Assembly (NCBI RefSeq): GCF_001610835.1
Contig: NZ_CP011270.1
Span: 7,871,256-7,935,255 of the forward strand
Origin: Planctomyces sp. SH-PL14
GTDB taxonomy: Bacteria > Planctomycetota > Planctomycetia > Planctomycetales > Planctomycetaceae
DNA: 64,000 nt
Direction: 5' to 3'
Shown here: positions 1 to 64,000 of the stretch, piece by piece
Position numbering within the stretch: the first letter of the stretch is position 1
How the letters are laid out: the number at the start of each line of letters is the position of its first letter
Made by a program: the position numbers and the translations under genes
The notes under the pieces: model-generated
Database searches by the model: none
The model's input: the letters and a program-made list of their open reading frames with translations, nothing else
What the model was told of the DNA's origin: nothing

Positions 1-812
1 AGGCGGGGGTCGTCACCGACTTCCGGCTCGCCGAGGCGATGATCGGATACTTTCTACGGAAATCCGGGGCCCGAACTCGCCTCCGCCCCCAGGTGGCGAT
101 TGCCGTCCCCTCCGGACTGACTCCAGTCGAGTCCCGGGCGGTGATGACGAGCGCCGAGCGGAGCGGTGCCGGACGGGTCTTTCTGATCGAACACGCGGTC
201 GCAGCCAGCATTGGTGCCGGGCTGCCGATCACCGAACCGCTTGCCAATCTCGTCTGCTCGATCGGCGGGGGAACCACGGAAATCGCGGTCCTCTCGCTCG
301 GTGAGGTGATTGCCAGCCGCTCCCTCCGGATTGCCGGGGACGAGTTCGACGAGGCGATCTCCGAATTCGTCCGGCTCAACTACTCGATGCGGATCGGCAG
401 GACGACCGCCGAACAGCTCAAGCAGGACGTTGGCAGCGCAACCCCATTGCCCGATGAGATTTCCGCGGAGGTCCGCGGTCTCGATACGGTGAGCGGCATT
501 CCCCGCAAGGCGGCGATCACCAGCGAGGAGATCCGTCAGGCGCTGGCCGATCCGCTGGCGCGGATCATCAATGGAATCCGGAGCGTCATCGAACGCTGCG
601 ACGCCGAGCTCGTCGGGGACCTGACCGAGACCGGCATGCTTCTCACCGGAGGCTCGGCGCAGCTGCGGGGCCTCCCGGCGTTTCTCGAGGCCCAGCTGGG
701 AATTCCCGTGCGGATCGACCTGGCGCCGACGACGACGGTCATCCGCGGGACGAGCCTCTGCCTGGACCATCTCCCCCAATGGCGGAGCCGCTTCCTCCGG
801 TCGCGCGACTGA
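1..812 (+). CDS. mreB: Rod-shape determining protein MreB (5'-truncated by window start; reading frame 3)
   Basis: Translation GGVVTDFRLAEAMIGYF...GGGTTEIAVLSLGEVIASRSLRIAGDEFDEAI...LTGGSAQLRGL matches the actin-like MreB C-terminal half. The ORF is open to position 1. Confidence 0.85.
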   Translation, partial: AGVVTDFRLAEAMIGYFLRKSGARTRLRPQVAIAVPSGLTPVESRAVMTSAERSGAGRVFLIEHAVAASIGAGLPITEPLANLVCSIGGGTTEIAVLSLGEVIASRSLRIAGDEFDEAISEFVRLNYSMRIGRTTAEQLKQDVGSATPLPDEISAEVRGLDTVSGIPRKAAITSEEIRQALADPLARIINGIRSVIERCDAELVGDLTETGMLLTGGSAQLRGLPAFLEAQLGIPVRIDLAPTTTVIRGTSLCLDHLPQWRSRFLRSRD

Positions 813-966
813 GGCCCCCGGATTCCAAAGGGAACCTTAAGGATTGTGCCGGCCTCGCGGACCTGTGGCTGATCGGAAAGCGAATCGCCGTCGCTTCTTG
901 CCTTCTTCACATTGCCGGGTGCTTGAAGGGGTTCACCCGCTCTCGTAGAGTAGGACTCGCGTCTTG

Positions 967-1010
967 ACACGGTCGGGCTCCGTCTGACCGCGGGGATTTT
1001 CGTTTTCTCT
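967..1010 (+). terminator. Possible intrinsic terminator after mreB (stem CGGTC/GACCG 970-990, then GGGGATTTTCGTTTTCTCTTT)
   Basis: 5-bp GC stem with an 11-nt loop followed by a T-rich tract. The hairpin is weak. Confidence 0.3.
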
Positions 1011-1103
1011 TTAATAACCCCTGCTCGAGCGCAACGTATTAGTCCTGTGTGATTTCATACCCGCGATTTCCATTGTTCAGTCGCGGCCCGTGACGAGGGG
1101 TGT

Positions 1104-1994
1104 ATGCAAGCAGACTCCGTGATTGAGATTCGCAACCTGACGAAGGTCTACCTCGACTTCTGGGGGCGAAAGAAGGTTCGGGCGGTCAACTCCCTCTCGC
1201 TGGACGTGAAAAAAGGGGAGATCTTCGGTCTCCTCGGTCCGAACGGCTCGGGCAAGACGACCACGATCAAGATGCTCCTGGGGCTGCTGTTCCCCACGGA
1301 AGGGGACCTGACGGTCCTCGGCAAGCCGGCCCACGACGTCTCGAAGAACGAGCGGCTCGGCTACCTGCCGGAAGAGTCCTACCTCTACCGGTTCCTGAAC
1401 GCGGACGAGACCCTCGAGTTCTACGGCCGCCTGTTCAACATGTCCGCCAAGCAGCGCAAGGAGCGCCGGGACCAGCTGATCGAGATGGTGGGGCTGCAGC
1501 ACGCCCGCCGCCGCCAGCTCAAGGAATACTCCAAGGGGATGACCCGCCGGATCGGTCTGGCGCAGGCCCTCATCAACGACCCCGAGCTGATTCTCCTCGA
1601 CGAACCGACCAGCGGTCTCGACCCGCTCGGAACGCGGGACATGAAGGAGCTGATCCTCAAGCTGAAGGCCGAAGGGAAGACGGTTGTCATGTCGAGCCAC
1701 CTCTTGGCGGACGTTCAGGACGTGTGCGACCGGATCGCGATCCTCTATCAGGGCGAGCTCAAGGTCCTGGGGACCGTCAAGGAACTCCTGGAGTCCCGCG
1801 AGGAGTCCCAGGTCCTGACCTCGAAGCTCAGCGACGACGCCATCCGCGAAGTCGAGGCGGTGCTCAAGAAGCACGGAGCCTCCGTCCGCAGCGTCTCTCA
1901 TCCGACCGCCACGCTCGAGGACCTGTTCCTCAAGACGGTCGAGGAAAGCAAGGCCCACCCGGGCCGTCGTTTCACGCCCGACACCAAGGGCTGA
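1104..1994 (+). CDS. ABC transporter ATP-binding protein (ABC-2 type)
   Basis: Walker [13 protein letters not shown] signature LSGGM-like, Walker [12 protein letters not shown]. 296 aa. Confidence 0.9.
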
Positions 1995-2036
1995 TCCGCA
2001 GGCAATTGTCGAAACGATCGGACACCCGGGTGACCC

Positions 2037-3674
2037 ATGGAATTCATCAAAGACTTTGATATCAAGCAGGCCCTGCTGCATTGGGCCATTGTGGCGGCGA
2101 TCCTGGTCGTTCTCGGGGCGCTGCTTGGACTCGTCGGGGCGGTCACGTCGGCCGGGATCGGCCGGGGGCTCAAGGCCTTCGGTCAGATGCTGGGGATTGG
2201 CCTCAACGAGATTTTCGTGATCGTCCCCCGCCGCATCCTGGCGGTGACGATCCTGACCGTGAAGGAGTCGATCCGCCGCAAGGCCCTCATGGTCGGCGGC
2301 GTGTTCCTCCTCCTGTTCATGTTCGCGGGCTGGTTCCTGCGGTCGTCCGCCAACGACACCCCGGCCAAGCCGTACGTGACGTTCGTCTTCACGACGACCA
2401 AGTTCGTCCTGTTCCCGATGACGCTGATCCTGGCGTGCTGGGGGCTGCCGGCGGACATCAAGGACCGGTCGATCCACACCGTCGTGACCAAGCCGGTCAA
2501 GCGGAGCGAGATCGTCCTGGGACGCATGCTCGGGTACAGCTTCCTGGTGACGATCCTGGTGGCGCTCGTCGGAGGCATCGGATATGTCTGGCTCGTCAGA
2601 CAGGTGCCCGAGTCATCCAAAGAGCAGCTCATCGCGCGCGTCCCGGTCTTCGGTACCGTCCGGTACCTCGACCGCCAGGGAAATCCCGGCAATCTCGTGA
2701 ACGTCGGGGACACCTGGGACTACCGCAGCTTCATGGAAGGGGCGACCAATGCCCGCGCGATCTGGACGTTCTCCGGACTCTCCGAAGCGGACCTCCACGA
2801 CGACGGGGCGCTCTGGATGGAGCAGAAGTTCGAAGCGTTCCGGACCTACAAGGGAGTCATCGACGAGCAGATCCGCTTCTCGGTCGAGTTCGTCAACGAG
2901 GCGAAGAAGCTCGTCGTTCCGTGGGACGTCTTCCCGGTCTACGAGTTCTCGGCCTCCCCGACACTCCCGTTGATGAAAGTCCCCCGCGAGCTGCGATATC
3001 GCCCGCTCGATGACGCAGACGGCGAGGAGAAGACGGTCGACCTCATCAACGACCTCCTCGACAACGGCAAGCTGACGGTCCGCATCGGCTGTATCGACGC
3101 CCAGCAGTACATCGGGGTCGCCCAGCGGGACATGTTCCTGCGGATGCCCGACCGTCCGTTCTTCCTCTCCTACCTCAAGGGGATGATGGGGCTGTGGCTG
3201 ATGCTGCTCATGATCGTGGTGATCGGCACGACGGGGAGCACGTTCCTCAAGGGACCGGTCTGCACCATGATGACCCTGGGGCTTGCCGTGATCGGGGTCA
3301 GCGGACTCCGCGAGTTCATGACCGAGCAGCTCCAGCAGTTCACCCAGAACAAGGGATACGTCGTCGGCGGGGGCTCGCTCGAGTCGCTCTACCGCACCGT
3401 GACCTGGATGAACCAGCAGTCCCCGTTGCCGGACAACTGGGGGACCCGGATGATCAAGACGATCGACCTGGGGATCTTCCGCGTCCTGGAACTCCTCCAG
3501 GGGGTGCTCCCGAACCTCAACGGGTTCGACACGCAGGCCTATGTCGCCAACGGGTTTGATGTCCCGTTCGCCAATGCGGTGCTGCCGAGCATCCTGACGC
3601 TGATCGGCTACCTGATCCCCTGTTACATCCTCGGCTACTTCGCCCTGCGTGTTCGCGAACTGGAGGCCAAATGA
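2037..3674 (+). CDS. Large ABC-2-type permease-like integral membrane protein (periplasmic domain between TM blocks)
   Basis: 545 aa with multiple hydrophobic segments at the N- and C-termini. It lies immediately downstream of the ATPase, and its stop overlaps the next start (ATGA at 3671-3674). Confidence 0.6.
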   Translation: MEFIKDFDIKQALLHWAIVAAILVVLGALLGLVGAVTSAGIGRGLKAFGQMLGIGLNEIFVIVPRRILAVTILTVKESIRRKALMVGGVFLLLFMFAGWFLRSSANDTPAKPYVTFVFTTTKFVLFPMTLILACWGLPADIKDRSIHTVVTKPVKRSEIVLGRMLGYSFLVTILVALVGGIGYVWLVRQVPESSKEQLIARVPVFGTVRYLDRQGNPGNLVNVGDTWDYRSFMEGATNARAIWTFSGLSEADLHDDGALWMEQKFEAFRTYKGVIDEQIRFSVEFVNEAKKLVVPWDVFPVYEFSASPTLPLMKVPRELRYRPLDDADGEEKTVDLINDLLDNGKLTVRIGCIDAQQYIGVAQRDMFLRMPDRPFFLSYLKGMMGLWLMLLMIVVIGTTGSTFLKGPVCTMMTLGLAVIGVSGLREFMTEQLQQFTQNKGYVVGGGSLESLYRTVTWMNQQSPLPDNWGTRMIKTIDLGIFRVLELLQGVLPNLNGFDTQAYVANGFDVPFANAVLPSILTLIGYLIPCYILGYFALRVRELEAK

Positions 3675-5032
3675 ACAACCTCAACTCGTTCCAGCGCAAG
3701 ATGGTCTATCTCGTGGGGATCCTGGTCCTCATGGTGCCGATCTTCCTGCTCGGTTCGACCGAGGCGGGCGTCGGGTTCAAGTACGGCCTCGCCCGTCTGC
3801 GGCAGGACTACAAGCTCGGCGAATCGAGCCTCGGCAAGGTCGACCCTGCCAGTTCCACGTTCAACGTGGTCCTGCTGGGCTTCCGCGGCGTCGCCGCGAG
3901 CGTGCTGTGGCAGCAGGCGGAAGAGCAGAAGGCGACGAAGAACTTCGCCGAACTCGCCCAGACCGTCGAGTCGATCTCGCTCCTCCAGCCGCACTTCCAC
4001 AAGGTGTGGCAGTACCAGGCCTGGAACCTCGCTTTCAACGTCTCCGCCGAGTGCGACGACGTGAAGGACCGCTTCCACTGGGTCAAGCAGGGAGCCAAGT
4101 ACCTGCTCCGCGGGATCGCCGCCAACGAGCGGTCGCCGGAGCTCCAGTTCGACATGGGGGAATTCGTCGGCCGGAAGATCGGCCGGTCGGATGAGAAGGA
4201 GTCGTTCCGCAAGTTCTTCCGCGTCGACCCGCGGGAAGACCTGTACGCCGGCAAGGCGGACCCGGACATCAATCCGAACAACGAGGACAACTACCAGCGG
4301 GCCAAGACCTGGTTCCAGCGGTCGAACGACCTGATCGAGGCGGGCGAAGAGCAGCACCGGATGGATACCATCCTGATGCTCGCTTACCCGTACCACTCGA
4401 CCCGGGACTACGCCCAGGCCCGCAAGGACGAAGGGCTGCTCGACGCCGAGACGACCTCCGCCTGGCAGCAGTTCTACACGGAGTGGACCGAAGCGTACGG
4501 CAAGAAGGAGTTCATGAGCCCTGGCGGACTCATTTACTTCGAAGCCGTGACCGACGACCGCGTCCGGGCCCTGTGCGCCAAGGAGGGGGACAAGTACCCC
4601 TTCGAGGACAAGAAGCACTGGGTCGCCCGCTACCAGTCGACCGCGAACTACCGCTTCTGGCGGACCCGCGGCCAGTTCGAAATGCAGCCGACGGTTCAGG
4701 AAGCGACGAAGGCCCTGACGGTCGGCCGGAAGCTCTACTTCAAGCAGGAGCTCTCCGCCTCGCGGGAGAACATCGAGAAGGGGCTTCGGGAAATGAAGCT
4801 CGCGATCGACACCCACGTCGGCCTGACGAACAACGATTCGGTCCTGACGGACGACGACGACCTGGCGGAACTGATCCTCAAGGCGATCCTCGTTTACCAG
4901 CGGGTCCTCGATCTCCAGGAGAAGAAGCCTCTGCCGGACGACTTCCCGCTGCGGGCCGAGTATTGGGATAATCCGAGCTGGTCGCACAAACGGCAGGAGC
5001 TCGAAGACCTGTTCCGCCGACTGAGTTCGTAA
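3671..5032 (+). CDS. Hypothetical membrane-anchored protein (single N-terminal TM), co-transcribed with the ABC transporter
   Basis: 453-aa ORF, 4-nt overlap with the upstream gene, N-terminal TM helix. No recognisable catalytic motif. Confidence 0.55.
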   Translation: MNNLNSFQRKMVYLVGILVLMVPIFLLGSTEAGVGFKYGLARLRQDYKLGESSLGKVDPASSTFNVVLLGFRGVAASVLWQQAEEQKATKNFAELAQTVESISLLQPHFHKVWQYQAWNLAFNVSAECDDVKDRFHWVKQGAKYLLRGIAANERSPELQFDMGEFVGRKIGRSDEKESFRKFFRVDPREDLYAGKADPDINPNNEDNYQRAKTWFQRSNDLIEAGEEQHRMDTILMLAYPYHSTRDYAQARKDEGLLDAETTSAWQQFYTEWTEAYGKKEFMSPGGLIYFEAVTDDRVRALCAKEGDKYPFEDKKHWVARYQSTANYRFWRTRGQFEMQPTVQEATKALTVGRKLYFKQELSASRENIEKGLREMKLAIDTHVGLTNNDSVLTDDDDLAELILKAILVYQRVLDLQEKKPLPDDFPLRAEYWDNPSWSHKRQELEDLFRRLSS

Positions 5033-5177
5033 CGCGGTGCTGTCGGGACGGCCGCAATCGTCCGGTGCTCTCTCTGGAGTGTCGGAACGATGTGTGGCAA
5101 AGGATTTCGGGCGAACTTCGTTCGCCGCCGCGTGTCCCGTGAACGTCCGGCCCGTCCCCGCGGCGGGCTGGCCGTTG

Positions 5178-5206
5178 TTGACAGACTTCCCGAATCGCGC
5201 ATAATT
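5178..5206 (+). promoter_or_regulatory. Sigma70-like promoter TTGACA-N17-ATAATT upstream of Leu-rich leader ORF/leuA
   Basis: TTGACA at 5178-5183, 17-nt spacer, ATAATT at 5201-5206. The leader ATG is at 5213, so the transcript would be nearly leaderless. Confidence 0.35.
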
Positions 5207-5212
5207 CGACTC

Positions 5213-5272
5213 ATGTCCACGATCCTTCTGAGCCTCGGCCTCCTTAGCCTTCCTCCCCAGCGGAGGTCTTAG
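5213..5272 (+). CDS. Putative Leu-rich leader peptide MSTILLSLGLLSLPPQRRS (attenuator candidate for leuA)
   Basis: 19 codons, 6 Leu (3 of them the rare CTT codon in this GC-rich genome). It sits between the promoter-like element and a strong terminator hairpin directly upstream of leuA. Confidence 0.4.
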   Translation: MSTILLSLGLLSLPPQRRS

Positions 5273-5302
5273 GTCGGTGCTCTGATTCTGCGTGTGAATC
5301 CA

Positions 5303-5336
5303 CCCCTGAGACGTCCCGGTCTCAGGGGTTTTTTTG
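5303..5336 (+). terminator. Rho-independent terminator (perfect 10-bp stem CCCCTGAGAC/GTCTCAGGGG, loop GTCCCG, then TTTTTTT)
   Basis: Perfect inverted repeat at 5303-5312 and 5319-5328 followed by a 7-T run at 5329-5336, 59 nt upstream of the leuA start. Confidence 0.65.
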
Positions 5337-5394
5337 TTTCTGGAGGGTGGTTCGGCCCCGGCCTTCCCCCTCCGCCTTCAGCCTCAACCCTGCC

Positions 5395-6966
5395 ATGTCC
5401 GACTTCATCACGATCTTCGACACGACTCTCCGCGACGGCGAGCAGTCTCCCGGCTGCAGCATGGACACCGAGCAGAAGCTCGAAGTGGCGAAGGCGCTTG
5501 TCGAGCTCGGCGTCGACGTGATCGAGGCGGGGTTCCCGATCGCGTCCCCCGGCGACTTCGACGCGGTCCAGAAGATCGCCCGCAAGTATGGCGACCAGTC
5601 GACGATCTGCGGCCTGGCCCGCTGCCGGACCGAGGACATCGACCGCGCCTGGGAGGCCCTGAAAGACGCCCAGAACGTCCGGATCCACATCTTCCTGGCG
5701 ACGAGTCCGATCCATCGGCAGTTCAAGCTCAAAATGGCGGAGGAAGAGATCATCCGGAAGACGGTCGACATGGTCCGCTACACCGCCGACCGGATGAGCG
5801 AGCGGTCCGACATCACCCGGCCGAACGTCGAGTTCTCACCGGAGGATGCCGCCCGGACGGAGCTCGACTTCCTGTGCCGCGTGGTCGAGAGCGCCATCGA
5901 CGCCGGGGCGACCACGGTCAACATCCCGGACACGGTCGGGTACGCGACCCCGAACCACTTCTACAAGGTGATCTCCTACCTCAAGAAGAACGTCCCCAAC
6001 ATCGAACGGGCGGTCCTGAGCACGCATTGCCACAACGACCTGGGGCTGGCGGTCGCCAACAGCCTGGCCGGGGTGGAAGCGGGAGCCCGGCAGATCGAGT
6101 GCACGATCAACGGTCTGGGCGAGCGGGCCGGGAACGCGGCGCTGGAAGAAGTCGTCATGGCGCTCAAGACGCGTCAGGACTACTTCGGCGTCGACACGCG
6201 GATCAACACGCCGAAGCTCTGTCCGATCAGCCGCCTGGTCTCCAGTACGACCGGGATGCGGGTCCAGCGGAACAAGGCGATCGTCGGTCAGAACGCCTTC
6301 GCCCACGAGGCGGGGATCCACCAGCACGGCATGCTCCAGAACCGCACGACCTATGAGATCATGCGGCCGGAGGATGTCGGCTACACGGGCCAGAACATGG
6401 TCCTGGGGAAGCACAGCGGCCGGCATGCGTTCCGCGATCACCTGAAGCGGATCGGTTACGAGCTGACGGACGAAGACTTCCAGCGGGTGTTCGACGACTT
6501 CATCGCGCTGTGCGACCGCAAGAAGGATGTCTATGACGCCGATATCGCGGCGCTCATCGACAAGCAGATTCATCACGGGCCGGAGACCTGGAAGCTGGTG
6601 AGCTTCCACACATTCGGCGGGACCGGGACGATTCCGACGGCCACGGTCGAGCTGCAGCATCTCGACGGGAAGAAGGTGAAGGACGCCGCGCCGGGGGATG
6701 GACCGGTGGACGCTCTGTTCCGTTGTCTGGACCGGATCACGCACATCACGCCGACGCTCGAGGATTACAGCGTGCGGGGGGTCTCATCGGGGACCGATGC
6801 TCTGGGCGAGGTGACGGTCGAGGTGGAGCAGCAGGGGCGGACGTACCATGGCAAGGGGGTCAGTACCGACATCATCGAGGCGAGCGGTCTCGCGTACCTG
6901 CAGGCGCTGAACAAGATCGCGGCCGGTCTTGGTGCGGCGACGATTCATCCTCAGCACGGTGTCTGA
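5395..6966 (+). CDS. leuA: 2-isopropylmalate synthase
   Basis: MSDFITIFDTTLRDGEQSPG...HCHNDLGLAVANSLAGVEAGARQIECTINGLGERAGNAALEEVVMAL, the HMGL-like TIM barrel plus the C-terminal LeuA dimerisation/regulatory domain. Start chosen at ATG 5395 (same frame as the 5347 ORF). Confidence 0.92.
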   Translation: MSDFITIFDTTLRDGEQSPGCSMDTEQKLEVAKALVELGVDVIEAGFPIASPGDFDAVQKIARKYGDQSTICGLARCRTEDIDRAWEALKDAQNVRIHIFLATSPIHRQFKLKMAEEEIIRKTVDMVRYTADRMSERSDITRPNVEFSPEDAARTELDFLCRVVESAIDAGATTVNIPDTVGYATPNHFYKVISYLKKNVPNIERAVLSTHCHNDLGLAVANSLAGVEAGARQIECTINGLGERAGNAALEEVVMALKTRQDYFGVDTRINTPKLCPISRLVSSTTGMRVQRNKAIVGQNAFAHEAGIHQHGMLQNRTTYEIMRPEDVGYTGQNMVLGKHSGRHAFRDHLKRIGYELTDEDFQRVFDDFIALCDRKKDVYDADIAALIDKQIHHGPETWKLVSFHTFGGTGTIPTATVELQHLDGKKVKDAAPGDGPVDALFRCLDRITHITPTLEDYSVRGVSSGTDALGEVTVEVEQQGRTYHGKGVSTDIIEASGLAYLQALNKIAAGLGAATIHPQHGV

Positions 6967-6993
6967 ACCGTTCTTGCCGGGATGGCTCTCTAG

Positions 6994-7090
6994 CTCAAGC
7001 CCAACGTGCGACGGCAGTCGGGGTCAAGGGGGCCCGAGAAAACAACACGGGCCCCCTTTGCCCCCCCCACAAGGGCGCCCCTGGTCTCGG
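6994..7090 (+). repeat. Dispersed GC-rich palindromic repeat, copy A (left terminus fused to right stem-loop module)
   Basis: CCCAACGTGCGACGGCAGTCGGGGTCAAGGGGGCCCGAGAAAACAACACGGGCCCCCTTTGCCCCCCCCACAAGGGCGCCCCTGGTCTCGG shares termini with copies at 10986, 12693, 56893, 58676, 61166 and others. It lies directly after the leuA stop. Confidence 0.7.
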
Positions 7091-7422
7091 TTCAGTCCTT
7101 CCAGCGAGTCGTCGACGAGGGCTCCAAGGAAGAACGCTGGTTTCCGGCGACACTCCTGAACGGCCCGACGACCATCGTCTTCGACAAGGTCCGGCTCAAC
7201 CCCGAGTTGCCGGACAGCACGTTCTCCCCGCCCCTGCCGCCCGGAACGCAGCTCCACACCGGACGAATGGTGCTCGACCCGATCTCCAACCGGATGGTCC
7301 CCGAGGTGATTGTCATCGGGGGTGAGGAAGGGAAACGCGTCCTGTCCAGGCGACAGGCGAAACTCCGGGAAGAGGGAGCCCGGATCGAAAGGGAACGGGC
7401 TCAACCACCGCCGGATCCCTAG
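7006..7422 (+). CDS. Hypothetical protein (ORF start lies inside repeat copy A; possibly a truncated gene remnant)
   Basis: 138-aa ORF with no recognisable motif. Its start overlaps the repeat. Confidence 0.3.
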   Translation: MRRQSGSRGPEKTTRAPFAPPTRAPLVSVQSFQRVVDEGSKEERWFPATLLNGPTTIVFDKVRLNPELPDSTFSPPLPPGTQLHTGRMVLDPISNRMVPEVIVIGGEEGKRVLSRRQAKLREEGARIERERAQPPPDP

Positions 7423-7510
7423 GCAGGAGTGGCCGGCCACCCCGTGGCGGACGCCTTGCCCACTCCGATCGCGAACGCCCCCTGACGCCCTGCCGATTCG
7501 ACGACGGACG

Positions 7511-7828
7511 ATGAGCACCATGAATCCGCTCGACACCCTTTACCTGGAGCATCTTCGCCTCGGCTTCCTGATGCTGAGGCTGGCGGTGGACAGCAACGAT
7601 GCGAGCTGGACCCGAGCCGAGACCGAGCTGCTGCACAACATCCCGAGTCTGATCTGCGAGACCAACCCGCTCCGGCACATCTATTTCTGGGAGGGGGAAA
7701 GAGAGCTGTACATCGACTGGTCGAACACGCGCGACGAGGAAATGCGGGCCAGGATCGATTGCTATTACCTTCCCATCTGGGAGGCAATGCAGCCGCTGAT
7801 CTCCGCGCTGCCCCGTGACGGCGGATGA
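7511..7828 (+). CDS. Hypothetical small protein
   Basis: ORF MSTMNPLDTLYLEHLRLGFLML... ~105 aa, chosen from the internal ATG of the 7310..7828 ORF. No motif recognised. Confidence 0.4.
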   Translation: MSTMNPLDTLYLEHLRLGFLMLRLAVDSNDASWTRAETELLHNIPSLICETNPLRHIYFWEGERELYIDWSNTRDEEMRARIDCYYLPIWEAMQPLISALPRDGG

Positions 7829-7896
7829 GGCTCGCCCGCAGGCACGGCGTTGGCCCTGTGACGAACGACGGGCATCCCCTTGACCGTTCTCCTCGC

Positions 7897-8565
7897 TCAC
7901 TCGTCATCCAGTCCGGCGCGGCGGATGAGCTCTTCGGCCGAGAGGTTGGCTTCGTCGACGGGGGCGTCCAGGGCCCCCTGGGCCTTGTAGTCCTGGGGCT
8001 GGATGGCGGGGAGGGTCGCCAGGAACTCCGGGCCAGCCCCCGTGAGCCACACGACCCGGCCGTAGTACTTCGTCGGCTTGAACCACAGCTTTGAGGAATC
8101 GAACACGCACATCAGCATGAAGACGACGCCCGTCAGGACCGCCGCGAAGGCGATCCAGTTGTAGAGGGCGATGTCCATGAAGCCGAGTTCGCCCGGGGGA
8201 ACGATCACGGCCCCCATCGCCCGCTGGCTGGCGACGAACGCGATCCCCAGGACCGTCATCCCGGCGCCAATCCCGAACAGCCGCAGCCGGCGGCCCTGGT
8301 GCCAGGCGCAGAGCGGAAGGTCCGCTTGAACCGGCCCGGTGTACCTGGCGCCCGTGGCCAGGTCGGACGCGGCCCGCGCGATCGACTGGACGGCGGCCAC
8401 CTCGACGTACCGCTGCCGCTCCCGCGCGAAGGTGAAGTCGACGAGTTCGACCTCATCCTCTTTGTTGCAGATCGCGCATCGCCCCGGACATCTTGTCCCT
8501 TCGCGGATCACCAGGAGCTTGCCGTCCCGATACAGTCCGCTCGTCGAACGCTGTTTCTTCTTCAT
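7897..8565 (-). CDS. Hypothetical membrane protein (CxxC ... C-rich N-terminus, 3 C-terminal TM segments)
   Basis: 222-aa ORF on the minus strand, RCPGRCAICNKEDE zinc-ribbon-like N-terminus and hydrophobic C-terminal half. Confidence 0.5.
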   Translation of the reverse strand: MKKKQRSTSGLYRDGKLLVIREGTRCPGRCAICNKEDEVELVDFTFARERQRYVEVAAVQSIARAASDLATGARYTGPVQADLPLCAWHQGRRLRLFGIGAGMTVLGIAFVASQRAMGAVIVPPGELGFMDIALYNWIAFAAVLTGVVFMLMCVFDSSKLWFKPTKYYGRVVWLTGAGPEFLATLPAIQPQDYKAQGALDAPVDEANLSAEELIRRAGLDDE

Positions 8566-8839
8566 GCTGTCAACGCCCAGGCGCAGATCGTTCCAGCCTC
8601 AACGTACGCACTCGACAACAGCCCTCCCGTCAGCGGGCCCCATTCTGCTCCTGCCTGCGACGCCGGGTCAAGCGCGTCCCGGTCCCGTCGCGCGGCGTGG
8701 AAACTCTCCGCCGCACTCTCCATCATCTTCGACAGCCACGGGCCAACCATCACGTCGGTCGGTCCGGCTGAACTCCTCGCACGACATCCGAGTCGACCGG
8801 GACGCGCTCCTCCGGACGAGCTTCGAAGGGTTTCCGACC

Positions 8840-9931
8840 ATGCGTATCGCGATGATGGTGCTCATCCCCACTTTCTGCGGAGCACTCGCTTCCAGCCTCC
8901 TCCAGCCGGCCACCGCGCGGTGCGCCGAGCCAAAACAGGGAGCGGTCACCAAGGCCGACCTCGGTGGAGGGGTGGCGCTGGAAACGGTCTACATCCCCCC
9001 CGGCCAGTTCCTGATGGGGAGCTCGCCGGAAGAGAAGCTCTGGGCGACCGGCATTGAGGGGGGAGCGACGCCGAACACCGAACGGGAGTCCTATGAAGGG
9101 GAGAAGCCGCGGCTCACCCGCGTGCCGCACGGCTTCTGGATGGGCCGCACTGAGGTCACCGTCGGCCAGTTCCGGAAGTTCGTCGAAGAGTCGAAGTATG
9201 TCACCGACGCCGAGAAGCCCGGCGGACACACGCAGTGCTTCGACCCGAAATGGACCGCGTACAACCTGACGACCCAGGTCGTGCATCCCTGGGAGCCGAT
9301 GGCGGGCAAGAGCTGGCGCGATCCGAACTTTGCCTTCCCGCTCCGCGAAGACTTCCCCGTGGTCTGCGTGAGCTGGAACGATGGCCGGGCCTTCGGCAAG
9401 TGGCTCACGAAGCACGAACGTGACGCGGGACGGCTGCCGGAAGGACTGGAGTACCGGCTCCCGACCGAGGCCGAATGGGAGTACGCCTGCCGCGGCGGGC
9501 GTCAGGACAGCACCTCTTACTGGTGGGGGAACGAGCTGGGTGACGGCGAAGGCCGGTTCAATATCTCCGGGCTCGACCTGCTCCCCGGCCGGACCCGGAA
9601 GTGGCCGCTGGCGAGCGCGCCGTGGAGCGACGGCTTTTCATTCGTCTCGCCGGTGGACCACTACGGCGAGAAGGGCCGCAACGGCTTCGGCATGGCCGAC
9701 ATGTGCGGGGGTGTGTGGGAAGTGGCGCTGGACCACTTCGATCCCAAGGGAGGACATGAGGAGCTGTACGTCGTGAAGGAGAACCCGCGGCCGGTCTGCC
9801 GCGGCGGCAACTACTTCGACGTCCCCGGCAATGCCCGCTGCGCCGTCCGCCTGGGTCTGGCGGGTCCGAGCTATTCGGACTCCCGCGACGGCTTTCGCAT
9901 CTGCCTGGGTCCGGCCGTTGGCAAGGAGTGA
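8840..9931 (+). CDS. Formylglycine-generating-enzyme (FGE/SUMF1) family protein, secreted
   Basis: Signal peptide MRIAMMVLIPTFCGALA, then FGE-sulfatase motifs GMADMCGGVWEV, RGGNYF, HGFWMGRTEVT and CVSWNDGRAF. Start at ATG 8840 in the frame of the 8339 ORF. Confidence 0.8.
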   Translation: MRIAMMVLIPTFCGALASSLLQPATARCAEPKQGAVTKADLGGGVALETVYIPPGQFLMGSSPEEKLWATGIEGGATPNTERESYEGEKPRLTRVPHGFWMGRTEVTVGQFRKFVEESKYVTDAEKPGGHTQCFDPKWTAYNLTTQVVHPWEPMAGKSWRDPNFAFPLREDFPVVCVSWNDGRAFGKWLTKHERDAGRLPEGLEYRLPTEAEWEYACRGGRQDSTSYWWGNELGDGEGRFNISGLDLLPGRTRKWPLASAPWSDGFSFVSPVDHYGEKGRNGFGMADMCGGVWEVALDHFDPKGGHEELYVVKENPRPVCRGGNYFDVPGNARCAVRLGLAGPSYSDSRDGFRICLGPAVGKE

Positions 9932-10001
9932 CTGAAACCCAGGGTAGCCCGCGTTGCGGGAAATCGCCGGCCGCTGCGCCTCGCCTGACGTGTGGTCCGA
10001 T

Positions 10002-10931
10002 TCAGTAGCCCAGGTAGTCGTTGAGCGACGCTTCGCCCGTCCCCGCGCTGGCCGCAGGGCCGGCGGAGTCGGCTGCGAACTTCTGCTGCGCGAGGGCGAG
10101 CGCGACGACCACCGGTGTCGCGGCCAGGGCGATTCGCAGTCCCGTTCGGGTCTTTCCCCCCAGCCTGACCAGTGGCCACAGTTCCGGGATCCAGGCCGCC
10201 AGGGGCGCGGCGAGCAGCAGCGCGGCGTTGGCGGTTGTGAGTCCCGCGAAGAGGCGGCCTACGACCAGCAGTCCGAAGAGCGCCGGCAGGATCACGCCGA
10301 GGCTGGCGGCCGTTTCCGCTCCCGCTCCCCCGGAGGAGTGCCGGCCCCCCACAAGGACCAGCACTCCTCCCGCTGCCGCGGCGGCCGCCAGCGGCACACC
10401 GAGTTGTCCCCCCGCGGCGTAGCCCGAGAGCATGATCGTGATCCCCGCCCCGGCGGCCGTTCCGGCGAACGCGAGGGCCGCGGAGGTGGGGCTTCGTCGC
10501 GCCAGCCGGTCGAGTGCTGTCCAGGAGAGGAAGAGGGCCGCCGCGAGTCCGGCGAACAGTCCCGCCGCCAGCCCTGGAGACCACTCTCGAGTGCCGGGGC
10601 CGGAGAGATCGGCCACGTAGCTCGAGCCATGGACCAGCACCGGGACCGCGCCGGCCGCGACGGCGAGACGCATGAGCCATCCCCAGCGAAACGGCGCGAC
10701 GCACTCGGCGAGGATGGCTCCGGGCACGAGCAGCAGGAGGAGGCGTTCGAGGGCGTCGCGTGGGGGAAGGTGCGGCGCGAGGCCGAGGCCCCAGGCTCCG
10801 GCCAGGATTCCGAGTCCTGTGCCGAGCGCGCCGCCGAGTGGCCGGGAGAGGCGGGCCAGGAGCCAGGTCACCAGGGTGGTGACGAAGGCGGCCAGGGCGG
10901 CGGCCTTGGCCATGACGAGGGGATCGGGCAT
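10002..10931 (-). CDS. Ala/Gly/Leu-rich polytopic membrane protein (hypothetical)
   Basis: 309 aa with ~8 hydrophobic helices. Strong RBS AGGAG-5nt-ATG at the 10931 end. The opposing Arg-rich ORFs look like GC artefacts. Confidence 0.55.
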   Translation of the reverse strand: MPDPLVMAKAAALAAFVTTLVTWLLARLSRPLGGALGTGLGILAGAWGLGLAPHLPPRDALERLLLLLVPGAILAECVAPFRWGWLMRLAVAAGAVPVLVHGSSYVADLSGPGTREWSPGLAAGLFAGLAAALFLSWTALDRLARRSPTSAALAFAGTAAGAGITIMLSGYAAGGQLGVPLAAAAAAGGVLVLVGGRHSSGGAGAETAASLGVILPALFGLLVVGRLFAGLTTANAALLLAAPLAAWIPELWPLVRLGGKTRTGLRIALAATPVVVALALAQQKFAADSAGPAASAGTGEASLNDYLGY

Positions 10932-10985
10932 GGAGACTCCTTGAGAGGGACTGAGCTCGAACCGCGTCCTTGCCGGTGCGGCGAT

Positions 10986-11270
10986 GCCACGTCAAACCCA
11001 TCGTGCCACGGCGGCCGGGGTCAAGGGGGCAACCCCTTGCCGCCGGAGGCACTCCTGTGAGGAACCGTGGTACGCAACGGACGTCCCCTTTGTGGTACCG
11101 GCGTTGAGGACTCCGCCGCTCGCCTTGCAATCGCCGCGGGGTTGGTGTGGGGGCATGCGGCACGGTGTCCGCGTTCGGACACACAAGGTTTTCAGCGGTT
11201 CTCGACGGCCAGGCCTCCGGCGGGCAAGGGGGTGTGACCCCCTTGCATCCCCCACCAGGGGTGACCCCCT
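10986..11270 (+). repeat. Dispersed GC-rich palindromic repeat, full-length copy B (~285 bp)
   Basis: Near-identical in reverse complement to 61166-61425. Left terminus ...CCCATCGTGCCACGGCGGCCGGGGTCAAGGGGGCAACCCCTTGCCGCCGGAGGC..., right terminus ...GCCTCCGGCGGGCAAGGGGGTGTGACCCCCTTGCATCCCCCACCAGGGGTGACCCCCTGGACCCCGG. Confidence 0.8.
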
Positions 11271-11290
11271 GGACCCCGGTTCCTTCCTTC

Positions 11291-11866
11291 TTACTTGTGG
11301 GTGCCTTCAAAACTCACCGTCACATGCACCTCATCACCAATCGCCTCCAACATCTTGTCCATCCCGAACTCACTCCGCTTGATCTTGAACTCGCCCGAGA
11401 AACCCGTCCGGTGCACACCCTTCGGGAACTCCGCCGTCTTCCCCCCATGTAAATTCACCGTGATCGGCTTCGTCACCCCGTGCAGCGTCAGATCACCCGT
11501 CACCTGATACCCCCCGTCCAGCGGCTTGACCGACGTGCTCCGGAACCCAAGGGCCGGGTTCTGCCGCGTGTCGAAGAAGTCCGGACCGCGAAGATGCTCG
11601 TCCCGCTTCACATTGTCCGTGTCGACGCTGTCCGCTTTCGCCAGGATCGCAAACGACGTCGCCGCCGGATTGGCGGCATCGATCTTGAACGAGCCACTCA
11701 CGTCCTTGAACCGCCCGTGCGTCCAGCTCAAACCGAGATGCGAGATCTGAAACGTGACCGCGGTATGGGTCGTGTCGAGGGCGTACTCCTGAGCCCGCGC
11801 CGGGGGGGCAACCAGTCCGGAAAACGCGAAGGCCAAGGCGGTGAGCGCAAACTGTCGAACGTTCAT
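11291..11866 (-). CDS. YceI-family periplasmic protein
   Basis: Signal peptide MNVRQFALTALAFAFSGLVAPPARA followed by a YceI-like polyisoprenoid-binding domain (TFQISHLGLSWTHGRFKDVSGSF...GDLTLHGVTKP). RBS AAGGA-5-ATG. Confidence 0.85.
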   Translation of the reverse strand: MNVRQFALTALAFAFSGLVAPPARAQEYALDTTHTAVTFQISHLGLSWTHGRFKDVSGSFKIDAANPAATSFAILAKADSVDTDNVKRDEHLRGPDFFDTRQNPALGFRSTSVKPLDGGYQVTGDLTLHGVTKPITVNLHGGKTAEFPKGVHRTGFSGEFKIKRSEFGMDKMLEAIGDEVHVTVSFEGTHK

Positions 11867-12216
11867 TCCAATCCTTCTGGGAACAGAGTCCACATCAAAA
11901 CGCCGCCGCAATCGACGCGGCGGACGGGAAAACGCGACGGGGCACAAAAGCTGCGGACCCGCGGCCAGACGGCTCCAGGCCGCCGCACCGACAGGCGTAC
12001 AATCCGAACAGCACAGACAACAGTCACCGAGCCGGTCACATGGGCCGGCTCGTCCGCACAACAGGGTGGCGGTGTCAGGATGGTTGCGGTACACAGAAGA
12101 TCGCCGACGCGGTCTGCACCGGACTCCCTGGCGGACGGCTGGGGAGCGAACTCGGACGTCAGATCCGCGGCTGCGGCGAACTGTAATGCACAGATACATA
12201 ATGTACCATTTCAGTA

Positions 12217-12678
12217 ATGTCAACAGGACCTGATCCCCTCGTCGACCTGCCAAAGCTCTTCCACGAAACCTCGCGGATTTTCGAGCGGTGGATGGATGCG
12301 CACTGCGAGAAGATCGGGACGAGTCCCGCCCGCGCCCGGCTGATGAGCCTGCTGCACTGCGGCGGCTCGCAGCGGATGACCTGTATTGCGGAGGCGCTCG
12401 GGGTCTCGCCGCGGAACGTGACGGCGCTGGTTGACGGGCTTGAGACGGACGGGTTCGCCGAGCGGGAGCCGCATCCGGTCGACCGTCGGGCGACGATGGT
12501 CCGGCTCACCCCCGCAGGTCTGAAGTGGGCGAAGCAGAACCTGTGTCCGCTGTTTGAGCAGTATTCCGCGGCATTCACGAAGCTGCCGAAGGCGGACCGT
12601 GTGGAGTTGGCGCGGCTGTTGTCGGCGGTGCGTGAGACCTTGCAGGCGCACGCGAGCTGCGGCGGCGACAAGGGCTGA
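12217..12678 (+). CDS. MarR-family transcriptional regulator, divergent from yceI-like gene
   Basis: Winged-HTH MarR signature ...MTCIAEALGVSPRNVTALVDGLETDGFAEREPHPVDRRATMVRLTPAG.... 153 aa. Confidence 0.85.
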   Translation: MSTGPDPLVDLPKLFHETSRIFERWMDAHCEKIGTSPARARLMSLLHCGGSQRMTCIAEALGVSPRNVTALVDGLETDGFAEREPHPVDRRATMVRLTPAGLKWAKQNLCPLFEQYSAAFTKLPKADRVELARLLSAVRETLQAHASCGGDKG

Positions 12679-12692
12679 GACCCTACCCAGTA

Positions 12693-12770
12693 CCGGGTCC
12701 AGGGGTACCCTGGTGGGGGATGCAAGGGGGCCCGTGTTGTCTTCTTGGCCCCCTTGCCCGCCGGAGGCCT
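12693..12770 (-). repeat. Dispersed repeat copy C (right stem-loop module only, inverted)
   Basis: CCGGGTCCAGGGGTACCCTGGTGGGGGATGCAAGGGGGCCCGTGTTGTCTTCTTGGCCCCCTTGCCCGCCGGAGGCC is the reverse complement of the right terminus of copy B. Confidence 0.75.
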
Positions 12771-12817
12771 GGCCGTCTCTAGATGTCTGAAGGAGATCGT
12801 GTCCAAGCGCGGACGAA

Positions 12818-13180
12818 ATGCCGGATGCCCCCTCACCTCCTGTTGGTTTGCAGTCGCGACCCGCGCGATCGGCGGCCACGCTTCGCATCCGGTGGCTCCT
12901 TATTGCGACAACCCTCTACGTCGGCGTGTACGTCGCGCTGTCGGCGAGCGGTGGGTACGGAAGCGCGTCGTCGGGGCGGCTTCGTTACGGCGGCGGGTTG
13001 TCGGTGTCGGACCTTCAAGTGTGGCAGCCCCGGTTCTGCCGCTGGCACAGCCGGACGCAGATCGACGGCTCGTGGACGTTCAGTGCCAACCCGCCCGGAG
13101 TCTTCTTCGCGCCGCTGATCCTCATGGACCGGTGTTTCGTCCATCCCACGGTGAACCTGTTCGACCAGCGGCCTCAGTGA
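12818..13180 (+). CDS. Hypothetical small membrane protein
   Basis: 120-aa ORF with one TM segment. No homology recognised, low support. Confidence 0.3.
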   Translation: MPDAPSPPVGLQSRPARSAATLRIRWLLIATTLYVGVYVALSASGGYGSASSGRLRYGGGLSVSDLQVWQPRFCRWHSRTQIDGSWTFSANPPGVFFAPLILMDRCFVHPTVNLFDQRPQ

Positions 13181-13567
13181 AGCCGGCGGGACATGCGGCC
13201 CCGTCGCGCCGTACGCGTCCCGGCCGTCCGGAAAAATGGGGCAATCTCCGTGAACCTTCGCCGGACGCGGGGCGTCTCGTAGGCGGCGGGCCGCAACGAT
13301 GGCCAGGTCCCGTTGGAGAATCCCCGTGTCGTGCTCACAACCCCGTTCGACGTTGCAACAGACCAGCGCCCTATGCGGTTTCGGTCCCTGCGGCGCCGTC
13401 GTGAGTTCCGGCGAGGACTCTCGATATCGCGAGACGCGTCGGTGATGTCCGGCCCTCCGTGGAGCAGAACTCCCCGGCCCGGCGTCATCGCGACGCCGGG
13501 CTTTTTTCTTGCCGGTTCTCCATTCACACCGGACCGGTCCGCGAGGCGGGCCGTTGCCGATCCGAAC

Positions 13568-13638
13568 GCGCCCATGATGTAACGGCGGCCTGCCGCTCTG
13601 CCAGAGCGGTCGTGCGGGTTCGACTCCCGCTGGGCGCT
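13568..13638 (+). tRNA. tRNA-Gly (anticodon GCC)
   Basis: Acceptor GCGCCCA/TGGGCGC, anticodon arm CCGCT-CTGCCAG-AGCGG, T-arm GCGGG-TTCGACT-CCCGC, discriminator T. The D-stem has one mismatch. No encoded CCA. Confidence 0.7.
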
Positions 13639-13672
13639 TCCTGAAATCGAAGGATCACTTCGGAATCACCAC

Positions 13673-13755
13673 GGAAGTCATCCGGCCGGATGAGGGCCCT
13701 GTCTCGAAAACAGGCGCGGTGCAGACCGTTGTGGGTTCGAGTCCCACGGCTTCCG
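13673..13755 (+). tRNA. tRNA-Ser (anticodon CGA), class II with long variable arm
   Basis: Acceptor GGAAGTC/GGCTTCC with G73, anticodon arm CCTGT-CTCGAAA-ACAGG, 16-nt variable arm, T-arm GTGGG-TTCGAGT-CCCAC. The D-arm is atypical (A at position 8) in my hand fold. Confidence 0.55.
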
Positions 13756-13791
13756 CCTCGACAGTTCTGACACAGACGCGCACGCGCACAC

Positions 13792-13863
13792 GGTCCCGTG
13801 GTCCAGCGGCCACGACTCCTGGCTTACATCCAGGCAACGATGGTTCGAGTCCATCCGGGATCA
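13792..13863 (+). tRNA. tRNA-Val (anticodon TAC); its 3' end is the island attachment site
   Basis: Acceptor GGTCCCG/CGGGATC, anticodon arm CCTGG-CTTACAT-CCAGG, T-arm GATGG-TTCGAGT-CCATC, discriminator A. Confidence 0.8.
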
Positions 13864-15131
13864 CTAGTTCTCTTCAAGGAGGGAAGGCTTTTTCCTCGCT
13901 TTCTTGGTTTTTGCTTGGCGTCGTCCATGTGGGTGTCACCGTCGGGCACACTCGGACCGTCGCCGGCAGTCACTGACAAGTGTGCAGAGTAGTGTGCAGC
14001 ATCGGTCGCCCGGGAGAAGTCCTCGTCGCGGACTTGGAGGTAGTTCTTGCTGGCGACCTGCACTGAATGTCCGATCCATTGGCAGACGACGTGAATGGGG
14101 AACTCGGCCGCCAGTTCGGTCTCTCGGGTGGCCCGCAGGTTATGGAACAGCTTGCCCCAGGGCTCCAGGCCGGCGCGACGGATCGTCTGCAGGAGACGCG
14201 TCCGCAGGTTGCAGCTCCGGTCTCGATACCGCGTGATCACAAAGCCACGTTTGTCTTCCGCCGCGGCGTAGAGCGACTGGAGTAGCGGACGCAGCTCCGG
14301 GAACAGGGGAATGGTCCGGCTTCCCTTTCCGCTGTGTCGCTCAGTCTTGGGTGACGTCACAACGATCCGTCCTTTCTTCCAGTCGACGTCCTTCCAACGA
14401 AGTGACAGATGCTCGGACGGGCAGCGGAGACCTCCGAATCGGCCCAGGGCGAACACAAGCCGCCATTCGTCGTCCAGGCACGCCGCCAGGACCTTGTCAG
14501 CCATCTCACGGGTCACGAAGAAGTCTCGCGATCTGTTCTCCCGGACAGTCCGAGGGATGTCGCGGTGAATGAACGGATTCCGGTTGACGACCCCGCGGTC
14601 GGCTGCGTCGGTGAAGAACTGACTGGCGATCGAACACATCTTGCGGACCGTGTTTTCGGACAAACCGCGGCCCGGCCCCCTGCCCTCTCGAAGCATCCAG
14701 TGTCGGAAGTCCTTCGCTTCCCCCAGCGAGACAGATTCGATGGGGCGGTCGTCGCCGAAGACCTTCACCAGATAGCGACGGCAACGTCTCCAGAGGACCT
14801 TGCTCCCTTCGCACACATCGCCACGGCCGGAAATGTAGTCGGCGGTGAAGCCCCCAATGGTGACCGGCTTCGCTTCTGCGGTCGGCCTTGCGATCAAGCC
14901 GTGCGTGTAGAGCTTCTGCCGCATCACGTCGCCGCAGTCCGCAACCCAGGCCGCCGTTTCCGCGGGGACCGCCGTGCTGGCTGTTTGAGAGGTCAACAGT
15001 TGTTCCAGATGCCGCTTGACCCCCTCTGCCGCCTTCTTGGGCATCTTGCCGGGATAGAACGACTTCTGGACTCCGTCGCGGTCCACGTAGCGGATGTTCC
15101 AGGCGTTGCGATTCTTTGAGAGAGATGCCAT
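13824..15131 (-). CDS. int: Tyrosine-type site-specific integrase (phage/P4-like); C-terminus overlaps tRNA-Val on the opposite strand
   Basis: 435 aa with the catalytic R...HxLRHT...Y region (LFHNLRATRETELAAEFPIHVVCQWIGHSVQVASKNYLQV) and a SAM-like N-domain. The stop at 13824 falls inside the tRNA-Val 3' half, typical of tRNA-targeting elements. Confidence 0.9.
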   Translation of the reverse strand: MASLSKNRNAWNIRYVDRDGVQKSFYPGKMPKKAAEGVKRHLEQLLTSQTASTAVPAETAAWVADCGDVMRQKLYTHGLIARPTAEAKPVTIGGFTADYISGRGDVCEGSKVLWRRCRRYLVKVFGDDRPIESVSLGEAKDFRHWMLREGRGPGRGLSENTVRKMCSIASQFFTDAADRGVVNRNPFIHRDIPRTVRENRSRDFFVTREMADKVLAACLDDEWRLVFALGRFGGLRCPSEHLSLRWKDVDWKKGRIVVTSPKTERHSGKGSRTIPLFPELRPLLQSLYAAAEDKRGFVITRYRDRSCNLRTRLLQTIRRAGLEPWGKLFHNLRATRETELAAEFPIHVVCQWIGHSVQVASKNYLQVRDEDFSRATDAAHYSAHLSVTAGDGPSVPDGDTHMDDAKQKPRKRGKSLPSLKRTSDPGWTRTIVAWM

Positions 15132-15215
15132 CGAGACTCCGTTGTGCTGGGAAAAGAGAAACGCCCCGTCAGCCGCGAGGGCCGCCGGGGCGAATAGCCG
15201 ATGGGACCTGCCGCC

Positions 15216-15806
15216 TCAGATGCGGACGCCGATGGAACGGAGCGCCTCATGGGCCTCCTGCTCCGCCGCGACCGGGCAAGCCTGATTCAGGACCACGAGG
15301 CGGACGTCGGTGACGCCGGCAATGTCGAACTCGTGGCGGCCGACCTTGGAGAGCCGGACCAGGCCGGCAGGCTCCACAGGCTTCTCCGCGGGCCGCCGAA
15401 CCGGGCGACCGGCCGTCAGGGTGGCGAGGCACTCGCGGGCCTTCTGAACCGCAACCTCGTCGTCTCCAAACGAGTTGGATACGAGAATCTCGACGTCCTC
15501 AAACCCAGGGATCTGAACGAGACGACGATCATCCCGGCCGACCGCCAAGTCGACTTCCGGACCGTAGCCGGAGGCAACGTCGAGGGCCTCGGCCGCCGTC
15601 AGGCAGAAGCCGGCGAGCGCCCTGAGTTCTTCTGCCGCGAAGTCGGCAGGACTCGCCCCGGAGATGTCCGAATGGCGACGCACTTTCAGGACTCGGTAGC
15701 CCTCTCCCACATCTTCGATCCGCACGTCGCCATCGAACGTGTCGTCGATGATGTGCTGGACCTCTTCCAAGCTCAGAACCTTTTCTTGTTTCACTACGTC
15801 GATCAT
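15216..15806 (-). CDS. Hypothetical protein (island), intact member of a tandem duplicate pair
   Basis: 196-aa ORF MIDVVKQEKVLSLEEVQHIIDD.... A paralogous copy lies immediately upstream. Confidence 0.5.
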   Translation of the reverse strand: MIDVVKQEKVLSLEEVQHIIDDTFDGDVRIEDVGEGYRVLKVRRHSDISGASPADFAAEELRALAGFCLTAAEALDVASGYGPEVDLAVGRDDRRLVQIPGFEDVEILVSNSFGDDEVAVQKARECLATLTAGRPVRRPAEKPVEPAGLVRLSKVGRHEFDIAGVTDVRLVVLNQACPVAAEQEAHEALRSIGVRI

Positions 15807-15829
15807 CTGGATAAACTCCGTGAATTGGT

Positions 15830-16356
15830 CTCCGCCGCGTTGTCGGCAAAACTCTTCGGCGGAGACTGGTGACTTCGGCCGTGGGGAACGTCCCCGCGGC
15901 CTTTTCTTTTGACACGTCCCCCGCGGGAAACGTGACCTCGCGGACTCGCCGGGCGTCCAACATGCTGCCGATGGCCTCTTGGGCCATCACCAACGCCTCG
16001 TCTTGGTTGCCAGCGTTGTGGACAAGGATTTCAACGCTCTCGTAGCCCCGAATCTCGAAGCGGTGGCGTTAGCCCCAACGAGGGACAAGCGAGGGCAGCC
16101 CAGCGTCGAGGCCAGCGGCCTCCGCGATCTCGTCAGCAGCCGCAATGGAACGCCCGGAGACCTGACGCATCACGGACGAAACGAACTCCGCAGGAGACGC
16201 TCCGGGCGGCGATCGGAAAGCCTTCGGCCTGATCCAGACGCGAAGCTCGCCGGCCGCGTTCCGGGACACGCCGGCCTGCCCGTGGAACGCCTTTCCCACT
16301 GTGATGCGGGCCTCCCCGAGGCTCGATTCTTGGGCCGGCTCGGCCGTGTCGATCAT
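15830..16356 (-). pseudogene. Disrupted paralog of 15216..15806 (in-frame TAA at 16069-16071 and a later frame change)
   Basis: Translation MIDTAEPAQESS...AEFVSSVMRQ...PRWG*RHRFEIRGYESVEILVHNAGNQDEALV... aligns to P1 (MIDVVKQEK...ADFAAEELRA...FEDVEILVSNSFGDDEVAV) across the stop. Confidence 0.4.
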
Positions 16357-16647
16357 CTGTCGACCTCCCTTCAAAAGAGAAACCCCGCTGGCCGCCAAGG
16401 GTGAAGCTTGGCGACCGCGGGGTCGGAGCATCGGACGGCCAGCACGCCGCCCGATCGATTGTTTTGCCCTCCACCCCGGTCCCTTCACCGAACCAGCGTG
16501 GCGTGTTGGCTGGGAATATAGAGCCCTTTCCCCCCTGCGGAAAGCACAAAATCACTATGTGCTTTTCACAAATGCACCACACAGTGCGTAAGTGATTTGC
16601 CGTTCATTACTTGCCGTCTCTAGGATTTTTGAACAGAGGGGGCAAAC

Positions 16648-16935
16648 TTGGCGCGTTCCACCGTCACGCTGACAGAGATTGAAGCCTTGGCCGCGGACCT
16701 TGAACGGTCCGCTGGGCGGCTGCGCAAGGCGATTGCGGACGCCAGGGCTTCGGGGATTGATTCGCTACAGCTTCATTGGTCGAGGGCCAGCGGAGCCCAT
16801 TTGTCAGCAATTGGCCGGGTGGCAAAAGATGCTGAGGTTCAGGCAGATGACGCCGCAAGGGCCAAGAGCCTGGGGATCAAGACGGCGGCGGAGTCGTACA
16901 AGGCTACTGCGGCGAAACGTAAGGCTCGCGGATAG
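16648..16935 (+). CDS. Small hypothetical protein (TTG start), first gene of the lower-GC module
   Basis: 95-aa ORF preceded by GAGGGGG. It follows an AT-richer 100-bp promoter-like region at 16540-16647. Confidence 0.4.
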   Translation: MARSTVTLTEIEALAADLERSAGRLRKAIADARASGIDSLQLHWSRASGAHLSAIGRVAKDAEVQADDAARAKSLGIKTAAESYKATAAKRKARG

Positions 16936-17031
16936 GCACAGTCGCTCTCCAGGCTTCGTTGTGAAGCCGGTTTACCCCACACGGAGGCCGGGGGTATTCT
17001 TCGGCCACACCCCGTGTTAGGAAGGGTCCAC

Positions 17032-18243
17032 ATGCCATTCGCGTATCGTGACACGGACGGCAGCTTTAGTGTCGTCCACTCGGCGAATGCCGCCCCCGGA
17101 GACGTCGAGGCATTCGAACTCCCCGCCGACTTTCGAAAGTGTCCTGGAAGCGCATACAGGAGGGAGGGCGACTGCCTCGTCCCTGACACGCAGAAAAACT
17201 TCGAACGCGAAGAAGCTGCTCGATCCGCCTGCGCCAAGGAGGTCAGCGAAAACTGGACAACCGGACTAGACATGCCTGAGCCCGTAGTTCTGGATCCAGA
17301 ATCGGTAACGTTTGGGGATGCGGACCAGTTTTCGCAATCAATTGTAGAAAAGGCCGCCGCCCGTGGCCTGATTTTGATTTCATCTTCCGTTCGTAAGTTG
17401 GTCAACTTGGCGTTCTACGGGAGCCTTGAAGAGGAAGAAGGACGCTGTTATCCGATTAGACTAGAGCTGATTGCCCCGGGCGCATTTCCTCGCCACAGAG
17501 GTGAGATTCTGCGATTCGAGGATAGCAAGGAAGTGACACCTCGCGTACTGGCGAGATTGGCTCCCGGGCTCGACCCAACGCAATCAAACTTCTTGATTGA
17601 GCAAGGCCCGCCATTGAAACTTTGGGGGATAGGAATTCGCGACAGGTCGCTGTACCGATGGACGACCAATGACTTAAACACGTCCGACTTCTCTCGGCCT
17701 CCGCGGGGCTTGGTTGTACGGAGCGTCGGCCCGGGACACCTGATTGCCGAATACGCCAATACTCGCTTGGGTGAGTTTAAACGAGGCGTGTTCTTCGAGA
17801 ATTTTGTACAAGTGTTTTCGGACGACGGCCCAATAAGGCGATTCCTAGACGGAAACAAGCTGGATGTGCATTTCGCCGACTCATCCATCCGTGACACTAC
17901 GCACCGCCTCGTTTCGAAGTGTGCGGAGAGCGGCCACGGTGGGCTCATCGCCATAGTTGGGAACAACGATTTGGAGGCATTGGCATCGGGCGGCTTAATT
18001 GATCGCGGCGTGTCAATCGGCTGGCCGGCCGTTGAGTCATACTTGAAAGGTAGAGGCGAACTTTGTGAGAGGCCCGGTGCCAAGTACGACACGTCAACCG
18101 ACGAAGCCATGAGTGATATTTGGCTGACGGGCACAGGGGCAATCCTGAGAGACAAAGCTTCCATGATGTATTCATATCGGCACTTGCAATGGCTAGCATC
18201 GCTGAAAGGAGCGACCGGACGTTATGAAGCTGCCGAGGAATAA
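17032..18243 (+). CDS. Unknown ~300-aa N-terminal domain fused to the first half of a diadenylate cyclase (DAC/DisA_N) domain; terminated by a TAA that splits the DAC domain
   Basis: RBS AGGAAGGG-5-ATG at 17032. The C-terminal ...ESGHGGLIAIVGNNDLEALASGGLIDRG... matches the CdaA/DisA 'GALIV...YIETG' block. The same frame continues after a single stop into the 18286 ORF. Confidence 0.55.
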   Translation: MPFAYRDTDGSFSVVHSANAAPGDVEAFELPADFRKCPGSAYRREGDCLVPDTQKNFEREEAARSACAKEVSENWTTGLDMPEPVVLDPESVTFGDADQFSQSIVEKAAARGLILISSSVRKLVNLAFYGSLEEEEGRCYPIRLELIAPGAFPRHRGEILRFEDSKEVTPRVLARLAPGLDPTQSNFLIEQGPPLKLWGIGIRDRSLYRWTTNDLNTSDFSRPPRGLVVRSVGPGHLIAEYANTRLGEFKRGVFFENFVQVFSDDGPIRRFLDGNKLDVHFADSSIRDTTHRLVSKCAESGHGGLIAIVGNNDLEALASGGLIDRGVSIGWPAVESYLKGRGELCERPGAKYDTSTDEAMSDIWLTGTGAILRDKASMMYSYRHLQWLASLKGATGRYEAAEE

Positions 18244-18285
18244 TGGCGACTTCGAGCAGGCGAATTAATCGATGCAATAGACGCG

Positions 18286-18615
18286 GTGAGTTTCTTGGCC
18301 CATCCTGACGGTGCATTGATACTCGGCACCGGCCTGCAAGTGTACTCATTCTCCTCGAAGATTCAGAATGTGCAGCAGGTGTCGGTATATCGTGCAAAGG
18401 ATGCATCGGCCTCAATGATTGAGCCGTTTTCATCCAAAGAACTTGGGACGCGACATCGTTCCGCGATTTGGCTAGCAAGCTGCCTTCCGAACAGTTGTGT
18501 TTTTGTAATTTCCGAGGATGGGGTCGTTTCCGCCATAAGACAATGGAAAGGCAGGCTCATCCTTTGGCGGCCAATTACTACCGGCAGGTTCGACACGGTT
18601 TCAGGAACGAATTAG
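18286..18615 (+). CDS. Second half of the DAC (c-di-AMP synthase) domain, with DGA and GTRHR motifs; same frame as the upstream ORF, 14 sense codons after its TAA
   Basis: ...FLAHPDGALILGTG...PFSSKELGTRHRSAIWLAS...CVFVISEDGVVSAIRQ parallels B. subtilis CdaA PLHDGAVII...ISKELGTRHRAA...TIVVSEETGGVSVA. Confidence 0.55.
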   Translation: MSFLAHPDGALILGTGLQVYSFSSKIQNVQQVSVYRAKDASASMIEPFSSKELGTRHRSAIWLASCLPNSCVFVISEDGVVSAIRQWKGRLILWRPITTGRFDTVSGTN

Positions 18616-18891
18616 CGTGCTTGTCAAGTTGCTTCCTACTAAGCCCGCCGCGCGGTCGTTGGGAGCTTACGCCACCGTGGACTTGCATCCGGATGAATTC
18701 CGGGACTGGCCTGCGAACCTATAGGTCTGCCATGAGTCTATCGGGCAGAGCGTTTTAGAAGTCAGGCAAGAACCTTCCCGTGTTACGGCGAGATCCCGGC
18801 AAGCCACTGAAGAGATAATCTTTCGTCGCAGGTGACCAGGTGAATTCGCGGCAGTGTCGGTTGTTGTTCAGTACGTTGTTGACGAGGCAAA

Positions 18892-19698
18892 TTGATGGAA
18901 GACGCTGCCTGCTACATGTGCGACCGGCCAGCCACGTCGAGGGAGCACGTCCCCCCGAGATGTCTTTTCCCCGAGATGAAGGACATCGGCGAGAATCACC
19001 GCGTCAACCTCCTGACGGTCCCTTCCTGCGACGAACACAACAGCGGGAAGTCAGCCGACGATGAGTTCCTGATGGCAAGTTTGGCCGGCATGACAGGGAA
19101 CAACCGAGTTGGAATTCTGCACAAGTTCTCAAAGGTCAACAGGGCGATCTTCCGTAGTTCTTTCGGCCTGCTGGACCAGGCGCTGTCGGACCAAACGATC
19201 GAATGGCTTGAAGTCTCGCCTGGGACGTTCCTAGATGTAACTTGGGGAAAGCCAGACTACGCCCGCTTGGCAAGGTGCTTCGAGCGAATCGCACACGGAA
19301 TGCACCTCTGCCACTTTGGACAAAGATTTCGAGGGACACTGAAATACTTGTTCGACTTTCCGACCAAGGATGGGCACTGGTCGGAGTCGGATGACGTTGG
19401 ACGAAGGAAGTTCGTCGAAGAATTCGACGGAAAACCGCGTCTTGGAAGTAATCCGGAGGTGTTCACCTACCAGTTCTCGATACCGGACCAATTAGGAGTG
19501 GCCAGCGCGCATTTTCAGTTTTACGGCAGTATGAACATCTATGTCGCCTTCTACCCCGGCCAGATCCAGCGTCTCATAGAACTGATGAATGAGGCGCGTG
19601 GAGTCGCCAAGCCCGTGTACGCGTGGCTGGGAGGAAAGCTCTACGCATTGAATTCAGCCGCGGTTGAAGATGACGGTGCATCACTCAGGGACCTTTGA
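18892..19698 (+). CDS. HNH-endonuclease-domain protein (N-terminal CxxC...H...C..HN motif) with an uncharacterised ~200-aa C-terminal domain
   Basis: CYMCDRPATSREHVPPRCLF...VPSCDEHNSGKS is a canonical HNH/His-Me finger. 268 aa, lower-GC codon usage like the DAC gene, GAGG RBS. Confidence 0.7.
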   Translation: MMEDAACYMCDRPATSREHVPPRCLFPEMKDIGENHRVNLLTVPSCDEHNSGKSADDEFLMASLAGMTGNNRVGILHKFSKVNRAIFRSSFGLLDQALSDQTIEWLEVSPGTFLDVTWGKPDYARLARCFERIAHGMHLCHFGQRFRGTLKYLFDFPTKDGHWSESDDVGRRKFVEEFDGKPRLGSNPEVFTYQFSIPDQLGVASAHFQFYGSMNIYVAFYPGQIQRLIELMNEARGVAKPVYAWLGGKLYALNSAAVEDDGASLRDL

Positions 19699-20217
19699 AA
19701 ATCCCCTCCCCAGCCCGGCCTTTCGACCGGGACAGGGTTCATCGAAGGAACCCGACGAGAAGGCGATTCCAACCGCGTCCGCCAAGGTCCTCTGTCTGGG
19801 GCGATTCTCGGCGTCACTCAAGGGGCAGCACTCCGTTCAGCGATTCGCTTGTTTGACCGATAGACGTGAAATGACCCCACTCCCCACAGGTCACTCCAAC
19901 GCAGCAGCGATATCGCCACGCGATGTTGCCCATCATGCAGCATCATGACCGGCAAGAATGTTTGCTCCCAAGGACTTGTCTCCCTGACCAGTCGGCGACG
20001 GGCCTCAAGAGGCAACGCCGAGATCGAATCGTCCGAGCCCTGAATCAGGCGGGCGAGAGGCGCGTATAAGAGTGGGTACGCAAGCATCGCGACGACACAC
20101 AGGACGGCGTATCGAATTCGTCTGGTCAAGTCACACCCCCTGCAGGTCATCGTAGCCTCCCTGTCACGGAGTCAGATGCTATTCCTCGACGCCATACCCT
20201 GTTTGTGCTCCTAACGT

Positions 20218-20300
20218 CCCCGCACTCCGGCGACCAACCGGCGACGGGGATCATCCAAGTTACCACAGATCAGGGTCCGCAGTTGCGGACGGTTCAGCAC
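20218..20300. repeat. ~85-bp direct repeat (copy 1) flanking the WD40 gene; 3'-flank relic of a lost paralog
   Basis: CCCCGCACTCCGGCGACCAACCGGCGACGGGGATCATCCAAGTTACCACAGATCAGGGTCCGCAGTTGCGGACGGTTCAGCAC is ~80% identical to 21629-21712. It contains the hairpin GTCCGCA-GT-TGCGGAC. Confidence 0.6.
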
Positions 20301-20460
20301 GACTAGAACGCGAGCTGCGTCACCCGCTGCTGATCGACACCCGGTGCCGAGTCTCTCGCTGGCCAGGATCAGAGCAGCGACCTTTGTCGCTGGCCCGCAC
20401 GTTCTCGCCGGGCGAATGAGTCGCGGGAGCCCATTTCGTGAGGTAAAATCCGAGACCTCC
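20299..20460 (-). pseudogene. C-terminal remnant of a third paralog of the 21715/22378 family (...DQQRVTQLAF*)
   Basis: The minus-strand frame ends ...VDQQRVTQLAF*, matching the C-termini ...NQQEVATLTRRLETLRDAAILAV and ...SSASVLAV of the intact paralogs. No intact N-terminal part is present. Confidence 0.3.
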
Positions 20461-20530
20461 AAGACACCCGCGTGTGCCTGGGCAGTTGCCAGAGGATGGT
20501 TGGGGCCGTGTTTCAATCGGAGGAGCCGAG

Positions 20531-21595
20531 ATGCGTTGTCATTGGGCAAGAGGCGTGTTGTGTCTTGCCGCCGTTTTGACGTCGTTCCTGTTTTATCCGG
20601 TGGCCGCCGCCGGCCGCATTTTTTCGTCAAAGTTGAGCCTCAGCTTTTCGGCGGATGGAAGACAGATTGCGGTCGGCGGCCGGGGACTGCGAATCTTCGA
20701 CGTCGCCACCGGTCAGCTCCTGGAGACGTTCGGAGATCCCCACCAAGACTTGTTCACCTGCGTCCTCTGTTCCCCCACCGATACGTCGCTAATCGCGGCG
20801 GGCGTACATGGAAAGGGCTTCAAACTGTTCCGGCGCGGGTCGGCCGATCCGATCGTGGAATACCGGACGAATCAGCCTCTAAACCGCGAAGCGATCTTCA
20901 GGAAAGATGGCCAGCGTCTTCTGACCTCGTCCGGCAGAACCGATAACGCAGACCTGAGAAAGTACCAGCTCTGCGAATGGGACGTGACCAGCGGCAAGCA
21001 GATTCGCTCCCTCGAACGCGAGGGGGAGATTCGGGCTTTGGCTGTCTCGCCGAACGGACGTCGGCTGGCCTTCTGTTCCCGAGGCAATGTGGAGGTGCTG
21101 GACTTCGAAACGTGGGACGTATTCGGCGCCGCGGAACTTCCGTTAGGCGAATTCATTGCCAACCCGCGCGTGACGACAGCGGTGTTTGCCGCCGATGATG
21201 GGCCTCTCCATCTCTTCGGAATTGCCAGCCTTCCCGCCCCGCCTAACGGCGTCAACACCAGCACGCGGTGGGTCGTCGACTTTGAGAAGGATGTGATGCT
21301 GCACCGCGAGACAACGTCGGGGGCTCTCTTCGGGGTCGGCACGGCGAACCGCGACGCCATCATCGAAGTGTTCGACGAGCCAGGGCAGGGGCAGACAGTT
21401 CGGTCCCGGCTGGAAAATGGTCATGTCCAGTGGAGATTCCAGACGCCCTTCCGGTGGAAAGAAATGACGTCTCCTTACAGCATCCAAGTCTCGCCGGATG
21501 GAAAGTGGGTGGCGTGGTGCAATGGTGACGCGGTCTGTCTGTTGGACGCCGAGACGGGGACGGACCTGCGAACAATCGAAGTTTCAGACGAGTAG
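20531..21595 (+). CDS. Secreted WD40/beta-propeller repeat protein
   Basis: Signal peptide MRCHWARGVLCLAAVLTSFLFYPVAAAG (RBS GGAGGAG), then repeated ...SADGRQIAVGG.../...SPNGRRLAFCS.../...SPDGKWVAWCN... propeller blades. Confidence 0.7.
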   Translation: MRCHWARGVLCLAAVLTSFLFYPVAAAGRIFSSKLSLSFSADGRQIAVGGRGLRIFDVATGQLLETFGDPHQDLFTCVLCSPTDTSLIAAGVHGKGFKLFRRGSADPIVEYRTNQPLNREAIFRKDGQRLLTSSGRTDNADLRKYQLCEWDVTSGKQIRSLEREGEIRALAVSPNGRRLAFCSRGNVEVLDFETWDVFGAAELPLGEFIANPRVTTAVFAADDGPLHLFGIASLPAPPNGVNTSTRWVVDFEKDVMLHRETTSGALFGVGTANRDAIIEVFDEPGQGQTVRSRLENGHVQWRFQTPFRWKEMTSPYSIQVSPDGKWVAWCNGDAVCLLDAETGTDLRTIEVSDE

Positions 21596-21628
21596 GACGC
21601 GAAAACGATACCGATAGCCTTTATCCCC

Positions 21629-21712
21629 CCGCACGCCGGCGAGCAACCGGCAGCGGCGATCATCCGAGTTGCCAAAGATCAGATGTCCGCAACTCTGCGG
21701 ACGGCTTCAGGG
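21629..21712. repeat. ~85-bp direct repeat (copy 2), 3' flank of paralog gene 21715..22233
   Basis: See the 20218-20300 repeat. Confidence 0.6.
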
Positions 21713-21714
21713 CA

Positions 21715-22233
21715 TCACACAGCGAGGACGGACGCCGAGGACCTCAGTCGCCGCAGCTTGGACGTGAGCTCGACGAACCACCGGAGGTTTGCCACGCGGG
21801 CCGCTCTACGCTTCTCGATGAAGAACCTGAGATCATTTTGCTTCTGAAGTACCGCCCGGACGATTGGGTGGCGTCGGACCATCCTCCATGAGTACGCGGC
21901 CGGAATTCGCTGTCCCTCAATCGGGTCGAGAAACCCGGCCGCCCGAAGCTTCACCTTTGCGGCCTCCTCGGCCGGCTCCCTCTCGGCCTCGCATTTGTCG
22001 AGACGAGCCTTTGCCGTCTCCAGGACCTTCCGGACATAACCCTCGTAGGCGGTCCGGAACGCGATCTCTTGCTCCATGAGGGAAGGGATCGAGCCCTCGG
22101 GGGCCTCCTGCCGGTTCAACACGAGGTCCTCTCGCAACGACCAAACCACCCGCCGTTCCTGAATCAGTGAACGCGGGAGCCACTCCGCCGCCGGGACGAC
22201 CGGGAGTGTCGAATGCCGCGAATGTGTTCCCAT
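21715..22233 (-). CDS. Hypothetical protein, tandem paralog family member 1
   Basis: 172 aa. Shares N-terminal ...STLPVVPAAEWL... and C-terminal ...LAV with the next gene. Confidence 0.55.
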   Translation of the reverse strand: MGTHSRHSTLPVVPAAEWLPRSLIQERRVVWSLREDLVLNRQEAPEGSIPSLMEQEIAFRTAYEGYVRKVLETAKARLDKCEAEREPAEEAAKVKLRAAGFLDPIEGQRIPAAYSWRMVRRHPIVRAVLQKQNDLRFFIEKRRAARVANLRWFVELTSKLRRLRSSASVLAV

Positions 22234-22377
22234 TGGGGCTCCGTGTGATGGCCGCGGTCGAGAGCCAGGGGGACCGCGGCGGGGAAGTGTGTTTGTGTCC
22301 GGGGCAAGAACCCCGGACGCGGGGAACGACCGCAGGAGATCCCACGGTCGTTCGCCTCGCGTCGGGTCATCAACGGG

Positions 22378-22953
22378 CTACACCGCCAGGATCGCGGCGT
22401 CACGAAGCGTTTCGAGCCGCCTCGTGAGGGTCGCCACTTCCTGCTGGTTGGTCCGCATCAGCGACAGATATCCCTCGATCTCGCCGGCGACGCCGTCCCG
22501 CTTGTCCTTGGCCCCGCGGACGTGCGGGTGGCGGATGAGCATGTCCGGCGTATACGTTCCCATTGCCGGGGCACCATTGACGAGTTCGAGGTAGCCCATA
22601 TCGAGCAGCCGGTCGCGGATCGCCTTCTCGGCCGCCTGGGCGTCTTCCCCGCACGTCGTCTCGTAGGCACGGCACTCGGCCACGAGGTCTTTGACGAAGC
22701 CGTCCAGTGACCGGCGGAACTGATACTCGGCCTGCAGCAGCGGGAGGAGTTCAAACTTCGTCGGCTTGAACGACGCGAGGTCGGCCGAGCGAGCGCGTTC
22801 CAGCGAAGCGACAACGGCCGCTCGCTTGGTTTCGATCGCCGCACGCTCCGCGGCAACGGCGTCGCGCAGCTGGTTGAGGGAGTCGGACAACCATTCCGGC
22901 GAGGGGACGGTCGGGAGCGTGGAGAAACTGGGCTGGGTAATGAGAGGTTCCAA
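22378..22953 (-). CDS. Hypothetical protein, tandem paralog family member 2
   Basis: 191 aa, ...STLPTVPSPEWLSDSLNQ...RRLETLRDAAILAV. Homologous to 21715..22233. Confidence 0.55.
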   Translation of the reverse strand: MEPLITQPSFSTLPTVPSPEWLSDSLNQLRDAVAAERAAIETKRAAVVASLERARSADLASFKPTKFELLPLLQAEYQFRRSLDGFVKDLVAECRAYETTCGEDAQAAEKAIRDRLLDMGYLELVNGAPAMGTYTPDMLIRHPHVRGAKDKRDGVAGEIEGYLSLMRTNQQEVATLTRRLETLRDAAILAV

Positions 22954-23024
22954 TATGGAAGAGAGAGGGTTTCGGGCCGAGGACGCCTCGGCCGTGACAG
23001 AGGTTGCCGGTCGTCCGGCGAGAG

Positions 23025-23318
23025 TCAGTTTGCCGGCGAGCCGAGTTCTTCGAGGCGGGCCTTGATGTCGGCCGTCCGCGTGCGGTTCTCAGCCAACAGC
23101 GGATCACCGACGAGCGACCGCCATTGCTCCGACCGAAGGAAGGCGGCGGACAGCGGGAGTTTGTTCAGGATCGCCCGGAACCGTTCGATGACCTCGCACG
23201 TCTGCGGCTCGACGCGGAGGGCGAACGCCTCCAATGCGGTCTCGAACGCCTCCGGGGCGGTCTGGGGGTTGGGAAGCTCGGAGATGGAAGGGGCAGTCGA
23301 CACAGGGAAGCCTTTCAC
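23025..23318 (-). CDS. Small hypothetical protein upstream of the paralog array
   Basis: 97-aa ORF with consistent orientation. No motif recognised. Confidence 0.35.
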   Translation of the reverse strand: MKGFPVSTAPSISELPNPQTAPEAFETALEAFALRVEPQTCEVIERFRAILNKLPLSAAFLRSEQWRSLVGDPLLAENRTRTADIKARLEELGSPAN

Positions 23319-23518
23319 GGAATAGGAGTGAGAACGGACACTCAGGAATGGCCAGTCGTGGTGGCGGCCGGGCGATGTTCAAAGCGAGTCTCCAGCGTGG
23401 GGCCGGCACTGGCCCGAGAGGGGAGCGGCCCACAAGAGCCGCCCCGGTGAATCCGCCTCCGCCCGGACCCCCTTCGAGGCGGAGGCGTGTCCGGCTGGTC
23501 AAGCCGGACGTGTTTCGA

Positions 23519-25501
23519 TCAGCCGTCTGTTTCGACGAGAGCGACGCCGTTCTGCGTCAGGTATTGATTGAGGTTCTTTGTCGCGATCAGAAGCTCGTCG
23601 AGCGTCCGGGCAGAGTCCGCCGTGTTCTTCGCGGTCTGGTCCTCGGCGTTCATCTTGCCGGCCTGAGCCGCCAGCAAACTCTTCTGGTCGTCGCTGATGC
23701 CGAGGTTGAGGGACTCTCGCTTTTGGACACGTCCTTCGAGTTGGGCAGTCTTCTCCTGTGCTGCCTCCAAACCGATCTTTGCCCGCTCCATCGCGGCGTC
23801 GCGGTCACTGAGGACACCGCCGGTCCGCAGGTCGTCGACCCGCTTAAGACGTTTGGCACGCTTTTCGGCCGGCGTCTCGTTGCTCTCGCGGATCTGGTCC
23901 GCCTCGGACGTCATCTGGTCGAAGTCCGCAACGGACCTCTCTACGAAGGGCTTCGTAGCCTCAGCCAGTCCTACCGCCTTGGTCGACATGTTCCGCCCCC
24001 ATGACGAGGCATTCTTGAATGCCTTGAAGCCGAGTCTCTTGGCTACGTCGAGGGAGGACGCCTTCTTGGGTTCCGTCGCGGCCTGCTCGTCCTTGATCCT
24101 GGTCTCCTCATCCCGAAGGGCTTGGAGGTTCTCGCGATTGGCATCGCGTCTCGCCTCGGCGTCCTTGATGTCTTGGCGAAGGGAGTCCAGCTCGGAGGAG
24201 CCGGCTCTATTGTCCAGCGCCCAGTTTCCCCAAGTGTTGCTCTCTTTCAGGTTGTTCTCGGCGTTCGTCACTCCGTCGACAGACCCTTGCAGCTCGACCT
24301 CGGCCATCCGGATCTTCTCGGCGATGTCCTTCCGGCGGTCCCCAAGGTTGGTCTTGGCCCGGTTGTCGTCGAGGGACTTCTGCGTCCGCTTGCGATCGAC
24401 GTCCTCAAGCTCGGAGTTCAGCCGCTTGGAGATGGCAAGCTGTTTGTTGTACTCCTCGGTCTGACTCGCCCATCGAGCGATTGCCGCACCGATCGCGGTG
24501 GCGATCGCCGCAATGGCGAGCAATCCCCCTCCGCCGCTCGCGATGGCCCCGATGCCCTTCATGGCCTTCATGACCCCGCCAGCGGCACTGACGACTTGGG
24601 TGAAGCCCAGACTGACGCCGGTCGCCGCGATGCCGAAGGCAGTGAGGGCCGATCCAGCGACCGCGGCACCGGCGGAAATCTTGCCGAAGGTCGTCACTGA
24701 ATCTTCGTGCGTCTTCAACCAGGCCGTCGCCTGCGGGATTCCCTCCTTGAACCAGTTGATCCAGTCCGTCAGCTCGCCGGCCACGGCGGCCCCGATGGCG
24801 TTCTTGACGCCGCCGATCGCCATTTGCAGCTCGTCGAGAGCGTCGCCGAGGGCCGCGGCGGCCTGAGCGTCCTCGGTCGTCATCGTGATGCCGAGTTCCT
24901 CGGCCGACTTCACCAGCTCTTCGATCCCCTTCCGTCCGCCGGACAGCATCGGGATCAGCTCCGTTCCCGACTTACCGAAGACCTTCATGGCCAGAGCAGT
25001 CCGTCTCGACGGGTCCTCAACGCGGGACAGAGCCTCGGCGATGGCCAGGAGTGCCTGATCGGGGCTCTTACCCTTCAGGTCACCAACGGAAAGGCCGAGG
25101 TTCCGGAGGGACTCGACCGCCCCCTTTGACTCCTCGTCGGCGGAGTAGAGGGAACGGGACATGGCGACGATCGCCTTCTCGCACGCCTCGATGCTCGTGC
25201 CGCTCATTTGGGCCGCATACCGCAGCTCGCTGATGAACTTGACGGCAACGCCCGTCCGCTGGGACATGTCGTCGATTGCACTGCCGGCGTCGGCGTATGA
25301 CTTCGAGAGGGCCAGCATTCCGGTTGCGGCACCCGCTCCGGCCGCGGAGAGCAGTGCCCCGGCCTTCGTCGCGAACGAGCCGAACGCTTTCAGGCGGTTC
25401 TGCATCGTCGTCAGCGACTTGTCGAGCTTGCCGTCGACGGCGACGAACGTTACGTGGGCCTTCCCGCTCTCAATTGAGCCCGCCGGGGCTTGTTCAGACA
25501 A
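23519..25501 (-). CDS. Phage tail tape-measure-like protein (TP901-type core region)
   Basis: 660-aa ORF, Ala/Gly-rich with coiled-coil and hydrophobic segments. ...KVFGKSGTELIPMLSGG... resembles the TMP core motif. No other tail genes are adjacent. Confidence 0.6.
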   Translation of the reverse strand: MSEQAPAGSIESGKAHVTFVAVDGKLDKSLTTMQNRLKAFGSFATKAGALLSAAGAGAATGMLALSKSYADAGSAIDDMSQRTGVAVKFISELRYAAQMSGTSIEACEKAIVAMSRSLYSADEESKGAVESLRNLGLSVGDLKGKSPDQALLAIAEALSRVEDPSRRTALAMKVFGKSGTELIPMLSGGRKGIEELVKSAEELGITMTTEDAQAAAALGDALDELQMAIGGVKNAIGAAVAGELTDWINWFKEGIPQATAWLKTHEDSVTTFGKISAGAAVAGSALTAFGIAATGVSLGFTQVVSAAGGVMKAMKGIGAIASGGGGLLAIAAIATAIGAAIARWASQTEEYNKQLAISKRLNSELEDVDRKRTQKSLDDNRAKTNLGDRRKDIAEKIRMAEVELQGSVDGVTNAENNLKESNTWGNWALDNRAGSSELDSLRQDIKDAEARRDANRENLQALRDEETRIKDEQAATEPKKASSLDVAKRLGFKAFKNASSWGRNMSTKAVGLAEATKPFVERSVADFDQMTSEADQIRESNETPAEKRAKRLKRVDDLRTGGVLSDRDAAMERAKIGLEAAQEKTAQLEGRVQKRESLNLGISDDQKSLLAAQAGKMNAEDQTAKNTADSARTLDELLIATKNLNQYLTQNGVALVETDG

Positions 25502-25746
25502 CGAAGACTCCTTGAATGAAATGGGGGGCTCGGCGCGGACCGTAGGCCCCGTGGAACTCGAAAACCTGTGGCCTGAAACCGCCTATGCGGTGGGCGGCGA
25601 CTGCGTGTCGCCGGCAGCCCCGATTTCGCGAAATGCTGGAATTTGTTTACGCGTGTAAATACCTACAGGGTGGGCACCTCGCTGGCGTAGAGGGAAAAGC
25701 GTTTCGGCTCAGGAAGGACCCGCGAACCGCTCATGCTCCTCTGCGT

Positions 25747-26106
25747 TCATGGAACGCCTTGAACGGGTCGGCTAGATTGCTGGAGAACGCGGCCTTCTCG
25801 TCCATTCTCTTGCGAGCCTCCATGATCCTTGGAACGGTTCATTGTGGAACACACGGCGAGTGCCGCGGTGCTTTTGTGTGTCAGCATCTTGCCCGCGGTT
25901 CGGGCCTCGGCTTCTACCAGCCGGACGCTCCATCCTCTGAGGGCGATGAGATCGAAGAGGAAACTGCGTGGTGCGGAAGCTGTGAATGCGTGCGAGTGGA
26001 ACAAGGGGGATGGAACGACATATCGGAAGCGTTCGCCTCTCCCGTCTTGATCTGTGAACACTGCTTCGAGGCGGTCCGTGGACGGAACGAGCAAGGCCAC
26101 GAACAA
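25747..26106 (-). CDS. Hypothetical protein (island); alternative to a Cys-rich plus-strand ORF 25585..26115
   Basis: 119-aa ORF co-oriented with neighbouring island genes. The choice between the two strands is uncertain. Confidence 0.25.
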   Translation of the reverse strand: MFVALLVPSTDRLEAVFTDQDGRGERFRYVVPSPLFHSHAFTASAPRSFLFDLIALRGWSVRLVEAEARTAGKMLTHKSTAALAVCSTMNRSKDHGGSQENGREGRVLQQSSRPVQGVP

Positions 26107-26118
26107 CGCAGCTAGGGG

Positions 26119-26328
26119 TCAGGCTTGCTCAGTCGTAACGATGCCCCACACTTTGACCGAGCACATCTTCTCGCTGACGTCCTTGTAGGCGTCTTTCGTG
26201 TTGATTTCCGAACCGGTCTGAAGAACCAGGACGGCAGTCCCGGTCGGGCTTCGGCGCACAACGGAGATCGAACCGAGTGGGATTGTGACCAGACCTAAAC
26301 CCTCGGCGTGAACCTGTACTGCGGGCAT
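26119..26328 (-). CDS. Small hypothetical protein
   Basis: 69-aa ORF co-oriented with island genes. Confidence 0.3.
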   Translation of the reverse strand: MPAVQVHAEGLGLVTIPLGSISVVRRSPTGTAVLVLQTGSEINTKDAYKDVSEKMCSVKVWGIVTTEQA

Positions 26329-26380
26329 TCATTGGTGTCCTGAAAGGGAAGTGGAAGAGGGACGAACCGGAGAGCGTCGA

Positions 26381-26593
26381 CTACTTCGGCAGGCGAGAGA
26401 TCGGCTTCCGAGGCCACTTGGCGGCGTCGAACCTCGCCTGCATCCTTGCGGCCTCAGCCTTCGCTGCGGTGGCCTCCGCCTGAGCCTTCCTCAAGTCCGC
26501 CTTCGCGACTTCGAGCTTCCGCACGAGGGCGGCCTCTCGCATCGCATCTGCAGCCTGAAACGAGCTGGGCTTCTTGATTCGGGAAACGTTCAC
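26381..26593 (-). CDS. Small coiled-coil protein (hypothetical)
   Basis: 70-aa Ala/Lys-rich ORF. The iteron-like repeats lie in its upstream region. Confidence 0.35.
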   Translation of the reverse strand: MNVSRIKKPSSFQAADAMREAALVRKLEVAKADLRKAQAEATAAKAEAARMQARFDAAKWPRKPISRLPK

Positions 26594-26611
26594 TTCGAAC
26601 TCCTGGGGGTT

Positions 26612-26806
26612 GGAATGGACAACGACTTCAACGACTTCAACGGTTTCACCCGGGTATGTGTTCCCGCCGAGGGGCCGTTGAATGTGGGTTTGAGAAGAGA
26701 AAACACGCCCGTGTGAAGCCGTTGAAGTTGTATAAGTCGTTATATGTATTTCTAGAAAACAGACTTACATCACCGACGACTTCACACATTTCAACGACTT
26801 CATCAC
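26612..26806. repeat. Iteron-like cluster of >=8 copies of the 9-mer AACGRCTTC in direct and inverted orientation around an AT-rich core (candidate element origin/Rep-binding region)
   Basis: AACGACTTC|AACGACTTC|AACGGTTTC at 26621-26647. Inverted GAAGCCGTT-GAAGTTGT-ATAAGTCGTT at 26716-26744. AT-rich TATATGTATTTCTAGAAAAC. GACGACTTC...AACGACTTC at 26776-26803, overlapping the stop of the primase-like gene. Confidence 0.5.
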
Positions 26807-28335
26807 GAGGCTGCGGCAGCCAGCTCACCGACGGCGACCGGCTCGGCCGGAGCGAACGCGGCGGCATAGAAGGTCGCCGTCCTGCTCTTCCCGCTCATCG
26901 TCTGGACTTTCCGAATGATGTCCGTCGCCTCAAGCTCGGTGACCAACTCGTAGCGATAGCGGGCACCCATTCGCTGAAACCGGATGGTGACCTGTGACTG
27001 CGTCGCTCCGCCGCGTCCCTTCTCAGTGATGAACGCGACAATGGCCGCCTTGTCTCGCTCACGTTCGTTCTCGCCGACCTTCGATGCACACTTCATGTTT
27101 GCAACGGTCAGCCAGTCGGTGAGGGCGATCGCCCAATCCATGTGGGCCTTCTCGATGCTGAAGTCTCGGTCGATGGGGACCTGTGAGGCCGCGAAGATGA
27201 GGGCGAGACTGCTGGCCCGTTCCGCGGCTCGGGCGTAAATCGAAGCTCCCTCGTCCTCGGTGTAGGTGGCCGCCAGGACGTCGCACCGGCGGCGGAACCG
27301 TTCCCAAGCGAGCTTGGCTTCCGGCGTCACGGGAATCGTCCGCATCTCGCCGGGCTCCCATGTCACGTCGCCCTCATGGGGCCGGTATTTCGCCGCAACC
27401 TTCATCCGGTTGAGGAGGGGCTCCGGGATCGGGACAGCTTCGACGCTCTGGTGGAGCGGTCGCGAGCTGTCGTCGCCGTAGAACACGAACCGCGAGTTGA
27501 ATCCGTCTCGGTTGTTCTCCGCCGTCAGGAATCGAAGCGACTCCGGCGTGCCGGTCGCATAGATCACCAAATGCGGCATGTCGATGACGCGGTCCTTGTC
27601 TGAATCGGCGAACTTCTTCGGGACGAAGTTGCGGAGACCGCAGGACGTGAACAACCGCATGATGAGAGAGATCAGCAGCACGAGGGGGCCGGACGCCTTT
27701 TCGTCGTTGGCGACCCTTAGGAACTTCCCGAACTCGTCGAGGGGCCACAGACCGGCCGGTTGCGTGCTGAGGGCGTCTGCCAACGCGGAATCGCTCGTCA
27801 TGTCGCCTGGCAGGATGTACTCGGGACAACCGGCGGCCGTGGCGACCTCATTGAACGCCTCCAACACGCGGTTCTTACCGGCTGCGGACTTCGCGAACGT
27901 CGCAACGAAGATGTTGCCCTTTGCCCCCAGCGACCTTTTGATCTTGCGGCCGATGAGGCACGAGACGAGGCAGATGCCCCCCAGCAGAGCGAGGACGGGC
28001 TGCGGACGCGGGGACGTCCGGACGGTGTAGTAGGCGAAGTCCACCAGGGCGCCGGCGTGTCCGTAGAACTCGCGGGGGAGTCCGTCCTGACCCGGCTCGA
28101 TTTCGAACTCATTGCACATGGTCGAGACGAACTCATCGAAGCTCGCCTCATCGGGAATGCCGTAGTGGCGATGGCCGCTGTGGTCGTCGACGTAGTCTCT
28201 CAGCTCATCGGCCGACCAATCACGTTCCCTTGTCAGTCGTGCGATTGCCTTGATCGACGCCCGCATGAAGAGCTTGTCGAATCGGGACGATGGGTTGCCC
28301 GCGAGAAACGACAGGTCGCGGCTTTCAAAATCCAT
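26803..28335 (-). CDS. Element replication/primase-like protein (DUF3987-like; function inferred from context)
   Basis: 510-aa ORF at the far end of the island next to the AlpA-like gene, as in P4-like islands. Degenerate P-loop-like FAKSAAGKN. No confident catalytic motif. Confidence 0.5.
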   Translation of the reverse strand: MDFESRDLSFLAGNPSSRFDKLFMRASIKAIARLTRERDWSADELRDYVDDHSGHRHYGIPDEASFDEFVSTMCNEFEIEPGQDGLPREFYGHAGALVDFAYYTVRTSPRPQPVLALLGGICLVSCLIGRKIKRSLGAKGNIFVATFAKSAAGKNRVLEAFNEVATAAGCPEYILPGDMTSDSALADALSTQPAGLWPLDEFGKFLRVANDEKASGPLVLLISLIMRLFTSCGLRNFVPKKFADSDKDRVIDMPHLVIYATGTPESLRFLTAENNRDGFNSRFVFYGDDSSRPLHQSVEAVPIPEPLLNRMKVAAKYRPHEGDVTWEPGEMRTIPVTPEAKLAWERFRRRCDVLAATYTEDEGASIYARAAERASSLALIFAASQVPIDRDFSIEKAHMDWAIALTDWLTVANMKCASKVGENERERDKAAIVAFITEKGRGGATQSQVTIRFQRMGARYRYELVTELEATDIIRKVQTMSGKSRTATFYAAAFAPAEPVAVGELAAAAS

Positions 28336-28456
28336 TTGGCTCGTTGCCTTCCGTTCACCTGAGAGAGTGTTTGAAGGCCGAGTGGGGAAGGCGAAGAACC
28401 CACCCGGCCGCCGCGGGACATGACCCCCGTGGTTTACGGTGCTGCGGACGATGCCG

Positions 28457-28702
28457 TTACGCGGACTGCGTCGTCGCCTTGCCGGGCTTCCGCTTCGGGC
28501 AGCCCGCCGCGAGCCAGGCGTCGATCGACAATCGCGTCCATCGTTTCAGCTTCCCGAAACGAACCGGCTGCGGAAGAGTTCCGTCCGCGTCCATTCGGCG
28601 AACCTGTCGGAGCGAGATCCCGATTCGCTTGGCGAGGTCCGCCGCCGAATGCGTGTCAGCATGGGTGGCGGGCGGCGTCTGATGGATCGATTTCATGTTC
28701 AT
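28457..28702 (-). CDS. alpA: AlpA/excisionase-family HTH regulator
   Basis: ...AADLAKRIGISLRQVRRMDADGTLPQPVRFGKLKRWTRLSIDAWL matches the AlpA/HTH_17 pattern (LxxxLxxSxxTIYRxxxxGxFPxPxKxGxxxxRWxxxExxxWL). Confidence 0.75.
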   Translation of the reverse strand: MNMKSIHQTPPATHADTHSAADLAKRIGISLRQVRRMDADGTLPQPVRFGKLKRWTRLSIDAWLAAGCPKRKPGKATTQSA

Positions 28703-28946
28703 CGCGTGTTCGATTGGTGTCTTTGAGTGTCCCTCTATAGAACCCGGGACTGTGGCCTCTGGTTTTCGCGCCGTAAGGGGTTGCGTCGACGCCAGTCGTT
28801 CCCGAATCGGCGCAAGTTATGTAAGGCTCCCCTGATAAAACCTGGGTCAATCTCGAAGATCGACGTAAGCGTTTCGGAACGCCTGGGCGCACATCTGGAC
28901 TGCCCTGGAAACGAAAAGACCCGCCATTTGGCGGGTCCGATGCGAT

Positions 28947-29771
28947 TCAGAAGCGTTGTTTCTTGGGCTTCTTTCTGGACTTGGCCCTTCGACGTTTTTC
29001 GCCCAGTTCCTGAGCGTCCTGACGCTTCATCCGTCCCCAATCGTCCTCCATCCAGCTCATGACGCGGTCGACCCGTGGCACCGTCCTCTTGTCTGTGTCG
29101 TTGGGGTCGACTTCGCTGGACCCCCAAAAGCTGAAGATCCTCAACCGCTTCAGACCAGACTGATCATCGTACCCCAGGTGATCGGAGATGGCCTTGTTGG
29201 TCATCTTGCCGCCGGAGTGGAACAGAAGCCCCGTGGCGATGACGTCCTTCCACTCGTCTCCGATCCGATCAATCGTGCCTTTGAAGTCGATCTGCGCCTC
29301 CTCTTCGGGCGAGTCCGGATGAAACACCATCTGCAGACGGATGCGGCGAATCAGGATGTGGGCGACGTCGCGAGCCGTATGCCAGCGGTCCCATAGACGG
29401 TCCGGAATCAGCCGCAGTTCTCCAGAGACCGGCGAAGCGTCGTGGATCGCCTCCAAGGCGTCGCACGCCCCCAGGAAGGGCGTAGTGTCGAACTGACGCG
29501 AATGGTCGCACCACGTTGCCAGGATGTTCGTCAGCGCACGGAACTCGGGCAGCTCCTCAAGGGCGTAGCTGGTCGCATCGTCCGGATCGGCGTCCTTCTG
29601 GCTCGGCCCCCAATTCGAGAGCCAGAGCCAAAGTTCCAAGAGGGTGTCGAGCGGCTCGCGGCCCTTGCCGAGCTTCTCGGCCCACGCCCTTCGCGACGCA
29701 GTTTCAGACAGCAGCCCTTTCGCGTAGCTCGCCCATTTGTCGACGTCTCCGCCGAAGTCGCTGACCTTCAT
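28947..29771 (-). CDS. Hypothetical protein (island-border gene)
   Basis: 274-aa ORF. No motif recognised. Ends KKPKKQRF. Confidence 0.5.
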   Translation of the reverse strand: MKVSDFGGDVDKWASYAKGLLSETASRRAWAEKLGKGREPLDTLLELWLWLSNWGPSQKDADPDDATSYALEELPEFRALTNILATWCDHSRQFDTTPFLGACDALEAIHDASPVSGELRLIPDRLWDRWHTARDVAHILIRRIRLQMVFHPDSPEEEAQIDFKGTIDRIGDEWKDVIATGLLFHSGGKMTNKAISDHLGYDDQSGLKRLRIFSFWGSSEVDPNDTDKRTVPRVDRVMSWMEDDWGRMKRQDAQELGEKRRRAKSRKKPKKQRF

Positions 29772-29892
29772 CGTGAACCTCTTTCATCCTGACGGGGTCC
29801 AGAACATGCGTCCCGGGCCGCCTGTAGTGTGCAACGAAGTGTGCAGATTCGAAACCGGCCCTGTTTCCCTTGGGAATCGCAGCAGGTTTCAG

Positions 29893-29907
29893 GTCCATCC
29901 GGGATCA
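29893..29907 (+). repeat. attR-like direct repeat of the tRNA-Val 3' end (GTCCATCCGGGATCA)
   Basis: Exact 15-mer copy of 13849-13863. Flanking bases also partly match (TTCAGGTCC vs TTCGAGTCC). Confidence 0.55.
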
Positions 29908-29983
29908 GTTTTTTTGAGTGGTCAGTTTTCAGTCGTCCGTTGTCAGTCATTCGGGATCAGAAGCATCGCCGGAGAGACATCAA

Positions 29984-30057
29984 GTCCTCGTGGAGTAGCC
30001 CGGAGTACTCGCACCCTGTCACGGTGGAGATCGGGGGTTCAAATCCCCTCGGGGACG
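29984..30057 (+). tRNA. tRNA-Asp (anticodon GTC)
   Basis: Acceptor GTCCTCG/CGGGGAC, D-stem GAGT/ACTC, anticodon arm GCACC-CTGTCAC-GGTGG (one G-G mismatch), T-arm GGGGG-TTCAAAT-CCCCT, discriminator G. Confidence 0.7.
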
Positions 30058-30163
30058 CCTTTTCGCTCGCGCCGTGCGGGCGGAGAAGGGCCGCGGGAGT
30101 GTGTGTGCGTCTGGAAAGTCAGTGATCTGCCTCTCGGGCGGTGAAGCGTGATCGGCGGGAATC

Positions 30164-30289
30164 GGGAGGGCGAAGCTCCTGCTGAGCCGCGCAGGCTCCT
30201 GACCGCGTCCAGTCTCTCCTTTGGCCTGTGTCCAAAAATCATCGAGCGCGTCGGCCACCGCCGCGGCTCAGCAGGAGCCTCGCCCTCCC
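30164..30289. repeat. Long imperfect hairpin: 28-bp inverted repeat (GGGAGGGCGAAGCTCCTGCTGAGCCGCG / CGCGGCTCAGCAGGAGCCTCGCCCTCCC) with 70-nt spacer between tRNA-Asp and tRNA-Tyr
   Basis: Arms 30164-30191 and 30262-30289, one mismatch. No ORF, no T-tail. Confidence 0.6.
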
Positions 30290-30370
30290 GGCAACATCAA
30301 CTTTCGGGATGCACACTCCATCCGACTTGCTCGGGTCGAGAGCGGTGCCGTCCATTTCATTGAGCAACTT

Positions 30371-30452
30371 GCGTCGGCTGGGCATTGGTGAGCCCTGGTG
30401 GCCGTAACCCACCCGCCTTCAGGCTGTGGCGGTTCAACTCCGTCCCGACGCA
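30371..30452 (+). tRNA. tRNA-Tyr-like (anticodon GTA), class II, non-canonical C8 and C33
   Basis: Acceptor GCGTCGG/CCGACGC, D-arm GGGC-ATTGGTGA-GCCC, anticodon arm GGTGG-CCGTAAC-CCACC, 14-nt variable arm, T-arm GGCGG-TTCAACT-CCGTC, discriminator A. Confidence 0.5.
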
Positions 30453-30491
30453 CTTTCGATTGCCTGGCGTTTCGCCCCGCGATCAGTTTCA

Positions 30492-30577
30492 GGAAGGGAG
30501 CCGGATACGGTTTGCCGGGCCGGCTTGCTAAGCCGTGCGGCCTCCGGGCCATGAGGGTTCGAGTCCCTCGCCTCCCG
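30492..30577 (+). tRNA. tRNA-Ser-like (anticodon GCT), class II; acceptor stem has mismatches
   Basis: Anticodon arm CCGGC-TTGCTAA-GCCGT, long variable arm GCGGCCTCCGGGCCAT, T-arm GAGGG-TTCGAGT-CCCTC, G73. The 5' acceptor GGAAGGG vs 3' GCCTCCC leaves two mismatches. Confidence 0.45.
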
Positions 30578-30683
30578 CTCATAGGAACTGGGCTACAGAT
30601 GAACGCCGATGATCACGGCTCAAGAGAGGGATCTCCAACTTCCGCCGCGGAAAACTGAAGACTGAAAACCAACAACTGACAAC

Positions 30684-30755
30684 CGTCCTCGGAGTGTGAG
30701 GGACAGCACGCGACCTTGCGAAGGTCGTAGATCAGGTTCGACTCCTGGCGAGGAC
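30684..30755 (+). tRNA. tRNA-Arg-like (anticodon GCG), otherwise canonical cloverleaf
   Basis: Acceptor GTCCTCG/CGAGGAC, D-arm GTGT-GAGGGACA-GCAC, anticodon arm CGACC-TTGCGAA-GGTCG, T-arm TCAGG-TTCGACT-CCTGG, discriminator A. Position 8 is G, and a GCG anticodon is unusual. Confidence 0.5.
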
Positions 30756-30798
30756 ATCGGAGCTGCGGCTCCACAGACGGAGCTGCGGCTCCTTCAAC

Positions 30799-30870
30799 GA
30801 CGCTGATGCCAGACGGTCTGGCGGCGGCCTGCAAAGCCGCCCCGCGCGGGTTCGACTCCCGACAGCGTCT
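30799..30870 (+). tRNA. tRNA-Cys (anticodon GCA)
   Basis: Acceptor GACGCTG/CAGCGTC, D-arm GCCA-GACGGTC-TGGC, anticodon arm GCGGC-CTGCAAA-GCCGC, T-arm GCGGG-TTCGACT-CCCGA (one mismatch), discriminator T. Position 8 is A. Confidence 0.55.
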
Positions 30871-30976
30871 CTTTCAGGCAAGAACCGTTGCCCCCTCTTT
30901 CCAGCGGCGGACGGCCGCCCCTTCCCGGGGTTCGGCCCGTCTGTTCCGGACATGGTTTGTGACTGGAGGGGATCGA

Positions 30977-31049
30977 TGGCGGTTAGCTCAGCAGGTAGAG
31001 CACCAGACTCAGAATCTGGACGTCGCGGGTTCGACTCCCGTACCAACGC
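30977..31049 (+). tRNA. tRNA-like gene with class-I architecture but anticodon CAG (Leu) and two acceptor-stem mismatches; possible pseudo-tRNA
   Basis: D-arm GCTC-AGCAGGTA-GAGC, anticodon arm CCAGA-CTCAGAA-TCTGG, T-arm GCGGG-TTCGACT-CCCGT. Acceptor TGGCGGT vs ACCAACG pairs poorly. No long variable arm. Confidence 0.35.
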
Positions 31050-31444
31050 CGGCTAGTCACCGGCAGCACCCGGGGGTCTCTCAGGAGACCTCCACCATGA
31101 AGCCCCAGGGAGAAGAGCGTCTGCTGGATCGGCCTGTGTTGCGGTTCGCCGCGGCGAGGCAGCATGGCCAGCGGCCCTGAAGGGCGCGGAGTCCGCCGCG
31201 AGCCTCGTTCGGCAACGGGGCGTCTACGGTCCGATCGATGAGTCCCGCGGTTCGCCTCGGGTCGAAGACCGGTCTCGAAGACGCCTCGGCACCGATCGAA
31301 GCCACGGCTCAACCGCCCTCCGCCGCGATCCGTGTGATCGGCAGCTGTCTCGTCTGTCTGGGGTGTTTCTTCAAGCAAGCGCGTGTGCGCAGAAAGACCG
31401 GGGCCGGATGCTCCGGGCGGCTGGTCCTCCGAAAGGGGAGGTGG

Positions 31445-32554
31445 ATGATGATGTTCCTCAAGCGTTTCAAGATTCGCAGCTATCAGGTCGGCCTCCTGTT
31501 CCGGGACGGCGAGTTCCGCGGACTGCTGGAGCCCCGCACGCACTGGTTCACCGATCCGAATGGCGAGGTCCACGTGGACGTCGTCTCGCGGCGCGAGCCG
31601 TGGCTCGTCCACGAGCAGCTCGACCTGATCGTCCGGTCGGGGGCTCTCGAAGGGCGGGCGATCGTGCTCGACCTCAAGGACCACGAGCGGGCCCTGGTCT
31701 GGATCGAGAACCGGTTCAGCCATGTCCTGCCGGCGGGTCTCTACGCCTACTGGACGGGCCTCAAGGAAGTCCGCGTCGAGGTGGTCGATGCCCGCGGCGT
31801 GCGGTTCGAGCACGCCGACCTCAAGCTCATCGCGCGGTCCGCGATGGCGCAGCGGGTCCTCGACGTCTGCACCGTGCAGCGCGACCACGCCGGCGTCCTG
31901 TTCATCGACGGCCGCTACGTCGACACCCTCGCTCCGGGGCTCTACGCCTTCTGGAAGGGAGAGTCGGACGCGGTCGTCGTCGAGGTCGATCTGCGGGAGA
32001 CCGTGATCGACGTCGGCGGCCAGGACGTGATGACGGCCGACAAGGTGACGCTGCGGCTGAACGCCGTCGTGACCTGGAAGGTCGTCGACCCGCGGAAGGC
32101 GGCGAGCTTGGCGGACGACGTGCGGCAGGCGCTCTACCGCGAGACGCAGCTTGTGTTGCGGGGCGTGGTGGGAACGCGCGAGCTGGACCAGTTCCTGGCG
32201 GAGAAGGATGCCGTGGCGAAGGAGATCGAGGAGGCGGTCCGCCGGCGCGCCGGCGAGCTGGGCCTCGAGATCGCGTCGGTCGGTATCCGGGACGTGATCC
32301 TGCCGGGGGACATGAAGGACCTCATGAACAAGGTCACGGAGGCGAAGAAGGCAGCCGAGGCGAACCTGATCGCGCGGCGCGAAGAGACGGCGGCGATCCG
32401 CAGCCAGGCCAACACGGCCAAGCTGCTGGCGGAGAACCCCGTCCTGATGCGCCTGCGGGAGCTGGAGGTCCTCGAGAAGGTGGCAGCGGGTGGCAAGCTG
32501 AGCGTCGTGCTGGGCGAGAAGGGCCTGGCGGACCAGGTGGTCAACCTGCTGTAG
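31445..32554 (+). CDS. SPFH/band-7 domain protein (stomatin/flotillin-like)
   Basis: RBS GGAGG-4-ATG at 31445. A long SPFH domain (...LRLNAVVTWKVVDPRKAASLADDVRQALYRETQLVLRGVVGTRELDQFLAEKDAVAKEIEEAVRRRAGELGLEIASVGIRDV...) plus a C-terminal coiled coil. Confidence 0.85.
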   Translation: MMMFLKRFKIRSYQVGLLFRDGEFRGLLEPRTHWFTDPNGEVHVDVVSRREPWLVHEQLDLIVRSGALEGRAIVLDLKDHERALVWIENRFSHVLPAGLYAYWTGLKEVRVEVVDARGVRFEHADLKLIARSAMAQRVLDVCTVQRDHAGVLFIDGRYVDTLAPGLYAFWKGESDAVVVEVDLRETVIDVGGQDVMTADKVTLRLNAVVTWKVVDPRKAASLADDVRQALYRETQLVLRGVVGTRELDQFLAEKDAVAKEIEEAVRRRAGELGLEIASVGIRDVILPGDMKDLMNKVTEAKKAAEANLIARREETAAIRSQANTAKLLAENPVLMRLRELEVLEKVAAGGKLSVVLGEKGLADQVVNLL

Positions 32555-32853
32555 AGAACGTTGCTTTCCGACGCGGCCGGTGGTTCGAGCACTCGAACCA
32601 CCGGCTTCGTTCCTGCGCCACCGGATTCAGGGCCATAGTCCCGGCTGGGAAAACGGATGGTCCTTTGGGCCGCCATGCCGGATGTCCGCCGTCGGCGGAA
32701 GGAGATTGGACAGCGAATTCCGGCAGGAGCGGCGCTGCGACTCCGAACGCCCATCGGCAAGGAAAAACACTGACTGCGGGCCTCGCTTTCGGCGCATCGG
32801 CTTCGGGCCGAATCTGGTAGAATTCGGGCCGTGTTGACGGTCGGGCCAGGACG

Positions 32854-34025
32854 TTGTTGACGGGGCTCGAGAACGCTCAAAGAGGCGATGGGATGGCGGA
32901 GTCCAGCACGGCTCAGATCCTCGCGCAACTGGCTGCGCGGCGCCTGACGGGGCCGGAGTTCGATCCGCCCGCTCTGCAGCGGTCCATCCGGATGCGGGCC
33001 TCGATGTATGTCGGCGGGACCGATGCGCGGGGGCTGCACGAGACGCTGCTGAGGCTGGTCGACATCTCGGCCGACGAATTCCTCCACGGAGCCCAGTCCC
33101 TGGAGGTCACGTTGCGGGACGGACTGGCGACGATCGCCGACGACGGTCCGGGCCTTTCCGGAACGCCGATCGCCGCGCTCGACGGGCAGTCGCTGCCACG
33201 ACCTTCCTTCTCGACGGCCGGCTCCGTCACGACGGAGCAGCGCGATCCGTGATCGACATCCCGGCGGCGGCCGCTCTCGCGGAGACGTTTCGACTCGAGT
33301 CCTGCCACCAGGGACGGCGGTTCGACTTCTCCATGATCCGCGGTGCCCCGACCGGTCCGACGCATGACCTCGGACCGACGGAGCGGCAGGGAACCCGCTT
33401 CGAATGGCGTCCCGATCCCGTGATCTTCCGTCAGCCGACGCTCGACGCTGACCTGGTCCGGGACCGGCTCCGGTTCCTCGCGGCGTACCGTCCCGGCCTC
33501 GTCGTCGGCTTCGAAGGGGAGGACGGTCGTCGCGAACGCTTTTCCTGTCCTGCCGGAATGGCGGACCGGGTCCGCGCTCTGGCGGCCGGCCGCTCCGCGT
33601 ACCAACCGGTGTTCGCTGTGCAGGCCCGGATTCCAGGGCTCGCGCTCGACGTCGCCTTCCAGCACGTCCGCGGCGAGGAGACCGTGATCGAGACTTACGC
33701 CAACGGCCGCCGGACGACCGGCGACGGAGCCCACTGGCGCGGCTTTCAGCGGGGTGTCATCGGCCTGCTCCGCGCGAAGGCGCGGGAGCGCGCGGAGCAC
33801 GAGCCGGTCCGCGTCGACAGCCCGTCGTTCGAGCGGGGGCTGATCGCCGTCCTGAGCGTCGACGCCGCGAACCTCCAGTTCGAGTCGCCGACGCGCGACC
33901 GGGTCACGAACGGTGAGATCGAGGAGCGGGTCGCCGCCGCGGTCCGCACGCAGCTCGGCGTGTGGCTCAGCGAGCATCCCTCGCTTCTGGAGACACTGCT
34001 GGCCCGTGCCGGGCGGTGCGATTGA
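32854..34025 (+). pseudogene. GyrB/ParE-like GHKL ATPase N-terminal domain, degenerate and split into two ORFs by a frameshift at ~33250 (no Toprim domain)
   Basis: ORF1 ...SIRMRASMYVGGTDARGLHETLLRLVDISADEFLHG...TLRDGLATIADDGPGL resembles GyrB ...VRKRPGMYIG...GLHHLV.EVVDNSIDE...DNGRGIP. ORF2 ...GRRFDFS...GTRFEWRPDPVIF... resembles ...GGKFD...GT.V.F.PD..IF. The ORFs overlap by ATGA in different frames. Confidence 0.5.
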
Positions 34026-34276
34026 TTCGGCAAGCTGGTACGACTCGTCAAAGCGCGGCCCCCTGCCCCTGGAGACGACTGTCGGGGACTGTGCCATCAG
34101 GGGGCTGACGCCCCCCGCTCGCCTTGTCGCCACGACGGGCGGACCAGGCCTGTGCCGGGCGGCGCGATCGATTCGGCAAGCGGGCCCGACTCGTCAAAAC
34201 GCGGCCCCCTGCCCCCGGAGTCTGACTGTCGGCGACCGTGCCATCAGGGGGCTGACGCCCCCCGCTCGCCTTGTGG

Positions 34277-36307
34277 CTACGACGGGCGGATCAGGGCCGC
34301 GATGCACTGCAGGAGGGTCTCCGCCGTGAACGGTTTGGAGAGATGTTCCTGGAAGCCTGCCTCGATCGCGCGGGTCCGGTCTTCGGGCCTTGCGAAGGCG
34401 GTCAGGGCGATCGCCGGGATCGTGCGGCCCGACTGCCGCAGCTCGCGGAGGAACTGATGCCCGTCCTTGTCCGGCATGCCGATGTCGCTCACGATCACGT
34501 CGGGCTGGACCGTCCGCAGGCATTCCCAGGCTTCGTCGACCGTCGCCGCCGGGAGGACTCTGGCGTTCCGCTCCGTGAGGATCCGGCCGAGGAACTCGCG
34601 GGAGTCCGCCTCGTCCTCGACCACGATGACCGTCAACCCGCTCAGGTCGGCTCCCGGCCCGATCGCCGCGGCCGTGGTCCGGGCTTCGTCGGCCGGTTCC
34701 TCCTCCTCGGGTTTGTAGAGCAGGTCGGGGAGCAGCAGCGTGAACCGGGCTCCCTTCCCGGGACCGTCGCTCTCCGCCCAGATCGTCCCGCCGTGGAGCT
34801 CCGCCAGGTGCTTCACGATCGACAGCCCCAGCCCCAGGCCGCCGTGCTTTCGCGTCGTCGAGCCGTCCGCCTGCCGGAACCGGTCGAACATGACCTGCAG
34901 GAACGACGGCTCGATCCCTTCCCCGGTATCGATCACCTGGATCTCGACGTGGAAATCGACCCGGCGGACGCGGACCGTGATCGTCCCCTCCGGCGGCGTG
35001 AACTTGGTGGCGTTCGTCAGCAGGTTCCACAGGATCTGCTGCAGCCGCTGCGGATCGACCTGCAGAGGGATCTGGGCCGTCCGGCCGTCCGCCCCGATCG
35101 GCAGGTCGAACACGACCCGCAGCTGCCGGGCTGTCATGGCCGGCCGGACCCCCTCGACCGCCTCCTGCACCGTCCGCACGAGCTCGATCTTCTCGATGTT
35201 GAGGCGGATCTTGCCCGAGACGATGCGGCTGACATCCAGCAGGTCCTCGATGAGCTGCGTCTGCGCGCGGACGTTCCGGTCGATGACCTCGACCGCTTCC
35301 TGCACGACCGCCGCATCCTGCGGCCCGATCTTGAGGAGCTGCGTCCAGCCGAAGATGGCGTTCAGCGGCGTTCGGAGCTCGTGGCTGAGGGTCGCCAGGA
35401 ACTCGTCCTTGAGGTGGCTGACCCGCTCCACTTCCTGCCGGGCCGCCCGTTCGCTGTCGAGCAGCTCCTGCCGCTGCGCGGCCATGACCCTCGACTCGGT
35501 GACGTCCTGCGTCGTCCCGTCGAAGCGGATCGGCTTCCCTTCTCCGTCGAAATATGTCCGGCCGGTCGCGTGGATCCAGCGGAACTTCCCAGACGGCGAG
35601 ACGGTCCGGTACTCGACGTCGTACGGAACCCCCGCTTCGACGCAGGCGTCGATGGCGGCGCGGGTCCGCTCCCGGTCATCCGGGTGGAGGATCGAAAAGA
35701 AGAGATCCAGGTCGATCTCCGCCTCCGGCGGGAGCCAGAAGTGGGCCTTGCAGCGGTCATTCCACTCGATCCGGCTGAGCGGGAAGGGACAGTGGAACGT
35801 TCCGATCTGGGAGGCGTCGACCGCCAGCGCGAGCTGCTGCTGCAGCCGGCGGGATTCCGCCTCGGCCCGGGCCAGGGACTCCATCTGCCGGCGGCTGGCG
35901 TACTGCCGCCGGCGGGCCCGGATTGCCGCGTGAAGGGCGCTCGAGAGGGTCACCGTCGACGTGGGACGCTCAAGGAGCGTCACGTTGGTCAGCGCGTTCT
36001 GCAGCTCGGCGAGCCGCGGCGACGCGTTGTCCCGCCGCAGCAGGAGGACGATGGGGATGTCCGACCAGGCGGGTTGCTCCTCGAGCGCCTGCCGGAGGAG
36101 CGGGAAGCTCTTGTCGGCGACGATGTCCTCCGTCAGCAGCAGGACCCCCGCCCCCCGCGGAAGCTCTTCCGCGACGTCGGCGCAGGACGCGCAGCAGTGC
36201 GTCTCGAGCCCCGTGGCGGCGAGCAGACGGCTCGTCACCTCCGCATCGCGGCGCGTCGGCGCGAGCAACAGCACCCGGAGTTCCCCGGCCTCGCCTGGCA
36301 CACTCAC
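34277..36307 (-). CDS. Hybrid sensor histidine kinase / response regulator (REC-like - PAS - HisKA - HATPase_c - REC)
   Basis: H-box SHELRTPLNAI, N/G boxes LLTNATKFT...IDTGEGI...GGLGLGLSIVK, C-terminal receiver VVEDEADSREFL...DIGMPDKDG. GTG start overlapping the kaiC stop (GTGA). Confidence 0.9.
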   Translation of the reverse strand: MSVPGEAGELRVLLLAPTRRDAEVTSRLLAATGLETHCCASCADVAEELPRGAGVLLLTEDIVADKSFPLLRQALEEQPAWSDIPIVLLLRRDNASPRLAELQNALTNVTLLERPTSTVTLSSALHAAIRARRRQYASRRQMESLARAEAESRRLQQQLALAVDASQIGTFHCPFPLSRIEWNDRCKAHFWLPPEAEIDLDLFFSILHPDDRERTRAAIDACVEAGVPYDVEYRTVSPSGKFRWIHATGRTYFDGEGKPIRFDGTTQDVTESRVMAAQRQELLDSERAARQEVERVSHLKDEFLATLSHELRTPLNAIFGWTQLLKIGPQDAAVVQEAVEVIDRNVRAQTQLIEDLLDVSRIVSGKIRLNIEKIELVRTVQEAVEGVRPAMTARQLRVVFDLPIGADGRTAQIPLQVDPQRLQQILWNLLTNATKFTPPEGTITVRVRRVDFHVEIQVIDTGEGIEPSFLQVMFDRFRQADGSTTRKHGGLGLGLSIVKHLAELHGGTIWAESDGPGKGARFTLLLPDLLYKPEEEEPADEARTTAAAIGPGADLSGLTVIVVEDEADSREFLGRILTERNARVLPAATVDEAWECLRTVQPDVIVSDIGMPDKDGHQFLRELRQSGRTIPAIALTAFARPEDRTRAIEAGFQEHLSKPFTAETLLQCIAALIRPS

Positions 36308-37827
36308 TGGGGACTCGCTTTCGGTGCCGAACCGTTTTCCCGCTCCGCCTGTTCCTGCGTGATCTCGGTCGGAACGCCGGTCAGCACGCCCCTCAGCCGC
36401 GTCAGCGGTTCGCTCAGGTGGATTCCCTGCCGGTCGAAGCGAAGCTCCCGGATCGCTTCTTCGTGGGCCCCGCTCCGCTTCTTGAGGACGGAGATCGCCT
36501 TCTTGACCCGGCCCACGTGCTCGAAGTACCGGAAGAGGACCACCGCGTCGGCCAGGTAGCTCGTGTCCGCCGGCGTGCTTGCCGAACCGCCGAGCATCCC
36601 GTGCTGGGCGACGACCATGAACGTCGTGACCCCTTTCCGCCCCAGGTAGGTCAGCAGCTCGTGCAGCTGGAGGGTCAGGAAATGCTCCTCCGGCATGGCG
36701 TTCAGATAGCCGTTCAGACTGTCGATGACGACGACCCGCGCGCCGTCGACCTCGACCGCCCGGCGGATGTGATGCACGAACTCTCCCGGCGAAAGCTCGG
36801 CGGCATCGATCTGCTGGATGCGGACTTTTCCCGGGCCGGTGCCGGGCTGGAGCACGATCCCCAGGGCGTTCGCCCGCTTCATGAGGATGGAGGGGCTTTC
36901 ATCGAAGGCGAAGACCGCGGCGTGCTCGCCGCGGGCGGCGGCGGCGGACGCGTACTGCAGGGCCACCGTCGACTTGCCCGCCCCGGCCGGTCCCAGCAGC
37001 AGCGTGCTGGTCCCGCGGTCGGGCCCCCCGCCGAGGAGCGCGTCGAGCGGCGCGACTCCGCTCTGCAGCTGGTCGAGCCCGTCCTGTTGAGTGTGTTCCG
37101 CCGCGATCAGCCGCGGATAGACCTCGAGCCCGCCGCGGAGAATCCGGTAGTCGTGATACCCGCTCCGATAGTCCGTTCCGCGGAACTTGGAGATCTGCAG
37201 CCGGCGGCGGGTGACGCCGTAGTCGGGGTTCAGCCGCTCCAGTAGGACGACGCCGTGGGCGATGCTCTGGACCTGCTGGTCGTTGGAGTCGGCGGTCTTG
37301 TCGTCCAGCAGCAGGACGGTGCACTTCCGTCCGACGAAGAACTGCTTGAGGGCCAGGATCTGGCGGCGGTACCGAAGCGGGTTCTGGGCAAGGAGCCGCA
37401 GCTCGGAGAGGGAGTCGAACACGACCCGCTGCGGGTTGCTCCGCTGGACCGCCTCCAGGACCTTGCGGGTCGTCTCGCTCAGTTCGATCTCGGAGGGGTG
37501 GACCATGGTGAGCTGCTGGTCGGCGGCGAGGTCCGAGTCCTCCGCCAGCAGTTCGAAGATCTCGATCCCCTCGAGCGACCAGCCGTGGGAGGCGGCTCCC
37601 GCGCGAAGTTCCTCGGCGGTCTCGGAGAGCGTGATGTAGAGGCAGCGGTCGCCGCGCCGTCTTCCTTCGAGGAGGTACTGCAGGGAGAGGGTCGTCTTCC
37701 CCGCTCCGGGGGTCCCTTCGAGGAGGTAGATGCGGTCGGAGATCAGGCCGCCATTGAGGATGTCATCGAGTCCGGCGATTCCCGTCCGGGAGCGCGGGAC
37801 GTCCGCTGCGGTGGATGCGACGTTCAT
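36304..37827 (-). CDS. kaiC: KaiC-family circadian clock protein homolog (double RecA-like ATPase)
   Basis: Two RecA/KaiC domains, each with a Walker A (EGTPGAGKTTLSLQY and LLLGPAGAGKSTVALQY). 507 aa. Translationally coupled to the downstream histidine kinase. Confidence 0.9.
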   Translation of the reverse strand: MNVASTAADVPRSRTGIAGLDDILNGGLISDRIYLLEGTPGAGKTTLSLQYLLEGRRRGDRCLYITLSETAEELRAGAASHGWSLEGIEIFELLAEDSDLAADQQLTMVHPSEIELSETTRKVLEAVQRSNPQRVVFDSLSELRLLAQNPLRYRRQILALKQFFVGRKCTVLLLDDKTADSNDQQVQSIAHGVVLLERLNPDYGVTRRRLQISKFRGTDYRSGYHDYRILRGGLEVYPRLIAAEHTQQDGLDQLQSGVAPLDALLGGGPDRGTSTLLLGPAGAGKSTVALQYASAAAARGEHAAVFAFDESPSILMKRANALGIVLQPGTGPGKVRIQQIDAAELSPGEFVHHIRRAVEVDGARVVVIDSLNGYLNAMPEEHFLTLQLHELLTYLGRKGVTTFMVVAQHGMLGGSASTPADTSYLADAVVLFRYFEHVGRVKKAISVLKKRSGAHEEAIRELRFDRQGIHLSEPLTRLRGVLTGVPTEITQEQAERENGSAPKASPQ

Positions 37828-38114
37828 GAATCCAGGGTGCCGTTCGTGGAGTCGATTGCCGCGATGGAGGGACGAAGGTCCGGTCGATCGCGGGCGGATG
37901 GGTTGTGGCTGGCCCCGGCAGAAAGGCCTGTTCCGACATCATAAGGCGATCCCCCCCGAATCTCGACCAGGGGCGAGGCCCCTGGACCCGGTGGCCGTGG
38001 AGAGATGGGATTGAGCGGATGGGAGCTGTGCCGGCGGGCGCGGTGTTCGAGCGAATGTTGGAGAGCGTGCCTGGCGAAGGCGGGCTCGTTGCGCCACCCG
38101 CCATTGCTCGTCGA

Positions 38115-38275
38115 CCGGGTCCAGGGTCACCCTGGTCAGGGGGTGCAGGGGGGACTGTGTTGTGTCTCCTGGCCCCTTGCCCGCCGGAGGCCGTCTCGTC
38201 GAGAACCATTAGAAGAGGGTTGTGTCTGACCACGGACCGGCGCGGTATGCCCCCCTGACCTCTTTGCGGGCCGCG
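38115..38275 (-). repeat. Dispersed repeat copy D (right half with conserved ~80-nt extension), inverted
   Basis: CCGGGTCCAGGGTCACCCTGGTCAGGGGGTGCAGGGGGGACTGTGTTGTGTCTCCTGGCCCCTTGCCCGCCGGAGGCCGTCTCGTCGAGAACCATTAGAAGAGGGTTGTGTCTGAC...GCCCCCCTGACCTCTTTGCGGGCCGCGG is nearly identical in architecture to 63423-63586. Confidence 0.75.
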
Positions 38276-38286
38276 GCGTCGCGAAG

Positions 38287-38626
38287 TTACCCATGCTGCA
38301 GAATGTTGAGCAGTTTGCCGAACGGGTCGCGGACGTAGAACCGGCGGACGCCCCACGGTTCGGTCGTCGGGCCGTATTCGATGGGGAAGCCGGCCGCGCG
38401 GGTCCGCTCGAGGGCTTCGTCGAGGTTGTCGACCTCGATCGACAGGTCGGGAACGGCGGTACCGGAGCCCCCTTCGGAGAGGATGCTGAGCTGGACGGGC
38501 ATCGGGGAGTCCGCTCCGTACGTCCGGATCCAGCCGAAATCCATGAGGAGCGTGAGGCCGAGGACCTCTTCGTAGAAGGCTCGGGCTTTCGCCACGTCGG
38601 GGGTGGCGATGTTGGAGACGATGCGT
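38287..38626 (-). CDS. VOC/glyoxalase-family protein
   Basis: GTG start with AAGGAGG RBS at 38626. ...[26 protein letters not shown]...[45 protein letters not shown] is a glyoxalase/bleomycin-resistance fold. Confidence 0.75.
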
Positions 38627-38847
38627 TTGACCTTCACGAAATCCTCCTTTGCCCCGGAGCCGGGAGACGCCGACCGCAAGCCGCATGGGGTCGGACTAGG
38701 GGAAAGCATGTCCCGCGGTCCCGGCGCGGGTCAAGGTCCCGCGGGCGATCGGACCGGCCGCGGAGGGGAGACGATTGCCTCCCGGGGGGCGGGACCTATG
38801 ATCCCCAGTCCCGCCGGAGTCGTCCTTTTCCGTCTTCTCTGCTCTGC

Positions 38848-39114
38848 ATGTCCAGCCCCTCGAACGATCCGCTGCATGGCATCACGCTGGCGATGATGCT
38901 CGAACAACTTGTCGAGAAGCTCGGCTGGGAGGAGATGGCGCGAAACGTCGACATCCGCTGCTTCACGCAGGACCCGAGCGTCTCCTCCAGCCTGAAGTTC
39001 CTCCGGAAGACTCCGTGGGCCCGCGCGAAGGTCGAGCGGCTTTACCTGGACCGGATCGCCGCCCCGCCGCGTTCACCCCGGCCCCGTGGGCCGCGGAACG
39101 ACGGGCCGCGCTGA
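38848..39114 (+). CDS. DUF2132 (VF530-like) small conserved protein
   Basis: ...[58 protein letters not shown] matches the conserved DUF2132 pattern. Confidence 0.65.
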
Positions 39115-39381
39115 GGGGCGGCGATGGCCACTCGCGCCGCACGCGAGTCGCCGAGCTCGGTGGCTTGCAGGGGACGGCTCATCTCCCTGACGCGAGATCA
39201 CCACCGCTCCGCTCCGGCCGACGCATCTCTCCGCCCGGGCCGGCACATGTGCCCACCGCGGCCCCGTCCGGTGCCGGTCTTGGACACGTCACCCGGCCGA
39301 CGGGTACTCTGATGGGGGAACTCATCGTCGCCCGTTCCTCGGACCGGGCGGCACGCTCGCGAAGCGGGAGGCAAGGGGGCC

Positions 39382-40584
39382 GTGATCTCGAAACGATGGC
39401 TTCGTCGGTCGGCGGGCGTTGCGGCGGTCCTTCTGTCCGCCATGGTCGTCCAGATCGTGTTGAGGTCCCGGCAGATCACGTGGGCCATCGCGGTCGTCGA
39501 GGAATGCGGAGGAGGAATCTCCGAGGACGAGTTTCCGCCCTATTTCAACGGCCCGTACTTTGTGACCTTCAACGTCCCCGGAATCCCCCGTCCCGTCCGT
39601 GACTCCGACGCGCCCCGGCTGGCGGACGCGCTTCCGGCCTTCCGTCGGCTGGAGCGGATCGACTTCTCCCATACGGCACTCGGCGATTCGTTCTTCGAGG
39701 AGATCGCGCCGCGGGTCTCGGTCCAGGACATCGATATCTCGCACACGCAATGCGGCCATGACGGGGCCTTCGCGCTGGCTCGACACCGCAGTTGCCGGAC
39801 CCTTCGTATCCACGGCCTGAACCTCACCGAAGGGACCGTGCGGGCGCTGACGGACCGGGGGATCACCTGCGTGGGGCAGACCGCGGCTGGGAAAGCGAAG
39901 GAGCCCGGGTGGGGCGATGTTCCCGAATCTCCGCCGATCGTCCGAACCGTCACACAGGAGTTTGTCGAAGCGGCGTTCCGGGGGGACGTGGAGGCTGTCC
40001 AGCGGCACCTGCGGAACGGCGTGAGCGTCGATGTCCGCCACGGCGGACCGTCCACCGTCTTCCGAGGGGACGACGGCGGATATCCAGTTGCGGGGGCCCG
40101 CTGGACGGCGCTGCATGCCGCCGCTTCGGCCCGCCGGCCTGACATGGTCGCCTGGCTGATCGAGGCCGGAGCCGATCTCGACCTGGACGACGGGTACGGG
40201 GCGACAGCCCTCTACATGTCGGTCGACGTTTACGACCGCAAGAACCTCCACGATGAGTGCGCGCTCCTTCTGATCCGCGCGGGGGCGAAGGTCAATACTC
40301 GGACCGGCGTCTACATCGACGGGAACGGCGATAACACCCCGTTGCACCGGGCCGTTGTCTGGAACCAGCGCCGCGCCGTTTCGGCCCTGATCGAAGCGGG
40401 GGCCGATGTGAATGCCCGGACCGAAGGTGGAATGACACCGCTCCACGATGCCTACTTATGCGGGGCCGACCAGGAGATCATCGACGCCCTGCTGCCGGTG
40501 GGGGCGGACCCCATGGCGAAAGATGAAGACGGACGCATTCCGTCGGAGTGGAAGCTTCCCGCAGGCTTCCCGGAGCTCGAATGA
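39382..40584 (+). CDS. Ankyrin-repeat protein with N-terminal TM anchor
   Basis: C-terminal ANK repeats (...TALHAAASARRPDMVAWLIEAGADLDLDDGYGATALYMS...TPLHRAVVWNQRRAVSALIEAGADVNART...TPLHDAYLCGADQEIIDALLPVGADP). Confidence 0.75.
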   Translation: MISKRWLRRSAGVAAVLLSAMVVQIVLRSRQITWAIAVVEECGGGISEDEFPPYFNGPYFVTFNVPGIPRPVRDSDAPRLADALPAFRRLERIDFSHTALGDSFFEEIAPRVSVQDIDISHTQCGHDGAFALARHRSCRTLRIHGLNLTEGTVRALTDRGITCVGQTAAGKAKEPGWGDVPESPPIVRTVTQEFVEAAFRGDVEAVQRHLRNGVSVDVRHGGPSTVFRGDDGGYPVAGARWTALHAAASARRPDMVAWLIEAGADLDLDDGYGATALYMSVDVYDRKNLHDECALLLIRAGAKVNTRTGVYIDGNGDNTPLHRAVVWNQRRAVSALIEAGADVNARTEGGMTPLHDAYLCGADQEIIDALLPVGADPMAKDEDGRIPSEWKLPAGFPELE

Positions 40585-40730
40585 ACCTCGCTGGACAAGT
40601 CGAACGCAGCCCAGTGCCTCAGGACGGACGGTTGCGGGTTCATCAAGGGGGAGGGGGGCGGGAGGGAGGCGGCCGAACGACGGGGCGGGGGCGGATTCCG
40701 CCTATCAGGGATTGTTCGGCACGAACCGCC

Positions 40731-41201
40731 TCAGCCCCGGCGGGCCGCTTCGATGGCGGCGACGTCGATCTTCGTCATCGTCATCATCGCCGCGAAGACC
40801 CGCTGGCCTTCGGCCCCGCCGGCGGCGACCGCGTCGGCCAGGACCCGCGGCGTGATCTGCCACGAGAATCCCCAGCGGTCCTCGCACCAGCCGCACATGC
40901 TCTCCTTGCCGCCGTTGCCGACGATCGCGTTCCAGTAGCGGTCCGTCTCCTCCTGGCTGTCGGTCGCGATCTGGAACGAGAAGGACTGGCTGAACCCCGG
41001 ACCGCCGTTGAAGGCGACGCAGGGAATCCCCAGGAGCGTGAACTCCACCGTCAGCACGTCCCCCGCTTTCCCGCCCGGGTAGTCGCCGGGAGCGGTGTGG
41101 ACGGCGGTCACCCGGCTGTCCGGGAAGGTGGCGACGTAGAAGCGGGCGGCCTGCTCCGCCTCCTTCGGGAACCACAGGCAGACGATGTTCTTCGGTCTCA
41201 T
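40731..41201 (-). CDS. PhnB-like VOC-family protein (3-demethylubiquinone-9 3-methyltransferase-like domain)
   Basis: ...CLWFPKEAEQAARFYVATFPDSRV...VEFTLLGIPCVAFNGGP...CGWCEDRWGFSWQITP matches the PhnB/YjdN family. Confidence 0.75.
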   Translation of the reverse strand: MRPKNIVCLWFPKEAEQAARFYVATFPDSRVTAVHTAPGDYPGGKAGDVLTVEFTLLGIPCVAFNGGPGFSQSFSFQIATDSQEETDRYWNAIVGNGGKESMCGWCEDRWGFSWQITPRVLADAVAAGGAEGQRVFAAMMTMTKIDVAAIEAARRG

Positions 41202-41626
41202 GGTGGCGTGCGACTCTCGACAGGCGTGAGGCTCGCGGCCGCGGCGTGGCCCGGCGGCCAGGGTTCCGGCGACGGATGGTCCCGGCGACGAAAGGTCCCG
41301 ACCGCCGCGTGGCGGAGCCGAAGGACTGGGGGCGAGTGGCGGGCGGCCGGGGCGGTCCTCACAGGGTTCGGTTGGTGGCGATGGCCCCGCGGTCGGGCAT
41401 TCTCACCCGCGGGGCCGCGGATGTCACGTTCCGCGGATGTGGCCTGTTCCTGGTGCGCCGGCACCGACCCTCTCTGGCCGCGCCGCGATCACCGCCCCCG
41501 GCCGCCGAAGCCACCGTGCGGGCTCGGACGAGCTGAATCCTGGCCGGCCGCTCCGGCAGCGTTTTTGCTTCCCGTACGACTCCTCACCCGACCGACTCAC
41601 CCCGCACTCCGCAGGACGGCCCGCTC

Positions 41627-42175
41627 ATGGACTCCATCAACAAGAACCAGCCCGAAGACCCTCGCCGGGACCTCGCGGGGCCGGACGCGGTCGCCAAGAT
41701 CCAGGAGATCGTGGCGGCGGCCGAAAACTGCTTCTTCTGCACGACGTCCCTCGGCACCGAGGGAGAGGGCGGGACGCCGCCGGCCCGGCCGATGAACGTC
41801 CGCAGCGTCGACGACGCGGGACGTCTCTGGTTTCTCAGCGCCAGCGACAGTCACAAGAACCGGCAGCTCGCCCGGGATCCGCATGTCACGCTCTACTTCC
41901 ACGGGACCACGCACGCGGACTTCCTGCAGCTGCACGGCGTCGCCACGATCTCCACAGATCGGCAGCGGATCGAGTCCCTCTGGAACCCGGTGCTGAAGAC
42001 GTGGTTCACCGAGGGGGTGACCGATCCCCGCATCACGGTCATTCAGGTGACGCCGACCTCGGGCTACTACTGGGACACGAAGCACGGACGCGTCGTCGCC
42101 GGCATCAAGATGCTGATCGGAGCGGCGCTCGGAACGACCCTCGACGACTCGGTCGAGGGGACCGTCCGTCCGTGA
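41627..42175 (+). CDS. Pyridoxamine 5'-phosphate oxidase-family / general stress protein 26-like
   Basis: ...AAAENCFFCTTSLG...MNVRSVDDAGRLWFLSASDSHKNRQLARDPHVTLYF...GYYWDTKHGRVV matches the PNPOx-like FMN-binding split barrel (YzzA/GSP26). Confidence 0.8.
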   Translation: MDSINKNQPEDPRRDLAGPDAVAKIQEIVAAAENCFFCTTSLGTEGEGGTPPARPMNVRSVDDAGRLWFLSASDSHKNRQLARDPHVTLYFHGTTHADFLQLHGVATISTDRQRIESLWNPVLKTWFTEGVTDPRITVIQVTPTSGYYWDTKHGRVVAGIKMLIGAALGTTLDDSVEGTVRP

Positions 42176-42380
42176 GACCGTCCGCCGCGATCATCCTCCT
42201 CAAGACCGTCTGATGAGTCGATCACGTTCACCGGCCAGAGCAGGCGCGTCACTTCGCATTGGGCCGCCTCATCGTCCAAGCGCCAAGACTTCCCGGCGAG
42301 ACACGTCCCCGCTGAAGCCAGCAGGGAGGCGTCGCCGGGCGTACTGGTCGAGACAGGTCTGCCGGCCGCCCGCGCGGGTC

Positions 42381-42893
42381 TCACACTCGCCGCACGGCTC
42401 CGTTCCGGTCGAGGATCGCCCGGGCTTCGACGCCGCGGGCCCCTCGGACGGTGACGATCGCCCGTCCCTTGCCGTACTCCGATTCGTAATAGGCGACGTC
42501 CTTGTCCGGGATTCCCATGCCGGCCAGCGCTCCGGCGACACCGGCGACGGCCGCTCCCGCCCCGGCGCTCGAGAGGAGCGCTCCGAGCGTCCCGCCGGCA
42601 ATGGCGGGTCCGATCCCGGGAATCGCCCCGGCGAGGATCCCCATTCCCCACAGGGCTCCGAGCGCCGCCCCGGCCGCGACGCCGGCGGCGGCCCCCTCCC
42701 CGGCTTTCGTATCCGACTCCTTCGTCACCGTCCCGTCGCCGGACGACGGGGACACGAATCCGATCTCCTCTTCCGCGAAACCCGCCTGCCGCAGGTCCCG
42801 GACAGCCGCCTGAGCTTGAGCTTCCGATTCAAACGCCCCGGCAACAGTCCCGAGCGTAGTCGTGGTCGTGGTCATGAGTGCGAGCCTCTTCAA
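42381..42893 (-). CDS. Glycine-zipper membrane / general-stress-type protein
   Basis: 170 aa, a long GxxxG-rich hydrophobic core (AAGVAAGAALGALWGMGILAGAIPGIGPAIAGGTLGALLSSAGAGAAVAGVAGALAGMG) with short soluble termini. Confidence 0.5.
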   Translation of the reverse strand: MKRLALMTTTTTTLGTVAGAFESEAQAQAAVRDLRQAGFAEEEIGFVSPSSGDGTVTKESDTKAGEGAAAGVAAGAALGALWGMGILAGAIPGIGPAIAGGTLGALLSSAGAGAAVAGVAGALAGMGIPDKDVAYYESEYGKGRAIVTVRGARGVEARAILDRNGAVRRV

Positions 42894-43013
42894 GTCACGG
42901 GATGGAACAACCGAACGGCTCGACGGAAAGCAATCAACGCGCCCATGCGGCGGGGGCCAGGCTTTTCCCAGGGAAGCGTCGCAGGCAATCGAATCCGCGG
43001 TCCGCGGCGCGCC

Positions 43014-43406
43014 TCAGCCCGGGAACTCCTGCCGGAACGACTCCGGCAGGAAGGGGAGCAGTTCCTCCCACGCCTCGCGGACCATCCGGACCGGGCTGAA
43101 GGGGTACAGAGCGGAGAGGCGAGTCCAGATCGTGCGGCGACGGCGGCCGGAGAGGATCTCGGCCTGCATCCAGTCGAGGTCAAACCCGTACCACTCGCCG
43201 ACCATGCTCCGCAGGTTGTCGGCGACGACCGGGTACACCTCGTCCCAGAGAATGGTCTGGATCTCCGTGGGAGAGTAGCCCGACGCGACAAGGACCGCCG
43301 CGATCTCCTGGTGCCAGCGGTCGTCCAGCTCCGTATCGAGGAAGAAACTCGAGAGCGCCTCCCACACGGGACGGCGACGTTGGAGGTCCTGATCGGGCGG
43401 GGTCAT
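43014..43406 (-). CDS. Hypothetical protein
   Basis: 130-aa ORF. No motif recognised. Confidence 0.4.
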   Translation of the reverse strand: MTPPDQDLQRRRPVWEALSSFFLDTELDDRWHQEIAAVLVASGYSPTEIQTILWDEVYPVVADNLRSMVGEWYGFDLDWMQAEILSGRRRRTIWTRLSALYPFSPVRMVREAWEELLPFLPESFRQEFPG

Positions 43407-43528
43407 GGGGCGCGGTAGTGGCGGCGGCGGCCGCCGCGGCGGGGACGAGGGGGGGGCGGAACCCGCGCGTTGCTGGTCCGCGGGGCGTGAGCGCTCTAAC
43501 TTAACAGATTGGTGTTCGCGTCTGTCTT

Positions 43529-45295
43529 GTGAGTTGTGGAGAGTGCGTCGTGGGCAGTCCGTTTGTCCGTTCCCTGGTCCTCACGTTGATTGCCGCGGCG
43601 GTTCCCCTGTCGTCGCGGGCCGCCGAGCCGTCGCGGCCCCGGCTGCTGGTGCTCGTCTACTTCGACCAGTTCCGAGGTGACTACCTGCGGCGGTGGCACG
43701 ACCAGTACGGCGAGGGGGGCTTCAAGCGGCTGGTGAGCGAGGGGGCCTGGTTCGCGAACTGCCACTACCCTTACGCCTACACCGTCACGGCGGCGGGGCA
43801 TGCCTCGGTCGCGACCGGGTGTCCCCCGGCCGAGCACGGCGTGGTGGGGAACGACTGGTACGAGCGGTCCGTTGGGAAGAGCGTCAACTGCGTCGGCTCG
43901 GACCAGGCGGAACAGGTCCCCCCCCGCACCGCCGAAGGGGATGATGCCGACGAGAAGAAGGGGGCCAAGGGGGGCGTCTCTCCCGAACGGCTGCTGAAGC
44001 CGACGATCGCCGACGCCCTCAAGCTGGCGACGGCCGGCCGAGGGAAGGTGGTCAGCCTCTCCCTCAAGAACCGCGGCGCCGCCCTGCCCGGCGGAAAGAC
44101 GCCGGATGTCTGCTGCTGGATGGACGGCGGCACGGGGCAGTTCGTCACCTCCACCTATTACACCGACAAAGGCGGCTCCGCGGGGCACCTCCCCGGATGG
44201 GTGGCGGATTTCAACGCGGGACGGCCGGCCGAGCAGTGGCGGGGGAAGATCTGGGACCGCCTGCGTCCCGAGCTCGACTACGTGAAGCTGAGCGGGCCGG
44301 ATGACGTCGTCGGGGAGAGCCTGGGGGCAGCGGGACAGGGGCGGGTCTTTCCGCACCCGTTCGAGCCGGCGGATCCCAAGGCGAAGTCCGCGTACCTGAG
44401 CGCGATCTATGCCTCGCCGTTCGGCAACGAGCTGCTGCTGGCGGCGGCCGAGGCGGCGCTCGCGGCCGAGAACCTGGGCGGGGACGACGTGCCCGACCTG
44501 CTGACCCTCAGCTTCTCGTCCAACGACGCCGTCGGGCATGCGTGGGGTCCGGACTCGCAGGAGGTCCTGGACGTGACGCTCCGCTCCGACCAGATCATGA
44601 GCCGCCTGCTCCAGGCGCTCGACGCCAAGGTCGGCAAGGGGGGCTACGTGCTGGTGATGTCCGCCGATCACGGGGTCTGTCCGCTCGTCGAGAACAGCCT
44701 CCAGCAGGGTCGGACGGCGGAGCGGGTCCAGCCCGCCTCCGCTCCGAAGGTCGAAGCGTTTCTGTCGGAGCGGTACGGCGACCGGAAGAAGGGGAAGTGG
44801 GTCGAGGCGGTCTCGGGGCCGTGGGTCTATCTGAAGCGGGAGGCGATCACGGCGGCCGGCGAGCGGCCGGCGGAGGTTGAGAAGACGCTGGCTGGCTGGG
44901 TGCTGGAGCAGTCCGGCGTGGAGGGGGTCTACACCCGGACCGCGCTGACGACGCCGGGGGGGGCGCTCGACGCCACGGGTCGGATGGTGGCGTTGTCGTT
45001 CCATCCGGAGCGGTGCGGGGATCTCTATGTCCTGCTGCGTCCCTACTGTCTCCCTGGGTCGGCCGGGACGGGGACGACGCACGGGAGTCCGTGGGAGTAC
45101 GACACGCATGTCCCGCTGGTCGTGTTTGGAGCGGGGGTAAAGCCGGGGGAGCGGGCCGACCGGGTGTCGCCGCTGTCGGCGGCGGCGATCCTGGCGAAGG
45201 CGGCGGGGATCGATCCTCCGACGGGGGCGGTGGCGAAGGTGCCGGAGGGGCTGTTCTCGGCGGAGCCGCAGACGGCGTCCCCGCCGGCAAAGTGA
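43529..45295 (+). CDS. Secreted alkaline-phosphatase-superfamily enzyme (type I phosphodiesterase / nucleotide pyrophosphatase-like)
   Basis: Signal peptide, then ...YPYAYTVTAAGHASVATGCPPAEHG... (Thr-nucleophile NPP motif, not a sulfatase CxPxR) and ...LVMSADHGV.... 588 aa. Confidence 0.8.
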   Translation: MSCGECVVGSPFVRSLVLTLIAAAVPLSSRAAEPSRPRLLVLVYFDQFRGDYLRRWHDQYGEGGFKRLVSEGAWFANCHYPYAYTVTAAGHASVATGCPPAEHGVVGNDWYERSVGKSVNCVGSDQAEQVPPRTAEGDDADEKKGAKGGVSPERLLKPTIADALKLATAGRGKVVSLSLKNRGAALPGGKTPDVCCWMDGGTGQFVTSTYYTDKGGSAGHLPGWVADFNAGRPAEQWRGKIWDRLRPELDYVKLSGPDDVVGESLGAAGQGRVFPHPFEPADPKAKSAYLSAIYASPFGNELLLAAAEAALAAENLGGDDVPDLLTLSFSSNDAVGHAWGPDSQEVLDVTLRSDQIMSRLLQALDAKVGKGGYVLVMSADHGVCPLVENSLQQGRTAERVQPASAPKVEAFLSERYGDRKKGKWVEAVSGPWVYLKREAITAAGERPAEVEKTLAGWVLEQSGVEGVYTRTALTTPGGALDATGRMVALSFHPERCGDLYVLLRPYCLPGSAGTGTTHGSPWEYDTHVPLVVFGAGVKPGERADRVSPLSAAAILAKAAGIDPPTGAVAKVPEGLFSAEPQTASPPAK

Positions 45296-45302
45296 CCTGG
45301 GC

Positions 45303-45360
45303 GCAACCCAACGTGATTCGGCCACCGGGGTGCAGGGGGTAACCCCTGCCCGCCGGAGGC
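45303..45360 (+). repeat. Dispersed repeat copy E (left-terminus module only)
   Basis: AACCCAACGTGATTCGGCCACCGGGGTGCAGGGGGTAACCCCTGCCCGCCGGAGGC corresponds to CCCATCGTGCCACGGCGGCCGGGGTCAAGGGGGCAACCCCTTGCCGCCGGAGGC of copy B. Confidence 0.65.
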
Positions 45361-45400
45361 GCTTCCATGAGGAACGCTTCAAGCCACACCGGCCATCGCC

Positions 45401-45703
45401 GTGCGACCCGGAGGAACGATGAACACGGGGGAACGGATCTACTGCTGGGCGGTCGGCGTGCTGACCGTCTCGGTGATTCCGGCGGTGCTGTTCGGCAAGA
45501 ACCTCCCCATCGTCTACCTCGATCTGGCGATCGTGCCGCTCTACCTGCTGGTGCTTCTGTTCCCGACAGGAGTCGTCCTCGCGTTCTGCCGTTCCACGCG
45601 GCGGCTGGCGGCCAGGTTCGCCGTCGCCCTGCTGGTCAGCGGAGTCTGGTTCGCGTTGCTGTGCGTGGTTCCGGCGGTGCGCGGAGGGGCGGGCGTGGGA
45701 TAG
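45401..45703 (+). CDS. Small hypothetical membrane protein
   Basis: 100-aa ORF with 2-3 TM segments. Low support. Confidence 0.35.
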   Translation: MRPGGTMNTGERIYCWAVGVLTVSVIPAVLFGKNLPIVYLDLAIVPLYLLVLLFPTGVVLAFCRSTRRLAARFAVALLVSGVWFALLCVVPAVRGGAGVG

Positions 45704-45805
45704 CCGGGCGTGTCGCCGGGATGTTCGGTTGACCGCGGACCACGGTCGCCGGGACAATCGAGCCCGAGGGTTGTGGCACGGCCGTTCCGCCAGACGAGGT
45801 CCGCC

Positions 45806-46537
45806 ATGAGTTCCGGACACGCGTGGAGATGCTCCTTAGGCGTCGTGCTGACGCTGGGCCTGATGACCGCCGCCCTCGCCGATCCTCCGAGCGAGCCCCC
45901 CTCCCAGCCGGGGCGGATCGACGTGGAGGTCGAGATCGCCGCCTCCGGAGGGAGCGTCTTCTACGACGTCGCCGGACCGGACCGCTCGATCGTCGAGGTG
46001 GTTCTCACGGGAGGCCGCCTCACTCCCGAAGCACTGGCCTCGCTGGCGGCTCCCCTTGCGAAGCTGCCGAAGCTGAAAAAGCTGACGATCGCCAGCAAGC
46101 TCATTCGGGATGACGACCTGCGGTCCCTGGCCCTGCTCCAGCAGCTCGAGGATCTCCAGCTCAACTGCGACGTGACCGGCGCCGGCGTGGCGCACCTGGG
46201 CAGCCTGCAGGGACTGACGAGCCTGGGCTTCTTTTGCAGCCCACAACTGACCGACACGGCTCTGATCCAGACCCGCACTCTGCCGCAGCTCAAGCGCCTG
46301 CGGCTCGCCTACACGTCGCGGATCACCGACACCGGCCTCAAGCTCCTGCGGACTATGCCGGCCCTGGAAGAACTGACTCTCAAGTCAACGGGTGTGACGT
46401 CCGAGGGGCTCGACGTGCTCAAGGAGTTTCCGGCGCTCAAGCGGGTCTCGGTCAGCGGCTCGCCCGCGTCCTCCTTCACTCGGGAGCGGATCCGGCAGCT
46501 GAAAGCGGACCTTCCGGGGTGCGAGATCACGAACTGA
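45806..46537 (+). CDS. Secreted leucine-rich-repeat protein
   Basis: Signal peptide MSSGHAWRCSLGVVLTLGLMTAALA, then LRR units (LPKLKKLTIAS..., LEDLQLNCDVTGAGVAHLGSLQGLTSLGFF..., LPQLKRLRLAYTSRITDTGLKLLRTMPALEELTLKST...). Confidence 0.7.
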   Translation: MSSGHAWRCSLGVVLTLGLMTAALADPPSEPPSQPGRIDVEVEIAASGGSVFYDVAGPDRSIVEVVLTGGRLTPEALASLAAPLAKLPKLKKLTIASKLIRDDDLRSLALLQQLEDLQLNCDVTGAGVAHLGSLQGLTSLGFFCSPQLTDTALIQTRTLPQLKRLRLAYTSRITDTGLKLLRTMPALEELTLKSTGVTSEGLDVLKEFPALKRVSVSGSPASSFTRERIRQLKADLPGCEITN

Positions 46538-46618
46538 AGGCGTGCCTTCGTTGATCCTTGATGCGGTCCGTTCGTGAGGATGTGGTTTGGTCAGGTGATG
46601 TCACGGCGCAAGAAAAGA

Positions 46619-46643
46619 GACGCACTTCACTTTGAAGTGCGTC
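46619..46643. terminator. Hairpin terminator between convergent genes (perfect 11-bp stem GACGCACTTCA-CTT-TGAAGTGCGTC)
   Basis: On the minus strand it is followed by a U-rich stretch (complement of AAGAAAAGAGA), so it most plausibly terminates the 46674..48503 gene. It may also act for the plus-strand LRR gene. Confidence 0.5.
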
Positions 46644-46673
46644 CCCCTCCTCGATTGCGTCGGCTGCGCCTCG

Positions 46674-48503
46674 TCAATCCGCCTTCATCGCCTTCCGGAA
46701 GCTCGCCAGGTCAAACGCCGCCCCCTTCTTCGCCGCCGCGATCTTCCCCGGCCTGGAAGCTCCTCCCCCCTTCTCCGACGTCCCCGCCCCGGACTTCTCC
46801 TTCGCAGTCCGCGAATCAAACGCGGACGAATCGAAAACGGACGACGCCGGCTTCGTCCCCGACTTGGCGACGGATTTCGCTTCGGACTTCGTCTGCGGCA
46901 CGCGGACACTCTCCGTCGGGAAGACCTCCCAGAGATTGTCCGCCGGATCGATCGCCAGCGACACCCGCACCGCGGAGTCGTAGAAGCACCGCTCCGCGTC
47001 TTCCCCCTCCTTGCCGCGATTGAAGCGGATCACGATCGGATAGACCCCCGCATGCTCCCGCGTGGCGCCGGGAGCCAGCTCGAAGGACTCTCCCCCCGCC
47101 TGATAGTGGAACGGAGCGTCCATCCCCACGCTCTCCATCGTCACCTTGAACTTGCGGCTCCCCAGCTGCCACCGGCCGTCCGCCAGCGTGAAGACGTACG
47201 TGCCGTCCGTCAGCGAGTACCGCGTCGGCGAACCGCCGTTCCCCGGATCAAAGCTGATCTCGCGGCTGCTGCCGGGGTTCACGTGCTCCCACCGATCGGC
47301 CTCCAGGCTGTAGCTCTGTCCGCCGAGAAGGAAGTTGACCGCCCCGCCGGTTTCCGAGTCGTTGTAAAGCCGGATTCCGGTCTTGTCGTCGGACACATCG
47401 GCAAAGCCCGCGTCGCTCGGACCGACCGGCAGACCGATCAGGTCGGCCGTCGTCGTCGTCAGGCACGCGATCGGCTCGCCCGGCTCGATCCCGGTGATGA
47501 GACCGCCGCCGGGGAGATAGAAGATCTGCCCGGGCGGGAGACCGGGGATCACCGCCAGATCGATCTCGTCCGACGGCAGGACGGGGTCGAACGGATCGGC
47601 CGGATACTCGTCGTCGAACATCCCCGCGATCTCGCTGCGGGTCTGCAGGTCCGTCGTCAGCTTGGCGATCCGCTTGATGTCGCTTTCAGTCAGCTCGTCA
47701 TTCTTGTCCGCCACGGCGGTCTCGAGCGCCTTCTCGTACGCTTCGATCATCTCGTCGGTGACCGGTTCCCCCGCCGCCACCTGGTCCTTGATGTCGTCCA
47801 GAGCTTCCTGAACGGCCGGAACGTCCCCGACGCCGAGATCGTCCGCCGCCGTCTGCAAGTCTTTGACGTCCGCGTCGATCGAATCTTTCAGCGCCTTCTG
47901 AACGGCCGAGTAGTCCTCATCCGCCAGAACGGCGACGTCCGCCGGATCGTACTCCAGGGTGTTGTCCGTCAGCGGAGCCGCGATCGGCGGCGGGACGTTG
48001 GGAACGTTTTGCGGGACGACGTTCGGCTGCGGCGTGATGACCACCGTCGGCCCCCGCTGCAGAGGCTGCGGCTGAACCGGGATCCGCTGTGGAACGACGT
48101 CGGGCTGCCGCGGGATGTAGTCATACCGCGGCGGGTTGTTCGTCTGCGGCCGCATTCCCCCCTCAGGAAGGATCCGCCGGCCATTGTTCGGCTGTTGGGG
48201 TTGCGCAGGCCGTTGCGGTTGTTGTGGGATACCCCGTAGCGCGTCTTCCAATAATCTCGCTGCGTCCTGCCCCGACAGGTTCCGATTGTTCTGCGGCGCG
48301 CTCTCTGGAACAAAGCCTTTGGGAAACAGGTTCTGGTTCGGCTGGGTCCGGGGCCGGACATTCGTGTCGGTCTCGGCCTTGATCCCGCCGCTCGGTCGCG
48401 ACGCCCGGTTGCTGCGCGCATTCTGCGCCCGGATCGGCGACACCGACAGACAGGCCGCCAGACCAACACCGCAGAAAAGCCCCCAACGCCATGTCCGACG
48501 CAT
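46674..48503 (-). CDS. Secreted Pro/Gln-rich hypothetical protein
   Basis: Start taken at the internal ATG giving signal peptide MRRTWRWGLFCGVGLAACLSVSPIRA. A low-complexity PQ-rich region is followed by a ~300-aa globular C-terminal domain. The upstream 84 codons of the long ORF look non-coding. Confidence 0.5.
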   Translation of the reverse strand: MRRTWRWGLFCGVGLAACLSVSPIRAQNARSNRASRPSGGIKAETDTNVRPRTQPNQNLFPKGFVPESAPQNNRNLSGQDAARLLEDALRGIPQQPQRPAQPQQPNNGRRILPEGGMRPQTNNPPRYDYIPRQPDVVPQRIPVQPQPLQRGPTVVITPQPNVVPQNVPNVPPPIAAPLTDNTLEYDPADVAVLADEDYSAVQKALKDSIDADVKDLQTAADDLGVGDVPAVQEALDDIKDQVAAGEPVTDEMIEAYEKALETAVADKNDELTESDIKRIAKLTTDLQTRSEIAGMFDDEYPADPFDPVLPSDEIDLAVIPGLPPGQIFYLPGGGLITGIEPGEPIACLTTTTADLIGLPVGPSDAGFADVSDDKTGIRLYNDSETGGAVNFLLGGQSYSLEADRWEHVNPGSSREISFDPGNGGSPTRYSLTDGTYVFTLADGRWQLGSRKFKVTMESVGMDAPFHYQAGGESFELAPGATREHAGVYPIVIRFNRGKEGEDAERCFYDSAVRVSLAIDPADNLWEVFPTESVRVPQTKSEAKSVAKSGTKPASSVFDSSAFDSRTAKEKSGAGTSEKGGGASRPGKIAAAKKGAAFDLASFRKAMKAD

Positions 48504-48790
48504 GATTCTCGCCCCGTTCGTGAAGACTGCACCGCCCCATCGCCCACGCCGGGCCAGTCTAACGGTGCTGCAATCCGCCCCACAGAACCCCAGCACGTCT
48601 TTAGGATTTGTAATCCAATCGCGATTGCCAGTCCGTTCGTGCGCTTCCGTTTCGACGGTGGTCGGAGCGACGCAGCCCGGCGACGCGTCCAGTCTCCCCC
48701 CCCCGGGGCGAGTGACCTCCCCGCCTCGGCGCTCGCCAGACCACCCCCTCCGCACAGCCTCTCCGGCGTTCCATACGCCCCCGCTTCCCC

Positions 48791-49660
48791 TCAGTCGAAG
48801 ACGAGCGTCAACCCCGCCCGTTGCAGCGTCGCCAGACTGCGGCGGATCCCGTCTACCGTGTCATGCAGCGGCTCGTACTCGATCAGGTACACCCCATCAA
48901 ACCGCATCCGGCTCAGCAGCTCCGGATAGTCCAGGTCATCGTCTCCCACGCCGCACGCCTCCCACCCCGAGCCGACCCGCCTCCAGTCCTTGAGATGACA
49001 GTAGTTGATCCGCGAATCGAGCAGATCCAGGTGCAGCGCCGTCGCAGACCCCTCCGCCGCCTTGATGTTCCCAGGGTCGTAGTTAATCCCGATTGCGGCC
49101 GGCATCTCCCGAAGCAGCCTCTCGAGCGCCTGCCGATCGGTCGTCACCGTCGGCTGGTGAACCGCTTCGCCGGCGGGACCGGCCGCGATGGCGCCGTGCG
49201 TCTCGATCGCAATCCGCAGGTCATGGTTCCCGGCCTCGACGGCACACATCTCCAGGGCCGTGAGCAACTGCCGCCAGAGGGGTTCAGTCATTGAAGCCAG
49301 GGGCGTGAACCCCGCGAACAGCCGCACGTGCGTCGCCCGGCAGGCGTCCGCGACCCGGATCTGCCGGAGGACCTTCTCCAGCATCGCCCGGTGCGCCGCG
49401 GGATCGGGGAGGGTGAAGTCGTTCTCGATGCAGCAGAAGGGGGTGACGATGTCGAACTCGTCGCCGAGCCGGAGGAACGCGTCGATCTCGTCGTTCGCAG
49501 GCTCCTCCGCGAGCCGGCCGAGACGTCCGCCGCCGATCCCGAACTCCAGGACGCGAAAGCCGAAGTCGCGGGCGATCTCGAAGTGCCTCCGCATAGGAAG
49601 GTCCCGAAACCCCCACTCTCCACAACCGACGCGCAGCGGACGAAGCCTTCGAGCGGTCAC
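48791..49660 (-). CDS. Sugar phosphate isomerase/epimerase (xylose isomerase-like TIM barrel)
   Basis: 289 aa. ...HVRLFAG...IAIETHG...GINYDPGNIKAAEG...YLIEYEP matches the AP-endonuclease 2/xylose-isomerase-like TIM-barrel pattern. Confidence 0.8.
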   Translation of the reverse strand: MTARRLRPLRVGCGEWGFRDLPMRRHFEIARDFGFRVLEFGIGGGRLGRLAEEPANDEIDAFLRLGDEFDIVTPFCCIENDFTLPDPAAHRAMLEKVLRQIRVADACRATHVRLFAGFTPLASMTEPLWRQLLTALEMCAVEAGNHDLRIAIETHGAIAAGPAGEAVHQPTVTTDRQALERLLREMPAAIGINYDPGNIKAAEGSATALHLDLLDSRINYCHLKDWRRVGSGWEACGVGDDDLDYPELLSRMRFDGVYLIEYEPLHDTVDGIRRSLATLQRAGLTLVFD

Positions 49661-49997
49661 AGCATGCTCCTTCCCATGAACGGGGGAACGACATCCTAAG
49701 ACGGGCGAGATGGCGTGACCACAGCATGGGTGCCTGTCCGTTGCGCGGCTTCACGGGCATGGAGTTGTTGCCGCTGCTCCAAGTCCCCGAGAACACAGCC
49801 GCACAAAGCCGGTGCCAGGCCACGCCGCGGTTGCGGCCTCCTTCTTGAAGCCGACATCTTGCAATATATTCGGATCTCTGACGCGTCAGCGGATTCGAAG
49901 GCAGATCCGTCAAGGACCTCATTGCCACCGAATGGCGATTCGACCTGGGCCGGCAGGCGCGTTCGAACGTTGGCGTGTCGAGGTGAGTGCAAATCAT

Positions 49998-50068
49998 TCC
50001 GGGGTAGTTCAGCGGTAGAACGCTCGGCTTGGACCGAGTGGGCGCTGGTTCGAATCCAGCCCCCGGAC
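49998..50068 (+). tRNA. tRNA-Pro (anticodon TGG); the anticodon loop counts only 6 nt in my hand fold
   Basis: Acceptor TCCGGGG/CCCCGGA, D-arm GTTC-AGCGGTA-GAAC, anticodon arm CTCGG-CTTGGA-CCGAG, T-arm GCTGG-TTCGAAT-CCAGC, discriminator C. Confidence 0.6.
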
Positions 50069-50089
50069 CCAATCTGCGGTGATCGTGAG

Positions 50090-52453
50090 ATGGCAGAGCG
50101 CGCACAAGAACCGGGCGGCGAGGTGAAGCCGACAAACGTGAGCCCGGGGTACGCCGCTTTCCAGATCGCAAAAGCTCTGACGACCAGCGAGCAACACGAT
50201 GACCCAGCGACCCGGCAACGGGCGAGGGAGAAGATCTCCCGCTGGGAGACGGTCCTCAAAAACATCCTGACGGGGTCCGTCCAGTACGGGGCGAGGACGC
50301 CCATCGAAGGAATCCCGGGCTGGGCCACTCTGGAAGTTGCCGCCGGTGGCTTTGCCACGGGCGAACTCCTGGCAGGTGGTCCTCTCCAGGAACACGAGGC
50401 GACGTTCCTCGAACGCATCCCGGGAACTCCGGCAGGTGACGAGCGTCTCGCACTGAATGCTCATTTCCTGTCCGACGCGGGCCTCGCCGAACTGACTGGC
50501 CGGATTCATTCAGGCTGCTACGACGTATCCGTTCCGGAGGAGGGGGCCCTGCTGGTCACGGCATGGCTCGTGGAGAACGGGCACGTCGAGGAGGCCCGCG
50601 AACTGCTCAACGAGCTTTCGCCGTTCTTCCCGCGACTTCGCTTCTACCCGGTTCCATTGGAGCAACCGCACCGATTCGGTTCACGCATCCACCTGCAGGA
50701 CGTGCGCAAGACGATCGAGGACCTCCGCAGGATCAAACCCAACCCGCGCATCGCGGCGCAGCGGAGGGCCGTCCGCGTTTGGCTCCCGCTCCACGACCGC
50801 ATCATTGCGATGTTCCTCGAAACCGTCGTGAATGGCTGGCCCTGCCAGCACTACCCCGACGCTTGGCCGCAGCGCGCCCTCGGCATCCTCCGCGAGTGGT
50901 CGGCGTTGAAAGAGGAGCAAGCCCCCGGTGGAAAGACAGAACGGCCGCATGGACATGCCGCTCAGCTTCGTCAGTTCCTCGACAAGTGCGCCCGATTTCC
51001 GGGCAGCTTGACCGGCCGCGAAGTGGGACGCGTTCGCCACATTCTCGATCGCTACCTGACGAAACGGGGGGCGCCGGATTCCCCACGTTGCGTCGAGGCG
51101 CGACGACAGCAAGCGGCGGATGTCAGTGCTCCGACTTTTCACGCGATCGCCGCTATCGTGGTCCCGCGCCTGGAGAGGCACGCCGGCGCGGATGGGATTG
51201 ACAATGTGAGTTCGCTGAACGGGCCCGTCACGGCGCAAGAGGCCGACTTCTCCGGGGTTCCCGAAGGGACCGTCGTTCCGACTTCGATCCGGCGCAAGGT
51301 CGAGCGTTGCTTGAACGAAACCGTCGCCGTGCTGATCGAGCGCGGGTTGATCACCTCGGGGGAAACGCTGGCCAGGATCTTGCCGCAGATGACTTCCGGC
51401 CTTCGCGCCCTGGGAATCAGGGATCCGACGCTGAGACAACTCTATGCCGCGATCTACCGCGCTTTCCGGCAGCGACGCTCGCTCCTCCTCCTGAACCTCG
51501 AGAAGCAGGTTCAGATTGAAGAGCTGCCCTGGGTCAGGGCAATCGAGCGGTTTCGGAGCGACGACCTCTCCAGTAAGGAGTTTGCCCGACAGGCCCTTGA
51601 GGAAATCGCGGTCCTGACGCTGTCATCGTTCCCTCACGCCATCCTCCCGAACAAGCTCCTTCAGGAGCTGCGCGCTCTCGTGAAGAGTGCCGATCTGGAG
51701 ATACCCCTGGTCGACGAACTGGCGGCCGACATTTTCATGGGGCAGTTCTCCGGAAAGTTCGTCGAGGCGGCCTGGCGTGCAGCCGACCTGCTGACTGGCT
51801 CGCTTTACGCGCGCTACTACAGCGTCGACTACGAGGTCGTTCGGAAGCTGCCAAAAGCGCAGGAACCGACAAAGGGAACGTCGTTCGGGGAGGCGCGACA
51901 GCCAGATTCGGACCTGTTCGCCCAGTACTGCGCGGCCGGCGCCGGAGTCTCGCTTGGAAGCGGGGATCCCGCGACCAATGGAATGATCCTCGAGCGGCAG
52001 CAGATTCTCACGACGCAGAACCTCGCCGCATTGTTCGTCGGGTTGAACCTGAACACTGAACTCCGTGGGGAACTCGCCGGGATGGCTCAACATTGCTTCC
52101 AGTGGATCTGCCAGCGTCAGCAGACGAAGGTCGATCTGTGGCACGCCAGGTTGACGATGTTGAAGAACACCGCCTCAGCGTGGCGTCAGATGGTTTTCTT
52201 TCTGGCCCTGCTTCCCACGACCGCCGTCGCCGAGTTCCTCGCTTGGGCGGACGACCATCTCACCAGGCAGACCGAAGCGTTTCGGCATCGATTTCGACCC
52301 GCGCTCCGCGGCCTGGAACTGGCGGCAGACGGCGTCTCCATTGACCAGTTCCCAAACGATAGGGAGATCCGTTGCTTTCTTGGCTGGTCGAAGACAAGAC
52401 ACTGGCTCTTGCCCGATGACGACTCACGAGCAGGGAGGCCCTCCAACGGGTGA
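50090..52453 (+). CDS. Large hypothetical protein (787 aa) starting 22 nt after tRNA-Pro
   Basis: The long ORF 49715..52453 reads through the tRNA, so the start is placed at the first ATG after it (50090, same frame). No recognisable catalytic motif. Confidence 0.55.
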   Translation: MAERAQEPGGEVKPTNVSPGYAAFQIAKALTTSEQHDDPATRQRAREKISRWETVLKNILTGSVQYGARTPIEGIPGWATLEVAAGGFATGELLAGGPLQEHEATFLERIPGTPAGDERLALNAHFLSDAGLAELTGRIHSGCYDVSVPEEGALLVTAWLVENGHVEEARELLNELSPFFPRLRFYPVPLEQPHRFGSRIHLQDVRKTIEDLRRIKPNPRIAAQRRAVRVWLPLHDRIIAMFLETVVNGWPCQHYPDAWPQRALGILREWSALKEEQAPGGKTERPHGHAAQLRQFLDKCARFPGSLTGREVGRVRHILDRYLTKRGAPDSPRCVEARRQQAADVSAPTFHAIAAIVVPRLERHAGADGIDNVSSLNGPVTAQEADFSGVPEGTVVPTSIRRKVERCLNETVAVLIERGLITSGETLARILPQMTSGLRALGIRDPTLRQLYAAIYRAFRQRRSLLLLNLEKQVQIEELPWVRAIERFRSDDLSSKEFARQALEEIAVLTLSSFPHAILPNKLLQELRALVKSADLEIPLVDELAADIFMGQFSGKFVEAAWRAADLLTGSLYARYYSVDYEVVRKLPKAQEPTKGTSFGEARQPDSDLFAQYCAAGAGVSLGSGDPATNGMILERQQILTTQNLAALFVGLNLNTELRGELAGMAQHCFQWICQRQQTKVDLWHARLTMLKNTASAWRQMVFFLALLPTTAVAEFLAWADDHLTRQTEAFRHRFRPALRGLELAADGVSIDQFPNDREIRCFLGWSKTRHWLLPDDDSRAGRPSNG

Positions 52454-52573
52454 AGCGGCGGGACTTTCATCCCGGCCATGTGGCACGCCCTTCCTGCGGC
52501 GCGCCGTGGCGGAGACTCTTCGATGCCCGTGCAAAGCCGCGGGGACGTTCCCTCGCCCGTTGTCGCGGGTCGT

Positions 52574-53224
52574 TCATTCGGCGTCGGGAGGAGCGACGCG
52601 CACGCGGTATGCGGCCACGACATCGCCTCCCGTCCAGGTGTTGATTCCAAACGCTCCCATCTTCTGATTGTGAACGACGACCTGGAGTTCGTATTCGCCG
52701 ATCCTCTGGGGAGCGATCCCGAGACCAGCGTGCGGTTCGTTCGGACGCTTCGGTCGCCGCTTTGAGAGGTGGTGAATGCTCCTCACGATCTCCTGGTCGC
52801 TCCACGGAACGTCCTGGGCGAAACGAATCCAGACATTCAAAAGATCCTTCCCGGCGATCCACGGCCCCTGGGCCGACCAGGGCTCCCGCGGCTTCGGCGT
52901 GCCTTCGGCCGCCAGTTGCAGATCGATCTGGATCGCCAGCTTCTCGCCGGGCCGCAGCGTCAGGCCGTCTACGACCGGCCGGCCATTGATGGTCCATCCC
53001 TTGGCGGTTGCGATTCGGCTCAGTGTCCGGGCCGGCGGTTGGCCCGGCGCTGGACTCGGAGCCTGGCCCGGCTTGGTGTCCGAAACGAAGGAATGACGCG
53101 GCGGGACCGCCGGGGGAACGATCGACCGTTGCCAGAGCACGACACCACCGATGAGGACGATGGCGACAGCGGTGAGGCCAGCGATCCGAACGGAGTTAGT
53201 CATCTCCAACGACATCATTGCCAC
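52574..53224 (-). CDS. Hypothetical membrane-anchored protein downstream of the DUF1559 gene
   Basis: 216-aa ORF with an N-terminal TM segment. Overlaps the DUF1559 stop by 29 nt. Confidence 0.45.
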   Translation of the reverse strand: MAMMSLEMTNSVRIAGLTAVAIVLIGGVVLWQRSIVPPAVPPRHSFVSDTKPGQAPSPAPGQPPARTLSRIATAKGWTINGRPVVDGLTLRPGEKLAIQIDLQLAAEGTPKPREPWSAQGPWIAGKDLLNVWIRFAQDVPWSDQEIVRSIHHLSKRRPKRPNEPHAGLGIAPQRIGEYELQVVVHNQKMGAFGINTWTGGDVVAAYRVRVAPPDAE

Positions 53225-54149
53225 TGCGGGTGCCCAGCGCCCACCAGACCGGGACGTGGATCGTGTCCGAGACGAACCTCACGGCGCCGTCGCACAGGAG
53301 CAGGTTCACCCCTCCGGCGTGATGGCTGGAGGCGGCTCTCCAGTAACTGGTCTCGAAGGGATATCCTCGGTAACCCGATGGCGTGTTCGGTGGGAGGAGA
53401 TGCCCGTAACCCGAGCTGGCCGTCCTCCAGTACACTCGCCTGTCGTGCCGTGCCGGATGCGGGTCGAAACGCTGCTGCGGGTCACGGCACGCCGCGATGT
53501 AGTCCGCGTCCTGTTCCGGTCCGAAGACCGACTTCAGATTCCAGACGCACCGGACGGGGTCGGCCTGGCAGGCCGCGATCCCGGCTTCGTCGGTGGTCGG
53601 AAAGACAGGAAAGTGCAGGCTGGCGCGGCGCTCGGAAAAGAATGCCGTCGATGAGAGACCGTCGGTGACCTCATTCCAGGAGACTCCCCGGTCCATCGCG
53701 GGCCCGGATTGGAAGATTCCCTCTCCGCAGTGGAGACAACTTCCACCTGCCACCAGGTAACTGTACGGTCCGGATGACTCGACCGGGTCATGCAGCCGAT
53801 CCACGGGGCAAAGCAGGATGGGGTGCCATTTGCCAAAGTCACGGTCCGATGCTCCGGCATCAAACCAGTCCCGCAGACCGAGGTAGGGGAACAGTCGGTA
53901 CAGCATCTGGTAACCGGGCAGGAATCCGTACGTGTCGTGATACTGCTGCCCCGCCAGACCGATCTGCCGCAAGTGGTTCGAGCACTCCATCCGCATCGCG
54001 GCCATCCGGGACTGCTGCACTGCGGGGAGAACGAGCGCCAGCAGCAGGCCCAGAATCCCGGCCGCCACCAGGATCTCAATAACGGTGACGCCGCGGCTCG
54101 CGCGATGCGTGCTGCACGCCGCCCGTGGGATTCGCCGCGGTCGCCACAT
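53196..54149 (-). CDS. DUF1559 'H-X9-DG' protein with prepilin-type N-terminal cleavage/methylation domain (Planctomycetes hallmark family)
   Basis: N-terminus MWRPRRIPRAACSTHRASRG|VTVIEILVAAGILGLLLALVLPAVQQSRMAAMRMECSNHLRQIGLAGQQYHD and C-terminal HAGGVNLLLCDGAVRFVSDTI. The 791-aa ORF containing it is Arg-rich upstream and judged non-coding. Confidence 0.85.
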   Translation of the reverse strand: MWRPRRIPRAACSTHRASRGVTVIEILVAAGILGLLLALVLPAVQQSRMAAMRMECSNHLRQIGLAGQQYHDTYGFLPGYQMLYRLFPYLGLRDWFDAGASDRDFGKWHPILLCPVDRLHDPVESSGPYSYLVAGGSCLHCGEGIFQSGPAMDRGVSWNEVTDGLSSTAFFSERRASLHFPVFPTTDEAGIAACQADPVRCVWNLKSVFGPEQDADYIAACRDPQQRFDPHPARHDRRVYWRTASSGYGHLLPPNTPSGYRGYPFETSYWRAASSHHAGGVNLLLCDGAVRFVSDTIHVPVWWALGTRSGNDVVGDD

Positions 54150-54536
54150 GGAACTGGCCCCCATGCTGGTCGGATGCTCTCGGCCGCCTGACATCCGGTC
54201 CCGCGGCATTTTCGAGTGCCCCGTCCCAGTTCGCAATCGCGACGCGAGTCCCCGCCTGCGGCCCCCGTAGACATCCGGAGTTCCCGAGGCTGGTCCGCGG
54301 GAGACGTTATTGATCGTCAGGGGGAGAGTGCGGCAAGACGTTTGGCGAACTCGGACTTCGCCGACTTGCGCGGATCTTCTTCTGGGGGACCAGCGACTTG
54401 CCGGGCCCTCGACCCGCTGGTTGTCGGCCTCAAATATGGCCAGTAGGATGACACCCGAGATGCGATGTCGGTGCGGGATGGTCCGACAAACGCAGACGGG
54501 CGGGTAACAACAGCTCCATGGCGGCCTTAAGGGAGG

Positions 54537-55076
54537 GTGGAAGCGATGTTGTGGTGGATTCTCGGCGGAATCGTGGTGGCGTTCGTCCTGCTCTACGTCA
54601 TCAGCAGCTGGTCGATGGCCAAGGATCAGGAGCGTTTCGAACGGGACGGCGACCTGGCGAAGTGCTGGATCTCCAGTGCGGGGGACGACCTCTACGTCGT
54701 GCACAACGTCTCGGGCGCCGGCGATGCCCGCGTCGTCTTTCTGCTGGATGACCTCCCCAAGAAGAACGCGGTCCTGAAAGAGATCACGGAGCGGCTGACG
54801 AACGGAGAGAAGGAGGACGACTCCATCGACTCCGGGAGCGTCAACATGTTCTTCGAGAAGATCAACAGCCAGACGTACCTCGACCCGCCGGTCCGCATGC
54901 CGAAGTGGCTTGTCGGAGACCGCAAGGCCTACACCGGAATGATGCAGGTCTACTGGAAGAAGCTGCCCGAGAAGAAGCTGACGAAGTCCTACGTCTACGG
55001 ACGATTCCTCCTGGGTGAGAAGGGTGGCATCCGGCACGTCCCCTATCCGGAGAACAGCGCCAAGGGTGATGGCTGA
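54537..55076 (+). CDS. Hypothetical membrane-anchored protein
   Basis: 179-aa ORF, N-terminal TM MLWWILGGIVVAFVLLYVI. Lies on the strand opposite the spurious extension of the DUF1559 ORF. Confidence 0.45.
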   Translation: MEAMLWWILGGIVVAFVLLYVISSWSMAKDQERFERDGDLAKCWISSAGDDLYVVHNVSGAGDARVVFLLDDLPKKNAVLKEITERLTNGEKEDDSIDSGSVNMFFEKINSQTYLDPPVRMPKWLVGDRKAYTGMMQVYWKKLPEKKLTKSYVYGRFLLGEKGGIRHVPYPENSAKGDG

Positions 55077-55306
55077 GTCGACATGGCCTCTTTCGCCTCT
55101 CGGGCGGGAGATGCGTCTGATGTCGCCCGGAGGCCTCGTCCGGCTCAGGCCCTCTCCCTTCGACGGCGAGCGTGTGGCACGGCCGTTCTGCTTTGGGCCA
55201 GCAAGGACGGTGCGTCGGGCGAGTGGGAGAGGAGGACGGCGATGTTCTCGGGGTGGATGCGGCGTACCATGTCCTCTCCCCTGGACGAGAGGACGCCCCC
55301 AGCCCC

Positions 55307-55780
55307 ATGAACAGTCCGATCCTTTCCCCGCTGCAGTTGGGCGACGGCGACCTCTTTGGCATGGCGTTGCTGGAGCCCGGGCTGACGTCCGACCTCTCGA
55401 CATGGACCGTGACGATTCATAAGCACGGGCTGCTGACCCAGACTGTCCTGGTGCGTCAGCCCCCCAGGTATGACGACCAGCTCGTCGTGCTGCGGCAGTC
55501 CGTTCCCCGGGAACGAATTGATGGATTGAAACAGATCGTACTGGAAGAGGACCTGCTGACCTTCGGCGCATTCCCCACTCTGTACGCCACCGATCAGGAG
55601 CAGACGCGGCTCGTGATCCATCTTTTCGGCCAGAGGGTCACGATCGATGCCTACGGTCCCTATTTCACGGTCGAATGCGGCGGGAGTGACGAGGACAAGG
55701 CGAAGGCGCGACGGTACTGCAGGTTGTGGGAAGCCATACTCGAGCTGACTCCGTTCACGCCCTATGGCGGTCTGCGATGA
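55307..55780 (+). CDS. Hypothetical protein
   Basis: 157 aa from the internal ATG (MNSPILSPLQ...). No motif recognised. Confidence 0.4.
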   Translation: MNSPILSPLQLGDGDLFGMALLEPGLTSDLSTWTVTIHKHGLLTQTVLVRQPPRYDDQLVVLRQSVPRERIDGLKQIVLEEDLLTFGAFPTLYATDQEQTRLVIHLFGQRVTIDAYGPYFTVECGGSDEDKAKARRYCRLWEAILELTPFTPYGGLR

Positions 55781-55963
55781 CGCGACCGGTCCCGTGGTAG
55801 CTGTTCACCCGCCAGGGCCCGCTTCACGAACGCGCCTCAGAACGGTGTCGGCGGGGTGGCATGGCCGCTGCCTTGCGCGGTCATGTTGTTGGGAACAGAA
55901 GGGAGCGGCATACTCCTCCATGCTCGTGCAGAGCCACGGGGATGCCACCCGGCCGGAGGTCGA

Positions 55964-56695
55964 ATGTCCGAGTTGTTGTGGAATGCTCCCGTGAGCGCCG
56001 AAAAAATGGCCGAGGTCTTCGAGACGCTGGAGCTCCGCCCTGGCCAGTCCGTGCTCGATGTCGGATGCGGCAGCGGCGAAGTCCTGATCCGGCTCCGCGA
56101 GCGGTCTCCCCTTCGCGGCCTCGGGATCGATCTCTCCGCCGAACGGATCCGCGAAGCTCGGCAGCGGGCGGATGGCCGGGTCGACGCCGGGGAGGTCCGC
56201 TTCCTGGAAGCGGATGCCCGAACGCTCGAGATCGATCCCGCTTCGGTCGACCTCGCCCTGTGCCTCGGCTCGACCCACGCCTTCGAACTCGGCGACGGTG
56301 CGTACGCGGCGGCCCTCCGACGGTTGCGACGGTGGGTCATCCCGGGCGGTCTCCTGCTCGTGGGCGAACCCTATCTGGAGCGTCCCGCCGCGCCGGAGTA
56401 TCGAGCAATCCTCGGCGCGTTTCCGCCCGACGACCGGACGCACGCCTCCAACATCGCGATCGCGAGAGACATGGGGCTCATTCCGCTCGCTGCCTGGACC
56501 GCCAACCTCGACGAGTGGGACCATTTCGAATGGGGGCATCAGCGGACCATCGAGCGTCTCGCGGCCAAGGGGCCGCCCACTCCGGAGACCACCGCCCTGC
56601 TCGAACGCCGCCGCCGGTGGATGGACGCCTACCTCCAATGGGGACGCCGGACCCTGGGTTACGGCACCTATCTCTTCCGCCAGCCCTCCGAATGA
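55964..56695 (+). CDS. Class I SAM-dependent methyltransferase
   Basis: Motif I VLDVGCGSGEV, a post-I acidic residue, motif II/III (...ALCLGSTHAF...GGLLLVGEP). Confidence 0.8.
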   Translation: MSELLWNAPVSAEKMAEVFETLELRPGQSVLDVGCGSGEVLIRLRERSPLRGLGIDLSAERIREARQRADGRVDAGEVRFLEADARTLEIDPASVDLALCLGSTHAFELGDGAYAAALRRLRRWVIPGGLLLVGEPYLERPAAPEYRAILGAFPPDDRTHASNIAIARDMGLIPLAAWTANLDEWDHFEWGHQRTIERLAAKGPPTPETTALLERRRRWMDAYLQWGRRTLGYGTYLFRQPSE

Positions 56696-56892
56696 CCGCG
56701 AGGGGATTGCCACCTCCCCTTGGCGTTGGCCGGACTCCGTCCGCGTTGACAGGATCGGTCCCGCCGGGGGCTACTGCTCGTGTTTTGACGAGCGGCGCCG
56801 TTACCAGCCGTTGATGAGAGTACGCCGACTTCCCCGGACGGGAACGCCGTTCCGGCTCGGCGAGCGAGCCGTGATCGGTGTGGGTTGGTGAG

Positions 56893-57033
56893 GGGGTATG
56901 CGACACGTGGTCCGCGCTTGCGCACACAAGGCTTCCGGCGGTGTCCGACCAGACAAGCCTCCGGCGGGCAAGGGGCCAAGAAAACAACGCCGCCCTCCCT
57001 TGCATCCCCCACCAGGGTAGCCCCTGGACCCGG
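56893..57033 (+). repeat. Dispersed repeat copy F (right half)
   Basis: GGGGGTATGCGACACGTGGTCCGCGCTTGCGCACACAAGGCTTCCGGCGGTGTCCGACCAGACAAGCCTCCGGCGGGCAAGGGGCCAAGAAAACAACGCCGCCCTCCCTTGCATCCCCCACCAGGGTAGCCCCTGGACCCGG aligns with the right half of copy B. Confidence 0.75.
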
Positions 57034-57219
57034 TGGAATAGGTGCCGCGCTAGCGCGAGCGATCTCGCGGTGGGGGCCACGCCACGGAGGCTTTGCGGAG
57101 GGGCGTGGAGACTGTCCAAGCCGTCACGGGCGGATGGCGTGGACACCGCTTCAGGCAGCCATATTGTTGGGAACGGGAGATCCACGCGAAGGCCACTCTG
57201 TCGCCCGCGGGACGCGCGA

Positions 57220-58623
57220 TCACTCGCTCCGCGTCGGAGGAAGGCGATCGAAGGTCGTCATCTGGAAAGCGGCCCACCCCGTGCACCACTGCCGGTCGAC
57301 GTCGCTCGCGGAATAAGCCTGCAGCGTCCACAGCAGCATCGGATTCGCCGGGTCGACACAGGTGGCCGAGTAGTGACTCAGGTTGACTGAGGACACACCC
57401 GCATACCGGTAAGCCGTCGTCCCCGGCAGCGCGGAGACCGGCTTGCGCATCGAGCCGGGGGGATCGGTCGCCCCGTGCATCATCACGTACACCGACGGGA
57501 ACTCGGTCTTCGAGGTCGCGGTGCAGCCGATGCCGACGTTCCCCCGGCTGTCGACGGCAATCGAAGGGTGGATGAAGTCGCGGTCGGGTGAATCGACGAA
57601 GCCTTCCTGGATCAGGGCTCCGTCGCGGATCCGGACTCCGTACCACAGGATCCCCGGCCGGGAGTCGCGGGCCCGCTTGGCCCCGTTGCAGCCGTAGACG
57701 CTGCCGTTGCGGACGAAGGCGCTGTCGATCCTCCGCCCCCCTCCTCCGGCGCGGATGCTCGGCCCCGGCGGAGGCTGGACCGCCTCCATGAGCGGCGTCC
57801 TGTTGTCCGGAGTCAGGTATGTCGAGGCAAGCGGAACGACATGCGCGTCCGAGACGCTCGCCTTGGTTCCCGACCACGTGATCTTGTAGAGAACGAGACG
57901 GCCGCAGGTGCCGTCGATGAACTCGTTGGCGAGCAGGACCGCGGGCGCGTCGGCCGGTTTGTCGGGGTCGGGATCGAAGGCCGGCATGGAGCTGAACTGC
58001 AGCCCCGGGAAGGCCTGGCCGCGAGTCAGGACCGGCCCGCCGGCGGCAATGGCGTCCGCCTTGGGCAAGACGTAGGCGTCGGTCCCCTTTTGAAAGTCGG
58101 CGTCGCCGTTGCAGGAACAGACGTAGAGCCCGTTCCGGTCGATTCCCATCCGCATGTAGGGGTTGATCCGCGGCAGGGGGAGCTTCGCGCCGCGCCAGGG
58201 TTGCAGGGGATCGGAACTCGTCGACACGGCGAGGAAGCAATCGGGCTCGGTGGTCCCGGCCGCGCAGGCGAACCAGCGTTCGGAGAGCGGATCGTAGAGG
58301 AGGCGGGCGTCGTTCGCGTTCTGGACGGGAACGAGCGTTCCGGCCGGCTCGACCTGCTGCCAGAACTCGCGCGTGGTCAACCTGCGCCGCACTTCGCCCG
58401 ACCGCTTGTCATGCACGACGAAGCCGGCGACGTCGAAGTCGACAACATGCTGCGGCCCGACCGCCCCGGCAACGTCGATGGACGCCTTCCAGCCGGGACC
58501 CTGGTTGCCGGAAAACGCATGAACCACCGCGACATCATCCCCCTGGACCGGAATCGCGCTCACAAACGCGGCCAGCGGGAGACAAAGACACATCACGACG
58601 GATCGCATGCCACACCTGCTCAA
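57220..58623 (-). CDS. Secreted hypothetical protein (signal peptide; possible beta-propeller/sialidase-like fold)
   Basis: 467 aa, N-terminal MRSVVMCLCLPLAAFVSAIPVQG. No catalytic motif recognised. Confidence 0.5.
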   Translation of the reverse strand: MSRCGMRSVVMCLCLPLAAFVSAIPVQGDDVAVVHAFSGNQGPGWKASIDVAGAVGPQHVVDFDVAGFVVHDKRSGEVRRRLTTREFWQQVEPAGTLVPVQNANDARLLYDPLSERWFACAAGTTEPDCFLAVSTSSDPLQPWRGAKLPLPRINPYMRMGIDRNGLYVCSCNGDADFQKGTDAYVLPKADAIAAGGPVLTRGQAFPGLQFSSMPAFDPDPDKPADAPAVLLANEFIDGTCGRLVLYKITWSGTKASVSDAHVVPLASTYLTPDNRTPLMEAVQPPPGPSIRAGGGGRRIDSAFVRNGSVYGCNGAKRARDSRPGILWYGVRIRDGALIQEGFVDSPDRDFIHPSIAVDSRGNVGIGCTATSKTEFPSVYVMMHGATDPPGSMRKPVSALPGTTAYRYAGVSSVNLSHYSATCVDPANPMLLWTLQAYSASDVDRQWCTGWAAFQMTTFDRLPPTRSE

Positions 58624-58675
58624 TGAGCGAGATCCACCTTGGACTCCCCCTCCCTGCCGGGATCAGTGCGGTTGG

Positions 58676-58824
58676 TGAGGGGCATCCGGCATGTCGTTCG
58701 CGTTTGGACACTCACTCCTTCAGACATGCCTCGACGGCCAAAGCCTTCGGCCGGCAAGGGGGACTGTGTTGTTTCTTTGGCCCCCTTGCATCCCCCACCA
58801 GGGCACCTGCCCTGGATCCGGGGA
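58676..58824 (+). repeat. Dispersed repeat copy G (right half; stem-loop loop sequence inverted relative to other copies)
   Basis: GAGGGGCATCCGGCATGTCGTTCGCGTTTGGACACTCACTCCTTCAGACATGCCTCGACGGCCAAAGCCTTCGGCCGGCAAGGGGGACTGTGTTGTTTCTTTGGCCCCCTTGCATCCCCCACCAGGGCACCTGCCCTGGATCCGGGG. Confidence 0.75.
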
Positions 58825-58840
58825 TGAGATGCACCCCGCG

Positions 58841-61075
58841 TTAGCGCGGGCGGTCCCGCGGAAACTGCTCGCCGGCCAGGGCCCGCTTCACGAAGGCGCC
58901 CCAGAACGGCGTTGGCGTGTAGTCCCATCCCGTCAGCATCACCGGCGACGCACCCGGATGGAACGAGAACGCCGTCCAGTGCAGGCCGTGCTGCTGCATG
59001 AAGCCCAGCATGTCCGGAGCCCACGTGTACGGGTCCTCCTGGTTCTCCAGCGGAATGAAGTCCATCTTCTTGATGTCGCAGCCCACCTCCCCGACCAGCA
59101 CCGGATGCTTCGCCGCGACGACGAGCACCTTCTCCTTCCAGTTCGACTTCCACGGATAGATGTGCGTCGAATAGATGAGGCCGTTCCCGCCCCGCTCGTC
59201 GAGCTCAAACCCCTTCGCAATCCCCGACAGGTCGTACGCCCAGTCGAGGCCCCCGGGGACGACGATGTTCTTCGCCCCGGTCTCGCGGACGGCATCGATC
59301 AGCTTCTGCATCCCGACCGACTGAAACCCCTTCGCGTTCTTGGCCTTCTCCTCGGGTGAGAGGAACGCGTCCTCATCGGCCGGCTTCTCCTTCTCGGCGA
59401 TGAACCCGCCGTCCCGCCACACCTCCCACGACATCCCATGCGGCTCGTTGAACAGATCGAAGAGGACCGCCGGATGGTTCTTGTACTTCGTCGCGGCGGC
59501 GGTCCAGAACTCGACGTGCTCCGCCTTCGGTGCGCGGAAGCGGTGCAGATCGAGCAGCACGTACGCCCCGCGGTTGGCGACCATCGTGATCGCGTCGTCC
59601 ACCAGCTTGCGGTACGCCGCCCCGCCGTCCGCCTGCTCCGGCTCGCGGCCGAACCAGTAGCTCTCCTTCACCGGGAGCCGGATGATCGTGCTCTTCCAGT
59701 CGTCGACCGCGACCTGGCACGACTTCAGGACGTGGTCGCCCCGCAGCAGGAACTCGAGGCTGACGACGTTCACCCCCTGCAGGACCACCGGTTTGCCGTC
59801 GGGCGTCAGGACCTTGTTCCCTTCGACGTGCAGCTCCGGCGGCCACTTGGCGCTGTTCGGCTCCTCGGCCGGCACGTTCGCCAGCCGCTCCTCTTCCGCC
59901 CGCCTGGCCGCCGCGGCGATCAGCGGGGCGGCGTCCGTTGGACGGACGGCGATGTCGTCGAGGTCGAGCGTCCCCTTCTCCACCTGGAACAGCGACGGCA
60001 TGAACTCGAGCGTCACCGCCCCCTTGGGAATGAGAAACTTGGCGCTCTTATCGGTCCAGCCGCCAGAGTCCTTGCGGGCCGCCGGCGCGGCGGGGGACCC
60101 GGGCATCTGCTTTCCGGCCGCGTCTTTGAAGTGCATCATGATCCGCGCGTCGAACCACGGCATCTTGCCCGGCTTCAGATCGCTGACCCGCTGCCGCCAT
60201 GTCAGCTCGACCGCCTCGACGTCGGCCGGGACGTCGATCAGCCGGTAGAGCATGACCGTCTCCCCGGGCTGCGAGGACTTCAGGCGGACGAAGTGGTTCT
60301 TCGCGTCCCCTTCCCCTTCGGTCTCCCAGGTGCCGTTCTTCGGCAGTCCCCAGTCGTCCGGTTTGCCGTCCTGTTTCTTCGCGTCGGTCTCGAAGCCGCC
60401 GTTCGTGACGAGCGAGCCGGTGGCGGCAAGGAGCTTGGCGGCCTTTCCGCTCCGCGCCGCGGCGTCGCGAGCCTGCTTGGCGGCGCGAGCGTCTGCGGCC
60501 GCTTTGGCCTCCGCCTCGATGGGGGCGGGATCGACGTTCCGCAGGGCCACGTCGTCGAGGTCGAGGGTTCCGGACTCGACTTCGAGCAGCGCGGGCATGA
60601 GTTCGAGCGTCTTGGCCTCGGCGGGGATGAGGAAGTGGATACTCCGTTCGACCCAGCCTTCGGTGCTTTTGCGGACGAACGGGGCTCCGGGGGCGCCGGG
60701 GAGTTTCTTGCCGGAGGCGTCGAGGAGGCCGAGCATGATGCGGGCGTCGTGGTGCGACTGTTTGCCCGTTTTCAGGTCGCTGACGCGCCACCGCCAGGAG
60801 AGCTCGACCGCGCGGGCGTCCGGCGGGAGGGGCTGGAGCTGGTAGTGCAGGACTGTTTGGCCGGCTTTGTCCGAGTGGAGGCGGAGGAAGTGGTTGTCGT
60901 TCTCCGTTTCCCAGGTCCCGCCCGACTTCAGCTTTCCCCAGCGATCCGGCCAGTGATCGCTGTCGGCGTCGGTCTCGAAGGTGCCGTTGGCGATCAGGTT
61001 GTCGGCGGCGGCGATCCGACCGGAGGCCAGCAGGACGAGGGCGATGAGGAGGGAGAGGAGGTGACGAAGTGGCAT
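58841..61075 (-). CDS. Secreted glycoside hydrolase family 5 (cellulase-family) enzyme with two tandem N-terminal CBM-like beta-sandwich modules
   Basis: Signal peptide. Two ~200-aa homologous modules (NGTFETDADSDHWPDRWGKL...TLDLDDVALRNVD and NGGFETDAKKQDGKPDDWGLP...TLDLDDIAVRPTD). The GH5 core carries LFDLFNEPHG (acid/base NEP) and LVGEVGCD (nucleophile). Confidence 0.8.
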   Translation of the reverse strand: MPLRHLLSLLIALVLLASGRIAAADNLIANGTFETDADSDHWPDRWGKLKSGGTWETENDNHFLRLHSDKAGQTVLHYQLQPLPPDARAVELSWRWRVSDLKTGKQSHHDARIMLGLLDASGKKLPGAPGAPFVRKSTEGWVERSIHFLIPAEAKTLELMPALLEVESGTLDLDDVALRNVDPAPIEAEAKAAADARAAKQARDAAARSGKAAKLLAATGSLVTNGGFETDAKKQDGKPDDWGLPKNGTWETEGEGDAKNHFVRLKSSQPGETVMLYRLIDVPADVEAVELTWRQRVSDLKPGKMPWFDARIMMHFKDAAGKQMPGSPAAPAARKDSGGWTDKSAKFLIPKGAVTLEFMPSLFQVEKGTLDLDDIAVRPTDAAPLIAAAARRAEEERLANVPAEEPNSAKWPPELHVEGNKVLTPDGKPVVLQGVNVVSLEFLLRGDHVLKSCQVAVDDWKSTIIRLPVKESYWFGREPEQADGGAAYRKLVDDAITMVANRGAYVLLDLHRFRAPKAEHVEFWTAAATKYKNHPAVLFDLFNEPHGMSWEVWRDGGFIAEKEKPADEDAFLSPEEKAKNAKGFQSVGMQKLIDAVRETGAKNIVVPGGLDWAYDLSGIAKGFELDERGGNGLIYSTHIYPWKSNWKEKVLVVAAKHPVLVGEVGCDIKKMDFIPLENQEDPYTWAPDMLGFMQQHGLHWTAFSFHPGASPVMLTGWDYTPTPFWGAFVKRALAGEQFPRDRPR

Positions 61076-61165
61076 GGGTGATCCGAACGCGAGCGTAGCG
61101 CCAAGTGGAGTCAGAGCGATTCTAACGAAATGAATTCCACCAAAGTGATGAACGCGATCCTCTCA

Positions 61166-61425
61166 CCGGGTCCAGGGGTACCCTGGTGGGGGATACATGG
61201 GGGCCTGTCCGCCGGGCACTGCCGGAAGCCTTGTGTGTCCAGACGCGGACGCTGCGTCGTATGCCCCCACATCAACCCGCGGGGGTTGCGCGTGGAGCGG
61301 TGAGTTCTGAACGCCGGTACCACAAAGGGACGTCCGTTGTGTCCCACGGTTCCGCGAGGGAAGTGCCTCCGGCGGCAAGGGGGCGAGGCCCCCTTGACCC
61401 CGGCTGCCGTGGCACGTTGGGTTTG
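61166..61425 (-). repeat. Dispersed repeat, full-length copy H (inverted orientation)
   Basis: Its reverse complement aligns end-to-end with 10986-11270, including both termini and the internal ...CACAAAGGGACGTCCGTTGTGTCCCACGGTTCC... core. Confidence 0.8.
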
Positions 61426-61454
61426 AAGTAACACCGTCGTGCCGGCAAGGATGC

Positions 61455-63245
61455 TCATCGATACTCGATGTCATCGACGTAAAACGTCATCGGACCGTCC
61501 GGGGTCCCGATCCGCCACAGGAACCCGCTCTTGATCCGCGTCAGCTCCTTCTCGCCCAGGTCGATCGTGTACTGCTTCCACTCCGGCGTGAGCGTTACTT
61601 CGATCTCCCCCTTCGAGCTGTCGTGATACTTCCGCTCAATCCCCAGCAGCCCATACCCGAAGACCACCTTCTCTCCCCCGGACTCCCCCCGCGCCCAGAA
61701 GGTCAGCGCCTCCGCACCCGTCACATCGAACCCGCCCGGCTGCTCCCCCCAGTCATTCGCCGGATGCTGCCAGACCACGCTCCCCCAGCCCCCCTTCTTC
61801 TCGTACGACACCTTCAGGCAGGTCTTCCCGGAGTGCGGGGTCGTCGTCGAACCTTCGTCCATCGAGATCGACCCGGCGTCCCCCATCCAGCCCGACGGGA
61901 TGTACGGCCCCTTCGCGTCGTCCGAGAGGACCGCGAACGGCAACTTCGCCGCCGGAGCCTTGATCAGCGTCTTGGGCCCCTTCACCTGGATCGGCAGCGA
62001 TCCGACCGCCGCCCCTCCGTGGTCGTTGTGCAGGTAGCAGTACAGCCGGTAGATCCCGCCCGACATCGGCGTCTTCACGCGGACGGTCTTCCCGCCGTTT
62101 TCGCGGATGGCATCCGGATACTGCGGCGTCGCCTCCGCCCCGGTCCCCGTGACACCGTAGTTCCCCTGCTCGCTGTAGAGGGCCCAGTGGATCTTGACGT
62201 CCCCCGCGCCGGAACCGACTTTGACCTCGGCCTCGACCGTCTCGCCCGCCTTCACCTGATCGGGACCGGCCAGCTTGAGTGACTCCATCGCGGGGACGGG
62301 ATGCTGCGGAGCCTTGCCCGACCACAGCTCCTGCATCGTGTCGACCGCCGCCAGCCGGTCGCCGTCGGGAAGGAACATCCCGAACCAGGTCGCGGTTGCC
62401 TCGATCTTGTGCCCCCAGGTGAAGGCATACGACCCGAGGCACAGCTCCGGCGCCCCGGTGACCGACTTCTCGTAGATCTCCCGATACGACTTCGCCTTGG
62501 CGGTGCTGGTCTGCTCGCTCGGGGCACCGAAGGCGTTGAGGGGAATCTCCCACGTCCCCGGCGGACCGAACTCCGTGATGATGTACGGCTTGGTCCCCCT
62601 GGCCTCGCGATACCGCTTCGCCAGCGACGGCCCGCCGCCGTACGTGTTGACGCCGATGATGTCGATGTCCGGGCAGAGCTCGTGGATCTGCTGCACCTTG
62701 TCCTTGCCGAGCTCCGCAATGACGGTCATGGTTGGGTGGTTCGGATCGATCTCATGGACCGCCCGGGCAATCTCCTGAATCGCCCGCCAGACCTCCGGCC
62801 CCTCGTTGTTGACCTCCATCTCGTTCCCGATCCCCCACACCAGGACCGCCGGATGATCCTTGTACGTCCGCACCGCCTGGCGGGCGTCTTCGAGCTGCTT
62901 CGCGACCGCCTGGGCGTTCGTGTAGTCGAACCCGTGCTCCTTGTGCCCCAGCCAGATCCCGACCGAAACGGTCAGCCCGAGCTTACGGGCCTCGTCCAGC
63001 TCCGCCGCGGTCTCGGCCCCGACGCCCCAGGTACGGAACGAGTTGCCGTCGCACTCCCGGAGGACCAACTTCGACCCCCCTCCTCCGCCCCCCTTGATGA
63101 AGTACGGCTGCCCGTCCCGCATCAGTTGCCAGCGGCCGTCCCGCTGGACGAGCGATGTCCTGATCGCCTGGGCGTGAAGGGACTGAGGGGCGAGGAACGG
63201 AGACGCGACGAGAAGGGCGAGGGATGCGAGAGCGAATCGCAACAT
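61455..63245 (-). CDS. Secreted clan GH-A (TIM-barrel) glycoside hydrolase with C-terminal beta-sandwich domains
   Basis: Start at the internal ATG giving signal peptide MLRFALASLALLVASPFLAPQSLHA. ...VWGIGNEMEV... (acid/base NE) and ...YIITEFGPPG... (nucleophile TEF) are typical of clan GH-A. The upstream 103 codons of the ORF overlap repeat copy I and are judged non-coding. Confidence 0.7.
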   Translation of the reverse strand: MLRFALASLALLVASPFLAPQSLHAQAIRTSLVQRDGRWQLMRDGQPYFIKGGGGGGSKLVLRECDGNSFRTWGVGAETAAELDEARKLGLTVSVGIWLGHKEHGFDYTNAQAVAKQLEDARQAVRTYKDHPAVLVWGIGNEMEVNNEGPEVWRAIQEIARAVHEIDPNHPTMTVIAELGKDKVQQIHELCPDIDIIGVNTYGGGPSLAKRYREARGTKPYIITEFGPPGTWEIPLNAFGAPSEQTSTAKAKSYREIYEKSVTGAPELCLGSYAFTWGHKIEATATWFGMFLPDGDRLAAVDTMQELWSGKAPQHPVPAMESLKLAGPDQVKAGETVEAEVKVGSGAGDVKIHWALYSEQGNYGVTGTGAEATPQYPDAIRENGGKTVRVKTPMSGGIYRLYCYLHNDHGGAAVGSLPIQVKGPKTLIKAPAAKLPFAVLSDDAKGPYIPSGWMGDAGSISMDEGSTTTPHSGKTCLKVSYEKKGGWGSVVWQHPANDWGEQPGGFDVTGAEALTFWARGESGGEKVVFGYGLLGIERKYHDSSKGEIEVTLTPEWKQYTIDLGEKELTRIKSGFLWRIGTPDGPMTFYVDDIEYR

Positions 63246-63422
63246 GAGGGGCTGATCCGGGAAGTGGGTTCGACGGTTGTCGGCGATGAGTCGTCGGTTG
63301 CCGCCAGAACGGCGGGCGATGGGAAACGTTAACCGGAACTCAAGGTCGCTCTCTACACCGCGGATCGGCGGAGGATGTGCGTCCGAATCCGGTTCGAATT
63401 TGCGAGTGACTCTCATTCGGCG

Positions 63423-63586
63423 AGGACTGATCCCGGGTCCAGGGCAGGGGCCCTGGTGGGGGGTGCAGGGGGGGCAGCCCCCCCTGCCCGCCGGAGGCCG
63501 ACCGTCGAGAACCGTTGAGAACGGGTTGTGTCCAGACGCGGCACGGCATCGCATGCCCCCTAACCTCTTTCGAGGGGCTGCGGTGA
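63423..63586 (-). repeat. Dispersed repeat copy I (right half + conserved extension), inverted
   Basis: CCGGGTCCAGGGCAGGGGCCCTGGTGGGGGGTGCAGGGGGGGCAGCCCCCCTGCCCGCCGGAGGCCGACCGTCGAGAACCGTTGAGAACGGGTTGTGTCCAGACGCGGCACGGCATCGCATGCCCCCTAACCTCTTTCGAGGGGCTGCGG matches copy D. Confidence 0.75.
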
Positions 63587-63650
63587 CGAGTGGCGAGCAG
63601 GGGGTCCGTCGACGGAGCGTCTCTGTCGGGTCCGGTCGGAGGCGGCGGTG

Positions 63651-63680
63651 CGCGAAAAAATCGCCCCATTGTCAGGTGTC
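63651..63680 (+). repeat. 27-30-bp direct repeat CGCGAAAAAATCGCCCCATTGTCAGGTGTC (copy 1 of 2, 149 bp apart)
   Basis: A second copy CGCGAAAAAATCGCTCCATTGTCAGGTCC lies at 63800-63826. The flanking sequence is not repeated. Confidence 0.5.
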
Positions 63681-63799
63681 CGTTTCCGGCGGTCCGATCC
63701 CTCGGACTCGGGGCGCACGCTTCCCGCCTCCCTTGGCACTTCGGGAACGCGGTGTCGGACGCCCTTCTATCGGCACACGCCGGGTTCCGCCGGCTCGGA

Positions 63800-63826
63800 C
63801 GCGAAAAAATCGCTCCATTGTCAGGT
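63800..63826 (+). repeat. Direct repeat copy 2 (CGCGAAAAAATCGCTCCATTGTCAGGTCC)
   Basis: See 63651-63680. Confidence 0.5.
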
Positions 63827-64000
63827 CCACCATCCGCGGAACGGGGCGGGGATCTCGTCGCCCCCCCTCAATCGGTACAAGAGGGTCCGGGGCTGACATT
63901 CCGACCGGCCAAGGAGAGCGACCGGCTCTCCTGTCAGCGGATCTCCCCTTCGCAAAATGGTGCCGGAACGCCCGAATCACCGTGATCTGGCTGCGTGACC

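Follow-up and report, generated by a model that had tools for sequence, protein, structure and literature searches.

A probable leader-peptide transcription attenuator upstream of leuA in Planctomyces sp. SH-PL14 and related Planctomycetaceae

How is expression of leuA regulated in a planctomycete? The question is raised by the region 5' of leuA in Planctomyces sp. SH-PL14, in which a reading made from the sequence alone had noticed a promoter, a short Leu-rich ORF and a hairpin followed by a T run, in that order, and had likened the arrangement to the leu/ilv attenuators of enterobacteria. To our knowledge, almost nothing is known of gene regulation in Planctomycetes, and an attenuator represents a concrete, testable and easily recognised regulatory circuit in this poorly known phylum. 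We have analysed the 64,000-nt stretch of DNA containing this locus (the window, to which all positions refer) together with the leuA upstream regions of related genomes. All three elements are present before leuA as described, and the enterobacterial type of organisation is supported by their conservation, by their linkage to leuA and by an antiterminator that is newly reported here. Combined, these results suggest, with a probability of roughly 0.8, that the element is a ribosome-mediated (leader-peptide) transcription attenuator that ties expression of leuA to the availability of charged tRNA-Leu. The layout of an attenuator does not in itself constitute proof, because Streptomyces leaders that resemble attenuators did not pass mutational tests (PMC1262725), and our confidence is held near this value for the same reason.

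The features of the locus are collected in Table 1. Pfam domains in the product of the downstream gene (HMGL-like, 2.3e-98; HCS_D2; LeuA_dimer) confirm its identity as leuA and, from the annotation of the window, the regulated unit is apparently leuA alone, not leuABCD. The attenuator elements occupy 5178-5335, corresponding to 60-217 nt 5' of the leuA ATG (5395). The 160 bp before leuA within which the elements had been placed is thus the span of the elements themselves and not their distance from the gene.

Table 1. Positions of the leuA leader features and of comparable hairpin sites in the window.
Feature	Position	Strand	Evidence
-35 box, TTGACA	5178-5183	+	Sequence; promoter scan, 11/12
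-10 box, CATAAT (5200-5205, 16-nt spacer) or ATAATT (5201-5206, 17-nt spacer)	5200-5206	+	Sequence, promoter scan
Leader ORF, 19 codons plus UAG (5270-5272), MSTILLSLGLLSLPPQRRS	5213-5272	+	Sequence; Leu-rich homologues in relatives
Putative Leu control codons 5, 6, 8, 10, 11 and 13 (CUU CUG. CUC. CUC CUU. CUU)	5225-5251	+	Sequence
Predicted hairpin 1:2 (anti-antiterminator, possible pause hairpin)	5216-5297	+	Minimum-free-energy fold
Predicted antiterminator	5266-5312	+	Fold, -16.3 kcal/mol; ribosome modelling; RNAalifold
Intrinsic terminator, 11-bp stem, 6-nt loop, U7	5302-5335	+	Sequence, scan, fold, covariation
leuA (2-isopropylmalate synthase, 523 aa), proposed regulated gene	5395-6966	+	Pfam domains
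Other strong hairpin-plus-T-run sites	13477-13507, 20600, 41541	+	Window scan

Conservation of the elements was investigated at leuA loci identified by a LeuA search limited to one genome per species, which provided 80 loci (the best 77% identical), all but four from Planctomycetaceae (MAGs together with Planctomicrobium, Schlesneria and Planctopirus), and by a metagenome scan, which provided 80 further loci. A heuristic selecting the best hairpin plus T run and then, among short ORFs ending no more than 90 nt upstream of it, the one richest in Leu, detected the pair before leuA in ∼65 of the 74 planctomycete genome loci with upstream sequence and in 21 of the 25 metagenome loci whose LeuA shows 65% identity or more. 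Among ∼50 more distant loci (LeuA 54-61% identical) it detected the pair in just 2-3, a value taken as the false-positive rate of the method. A covariance model (R1), built from 24 window-like leaders, termed class A (alignment A1), locates a single copy in the whole 64 kb, scoring 90 bits at 5213-5334; a minus-strand match was rejected as a second copy, being the palindromic terminator itself. The model has a match ahead of leuA in virtually all Planctomycetaceae loci and recovers most of the loci missed by the heuristic (L007, L008, L012, L014, L037, L040, L074, L079, L082 and L085). The conservation of the Leu run and terminator in relatives, which the sequence-only reading had proposed as a check, was therefore found in essentially all Planctomycetaceae loci. 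With the promoter included, the three elements precede leuA in nearly all of the ∼95 Planctomycetaceae loci whose upstream sequence could be used, a recurrence which indicates that their combination is not due to chance. The metagenome scan for very close relatives, in which fine-scale compensatory changes could be followed, yielded only L081, which is essentially the window sequence with two differences, at 5096 and 5374, both outside the leader. At two loci, L012 and L074, an additional ORF lies between the attenuator and leuA; one encodes a 275-aa protein without a Pfam family and the other a 23S_rRNA_IVP protein.

The near-consensus sigma-70 promoter, TTGACA/ATAATT, is present as had been read, matching the consensus at 11 of 12 positions. 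The sole other match in the first 20 kb of the window scored 9/12, the threshold of the scan, at which shuffled sequences yield ∼2 matches. A promoter of this type had been considered unusual in this lineage; at the leuA locus it is instead the rule, as TTGAC followed after 17-19 nt by TAnnnT is observed within 120 nt upstream in 55 of 59 related leaders, compared with 0.3% of shuffles. The promoters of the window and of L020 are close variants of this strict TTGAC/TAnnnT pattern, and the family provides a working promoter consensus, TTGAC-N17-TAnnnT, for Planctomycetaceae. In the window (ATAATT reading) the -10 box is separated from the start codon by 6 nt, a distance also found in L005 and L034, with 12-14 nt observed in L009, L012 and L074 and 22-75 nt in the other leaders. 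The predicted transcription start, ∼5212-5214, coincides with or adjoins the A of the leader AUG (5213). No Shine-Dalgarno sequence precedes this ATG, and the leader mRNA is probably translated leaderless, because the AUG lies only 6-7 nt past the -10 box. Translation of the leader would consequently depend on leaderless initiation in this organism.

The composition of the short ORF also corresponds to what had been reported from the sequence. Six of the 19 codons specify Leu, in the order CTT, CTG, CTC, CTC, CTT, CTT, and the three CTT codons are of a rare type, CUU accounting for 6.6% of Leu codons in the window (baseline of 29 GC3-filtered long ORFs; P for three or more in six, 0.005). Pooled over 61 leaders, Leu codon usage is CUG 34%, CUC 18%, CUU 19.2%, CUA 21.8%, UUG 5.5% and UUA 1.6%, compared with CUG 31%, CUC 43%, CUU 5.5%, CUA 0.05% (1/2099), UUG 19% and UUA 0.8% in the adjacent leuA genes, an excess of CUA/CUU in the leaders with an odds ratio of 11.9. 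This enrichment echoes the CUA codons of the Salmonella leu leader, where replacement of CUA by CUG reduced sensitivity (PMC1183508). The bias is consistent with selection for sensitivity; relaxed codon selection in an ORF that does not encode a functional protein could also explain it. At the third position, the CUN codons of the leaders approach an unselected distribution, and the rare codons were for this reason rejected as a shown adaptation.

In relatives the Leu-rich leader ORFs comprise 13-26 codons and encode peptides that include MSTTLLSLGLLLSLPPGGRS, MNKLSLNLGLLLTLPPHGRS, MNQNLLNLSLLLLLPHPSGMA, MRSDLRLLALSLLLR and MKHESLLLLGLLLTR. All of these peptides keep the Leu cluster; the remaining residues and the length vary. 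Across very divergent sequences the ORF with its Leu run retains both its frame and its distance from the hairpin, with gaps within the ORF in alignment A1 occurring mostly as multiples of three. Around the stop codon the nucleotides GGUCUUAGG are invariant, despite peptide ends reading RS, TS, KS, MA or RG before the stop. Conservation at the C-terminus of the leader is thus a constraint on the RNA and not on the peptide. The predicted pairing in which these nucleotides take part is described below.

The hairpin preceding leuA had been described as a perfect 10-bp GC stem followed by seven T residues ending at 5336. The stem is confirmed, CCCCTGAGAC (5303-5312) pairing with GTCTCAGGGG (5319-5328), arms also written as CCCCUGAGAC (5303-5312) and GUCUCAGGGG (5319-5328), and is extended to 11 bp by A5302:U5329. 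The end point is not, as the T7 run occupies 5329-5335 and the terminator ends 59 nt before leuA. A terminator of this kind is an uncommon feature in the window because just four strong hairpin-plus-T-run sites, all on the + strand and including that of the leader, were detected in the whole 64 kb. The site at 13477-13507 lies before a tRNA cluster and was rejected as a further attenuator. In alignment A1 the terminator is supported by covariation, with 94.8% of cells paired and seven pairs changed on both sides, a level not reached in any of 500 shuffles and far above that of slid registers. The base of the stem, CCCUGAG/CUCAGGG, is found in most leaders and the distal stem varies. In L013, an A to G change in the 5' arm (CCCUGGGAC) is compensated by a U to C change in the 3' arm.

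A terminator located downstream of other genes on the same strand could simply serve those genes. In this explanation the hairpin is the plain terminator of the upstream ABC-type gene cluster, which shares the strand of leuA and ends at 5032, and the promoter-like site and the Leu ORF are coincidental. The cluster has no canonical terminator of its own between 5032 and 5178, a region in which only a GC hairpin without a U-tract (5110-5126) was found. Gene order in relatives argues in the other direction. When five flanking window proteins were compared with the 80 relative loci by tblastn, there were no matches except two weak, non-syntenic matches to ABC ATPases, and none of the three upstream proteins of the window is encoded beside leuA in any of the 80 relatives. 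The promoter-leader-terminator unit therefore goes with leuA and not with the upstream cluster: leader and terminator are found in relatives without the upstream genes of the window beside leuA, the promoter intervenes between upstream gene and leader in 55 of 59 leaders, and the Leu-run ORF keeps its frame and hairpin spacing despite sequence divergence. Assignment of the hairpin to the upstream ABC operon, an outcome against which the sequence-only reading had asked that its proposal be checked, is argued against by the absence of synteny and by the conserved intervening promoter, and we consider it highly improbable.

The sequence-only reading had found no convincing antiterminator by eye and had suggested that the RNA be folded in search of alternative structures. 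Folding identified an antiterminator, at 5266-5312, that is mutually exclusive with the terminator because it consumes the whole terminator 5' arm. In its main helix, GUCUUAGG (5266-5273), which holds the stop codon UAG, pairs with CCUGAGAC (5305-5312); the core consists of UCUUAGG (5267-5273) with CCUGAGA (5305-5311), extended by G5266:C5312. A second helix, GGUG (5276-5279) with CACC (5301-5304), and an apical stem, GAUUC (5284-5288) with GAAUC (5296-5300), complete the structure. The fold was computed for 5267-5322, the RNA lying past the ribosome-covered part and made before the terminator 3' arm exists. In the fold of the whole ribosome-free leader (-53.5 kcal/mol, z = -4.95), hairpin 1:2 is followed by the terminator; 5213-5300 folded alone gives -31 kcal/mol. 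Within hairpin 1:2, coding nucleotides 5227-5254 pair with 5259-5285, hiding the antiterminator 5' arm, and the Leu control codons sit in the 5' half of this hairpin in the minimum-free-energy fold. The 1:2 pairing of the window has a z of -3.6 relative to shuffled upstream halves. Family-wide, the pairing is moderately above chance (mean z = -1.6) and its register shifts between subclades. The stem CCTCC-CCAGC-GGAGG within the ORF, suggested as a possible pause element, is not supported family-wide, being 63.7% paired as a fixed-register helix in class A leaders, indistinguishable from controls. The three predicted folds follow the 1:2 / 2:3 / 3:4 logic of classical attenuators.

The dependence of these folds on ribosome position was modelled in 61 distinct leaders by treating the ribosome as an unpaired block extending 11 nt beyond the A-site codon. 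In the window, a ribosome on the last Leu codon results in capture of 10 of the 10 terminator 5' arm nucleotides by the antiterminator, and a ribosome on the stop codon in capture of none; the z of this capture is -3.4 against dinucleotide shuffles of the spacer. Across the 61 leaders the terminator is formed in 99.5% of arm positions when no ribosome is present, and an upstream segment captures 71% of the terminator 5' arm with the ribosome on the last Leu codon, compared with 53% in shuffles, and 27% with the ribosome on the stop codon. The mean z for capture from the last Leu codon is -2.1, with z < -1.64 in 40 of the 61. In the ribosome-free state, 83% of the antiterminator 5' arm is hidden by pairing with the coding region, a fraction that falls to 66% when the upstream halves are shuffled (Wilcoxon p = 9e-8). 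These pooled statistics ignore the kinship of the sequences, so that p-values are optimistic and significance is overstated. An antiterminator is formed in 57 of the 61 modelled leaders. Its apparent lack in L047 and L054 (Planctopirus) is an artefact of the masking rule and was discounted as evidence of absence, because the last Leu codon of these leaders is the final codon and the mask hides everything.

Covariation does not contribute to the case for the antiterminator. The full 12-pair helix is paired in 77.8% of the cells of alignment A1, no better than in shuffles, and pairing in its core (columns 75 and 77-82 with 124-129 and 131) amounts to 96-100% with both arms invariant, an invariance that accounts for the lack of covariation support. 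As the covariation test matched shuffles, the case rests on conserved complementarity and folding statistics. RNAalifold, applied to 25 trimmed segments from relatives, independently returned the same 9-bp helix with a negligible covariation term. One informative three-way change supports the helix: in L013 the G introduced into the terminator 5' arm retains its antiterminator partner U through a G.U pair. The position of the stop codon relative to the antiterminator 5' arm is also patterned. In the window the UAG (5270-5272) is inside the arm, which across class A leaders extends from -7 to +10, counted from the stop. In a second group, class B, which comprises leaders of 13-17 codons with peptides ending LLLR, LLLTR, LLLP and similar before the stop, the arm lies 3-21 nt (mostly 8-21 nt) past the stop and, by eye, repeats part of the terminator 3' arm.

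These elements can be assembled into a conventional attenuation mechanism, by which the leuA leader is predicted to respond to leucine. Transcription would begin from the promoter at 5178-5206, at or beside the A of the leader AUG, and a ribosome would translate the 19-codon leader closely following RNA polymerase. When leucine is plentiful, the ribosome would pass the six Leu codons and reach the UAG at 5270, covering the antiterminator 5' arm (5266-5279); were it released at the stop, hairpin 1:2 would re-form and hide the same arm. By either route the terminator (5302-5335) would fold and transcription would end 59 nt before leuA. When leucine is short, the ribosome would stall on the Leu codons (5225-5251), melting hairpin 1:2 and leaving the RNA from 5266 onward free. 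The freed segment would capture the terminator 5' arm once this is made, blocking the terminator and allowing polymerase to enter leuA.

A leader RNA with alternative structures could also be switched by a bound protein, uncharged tRNA or small molecule and not by translation of the ORF. Such structures are present and conserved here, the ORF of the window has no Shine-Dalgarno sequence, and the leuA and ilvB leaders of Streptomyces resemble attenuators yet failed mutational tests (PMC1262725). Translation-independent switching has been proposed for the actinobacterial LEU element, where mutation of the Leu codons had little effect (PMC1262725). Against this, a start codon, an in-frame Leu run and a stop at or shortly ahead of the antiterminator arm persist in ∼90 loci in which the remaining peptide and its length vary, and gaps in the A1 ORF come mostly in multiples of three. 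No T-box or riboswitch model matches at E values up to 10, and beyond the arms of the alternative helices A1 shows no other long conserved segment that could provide a ligand pocket. Switching by a ligand in place of a translating ribosome is, on this evidence, unlikely.

A further explanation concerns the products of the element, in which the ∼120-nt terminated RNA or the 19-aa hydrophobic peptide is functional in trans, either besides or instead of control in cis. The promoter is strong and the terminator efficient-looking, and precedents exist for attenuator products acting in trans: in the portions of the reports available to us, rnTrpL, the RNA of the Sinorhizobium trp attenuator, and the peptide peTrpL are described in this role (PMC6614838, PMC7298713). 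The peptide is, however, poorly conserved beyond the Leu run, RNA pairing accounts for the conservation of its C-terminus, and the element is always attached to leuA. A role in trans therefore appears quite improbable, and ribosome-mediated attenuation of leuA is retained as the preferred interpretation.

The leader thus interpreted reveals no new mechanism. It would nevertheless represent a first well-supported cis-regulatory RNA family for Planctomycetaceae, and alignment A1 and model R1 could be used for genome annotation. More tentatively, at somewhat less than even odds, we propose that it represents an uncatalogued leucine attenuator family of the Planctomycetaceae which arose independently of that of enterobacteria, that the ORF of the window is leaderless with transcription starting at its AUG, and that conservation of the family reflects tight coupling of transcription and translation. 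Conservation would provide indirect evidence for such coupling because the switch requires a ribosome within a few dozen nucleotides of polymerase. This evidence touches, for Planctomycetaceae only, the old debate on planctomycete compartmentalisation; for Gemmata, of the same phylum, transcription and translation have been proposed to be spatially separate, according to the part of a later paper in which that work is cited (PMC5394234). A literature search on leader-peptide attenuation, promoters and start sites in Planctomycetes returned no published description of an attenuator, although a prediction in the 2010 survey of Lopatovskaya et al. is possible; one paper mentions both topics but merely counts short ORFs near genes (PMC4833913).

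Comparison with catalogued RNA families indicates that the leader is distinct. A scan of 4900-5600 with 4227 Rfam models at E values up to 10 detected no family, including Leu_leader (RF00512), and in a scan of the whole window at gathering scores the leader matches no family. Matches to anti-hemB and NsiR1 were rejected as sub-threshold, driven by the terminator and belonging to unrelated sRNAs. The T-box covariance model (specifier loop, T-box sequence) has no match in the region or in the whole window.

The leader shares a setting with the LEU element and leader peptides of Corynebacterium, Streptomyces and Mycobacterium, GC-rich bacteria that are not Proteobacteria and in which a Leu-rich ORF also precedes a leuA that stands alone (PMC1262725). 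In its published description, the LEU element is a pseudoknot with no obvious terminator, the base stem of which is formed between Leu codons and the leuA Shine-Dalgarno sequence, and its mechanism is disputed; on mutation, the attenuator-like ilvB and leuA leaders of Streptomyces did not show the behaviour of classical attenuators (PMC1262725). In contrast, the terminator of the leader in the window is canonical, is supported by covariation and lies 59 nt from leuA, and the base stem of the LEU element was not found in the window, where the Leu codons pair with 5259-5285 and not with the leuA start region. Two further systems, each compared through the part of its report available to us, show partial similarities. 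In mycobacteria, leaderless polycysteine short ORFs are described as attenuating downstream operons (10.1101/834739) and, like the leader proposed here, would place at the transcript 5' end a regulatory ORF whose codons sense one amino acid. The mycobacterial ORFs sense cysteine, and the leaderless start in the window is deduced from the 6-7 nt gap between -10 box and AUG. The ilv-leu attenuator of Staphylococcus aureus similarly places a leucine-rich peptide before branched-chain amino-acid genes, but belongs to another phylum and controls a multi-gene ilv-leu operon alongside CodY (PMC5794164), its relation to the planctomycete leader having been compared via the Rfam scan only.

The element is a non-homologous, lineage-specific form of a well-known kind of regulator, and the mechanism proposed for it is the ordinary one of the enterobacterial leu/trp/his type. 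The enterobacterial leu attenuator, leuL, has its own promoter, a run of four Leu codons, and overlapping helices with a terminator, and precedes the leuABCD operon. Both it (RF00512) and the leader in the window have a dedicated promoter and a short ORF in which Leu codons cluster, and in both three helices overlap (1:2, 2:3, 3:4), with an intrinsic terminator placed before the first gene of leucine biosynthesis. The two are without detectable homology in sequence or structure (no Rfam match at E values up to 10). Unlike the four consecutive Leu codons of leuL, those in the window are interspersed (LL.L.LL.L). Further differences are that the antiterminator arm contains the stop codon, that no Shine-Dalgarno sequence precedes the ORF, which is probably at the 5' end of its mRNA, and that the regulated unit is apparently leuA alone in place of leuABCD. 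Rare Leu codons are used in both, CUA in Salmonella leu (PMC1183508), CUU in the window and CUA/CUU in its relatives. The design of the planctomycete leader therefore appears to have converged with that of enterobacteria in its cluster of Leu codons, in its use of rare CUN codons and in a stop codon adjoining segment 2.

The metagenome contig L081 (Ga0247822_10014286, 5.4 kb), one of the leuA loci gathered by the metagenome scan, encodes a LeuA 100% identical to that of the window and differs from the window at 2 of 308 bases upstream of leuA (window 5096 G/A and 5374 G/C). Because of this match in both protein and upstream DNA, L081 is, as judged from sequence, the same strain as the window organism or a sister strain. 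Variants of the attenuator, the candidate leucine leader-peptide element preceding leuA, are observed in relatives. An additional ORF separates the attenuator from leuA in loci L012 and L074, the product having no Pfam family in L012, and the element would there regulate a unit of two genes. In L014 (2718-2846), the conserved UAG, the leader stop codon located inside the 5' arm of the antiterminator, is not in frame with the Leu-rich ORF, which consequently continues into the terminator; this could reflect either a genuine frameshift variant or an assembly error.

Canonical intrinsic terminators are scarce in the 64-kb window as a whole. A scan for strong terminators, requiring a stem no shorter than 7 bp and a T-run of five or more, detected four sites on the + strand and no site on the - strand. 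One of these is situated ∼60 nt 5' of a tRNA cluster, with ORF 12745-13404 stopping ∼70 nt short of it. Nearer to leuA, a perfect hairpin is present 78 nt past the stop codon of the upstream 453-aa ORF and may represent the transcript end of that gene.

Two tRNA assignments in the window are ambiguous. The gene for which ARAGORN returned no amino acid is a good tRNA according to Rfam (61.7 bits), and may possess an unusual anticodon loop or an intron, or be a miscall. As a rule, tRNA-Leu carries a long variable arm, for which the 74 nt of the tRNA-Leu(CAG) call is short; the Rfam alignment of this gene is restricted to model positions 5-66, and its identity as tRNA-Leu(CAG) may be wrong.

Coordinates of features in the window and in other leuA loci
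Feature	Location	Strand	Details
Strong terminator	window 13477-13507	+	arms GCCCGGCGTC/GACGCCGGGC, then T6
Perfect GC-rich hairpin	window 5110-5126		GGCGAAC-TTC-GTTCGCC, without U-tract
tRNA cluster	window 13568-13864		tRNA-Gly(GCC), tRNA-Ser(CGA), tRNA-Val(TAC)
'tRNA-???'	window 49998-50071		ARAGORN; two-base anticodon 'tg'
tRNA-Leu(CAG)	window 30977-31050		ARAGORN; 74 nt; within six-tRNA cluster 29984-31050
ORF between attenuator and leuA	L012 2130-2957		275-aa protein
ORF between attenuator and leuA	L074 2580-2933		117-aa 23S_rRNA_IVP protein, E = 1.5e-35
Leu-rich short ORF + terminator before leuA	L107 718-853; L108; L155 1021-1143		metagenome
Other leader + terminator	L077 1676-1800; L078 1762-1882; L080 1758-1873		proteobacterial outgroup

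Leu-rich short ORFs (for example MNALLALLPLLLLALGA and MIRRRNNESILLLGLLLR) also precede leuA in the more distant metagenome loci L107, L108 and L155, whose LeuA is 56–61% identical and whose terminators differ in sequence from that of the planctomycete leader. The leader observed in the proteobacterial outgroup loci, exemplified by MIKNRQALPLPVLLSHGRCGRLV and accompanied by a terminator of the form CCCCGCACC..GCTGCGGGG-T7, is situated ∼1.1 kb 5' of leuA, presumably preceding a gene other than leuA, and is unlike the planctomycete one.

Follow-up and report, generated by a model that had tools for sequence, protein, structure and literature searches.

A GC-rich palindromic sequence at about 11 kb of the window (the whole 64-kb stretch of DNA analysed, from Planctomyces sp. 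SH-PL14, a soil planctomycete) recurs elsewhere in the same stretch, and the question it raises is whether these copies form one repeat family and, if so, whether that family is a mobile element, an RNA or a set of hairpins kept for use at the ends of genes. An earlier note, made from the letters alone, had listed nine copies and offered as readings a MITE, a REP-like terminator or mRNA-stability element, and an sRNA family.

Copies of the repeat in the window

A blastn search of the window with the region 10950-11300 recovered all nine of these copies; a tenth, weak one came from the profile described next. The best match (61454-61199, minus strand) shows 80% identity over 259 nt (E = 5e-60) and the partial copies score between E = 1e-8 and 1e-25, while a 22-base terminal pattern has five matches in the window versus none in 100 shuffles. 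The spans of the ten family members (Table 1) come from an nhmmer profile built from 87 full copies, and describe a non-coding element of ~325 bp located mostly between genes. Two full copies exist, as had been proposed, but the length of ~270 bp given for them was too short, and the left border, placed at 10986, lies ~34 nt further left, at CTCGAACCGCGTCCTTGCCGG; in the alignment (39-87 copies) conservation climbs at CTCGAACC. The partial copies are likewise real, several of them being longer than listed, whereas the 80-nt extension ascribed to the right-half copies is not common to them: they are 5'-truncated at variable points.

Table 1. Modules of the full copy at 10952-11281 and family members in the 64-kb window (profile matches: nhmmer model positions and E-values)
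Feature	Position	Strand	Profile match	Sequence or context
Full copy	10952-11281	+	8-336, E = 2e-90	
Left arm	10952-11016	+		CTCGAACCGCGTCCTTGCCGG...CAAACCCAxCGTGCCACGGC
Left hairpin unit	11017-11050	+		GGGGT tag, CAAGGGGGC-loop-GCCCCCTTG, GCCGCCGGAGGC
Conserved core	11051-11212	+		blocks GAGGAACCGTGG, AACGGACGTCC, TTTGTGGTACCGGCGTTGAGGACT, GGGGGCATRCGGCAC; small hairpin GTGTCCG-CGYT-YGGACAC
Right-end module	11213-11281	+		GCCTCCGGCGGGCAAGGGGG-loop-CCCCCTTGCATCCCCCA, CCAGGG-loop-CCCTGG, ACCC(C)GGT
Mini copy	6967-7091	+	span 6967-7034, continuing to ~7091	directly after leuA stop (6966)
Right-half copy, 5'-truncated	12690-12837	-	202-336, E = 1e-35	after MarR gene
Weak left-arm fragment	37971-38056	-	7-93, E = 5e-5	adjoins copy 38113-38254
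Right-half copy, 5'-truncated	38113-38254	-	207-335, E = 1.5e-20	upstream of KaiC-like gene
Left-part-only copy	45269-45375	+	14-124, E = 3e-14	
Right-half copy, 5'-truncated	56867-57037	+	182-337, E = 1e-27	downstream of stop of gene 57220-58623 (minus)
Right-half copy, 5'-truncated	58642-58824	+	168-336, E = 4e-30	
Second full copy	61162-61465	-	9-337, E = 6e-73	
Right-half copy, 5'-truncated	63430-63565	-	202-336, E = 1e-20	5' side of GH2-like gene

The first full copy occupies the entire spacer between a YceI-family gene (11291-12253, minus) and an ORF at 10002-10931 (minus). The second, from which the alignment shows the right CAAGGGGG hairpin to be deleted, lies between a GH2-like gene (stop at 61455) and a GH5 gene (start at 61075), and the right-half copy at 58642-58824, whose long hairpin loop is inverted relative to the other copies, between a GH5 stop (58841) and the start of gene 57220-58623. 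The left-part-only copy overlaps the final 27 nt of a phosphodiesterase gene (43529-45295, Pfam). The view that all copies are intergenic holds in essence, except that many left ends run into a stop codon (e.g. 45295, 61455). The mini copy joins its left arm and left hairpin arm to the right terminus via a single long-loop hairpin, and in the copy at 63430-63565 the hairpin CAGGGGGGG/CCCCCCCTG is a compensated variant (alignment). The strand order of the ten copies is + + - - - + + + - -. Right-half copies outnumber left-only ones by five to two or three in the window, and only these window counts inform on a bias towards 5' truncation, as the metagenome loci described below were picked with the right-half pattern. 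The low-GC integrase island at 13.8-30 kb contains no copy.

Modular architecture

In the full element, the left arm is followed by two CAAGGGGGC hairpins in inverted orientation around a conserved core of ~190 nt, and then by a terminal CCAGGG/CCCTGG hairpin, with CTCGAACCGCGTCC as the outer sequence on the left and GGACCCGGT on the right. Alignments identify the left hairpin unit as the inverted partner of the right one. These strong inverted repeats of 35 nt are subterminal (set in by ~65 nt on the left side and by ~35 nt on the right side); at the ends themselves, the terminal ACCGCGTCC of the left arm is a weak inverted match to GGACCCGGT. The consensus hairpin units read GGGGTC-AAGGGGGC...GCCCCCTT-GCC and CCCCCA-CCAGGG...CCCTGG-ACCC; the AAGGGGGC stem has 8 bp and its loop mostly 3-4 nt (e.g. 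CTCA or CACG). The core consensus includes the short palindromes GGACGTCC, GGTACC and CCGCGG.

Full, right-half, left-only and mini forms occur, a 13-nt insert is optional, and a long loop is found in either hairpin and in either orientation, so modules and loops have been shuffled between copies. The family thereby presents a BIME-like mosaic, in which palindromic units alternate with other conserved motifs in several combinations, and its short extragenic palindromes form inverted doublets in high copy number (~100 full copies among the matches listed).

Dispersal and genomic context

A core-specific pattern matched more than 120 different contigs among the matches listed, from a ~95%-identical metagenome population (Ga0247822-4). 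The matches listed include ~100 full-length copies, with 99 near-full-length blastn hits at ~80% identity, and the profile reported 228 hits in 650 kb of sequence of the SH-PL14-like lineage. The family is therefore dispersed, as the number of contigs and full-length copies demonstrates, and the modular, hairpin-rich, intergenic family described in the earlier note is genuine. Both of the artefacts that the note had named as threats to it can be dismissed, local segmental duplication by the >120 distinct contigs and GC-rich low complexity by the E-values and shuffles given above. The only point in favour of chance similarity is the 65% GC of the window, and we regard the absence of a real family as next to impossible.

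Only four pairs of the metagenome contigs overlap. These pairs are 99.5-99.9% identical, contain no indels and reveal no insertion polymorphism. Both ends of one Logan contig (L001) fall inside copies. The LeuA protein encoded in the window matches that of Planctomyces sp. SH-PL14 at 100% identity. A sister lineage (~90% LeuA identity) has no copies in 28.7 kb, versus ~4.5 expected, and no empty site can be defined downstream of leuA in these relatives because the synteny ends exactly at the leuA stop. With neither a presence/absence polymorphism nor an empty site recovered, we infer mobility from dispersal alone.

Among 71 full copies, all four gene-orientation contexts are represented (22/20/15/14), with no bias of orientation relative to the flanking genes (22 versus 14 in the tandem contexts). 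The left end lies a median of 3-5 nt from the upstream stop, and the right end about 21-26 nt from a convergent stop.

Conservation, structure and coding potential

One contig (L200) is a 95-97% orthologue of the window region 9332-15191 and retains both the full copy (97.6% identity) and the right-half copy at 12690-12837 (145/148 identical). The two orthologous copies, on which the estimate of between-strain constraint rests, differ at 11 of 478 positions (2.3%), versus 70 of 985 third codon positions (7.1%; Fisher p = 8e-5); copies in residence have thus changed less than synonymous sites. Within the family, the core shows >90% column identity in 71-87 copies, its blocks being >95% conserved, while the right-end module, which is also the part common to repeats of other phyla, is the most constrained: private variants are 4-5 times rarer there than in the centre (chi-square p = 2e-8), and most private mutations fall in the core, most commonly in its central part. 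Gene conversion among copies could imitate purifying selection in this within-family analysis.

The hairpins are maintained by compensatory changes. In the right hairpin, A-U/G-C pairs alternate at 36:29 and C-G/A-U pairs at 54:15; of the 46 pairs analysed, four are compensated, three of them in this hairpin and the fourth in only two sequences. The left hairpin unit has RNA fold z-scores of -2.9 to -3.1 and its loop-closing pairs covary. Against GC-rich shuffles the hairpin z-scores are modest (-1.5 to -3.1, with two copies at ~0), and RNAalifold gave a covariation term of no more than -1.35 kcal/mol. For the core, the alignment provided no covariation support for any fold, and a long-range pairing of GGTGAGGGG with CCCCCACC was rejected for want of compensating variation. 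Covariation is hence present in the hairpins and almost nowhere else. Coding by the core was rejected as well, given its 13-nt and 1-nt indels and the lack of 3-periodicity in the alignment.

The search against Rfam 15 reported only tRNAs at gathering score in the window, and the best match of the element itself was Clostridiales-2 (E = 1.3, 14 bits versus 58.6); the check suggested earlier accordingly gave no family. Neither a sigma-70-like promoter nor a U-tract terminator consensus was found in the copies of the element.

Mobility and rival explanations

No 2-8 bp direct repeat exceeded shuffled controls at any boundary offset in 39 copies. A phmmer search of the ORFs in 650 kb of lineage sequence (~8% of the 8.4-Mb genome) with ten RAYT/TIRYT and two TnpA sequences gave no match to RAYT/TIRYT or IS200/IS605 TnpA, while the positive control was recovered (an IS200 TnpA in contig L004, E = 5e-43). 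The same 650 kb contains no autonomous element with left and right ends around an insert of coding size; a 520-bp interruption of a copy in contig L145 was considered as such an insert and rejected, as it is made of other hairpin repeats. A CTC(G/A)A motif stands immediately left of the ACCGCGTCC terminus in ~65-80% of copies, and TGA|ACCGCGTCC junctions cluster at the left end. The GTAG (GT[AG]G) tag is absent from the consensus beside the hairpin units.

We consider the family to be a REPIN/BIME-like, non-autonomous, lineage-specific interspersed repeat with hairpins that persist by virtue of a putative cis function (probability about 0.6). Two REP-like G-run/C-run hairpin units bracket the ~190-nt core in inverted orientation, with the left arm and a second terminal hairpin added. 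Spread without target duplication could have occurred by hairpin-directed single-strand cleavage and joining by a putative enzyme, or alternatively by recombination or gene conversion between hairpin units. Copies may now be kept because their palindromic hairpins have been put to cis use at gene ends in both orientations, either as RNA stem-loops that protect or terminate 3' ends or as insulators of tightly packed genes. A REP-like role in termination or mRNA stability, already proposed in the earlier note, is the most plausible putative function. A function of the hairpins only leaves the strongly conserved asymmetric core unexplained; for the core, a role as DNA, in protein binding or mobilisation, is more likely than one as a folded RNA.

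The lack of target-site duplications, the hairpins close to both ends and the semi-conserved CTC(G/A)A and TGA|ACCGCGTCC junctions would also suit a PATE-type derivative mobilised by an IS200/IS605 or RAYT enzyme, i.e. a Y1 HUH transposase that recognises subterminal hairpins and inserts 3' of ...CTCGA / TGA; the left end of IS200/IS605 elements abuts a conserved tetra- or pentanucleotide. However, neither transposase ORF was found in the 650 kb, the GTAG tag is missing, the left hairpin at ~65 nt from the end is far from it for the IS200/IS605 family, and the strands are mixed in the window, while single-strand transposons are expected, from the work of Ton-Hoang and Chandler, to show a strong strand preference tied to the direction of replication. 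We therefore regard such an origin as unlikely; for the additional idea of a core that may be the remnant of a guide-RNA scaffold, neither Rfam nor covariation offers support. Derivation by deletion from a DDE-transposase insertion sequence, with mobilisation in trans via the terminal inverted repeats (a classical MITE), would account for the 35-nt inverted repeats, the weak ACCGCGTCC/GGACCCGGT termini and the high copy number at intergenic sites in both orientations. Yet the strong repeats are internal, 2-8 bp duplications do not exceed the controls, no paired ends flank a coding insert in the 650 kb and the interior, normally free to vary in MITEs, is constrained. The MITE reading is thus very improbable, and without duplications, autonomous partner or transposase in the sampled sequence that part of the earlier proposal is not upheld.

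If the core acted as RNA, whether from multicopy sRNA genes or as a structured cis-regulatory element, and the hairpins terminated that RNA, the >95% conserved blocks, the slower-than-synonymous evolution and the stable hairpins on the 3' side would be expected. An RNA should however prefer one orientation relative to its neighbours, which the family does not; compensatory pairs are confined to the right hairpin, promoter, U-tract terminator and Rfam family are lacking, and indels and variable truncations are tolerated, so that we give very little credence to this reading, and the sRNA family proposed earlier finds no support. Orientation independence, conservation of primary sequence without covariation and the many short palindromes of the core fit with arrays of sites for a nucleoid-associated or other host DNA-binding protein, with the hairpins as a by-product of spread (E. 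coli BIMEs carry IHF and gyrase sites). Such arrays predict constraint centred on the core, the opposite of the observed mutations, which are commonest in mid-core and rarest in the hairpin module, and copies reduced to the right half or to the hairpin persist although they lack most of the core; we find this reading quite unlikely. Taken as a whole, the interpretation given in the earlier note is partly supported.

Significance and cross-phylum motif

At ~1 copy per 6-7 kb (2.6% of bases) in the window, extrapolation suggests that the family may reach ~1000 copies and a few percent of the 8.4-Mb genome. It breaks short-read assemblies (e.g. Logan L001) and yields spurious ORF calls, so its annotation would improve gene models. 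A large REP/BIME-like element that stands outside the usual classification by tags and transposase links, yet is under measurable purifying selection, makes a good system for studying hairpin function, the more so as hardly any cis elements have been characterised in its phylum.

The terminal double hairpin is also found in high-copy repeats of Alphaproteobacteria, Magnetococcales, Desulfovibrionaceae and Clostridia, and a common hairpin grammar, down to the identical strings CCCCCACCAGGG..CCCTGGACCC and GGGGTCAAGGGGG, is seen side by side in high-copy repeats of Planctomycetota, Rhodospirillales, Magnetococcales, Desulfovibrionaceae, Clostridia and candidate phyla. A search of 2.9 million viral contigs did not find the double hairpin, plasmids searched for the element motif gave no matches, and at both gathering and permissive thresholds no Rfam family covers the shared motif in 17 loci of other phyla. 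Since the most constrained 50-nt module is common to repeats of distant phyla, a question of long standing becomes testable, namely whether REP-like hairpins are convergent by-products or targets of common machinery. We tentatively raise the possibility, itself rather doubtful, that the right-end module and its inverted partner represent a third superfamily of 'tagged' REP-like hairpins, pan-bacterial in range, in which ACCCC (GGGGT on the complementary strand) follows a G-run/C-run stem. Descent from one source or a shared recognising factor, as opposed to convergence, would imply an unrecognised, widespread hairpin-specific mobilising or binding activity, and SH-PL14 would then show such hairpins under purifying selection inside a larger lineage-specific element.

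Comparison with known repeat families

Searches by sequence string and organism found no description of the repeat family, which is undescribed within the literature searched, and the features that define GTAG REPs, CGTC REPs and duplication-making MITEs are not those of this element. Bacterial MITEs (Correia, ERIC, RUP, Nezha) are likewise non-autonomous, intergenic and species-specific, measure 100-400 bp, carry inverted repeats and reach hundreds of copies, but here target sites are not duplicated, no parent insertion sequence is recognisable in the 650 kb, the position of the inverted repeats is subterminal and the sequence is constrained. PATEs, derived from IS200/IS605, share the lack of duplication, the subterminal hairpins and a short motif conserved where the left end meets its flank; they differ from our family, for which no TnpA/TnpB was found and which shows no orientation bias within the window and another hairpin geometry.

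CGTC-tagged REPs occur mainly in Alphaproteobacteria, with reports from Planctomycetes too, and are defined by a CGTC (or TGTC/CCTC) tag, an 8-9-bp stem opening with two A-T pairs, a 4-5-nt loop and a CCA tail (Di Nocera et al. 2013, PMC3733652). The hairpin units described here resemble them in stems of 8-9 bp that start with two A-T pairs (AAGGGGGC/GCCCCCTT), in loops of 3-5 nt in most copies, in a 5' tag of four nucleotides with GTC at its end (GGTC), in head-to-head dimers and in having no dedicated transposase known. The 8-bp stem thus fits the definition and the loop nearly so, whereas the tag is GGTC and the tail GCC/GCA, the stems are built of a G-run and a C-run, unlike the ATTCCCGC type of dRS3/RPE, and the units lie inside a larger element.

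The REPINs and RAYT-mobilised REPs of Pseudomonas and E. coli are, like the present family, high-copy extragenic GC-rich palindromes located mainly after genes, in which an inverted hairpin pair is the replicative unit, no target site is duplicated and a short conserved unpaired tag (here GGGGT / ACCCC) stands on one side of each hairpin. Our tag, however, is not GTAG, the element measures ~325 bp with a ~190-nt spacer versus ~70-110 bp, and no RAYT was found in the 650 kb. Enterobacterial BIMEs, whose protein partners are IHF, gyrase and Pol I, have no sequence similarity to the family and a much shorter internal segment, but they too are mosaics of inverted palindromic units and non-palindromic conserved segments with many variants, and their copies fill the spacers in operons and between convergent genes.

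Anatomy and copies of the repeat

A blastn search of 10950-11300 against the window bore out the earlier note's view of 10986-11270 as one of two full-length repeat copies, the other being a reverse-complement copy at 61454-61199 (80% identity, 259 nt, E = 5e-60), and recovered all the partial copies claimed there (E = 1e-8 to 1e-25). The right-terminus 22-base pattern had 5 matches in the window versus 0 in 100 dinucleotide-preserving shuffles. The similarity among the copies is far beyond compositional; the G+C content of the window is 64-70% outside a lower-GC island. The existence of the repeat is confirmed, while its borders had to be corrected (Table), and the "80-nt conserved extension" attributed to the right-half copies dissolved into variable starts (model positions 142-207) with no common left extension.

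An alignment of 87 copies and their flanks shows conservation from (G)CTCGAACCGCGTCCTTGCCGG up to CCCTGGACCC(C)GGT, after which it drops abruptly; the element measures about 325 bp in full, and its extreme termini, ACCGCGTCC and GGACCCGGT, form a weak inverted repeat. The copies vary combinatorially: about half carry a 13-nt insert 3' of GAGGACT, the hairpin loops alternate between 1-4 nt and a long loop, AAGAAACAACACAG, which occurs in both hairpins and in both orientations, and the stem of the right hairpin comes in discrete variants. Shortened forms comprise right-half copies, left-only copies and one mini copy, located after leuA, in which a single hairpin bridges left arm and right terminus.

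Table. Modules of the element and features of the window
Feature	Position or size	Strand	Sequence or placement
Left arm	about 65 nt		leftmost part of element
Left hairpin unit			GGGGTC-AAGGGGGC-loop-GCCCCCTT-GCCGCCGGAGGC; after left arm
Core	about 190 nt		>90% identity blocks GAGGAACCGTGG, AACGGACGTCC, TTTGTGGTACCGGCGTTGAGGACT, GGGTTGGTGAGGGGGCAT
Small hairpin			GTGTCCG/CGGACAC; within core
Right hairpin unit			GCCTCCGGCGGGCAA-GGGGC-loop-GCCCC-TTGCA(T/C)CCCCCA; inverted partner of left unit
Terminal hairpin			CCAGGG-loop-CCCTGG, then ACCC(C)GGT; short, right end
LeuA-encoding gene (2-isopropylmalate synthase)	5347-6966		
Full copy	10952-11281	+	entire spacer from YceI-family gene to next ORF
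tRNAs	13568-13864 and 29984-31050		
Tyrosine recombinase (integrase) gene	13824-15131	-	abuts tRNA-Val
Double-domain KaiC-family ATPase gene	36304-37827	-	Pfam KaiC E = 5e-69; directly downstream of two adjacent partial copies
tRNA call	49998-50071	+	Rfam 61.7 bits, the window's best
Full copy	61162-61465	-	entire spacer between GH2-like and GH5 genes

Dispersal and lineage range

A degenerate pattern based on the lineage-specific core (GGGGYATNCG-N7-GTYCGCG-NN-YGSRCAC) matched at least 120 DNA stretches in the metagenome collection; all those listed come from the JGI samples Ga0247822, Ga0247823 and Ga0247824, and the 120 listed loci have 63-70% G+C. One of these loci, L200, is orthologous to window 9332-15191 (95-97% identity), so the matching contigs come from a population closely related to SH-PL14, and since only four pairs of the listed contigs overlap, at least about 116 distinct loci are represented. 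Near-full-length blastn matches to the window copy number at least 99 in these contigs (roughly 80% identity), and the profile made from 87 full copies has 228 matches in 585 kb of metagenome contigs plus the window; these counts of matches and loci rule out the earlier note's alternative of only its own copies, clustered locally. Both ends of the 4-kb Logan contig that carries the GH5 gene (L001) fall inside repeat copies, which is the expected effect of a multicopy repeat on short-read assembly. No match was found in 28.7 kb of the relatives L242, L243 and L244 (LeuA 89-90% identical; L242 is syntenic with the window upstream of leuA) versus about 4.5 predicted from the window density, and the family therefore appears to be confined to the SH-PL14 species-level lineage.

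Other hairpin repeat families exist in this lineage, e.g. CCAGGGCCAGCGGCCCTGG units and a GTAACCCCACCCTTGAAAGGGTGGGCTGTTTTCGGCCGTCCC unit. The hairpin repeats at L145:200-750 are matched in the loci L202, L227, L159, L192, L212, L213, L225 and L152, and one such cluster (in L145) breaks up a copy of the main element.

Gene context

Genes were called by frame-specific GC3, and 71 full copies with genes on both sides were placed. Both neighbours are co-oriented with the element in 22 and opposed in 14, with 20 convergent and 15 divergent arrangements, i.e. no significant orientation preference relative to genes. Where a gene runs into the left end, the median distance between its stop codon and the beginning of the profile match is 3-5 nt (the stop is inside the element's first eight nucleotides in 11 of 35 left-end cases), with a cluster of junctions of TGA to ACCGCGTCC; on the right, the stops of convergent genes are about 21-26 nt away from the end, and gene starts are 50-110 nt away. 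ORF calls are inflated by repeat-derived sequence at 10984-11382 and at the GH2-like gene (ORF 61455-63554), which at its annotated length would begin inside the repeat copy 63430-63565 and whose real start probably lies downstream of 63430.

The profile search found no repeat copy between 12.8 and 38 kb of the window, a stretch that includes a lower-GC region adjoining tRNA-Val, with a tyrosine recombinase; window 13568-31050 is a probable integrated island, free of repeat copies. About 15 kb of DNA with lower GC (0.55-0.63 at 16-30 kb) lies between the integrase gene and a six-tRNA cluster; the integrase gene shows 20% third-position divergence from its L200 orthologue versus 6-11% for neighbouring genes. 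For the tRNA call at 49998-50071, ARAGORN reported an abnormal anticodon loop ("tRNA-???", anticodon "tg"), and the 5' part of the enclosing long ORF 49715-52453 may be spurious. The window also encodes an H-X9-DG-CTERM protein, which fits a planctomycete.

Constraint, function and mobility

Between SH-PL14 and a 95%-identical relative, 11 of 478 positions (2.3%) differ in the two orthologous copies, compared with 70 of 985 third codon positions (7.1%) and 1.2% of first plus second positions in four neighbouring genes (copies versus third positions, Fisher p = 8e-5, based on these two copies only). Private variants (present in no more than two of the 71 copies) have a mean of 0.93 per column and a very uneven distribution (chi-square p = 2e-8): 15 columns hold 3-8 of them in the right-end module versus 27-30 in the central core. 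A resident copy has no "selfish" gain from remaining intact; hence the pattern speaks for purifying selection at the host level on the hairpin module, or for gene conversion. Over 5.9 kb the two strains differ by a single large indel, a 52-nt insertion/deletion that lies, with 17% divergence, in the short spacer between gene 8339-9931 and ORF 10002-10931 (window 9955-9968 versus L200 626-689).

An sRNA gene family, one option of the earlier note, is argued against by several results: the element has no Rfam family (only tRNAs reach the gathering score in the window; best permissive match E = 1.3), no sigma-70-like promoter and no U-tract terminator, and the RNAalifold covariation term for the 71 full copies is only -1.35 kcal/mol. 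In this alignment only the right hairpin shows convincing compensatory changes (A-U 36 / G-C 29; C-G 54 / A-U 15 / U-A 1; G-C 61 / C-G 5); the loop-closing pairs of the left hairpin covary, and the core is conserved as primary sequence. A coding core is ruled out, as 13-nt and 1-nt indels are tolerated. The hairpin modules fold stably, with modest z-scores versus GC-rich shuffles (-1.5 to -3.1; near 0 for two degenerate copies). Together with the missing orientation bias, these results leave the orientation-independent hairpins as the likely functional part. As to a MITE, also suggested earlier, no 2-8 bp direct repeat at any boundary-offset combination rose above shuffled controls; a classical duplication-making (DDE) MITE is thus not supported, the element lacking the duplication that marks one. 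No left/right end pair encloses a coding-size insert in 650 kb, and the insert of one interrupted copy (L145) consists of other hairpin repeats of the same genome.

The evidence on a PATE, i.e. a derivative of an IS200/IS605-type element, leans negative. The ten window copies follow the strand order + + - - - + + + - -, an order that the replication-coupled single-strand transposition of IS200/IS605 elements would not be expected to give. No TnpA was found by phmmer in the SH-PL14 lineage (650 kb, about 8% of the genome) with IS200 and IS608 TnpA sequences, queries validated by their match to a bona fide IS200 TnpA in the unrelated locus L004 (E = 5e-43). Ten RAYT/TIRYT queries from Di Nocera et al. 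2013 (PMC3733652, Additional file 5), two of them from the planctomycete Rhodopirellula, likewise gave no match in about 8% of the genome.

We favour, with a probability of roughly 60%, a hairpin element that would act in cis and would have spread by a mechanism leaving no target duplication.

The hairpin module in other phyla

The right-terminal pattern CCCCCACCAGGG-N3-8-CCCTGGACCC matched at least 120 stretches in the species-representative genome collection, and those listed, often many contigs from a single genome, come from Azospirillaceae, Acetobacteraceae, other Alphaproteobacteria, Magnetococcales, Desulfovibrionaceae, gut Clostridia, Riflebacteria, Wallbacteria and one Streptomyces. 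Only about 50 nt are common to these loci and the SH-PL14 element. A G-run/C-run hairpin, not demanded by the pattern, ends at most 6 nt upstream in 97 of the 123 matches listed, and the exact 13-mer GGGGTCAAGGGGG (SH-PL14 left-hairpin tag plus stem) occurs in 9 of the 120 loci listed (<1 expected by chance), lying within about 45 nt of the motif in the five compared by coordinates (L006, L020, L050, L057 and L077). By these sequence similarities (shared pattern, unrequired upstream hairpin and 13-mer), the most constrained SH-PL14 module is placed in a hairpin repertoire that recurs across phyla, be it by descent, transfer or convergence. Neither pattern was matched in 2.9 million viral contigs, blastn against plasmids gave none, and no Rfam family covers the shared motif in the other-phylum loci. 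It is rather unlikely that the common hairpin grammar reflects a common recognising factor; if it did, the element would be of greater interest.

In gut Clostridia MAG contigs (L017, L018, L089, L108, L118) the double hairpin is repeated in tandem about every 113 nt (...GGGGCTATGCGCCCCACACCCCCACCAGGGAGTTCCTCCCTGGACCCGGTTCACAA...), an organisation different from the interspersed copies elsewhere. The Magnetococcales MAG locus L004 has its IS200-type TnpA ORF at ~7100 (+), ~3.6 kb from, and not adjacent to, a triple-hairpin repeat of the shared type.

Comparison with known systems

The repeat family is real, abundant and undescribed in the literature searched. Like REPINs and BIMEs, the element combines inverted REP-like units with other conserved motifs, is extragenic, reaches high copy number and makes no duplication. 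Lacking GTAG, and with no RAYT found in 650 kb (about 8% of the genome), it falls outside the GTAG superfamily. It shares several features with the CGTC superfamily of Di Nocera et al. (PMC3733652): its 8-bp stems start with two A-T pairs, its loops are short (mostly 3-4 nt, versus 4-5 nt in CGTC REPs), and its units are arranged head-to-head with no known dedicated transposase. However, the tag is GGTC and the tail GCC/GCA, which excludes membership in that superfamily, and we file the element as a repeat of the REP/BIME kind in a new form.

Follow-up and report, generated by a model that had tools for sequence, protein, structure and literature searches.

A 16-kb integrative element with a tape-measure gene at tRNA-Val of Planctomyces sp. 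SH-PL14, and its possible life as a phage satellite

What separates the valine and aspartate tRNA genes in the chromosome of Planctomyces sp. SH-PL14, and how might it spread? An earlier note on this DNA had read the segment between them as an integrated island resembling a P4-like or PICI-like satellite or a defence island rather than a full prophage. The window in what follows is the whole 64-kb stretch of DNA that was analysed.

Insertion site and limits of the element

An integrative mobile element of 16.0 kb (16,044 bp) occupies positions 13864-29907, bracketed by two copies of a 15-mer; the sites are as follows:

13792..13863 (end 13863/4), plus strand: tRNA-Val(UAC), anticodon tac, the integration target (ARAGORN; Rfam tRNA, 56.7 bits)
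13849..13863, plus strand: attL core, 15-bp block identical to the tRNA-Val 3' end (exact-repeat search)
29893..29907, plus strand: attR core (the 15-mer again), 76 nt upstream of tRNA-Asp

The 15-mer, GTCCATCCGGGATCA, was found in exactly two copies in the window, with no third copy there at up to two mismatches, and none of 100 dinucleotide shuffles contained any exact copy, in agreement with the direct repeat originally described; the right copy, however, does not stand immediately before tRNA-Asp, as had been claimed. It comprises the last 2 nt of the T-loop, the 3' strand of the T-stem, the 3' strand of the acceptor and the discriminator A, and the likeness of attL and attR reaches 18 of 20 nt, running into the T-loop (family D17). 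That the 15-mer is a dispersed repeat was ruled out because, in the 121 other loci compared, it occurs solely inside tRNA-Val 3' ends.

Upstream of tRNA-Val lie Gly(gcc) and Ser(cga), and downstream of the island lies Asp(gtc) at 29984, followed in turn by Tyr, Ser, Arg, Cys and Leu tRNAs (ARAGORN, Rfam). Ser(cga), Val(tac) and Asp(gtc) are contiguous in related Planctomycetaceae, and the island is therefore an insertion. Val(tac) adjoins Asp(gtc) in six related genomes (L010, L034, L042, L073, L074 and L075), the spacer measuring 13-84 nt there and 76 nt in the reconstructed empty site of SH-PL14. The ancestral order Gly-Ser-Val-Asp proposed in the earlier note, and its reading of the island as integrated, hold. 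The predicted attP of the excised circle reads ...GGTTTCAG-GTCCATCCGGGATCA-CTAGTTC... and the predicted attB of the emptied chromosome ...GGTTCGA-GTCCATCCGGGATCA-GTTTTTTTGAG...; GC3 is 0.60-0.83 in island genes versus ~0.9 in host genes.

Genes of the element

Recombination and replication are represented by the following features:

13824..15131, minus strand: tyrosine integrase, 435 aa (PF00589 and Phage_int_SAM_5, PF13102; phrog_1, 7.8e-36)
13979..13998, plus strand: two AGTGTGCA copies, 12 nt apart, candidate arm-type sites, integrase-side arm
15216..15806, minus strand: 196-aa family-conserved gene just upstream of the integrase (homology to L090)
26620..26802, no strand assigned: putative replication origin with 6-7 AACGACTTC iterons (repeat search)
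26803..28335, minus strand: DUF3987 helicase-type replication protein, 510 aa (phrog_3022, 3.4e-44)
28457..28702, minus strand: HTH_17/excisionase-like (AlpA-like) DNA-binding protein, 81 aa (profile matches)
29826..29845, plus strand: two AGTGTGCA copies, 12 nt apart, candidate arm-type sites, far arm

The integrase ORF is intact and spans attL, its final 40 nt lying within tRNA-Val on the opposite strand exactly as first noted, and its profile matches uphold its listing as a mobility gene. Over 423 aa it shares 58% identity with the integrase of a related element, L090; this element too occupies tRNA-Val(tac), in a different host, where it is flanked by repeats and its integrase likewise overlaps the tRNA. 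Six copies of AGTGTGCA occur in the window versus 0.77 expected, four of them forming two pairs, one per island end, and these paired repeats are candidate integrase arm-type sites. For the 196-aa gene, the minus strand was preferred over an overlapping plus-strand ORF because of its homology to L090 (31% identity to positions 13524-14279, E 1e-13). The alpA-like gene was borne out, if weakly, by an HTH_17 match of 20.4 bits, under the cut-off, and by phrog_597 (1e-10) and phrog_66 (1.1e-8); its homologs are flagged PF12728.

DUF3987 proteins are demonstrated 5'-3' helicases of mobile elements (PMC11724360). The phrog_3022 match covers only the C-terminal part of that profile (365-785 of 788), PF13148 is present in the helicase homologs P0003-P0007, the GK and DE motifs are invariant and dN/dS is 0.07. 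No primase domain was found in this protein and no primase was found for the element; the gene once called primase-like is thus a DUF3987 helicase without that domain, and the host is assumed to provide priming. The iterons are present as had been noted (pair I1), in direct and inverted orientation around an AT-rich stretch, immediately downstream of the helicase gene. The layout of the origin is conserved, and across L082, L083 and L085 its iteron sequence shifts together with the helicase; L082 and L083 hold solitary, remnant-like DUF3987 genes.

The remaining family-conserved genes include a tape-measure protein (TMP) gene:

21715..22233, minus strand: core gene, 172 aa, paralog of the 191-aa gene (homologs in L084, 80%, L085 and L089; dN/dS 0.33)
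22378..22953, minus strand: core gene, 191 aa, predicted three-long-helix bundle (homologs found; AF2 pLDDT 85.8)
23025..23318, minus strand: core gene, 97 aa (identity 87% in L084, 51% in L085; dN/dS 0.33)
23519..25501, minus strand: TMP homolog, 660 aa (phrog_8462, 2.7e-41)
25822..26115, plus strand (opposite): small Cys-rich, zinc-ribbon-like ORF, 97 aa (three aa differences from L084)
26119..26328, minus strand: core gene, 69 aa (homologs in L084, L087, L089 and L090)
26381..26593, minus strand: core gene, 70 aa, coiled-coil (homologs in L084, L085, L086 and L087; dN/dS 0.22)
28947..29771, minus strand: 274-aa gene adjoining attR (34% identity to L090 2164-2907)

The tape-measure-like gene was confirmed: its homologs are genuine TMPs from complete phage morphogenesis modules, its N-terminal half is 41-43% identical to those of complete siphovirus modules, and the gene's dN/dS is 0.17. 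No other virion gene was found in the island, terminase, portal, capsid and tail-tube genes included, and no small terminase subunit, pac or cos site, capsid-remodelling gene or repressor was recognised in the element. The 172- and 191-aa paralogs confirm the duplication that had been suspected but not the decay: since the core genes are under purifying selection (dN/dS 0.07-0.33), they are conserved core genes. For most core proteins profile searches recognised no known function, and a fold search with the 191-aa AF2 model returned no informative match. The L090 homolog of the 274-aa gene holds the same end position, and L084 and L085 have no homolog.

The cargo and a candidate small RNA complete the inventory:

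16375..16510, minus strand: candidate structured small RNA, ~135 nt (three hairpins, of which the last is an intrinsic terminator)
17032..18615, plus strand: DACNV sensor with a divergent diadenylate-cyclase-like (DAC) domain (PF21751, 3.9e-10)
18892..19698, plus strand: 268-aa ORF with a CxxC...EH...CxEHN motif, HNH-like by eye only
20216..20297, plus strand: left copy of an ~80-bp direct repeat flanking the WD40 gene
20474..21595, plus strand: WD40/PD40 beta-propeller protein, 373 aa (profile match)
21628..21708, plus strand: right copy of the ~80-bp repeat

Of the proposed DAC/HNH module, the DAC gene is present, its DAC domain scoring 23.5 bits, under the cut-off of 27, but is disrupted by an in-frame TAA at 18241-18243; the 484-aa P0135 is an intact homolog, 66% identical to the ORF beyond the stop. 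The HNH assignment gained no profile support, the 268-aa ORF having no match in Pfam, NCBIfam, PADLOC or PDB and an unusable AF2 model. Cargo differs between family members, the variable slots being the core-to-integrase and HTH gene-to-attR intervals, and in L084 the ~80-bp repeat is a single copy downstream of the 172-aa gene. PADLOC detected no known defence system in the island. The satellite or island part of the earlier reading stands, given the missing terminase, portal, capsid and tail-tube genes, and the defence part gained no support from PADLOC. The candidate small RNA has a z-score of -3.79, copies at the matching relative place in L085 and L089, and compensatory changes in 11 of 42 pairs versus 4.8 +/- 1.5 in shuffles; it has no Rfam family.

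The family and its probable way of life

The SH-PL14 element is one of at least five members of a small family. A backbone of HTH gene, DUF3987 gene, iterons, small ORFs, TMP gene, paralog pair and integrase is common to it and to L084, L085, L089 and L090, in a compact order of roughly 12-16 kb. L089 and L090 also have a homolog of the gene in the phage chaperone position (tail assembly chaperone), absent from the SH-PL14 window clade, and L090 a head maturation protease.

We favour, by a modest degree, a satellite-like integrative element that brings its own tape measure, in the manner of PLEs and EPIPs, and would depend on a helper phage. An integrative, self-replicating, plasmid-like island living independently of phages, with the TMP co-opted (e.g. 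for the envelope or DNA entry) and another route of transfer, is in our view unlikely, even though many islands share the integrase, HTH, DUF3987 and iteron set as a generic module, the window clade has a single virion-related gene and virome contigs yielded no members (family-specific searches of IMG/VR returned 0, the DUF3987 profile having no match and the TMP profile only full phages). Against it, relaxase, coupling protein and secretion genes were not detected, the TMP keeps the full length of its phage relatives (655-675 aa), and the chaperone homolog and head protease of the distant L089 and L090 are sensible only for virion assembly. Decay of a prophage, with integrase, replication gene and TMP gene as chance survivors, is more improbable still: a TMP is normally a prophage gene, one cargo gene has a nonsense codon and the solitary genes of L082 and L083 look like remnants, but the gene order recurs in five diverged elements whose TMPs are 37-84% identical to that of SH-PL14, the core is under purifying selection, the att cores are exact with arm repeats at both ends and an intact integrase, and fragments of other phage genes were not found. 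A non-mobile ancestral locus with a chance repeat is effectively refuted by the shuffles, the confinement of the 15-mer to tRNA-Val ends, the six empty sites (which come from related genomes, none from the same species) and homologous elements in other genomic contexts.

For the favoured satellite-like element, established knowledge of tyrosine-recombinase islands suggests that integrase-driven recombination took place between a 15-bp attP core and the identical 3' end of tRNA-Val(UAC), which would have left attL with an intact tRNA, its 3' end rebuilt by element sequence, and attR with the 15-bp duplicate; the paired AGTGTGCA repeats presumably serve as arm-type sites. The 81-aa HTH protein may direct excision or activate the element, after which the DUF3987 helicase would load at the neighbouring iteron origin and copy the circle with host priming. 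By analogy with PLEs and EPIPs, we speculate that the element, incapable of building a virion, contributes its own TMP (some relatives adding the chaperone homolog and head protease), which would be built into tails otherwise provided by a helper siphovirus of an L092-like lineage, and that it then spreads as a phage satellite. An own tail TMP is a trait seen in satellites only recently, and not yet in Planctomycetota.

Comparison with known satellites

P4-like satellites and PICIs/cfPICIs enter tRNA 3' ends by means of a tyrosine integrase, are regulated by an AlpA-like protein, replicate through a helicase-type protein whose gene adjoins an iteron origin, and keep variable slots for accessory genes. 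The SH-PL14 element shares tRNA 3'-end integration, the AlpA-like gene, helicase with iterons and cargo slots; however, homologs of Psu, Sid and Delta were not found in it, its integrase and helicase are without the P4-type arm-binding and primase domains, respectively, and the capsid, portal and terS genes of PICIs or cfPICIs are missing.

[quoted passage not shown] The first three of this set are present in the SH-PL14 element, whereas a Fis-family regulator was not detected in it, it belongs to another phylum, and it has a TMP where PICMIs have no virion protein. EPIPs, satellites of Mycolicibacterium of ~11 kb, do encode a TMP (PMC12822802), as does the SH-PL14 element; their serine integrase, small terminase, head-tail adaptors, scaffold and capsid protein were not detected in it.

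PLEs are small integrated satellites with their own TMP, only distantly related to that of the helper and incorporated in chimeric tails, a tail assembly chaperone and a conserved regulatory small RNA (bioRxiv 10.1101/2025.01.29.635557). The SH-PL14 element differs in its tyrosine integrase at a tRNA, its DUF3987 helicase with iteron origin, its Planctomycetota host and the presumed siphovirus-type, rather than contractile, tail of its helper. In PLEs, integration and the initiation of replication rely on a large serine recombinase and a RepA_N-type initiator, respectively. The likeness is one of gene content: a full-length TMP homolog and a candidate conserved small RNA in the SH-PL14 element, joined by a chaperone homolog in L089 and L090.

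Insertion at the 3' end of tRNA-Val

The tRNA genes on either side of the element were called with ARAGORN, most of them being confirmed by Rfam, and the island genes were picked based on GC3 and on conservation in relatives. The GC3 of the island genes is 0.60-0.83 versus ~0.9 for host genes, and overall GC drops to 54-56% at 17-20 kb of the window.

Features of the element and its flanks (window coordinates)
13568-13864: tRNA-Gly(gcc), tRNA-Ser(cga) and tRNA-Val(tac), left of the island
13824-15131, minus strand: integrase
13849-13863: attL, left copy of the 15-mer
15216-15806, minus strand: 196-aa gene adjoining the integrase, with a homolog in the related element L090
16510 to 16375, minus strand: candidate structured RNA block of ~135 nt, folding into three hairpins of which the final one is an intrinsic terminator (z = -3.79)
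23519-25501, minus strand: 660-aa tape-measure protein (TMP) homolog
25822-26115, plus strand: small Cys-rich, zinc-ribbon-like ORF, on the strand opposite the core genes
26620-26802: iteron cluster
28947-29771, minus strand: 274-aa gene, nearest attR
29893-29907: attR, right copy of the 15-mer
29984-31050: tRNA-Asp, -Tyr, -Ser, -Arg, -Cys and -Leu, right of the island
31238-32554: Band_7 gene, downstream of the tRNAs

The 15-mer GTCCATCCGGGATCA covers the end of the T-loop, the 3' strand of the T-stem, the 3' strand of the acceptor and the discriminator base of tRNA-Val. Exactly two copies are present in the window, spaced 16,044 bp apart, with no third copy there at up to two mismatches and no exact copies in dinucleotide-preserving shuffles (0/100); the similarity of the two att repeats (repeat family D17) reaches 18 of 20 nt, into the T-loop. 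The earlier note had described an island integrated into tRNA-Val, and two of its central observations held: the integrase (PF00589) ends 40 nt within the tRNA gene, and exact copies of the 15-mer start at 13849 and 29893. The right-hand copy, which it had placed immediately before tRNA-Asp, is in fact 76 nt upstream of that gene. Nor is the 15-mer a dispersed repeat, a concern that the note had raised itself, as all its occurrences in 121 other loci, most of them Planctomycetaceae, are within tRNA-Val 3' ends.

Comparison with island-free relatives, which the note had called for, showed tRNA-Val(tac) and tRNA-Asp(gtc) to be adjacent in six fetched loci (L010, L034, L042, L073, L074 and L075); L034 and L042 both read Ser(cga)-Val(tac)-Asp(gtc), Val and Asp being 78-84 nt apart. 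When window position 13863 was joined to 29908, the resulting spacer was 76 nt and both tRNAs aligned with their orthologs. Based on this adjacency in relatives and the reconstructed spacer, the island was identified as an insertion between the Val and Asp genes, with the proviso that the empty-site relatives are other species, the closest being only ~82% identical at the amino-acid level in the Band_7 protein. The same junction is present in an independent sample, represented by a Logan contig (L001) that covers window 12787-15385 at 100% identity. With an integrase beside the tRNA, a repeat at the far end and an empty site in relatives, the element is a tRNA-integrated tyrosine-recombinase island. 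The predicted junctions are ...GCAGCAGGTTTCAG|GTCCATCCGGGATCA|CTAGTTCTCTTCAAGG... for attP of the excised circle and ...GATGGTTCGA|GTCCATCCGGGATCA|GTTTTTTTGAGTGG... for attB of the empty site.

The Band_7 gene has relatives in many Planctomycetaceae genomes, in which it is preceded by long arrays of 30-40 tRNA genes. Such arrays are syntenic in L009, L034, L042, L063, L069, L070, L078 and L081, and the array in the window is cut down to 3 + 6 tRNAs. Several arrays have kb-sized gaps (e.g., L002 4037-7463 and L073 4193-9349), which might hold other insertions. A second island was considered at the tRNA at 49998-50068. This gene was given no anticodon by ARAGORN, scores highest of all tRNAs of the window in Rfam (61.7 bits) and was read by eye as tRNA-Pro(TGG). 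Downstream of it (50-55.8 kb) GC is lower and the ORFs lack Pfam matches; the candidate was rejected because no integrase was found and the tRNA end is not repeated.

The motif AGTGTGCA is present in six copies in the window versus 0.77 expected, and four of the six form two pairs in the same orientation with 12-nt spacing (13979/13991 and 29826/29838). Paired repeats near both ends are the usual layout of arm-type integrase sites, and we consider these pairs to be candidates for such sites. The integrase ORF extends through the att core, and its final 13 codons are complementary to the tRNA (13824-13863; 29880-29907). In the predicted excised form a TGA lies right past the core and would make the integrase nine residues shorter; the integrase of L090 has the same overlap with tRNA-Val. 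A plus-strand ORF at 15201-15872 was set aside because the minus-strand 196-aa ORF that overlaps it has a homolog in L090. Just past this plus-strand ORF is a strong terminator-like hairpin (15877-15901, plus strand) with an 11-bp stem and a T run.

A backbone conserved in related elements

From attR along the minus strand the element is arranged as follows: the 274-aa gene, an 81-aa HTH gene, a 510-aa DUF3987 gene, the iterons, 70-aa and 69-aa genes, the Cys-rich ORF on the other strand, the 660-aa TMP gene, 97-, 191- and 172-aa genes, cargo, the 196-aa gene and the integrase. Four related loci were reached via homologs of the DUF3987 protein and the TMP.

Loci related to the element
L084: 87% nucleotide identity over window 23595-28546; backbone common, cargo different
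L085: TMP 53% identical; backbone common, cargo different
L089: TMP 59% identical; backbone common, homolog of a phage chaperone-position gene upstream of the TMP gene
L090: TMP 37% and integrase 58% identical; backbone common, chaperone-position homolog upstream of the TMP gene

The order HTH, DUF3987, iterons, small ORFs and TMP is common to all four, and where the contig is long enough the core is followed by cargo and then an integrase. The pair of 191/172-aa paralogs is found in L084, L085 and L089 and is absent from L090, which has an additional gene for a head maturation protease (phrog_94, 8.8e-35). The dN/dS values between the window and L084 were 0.07 for DUF3987, 0.17 for TMP, 0.22 for the 70-aa gene and 0.33 for both the 97-aa and 172-aa genes. 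These low values identify as conserved core genes what the earlier note had regarded as duplicated and decayed paralogs. An assignment of the paralogs by fold was attempted using an AF2 model, which was confident (pLDDT 85.8), and was given up since Foldseek against PDB and BFVD returned generic helical matches, none at E<=1e-3. Profile searches of PDB with the 274-aa, 196-aa and DUF3987 families returned nothing. The Cys-rich ORF has three residue differences between the window and L084, and the 617 nt around it are 92.6% identical, the neighbouring core DNA being ~87% identical.

As in the window, the L090 integrase ORF ends within tRNA-Val(tac) and the 3' end of the tRNA is repeated at the other boundary. 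L090 also contains an integrase C-terminal fragment (1591-2088) that is 88% identical to the resident integrase, an adjoining 30-bp copy of the att region (2046-2075) and a shorter 15-bp copy at 3427, an arrangement that suggests repeated or tandem integration at tRNA-Val.

The 81-aa HTH protein matched PHROG excisionase and regulator families at 1e-8 to 1e-10 and HTH_17 (PF12728) at 20.4 bits, under the cut-off of 27; PF12728 is on record for its homologs in L084, L085 and L089. The window DUF3987 protein matched phrog_3022 (3.4e-44) just in the C-terminal helicase part (365-785 of 788). It had no Pfam match of its own at E<=0.01, PF13148 being on record for homologs 66-79% identical to it, and no primase domain was found in it; longer relatives (P0008 and P0009) carry one. 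The GK and DE motifs are invariant in the DUF3987 proteins and are consistent with Walker A and B boxes as in other helicases of this type, one of which has been demonstrated to be a 5'-3' helicase of a mobile element (PMC11724360). Between the DUF3987 gene and the small ORFs, the iteron cluster comprises six or seven copies of AACGACTTC in direct and inverted orientation flanking an AT-rich stretch. The layout of this putative origin is constant across the family, and in L082, L083 and L085 a different helicase goes with a different iteron sequence, as would be expected of a cognate initiator-origin pair.

Solitary DUF3987 genes with iteron-like regions of their own are located in L082 (9930-11900) and L083 (9956-11880), with no TMP gene or integrase near them, and that of L083 adjoins IS and resolvase genes; each is probably what is left of a related element. 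No close relatives were found in IMG/VR using DUF3987 or TMP as single-protein queries, the predicted attP junction had no match there and the DUF3987 profile found no family member, although planctomycete viromes may be unsampled. A metagenome scan with the same profile recovered two short fragments only.

The tape-measure gene, variable cargo and a candidate small RNA

The 660-aa protein matched PHROG tape-measure families at up to 2.7e-41, and its distant homologs carry PF10145, some being named tape-measure proteins by their sources. Two homologs of 617-658 aa (P0040 and P0020), 41-43% identical to its N-terminal half, are located in complete siphovirus modules with the order terminase, portal, capsid, head-tail joining, Phage_tail_2 tube, two chaperone-position ORFs, TMP and distal tail. 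The island thus carries a full-length tape-measure gene of a recognisable phage lineage. No other structural gene was detected in the island, which does have integration and replication functions (integrase, HTH, DUF3987 and iterons). The 16 kb yielded no gene for a terminase, portal, major capsid or tail tube, in support of the earlier view of a satellite or island rather than a full prophage, whereas all four surround the homologous TMP gene in the siphovirus modules L092-L094. An IMG/VR search with the TMP family profile gave 27 loci, all of full-phage type, with the island core in none (0/27). Within the family a chaperone homolog is present in L089 and L090 only. No remnant of a tail-assembly chaperone was found upstream of the window TMP gene, and a long antisense frame there proved to be merely the reverse of the conserved zinc-ribbon ORF.

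The earlier note had placed a DAC/HNH module in the cargo and likened the element to a satellite or defence island. The DACNV sensor domain was confirmed (PF21751) and the divergent DAC domain scored below threshold, but the gene is disrupted, based on an in-frame TAA (18241-18243) that splits it and on alignment with an intact 484-aa homolog (P0135) whose C-terminus is 66% identical to the ORF after the TAA. The "HNH" ORF has a suggestive Cys/His motif; it gave no Pfam match, even with the motif region alone at E<=10, no sequence relative in PDB and an uninformative single-sequence AF2 model (pLDDT 31.9), leaving that half of the module without profile or structural support. A WD40/PD40 gene is flanked by a ~80-bp direct repeat (20216-20297 and 21628-21708) ending in the hairpin GTCCGCA..TGCGGAC, and L084 has a single copy of this sequence downstream of its 172-aa gene, which suggests that the WD40 cassette was inserted or exchanged there. 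The cargo of L084 and L085 differs from that of the window and includes Schlafen AlbA_2, Vpar_1526 and HSDR_N_2 proteins. PADLOC found no known defence system in the window's cargo or in that of L084 or L085, and we regard the "defence island" label as no more than a hint.

L085 (11028-11171) and L089 (8556-8687) have copies of the structured RNA block in the equivalent place upstream of the integrase region. In the three-sequence alignment 92.8% of cells pair, and compensatory changes were observed at 11 of 42 pairs, compared with 4.8 +/- 1.5 after shuffling and 0-3 for slid controls; no Rfam family matched the block. As three sequences are few, we regard this ~135-nt candidate RNA as a lead only.

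Classification and comparison with known satellites

The element is inserted at the tRNA-Val 3' end, has intact recombination and replication modules and shares a conserved backbone with its family. We tentatively propose that it belongs to the first recognised family of Planctomycetota phage satellites. Such a family would be ~12-16 kb in size and specific for tRNA-Val(UAC), with an integrase frame across the att core, a conserved structured small RNA and essentially one virion gene, a full-length TMP (joined in some members by a chaperone and a head protease), which would form chimeric tails on a helper siphovirus like L092. The element would excise, replicate from the iteron origin and depend on a helper phage for transfer. 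A phage-independent integrative replicon, which the integrase, helicase and iterons would also suit, is a less probable reading, set against a tape-measure gene that is full-length and kept throughout the family. A prophage remnant is rather improbable; the siphovirus ancestry of the TMP fits it, and the gene order common to four further loci and the low dN/dS speak for a conserved unit. That the arrangement reflects chance or an ancestral locus is barely credible beside the empty sites and the repeats.

Integrase-bearing islands in tRNA genes are commonplace, and the distinctive feature of this one is its conserved backbone, which combines a helicase-only replication module and an origin co-evolving with the helicase with a full-length TMP as the sole structural gene. 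Characterised phages of the Planctomycetota are very few in number, and satellites are not known to have been described from this phylum. The first demonstration of tape measures encoded by satellites dates from 2025 and concerned the Vibrio PLEs (bioRxiv 10.1101/2025.01.29.635557), a report on the mycobacterial EPIPs following (PMC12822802); the PLE authors proposed that the manipulation of tails may be common to many satellites (bioRxiv 10.1101/2025.01.29.635557). A satellite family in the Planctomycetota, if true, would lend weight to this proposal and provide a minimal system, with L092-like siphoviruses as the candidate helpers. Further leads come from the slots of variable cargo and the conserved candidate small RNA.

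In function, the nearest parallels among named families are PLEs, EPIPs and PICMIs. PICMI are modelled in SatelliteFinder as an integrase, AlpA (PF05930 or PF12728), a DUF3987/DUF5906 'primase' and Fis (PMC10803314). The element shares the integrase PF00589 and the DUF3987 'primase', and its HTH protein is a possible AlpA, with a PF12728 match under the cut-off and homologs that carry PF12728. The Fis regulator (PF02954) had no Pfam match in any island ORF scanned. It differs from P4-like satellites in that Psu, Sid, Delta and the alpha primase-helicase had no PHROG, Pfam or NCBIfam matches in the island and its replication protein is without a primase domain. EPIPs are satellites of ~11 kb that encode a TMP (PMC12822802); the element resembles them in this respect but lacks the capsid and terS genes of EPIPs and cfPICIs. 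In PLEs, the TMP and chaperone are satellite-encoded and go into chimeric tails, and the authors of that study also reported predicted tmp genes in unrelated satellites (bioRxiv 10.1101/2025.01.29.635557). The element encodes a TMP homolog, with a chaperone homolog in L089 and L090 only, and these may serve in chimeric tails as in PLEs. The recombinase and replication initiator of PLEs differ from those of this element. As it departs from the defining features of PICMI, P4-like, EPIP/cfPICI and PLE elements, we assigned it to none of the named satellite families and filed it as a satellite-like kind of integrative island.
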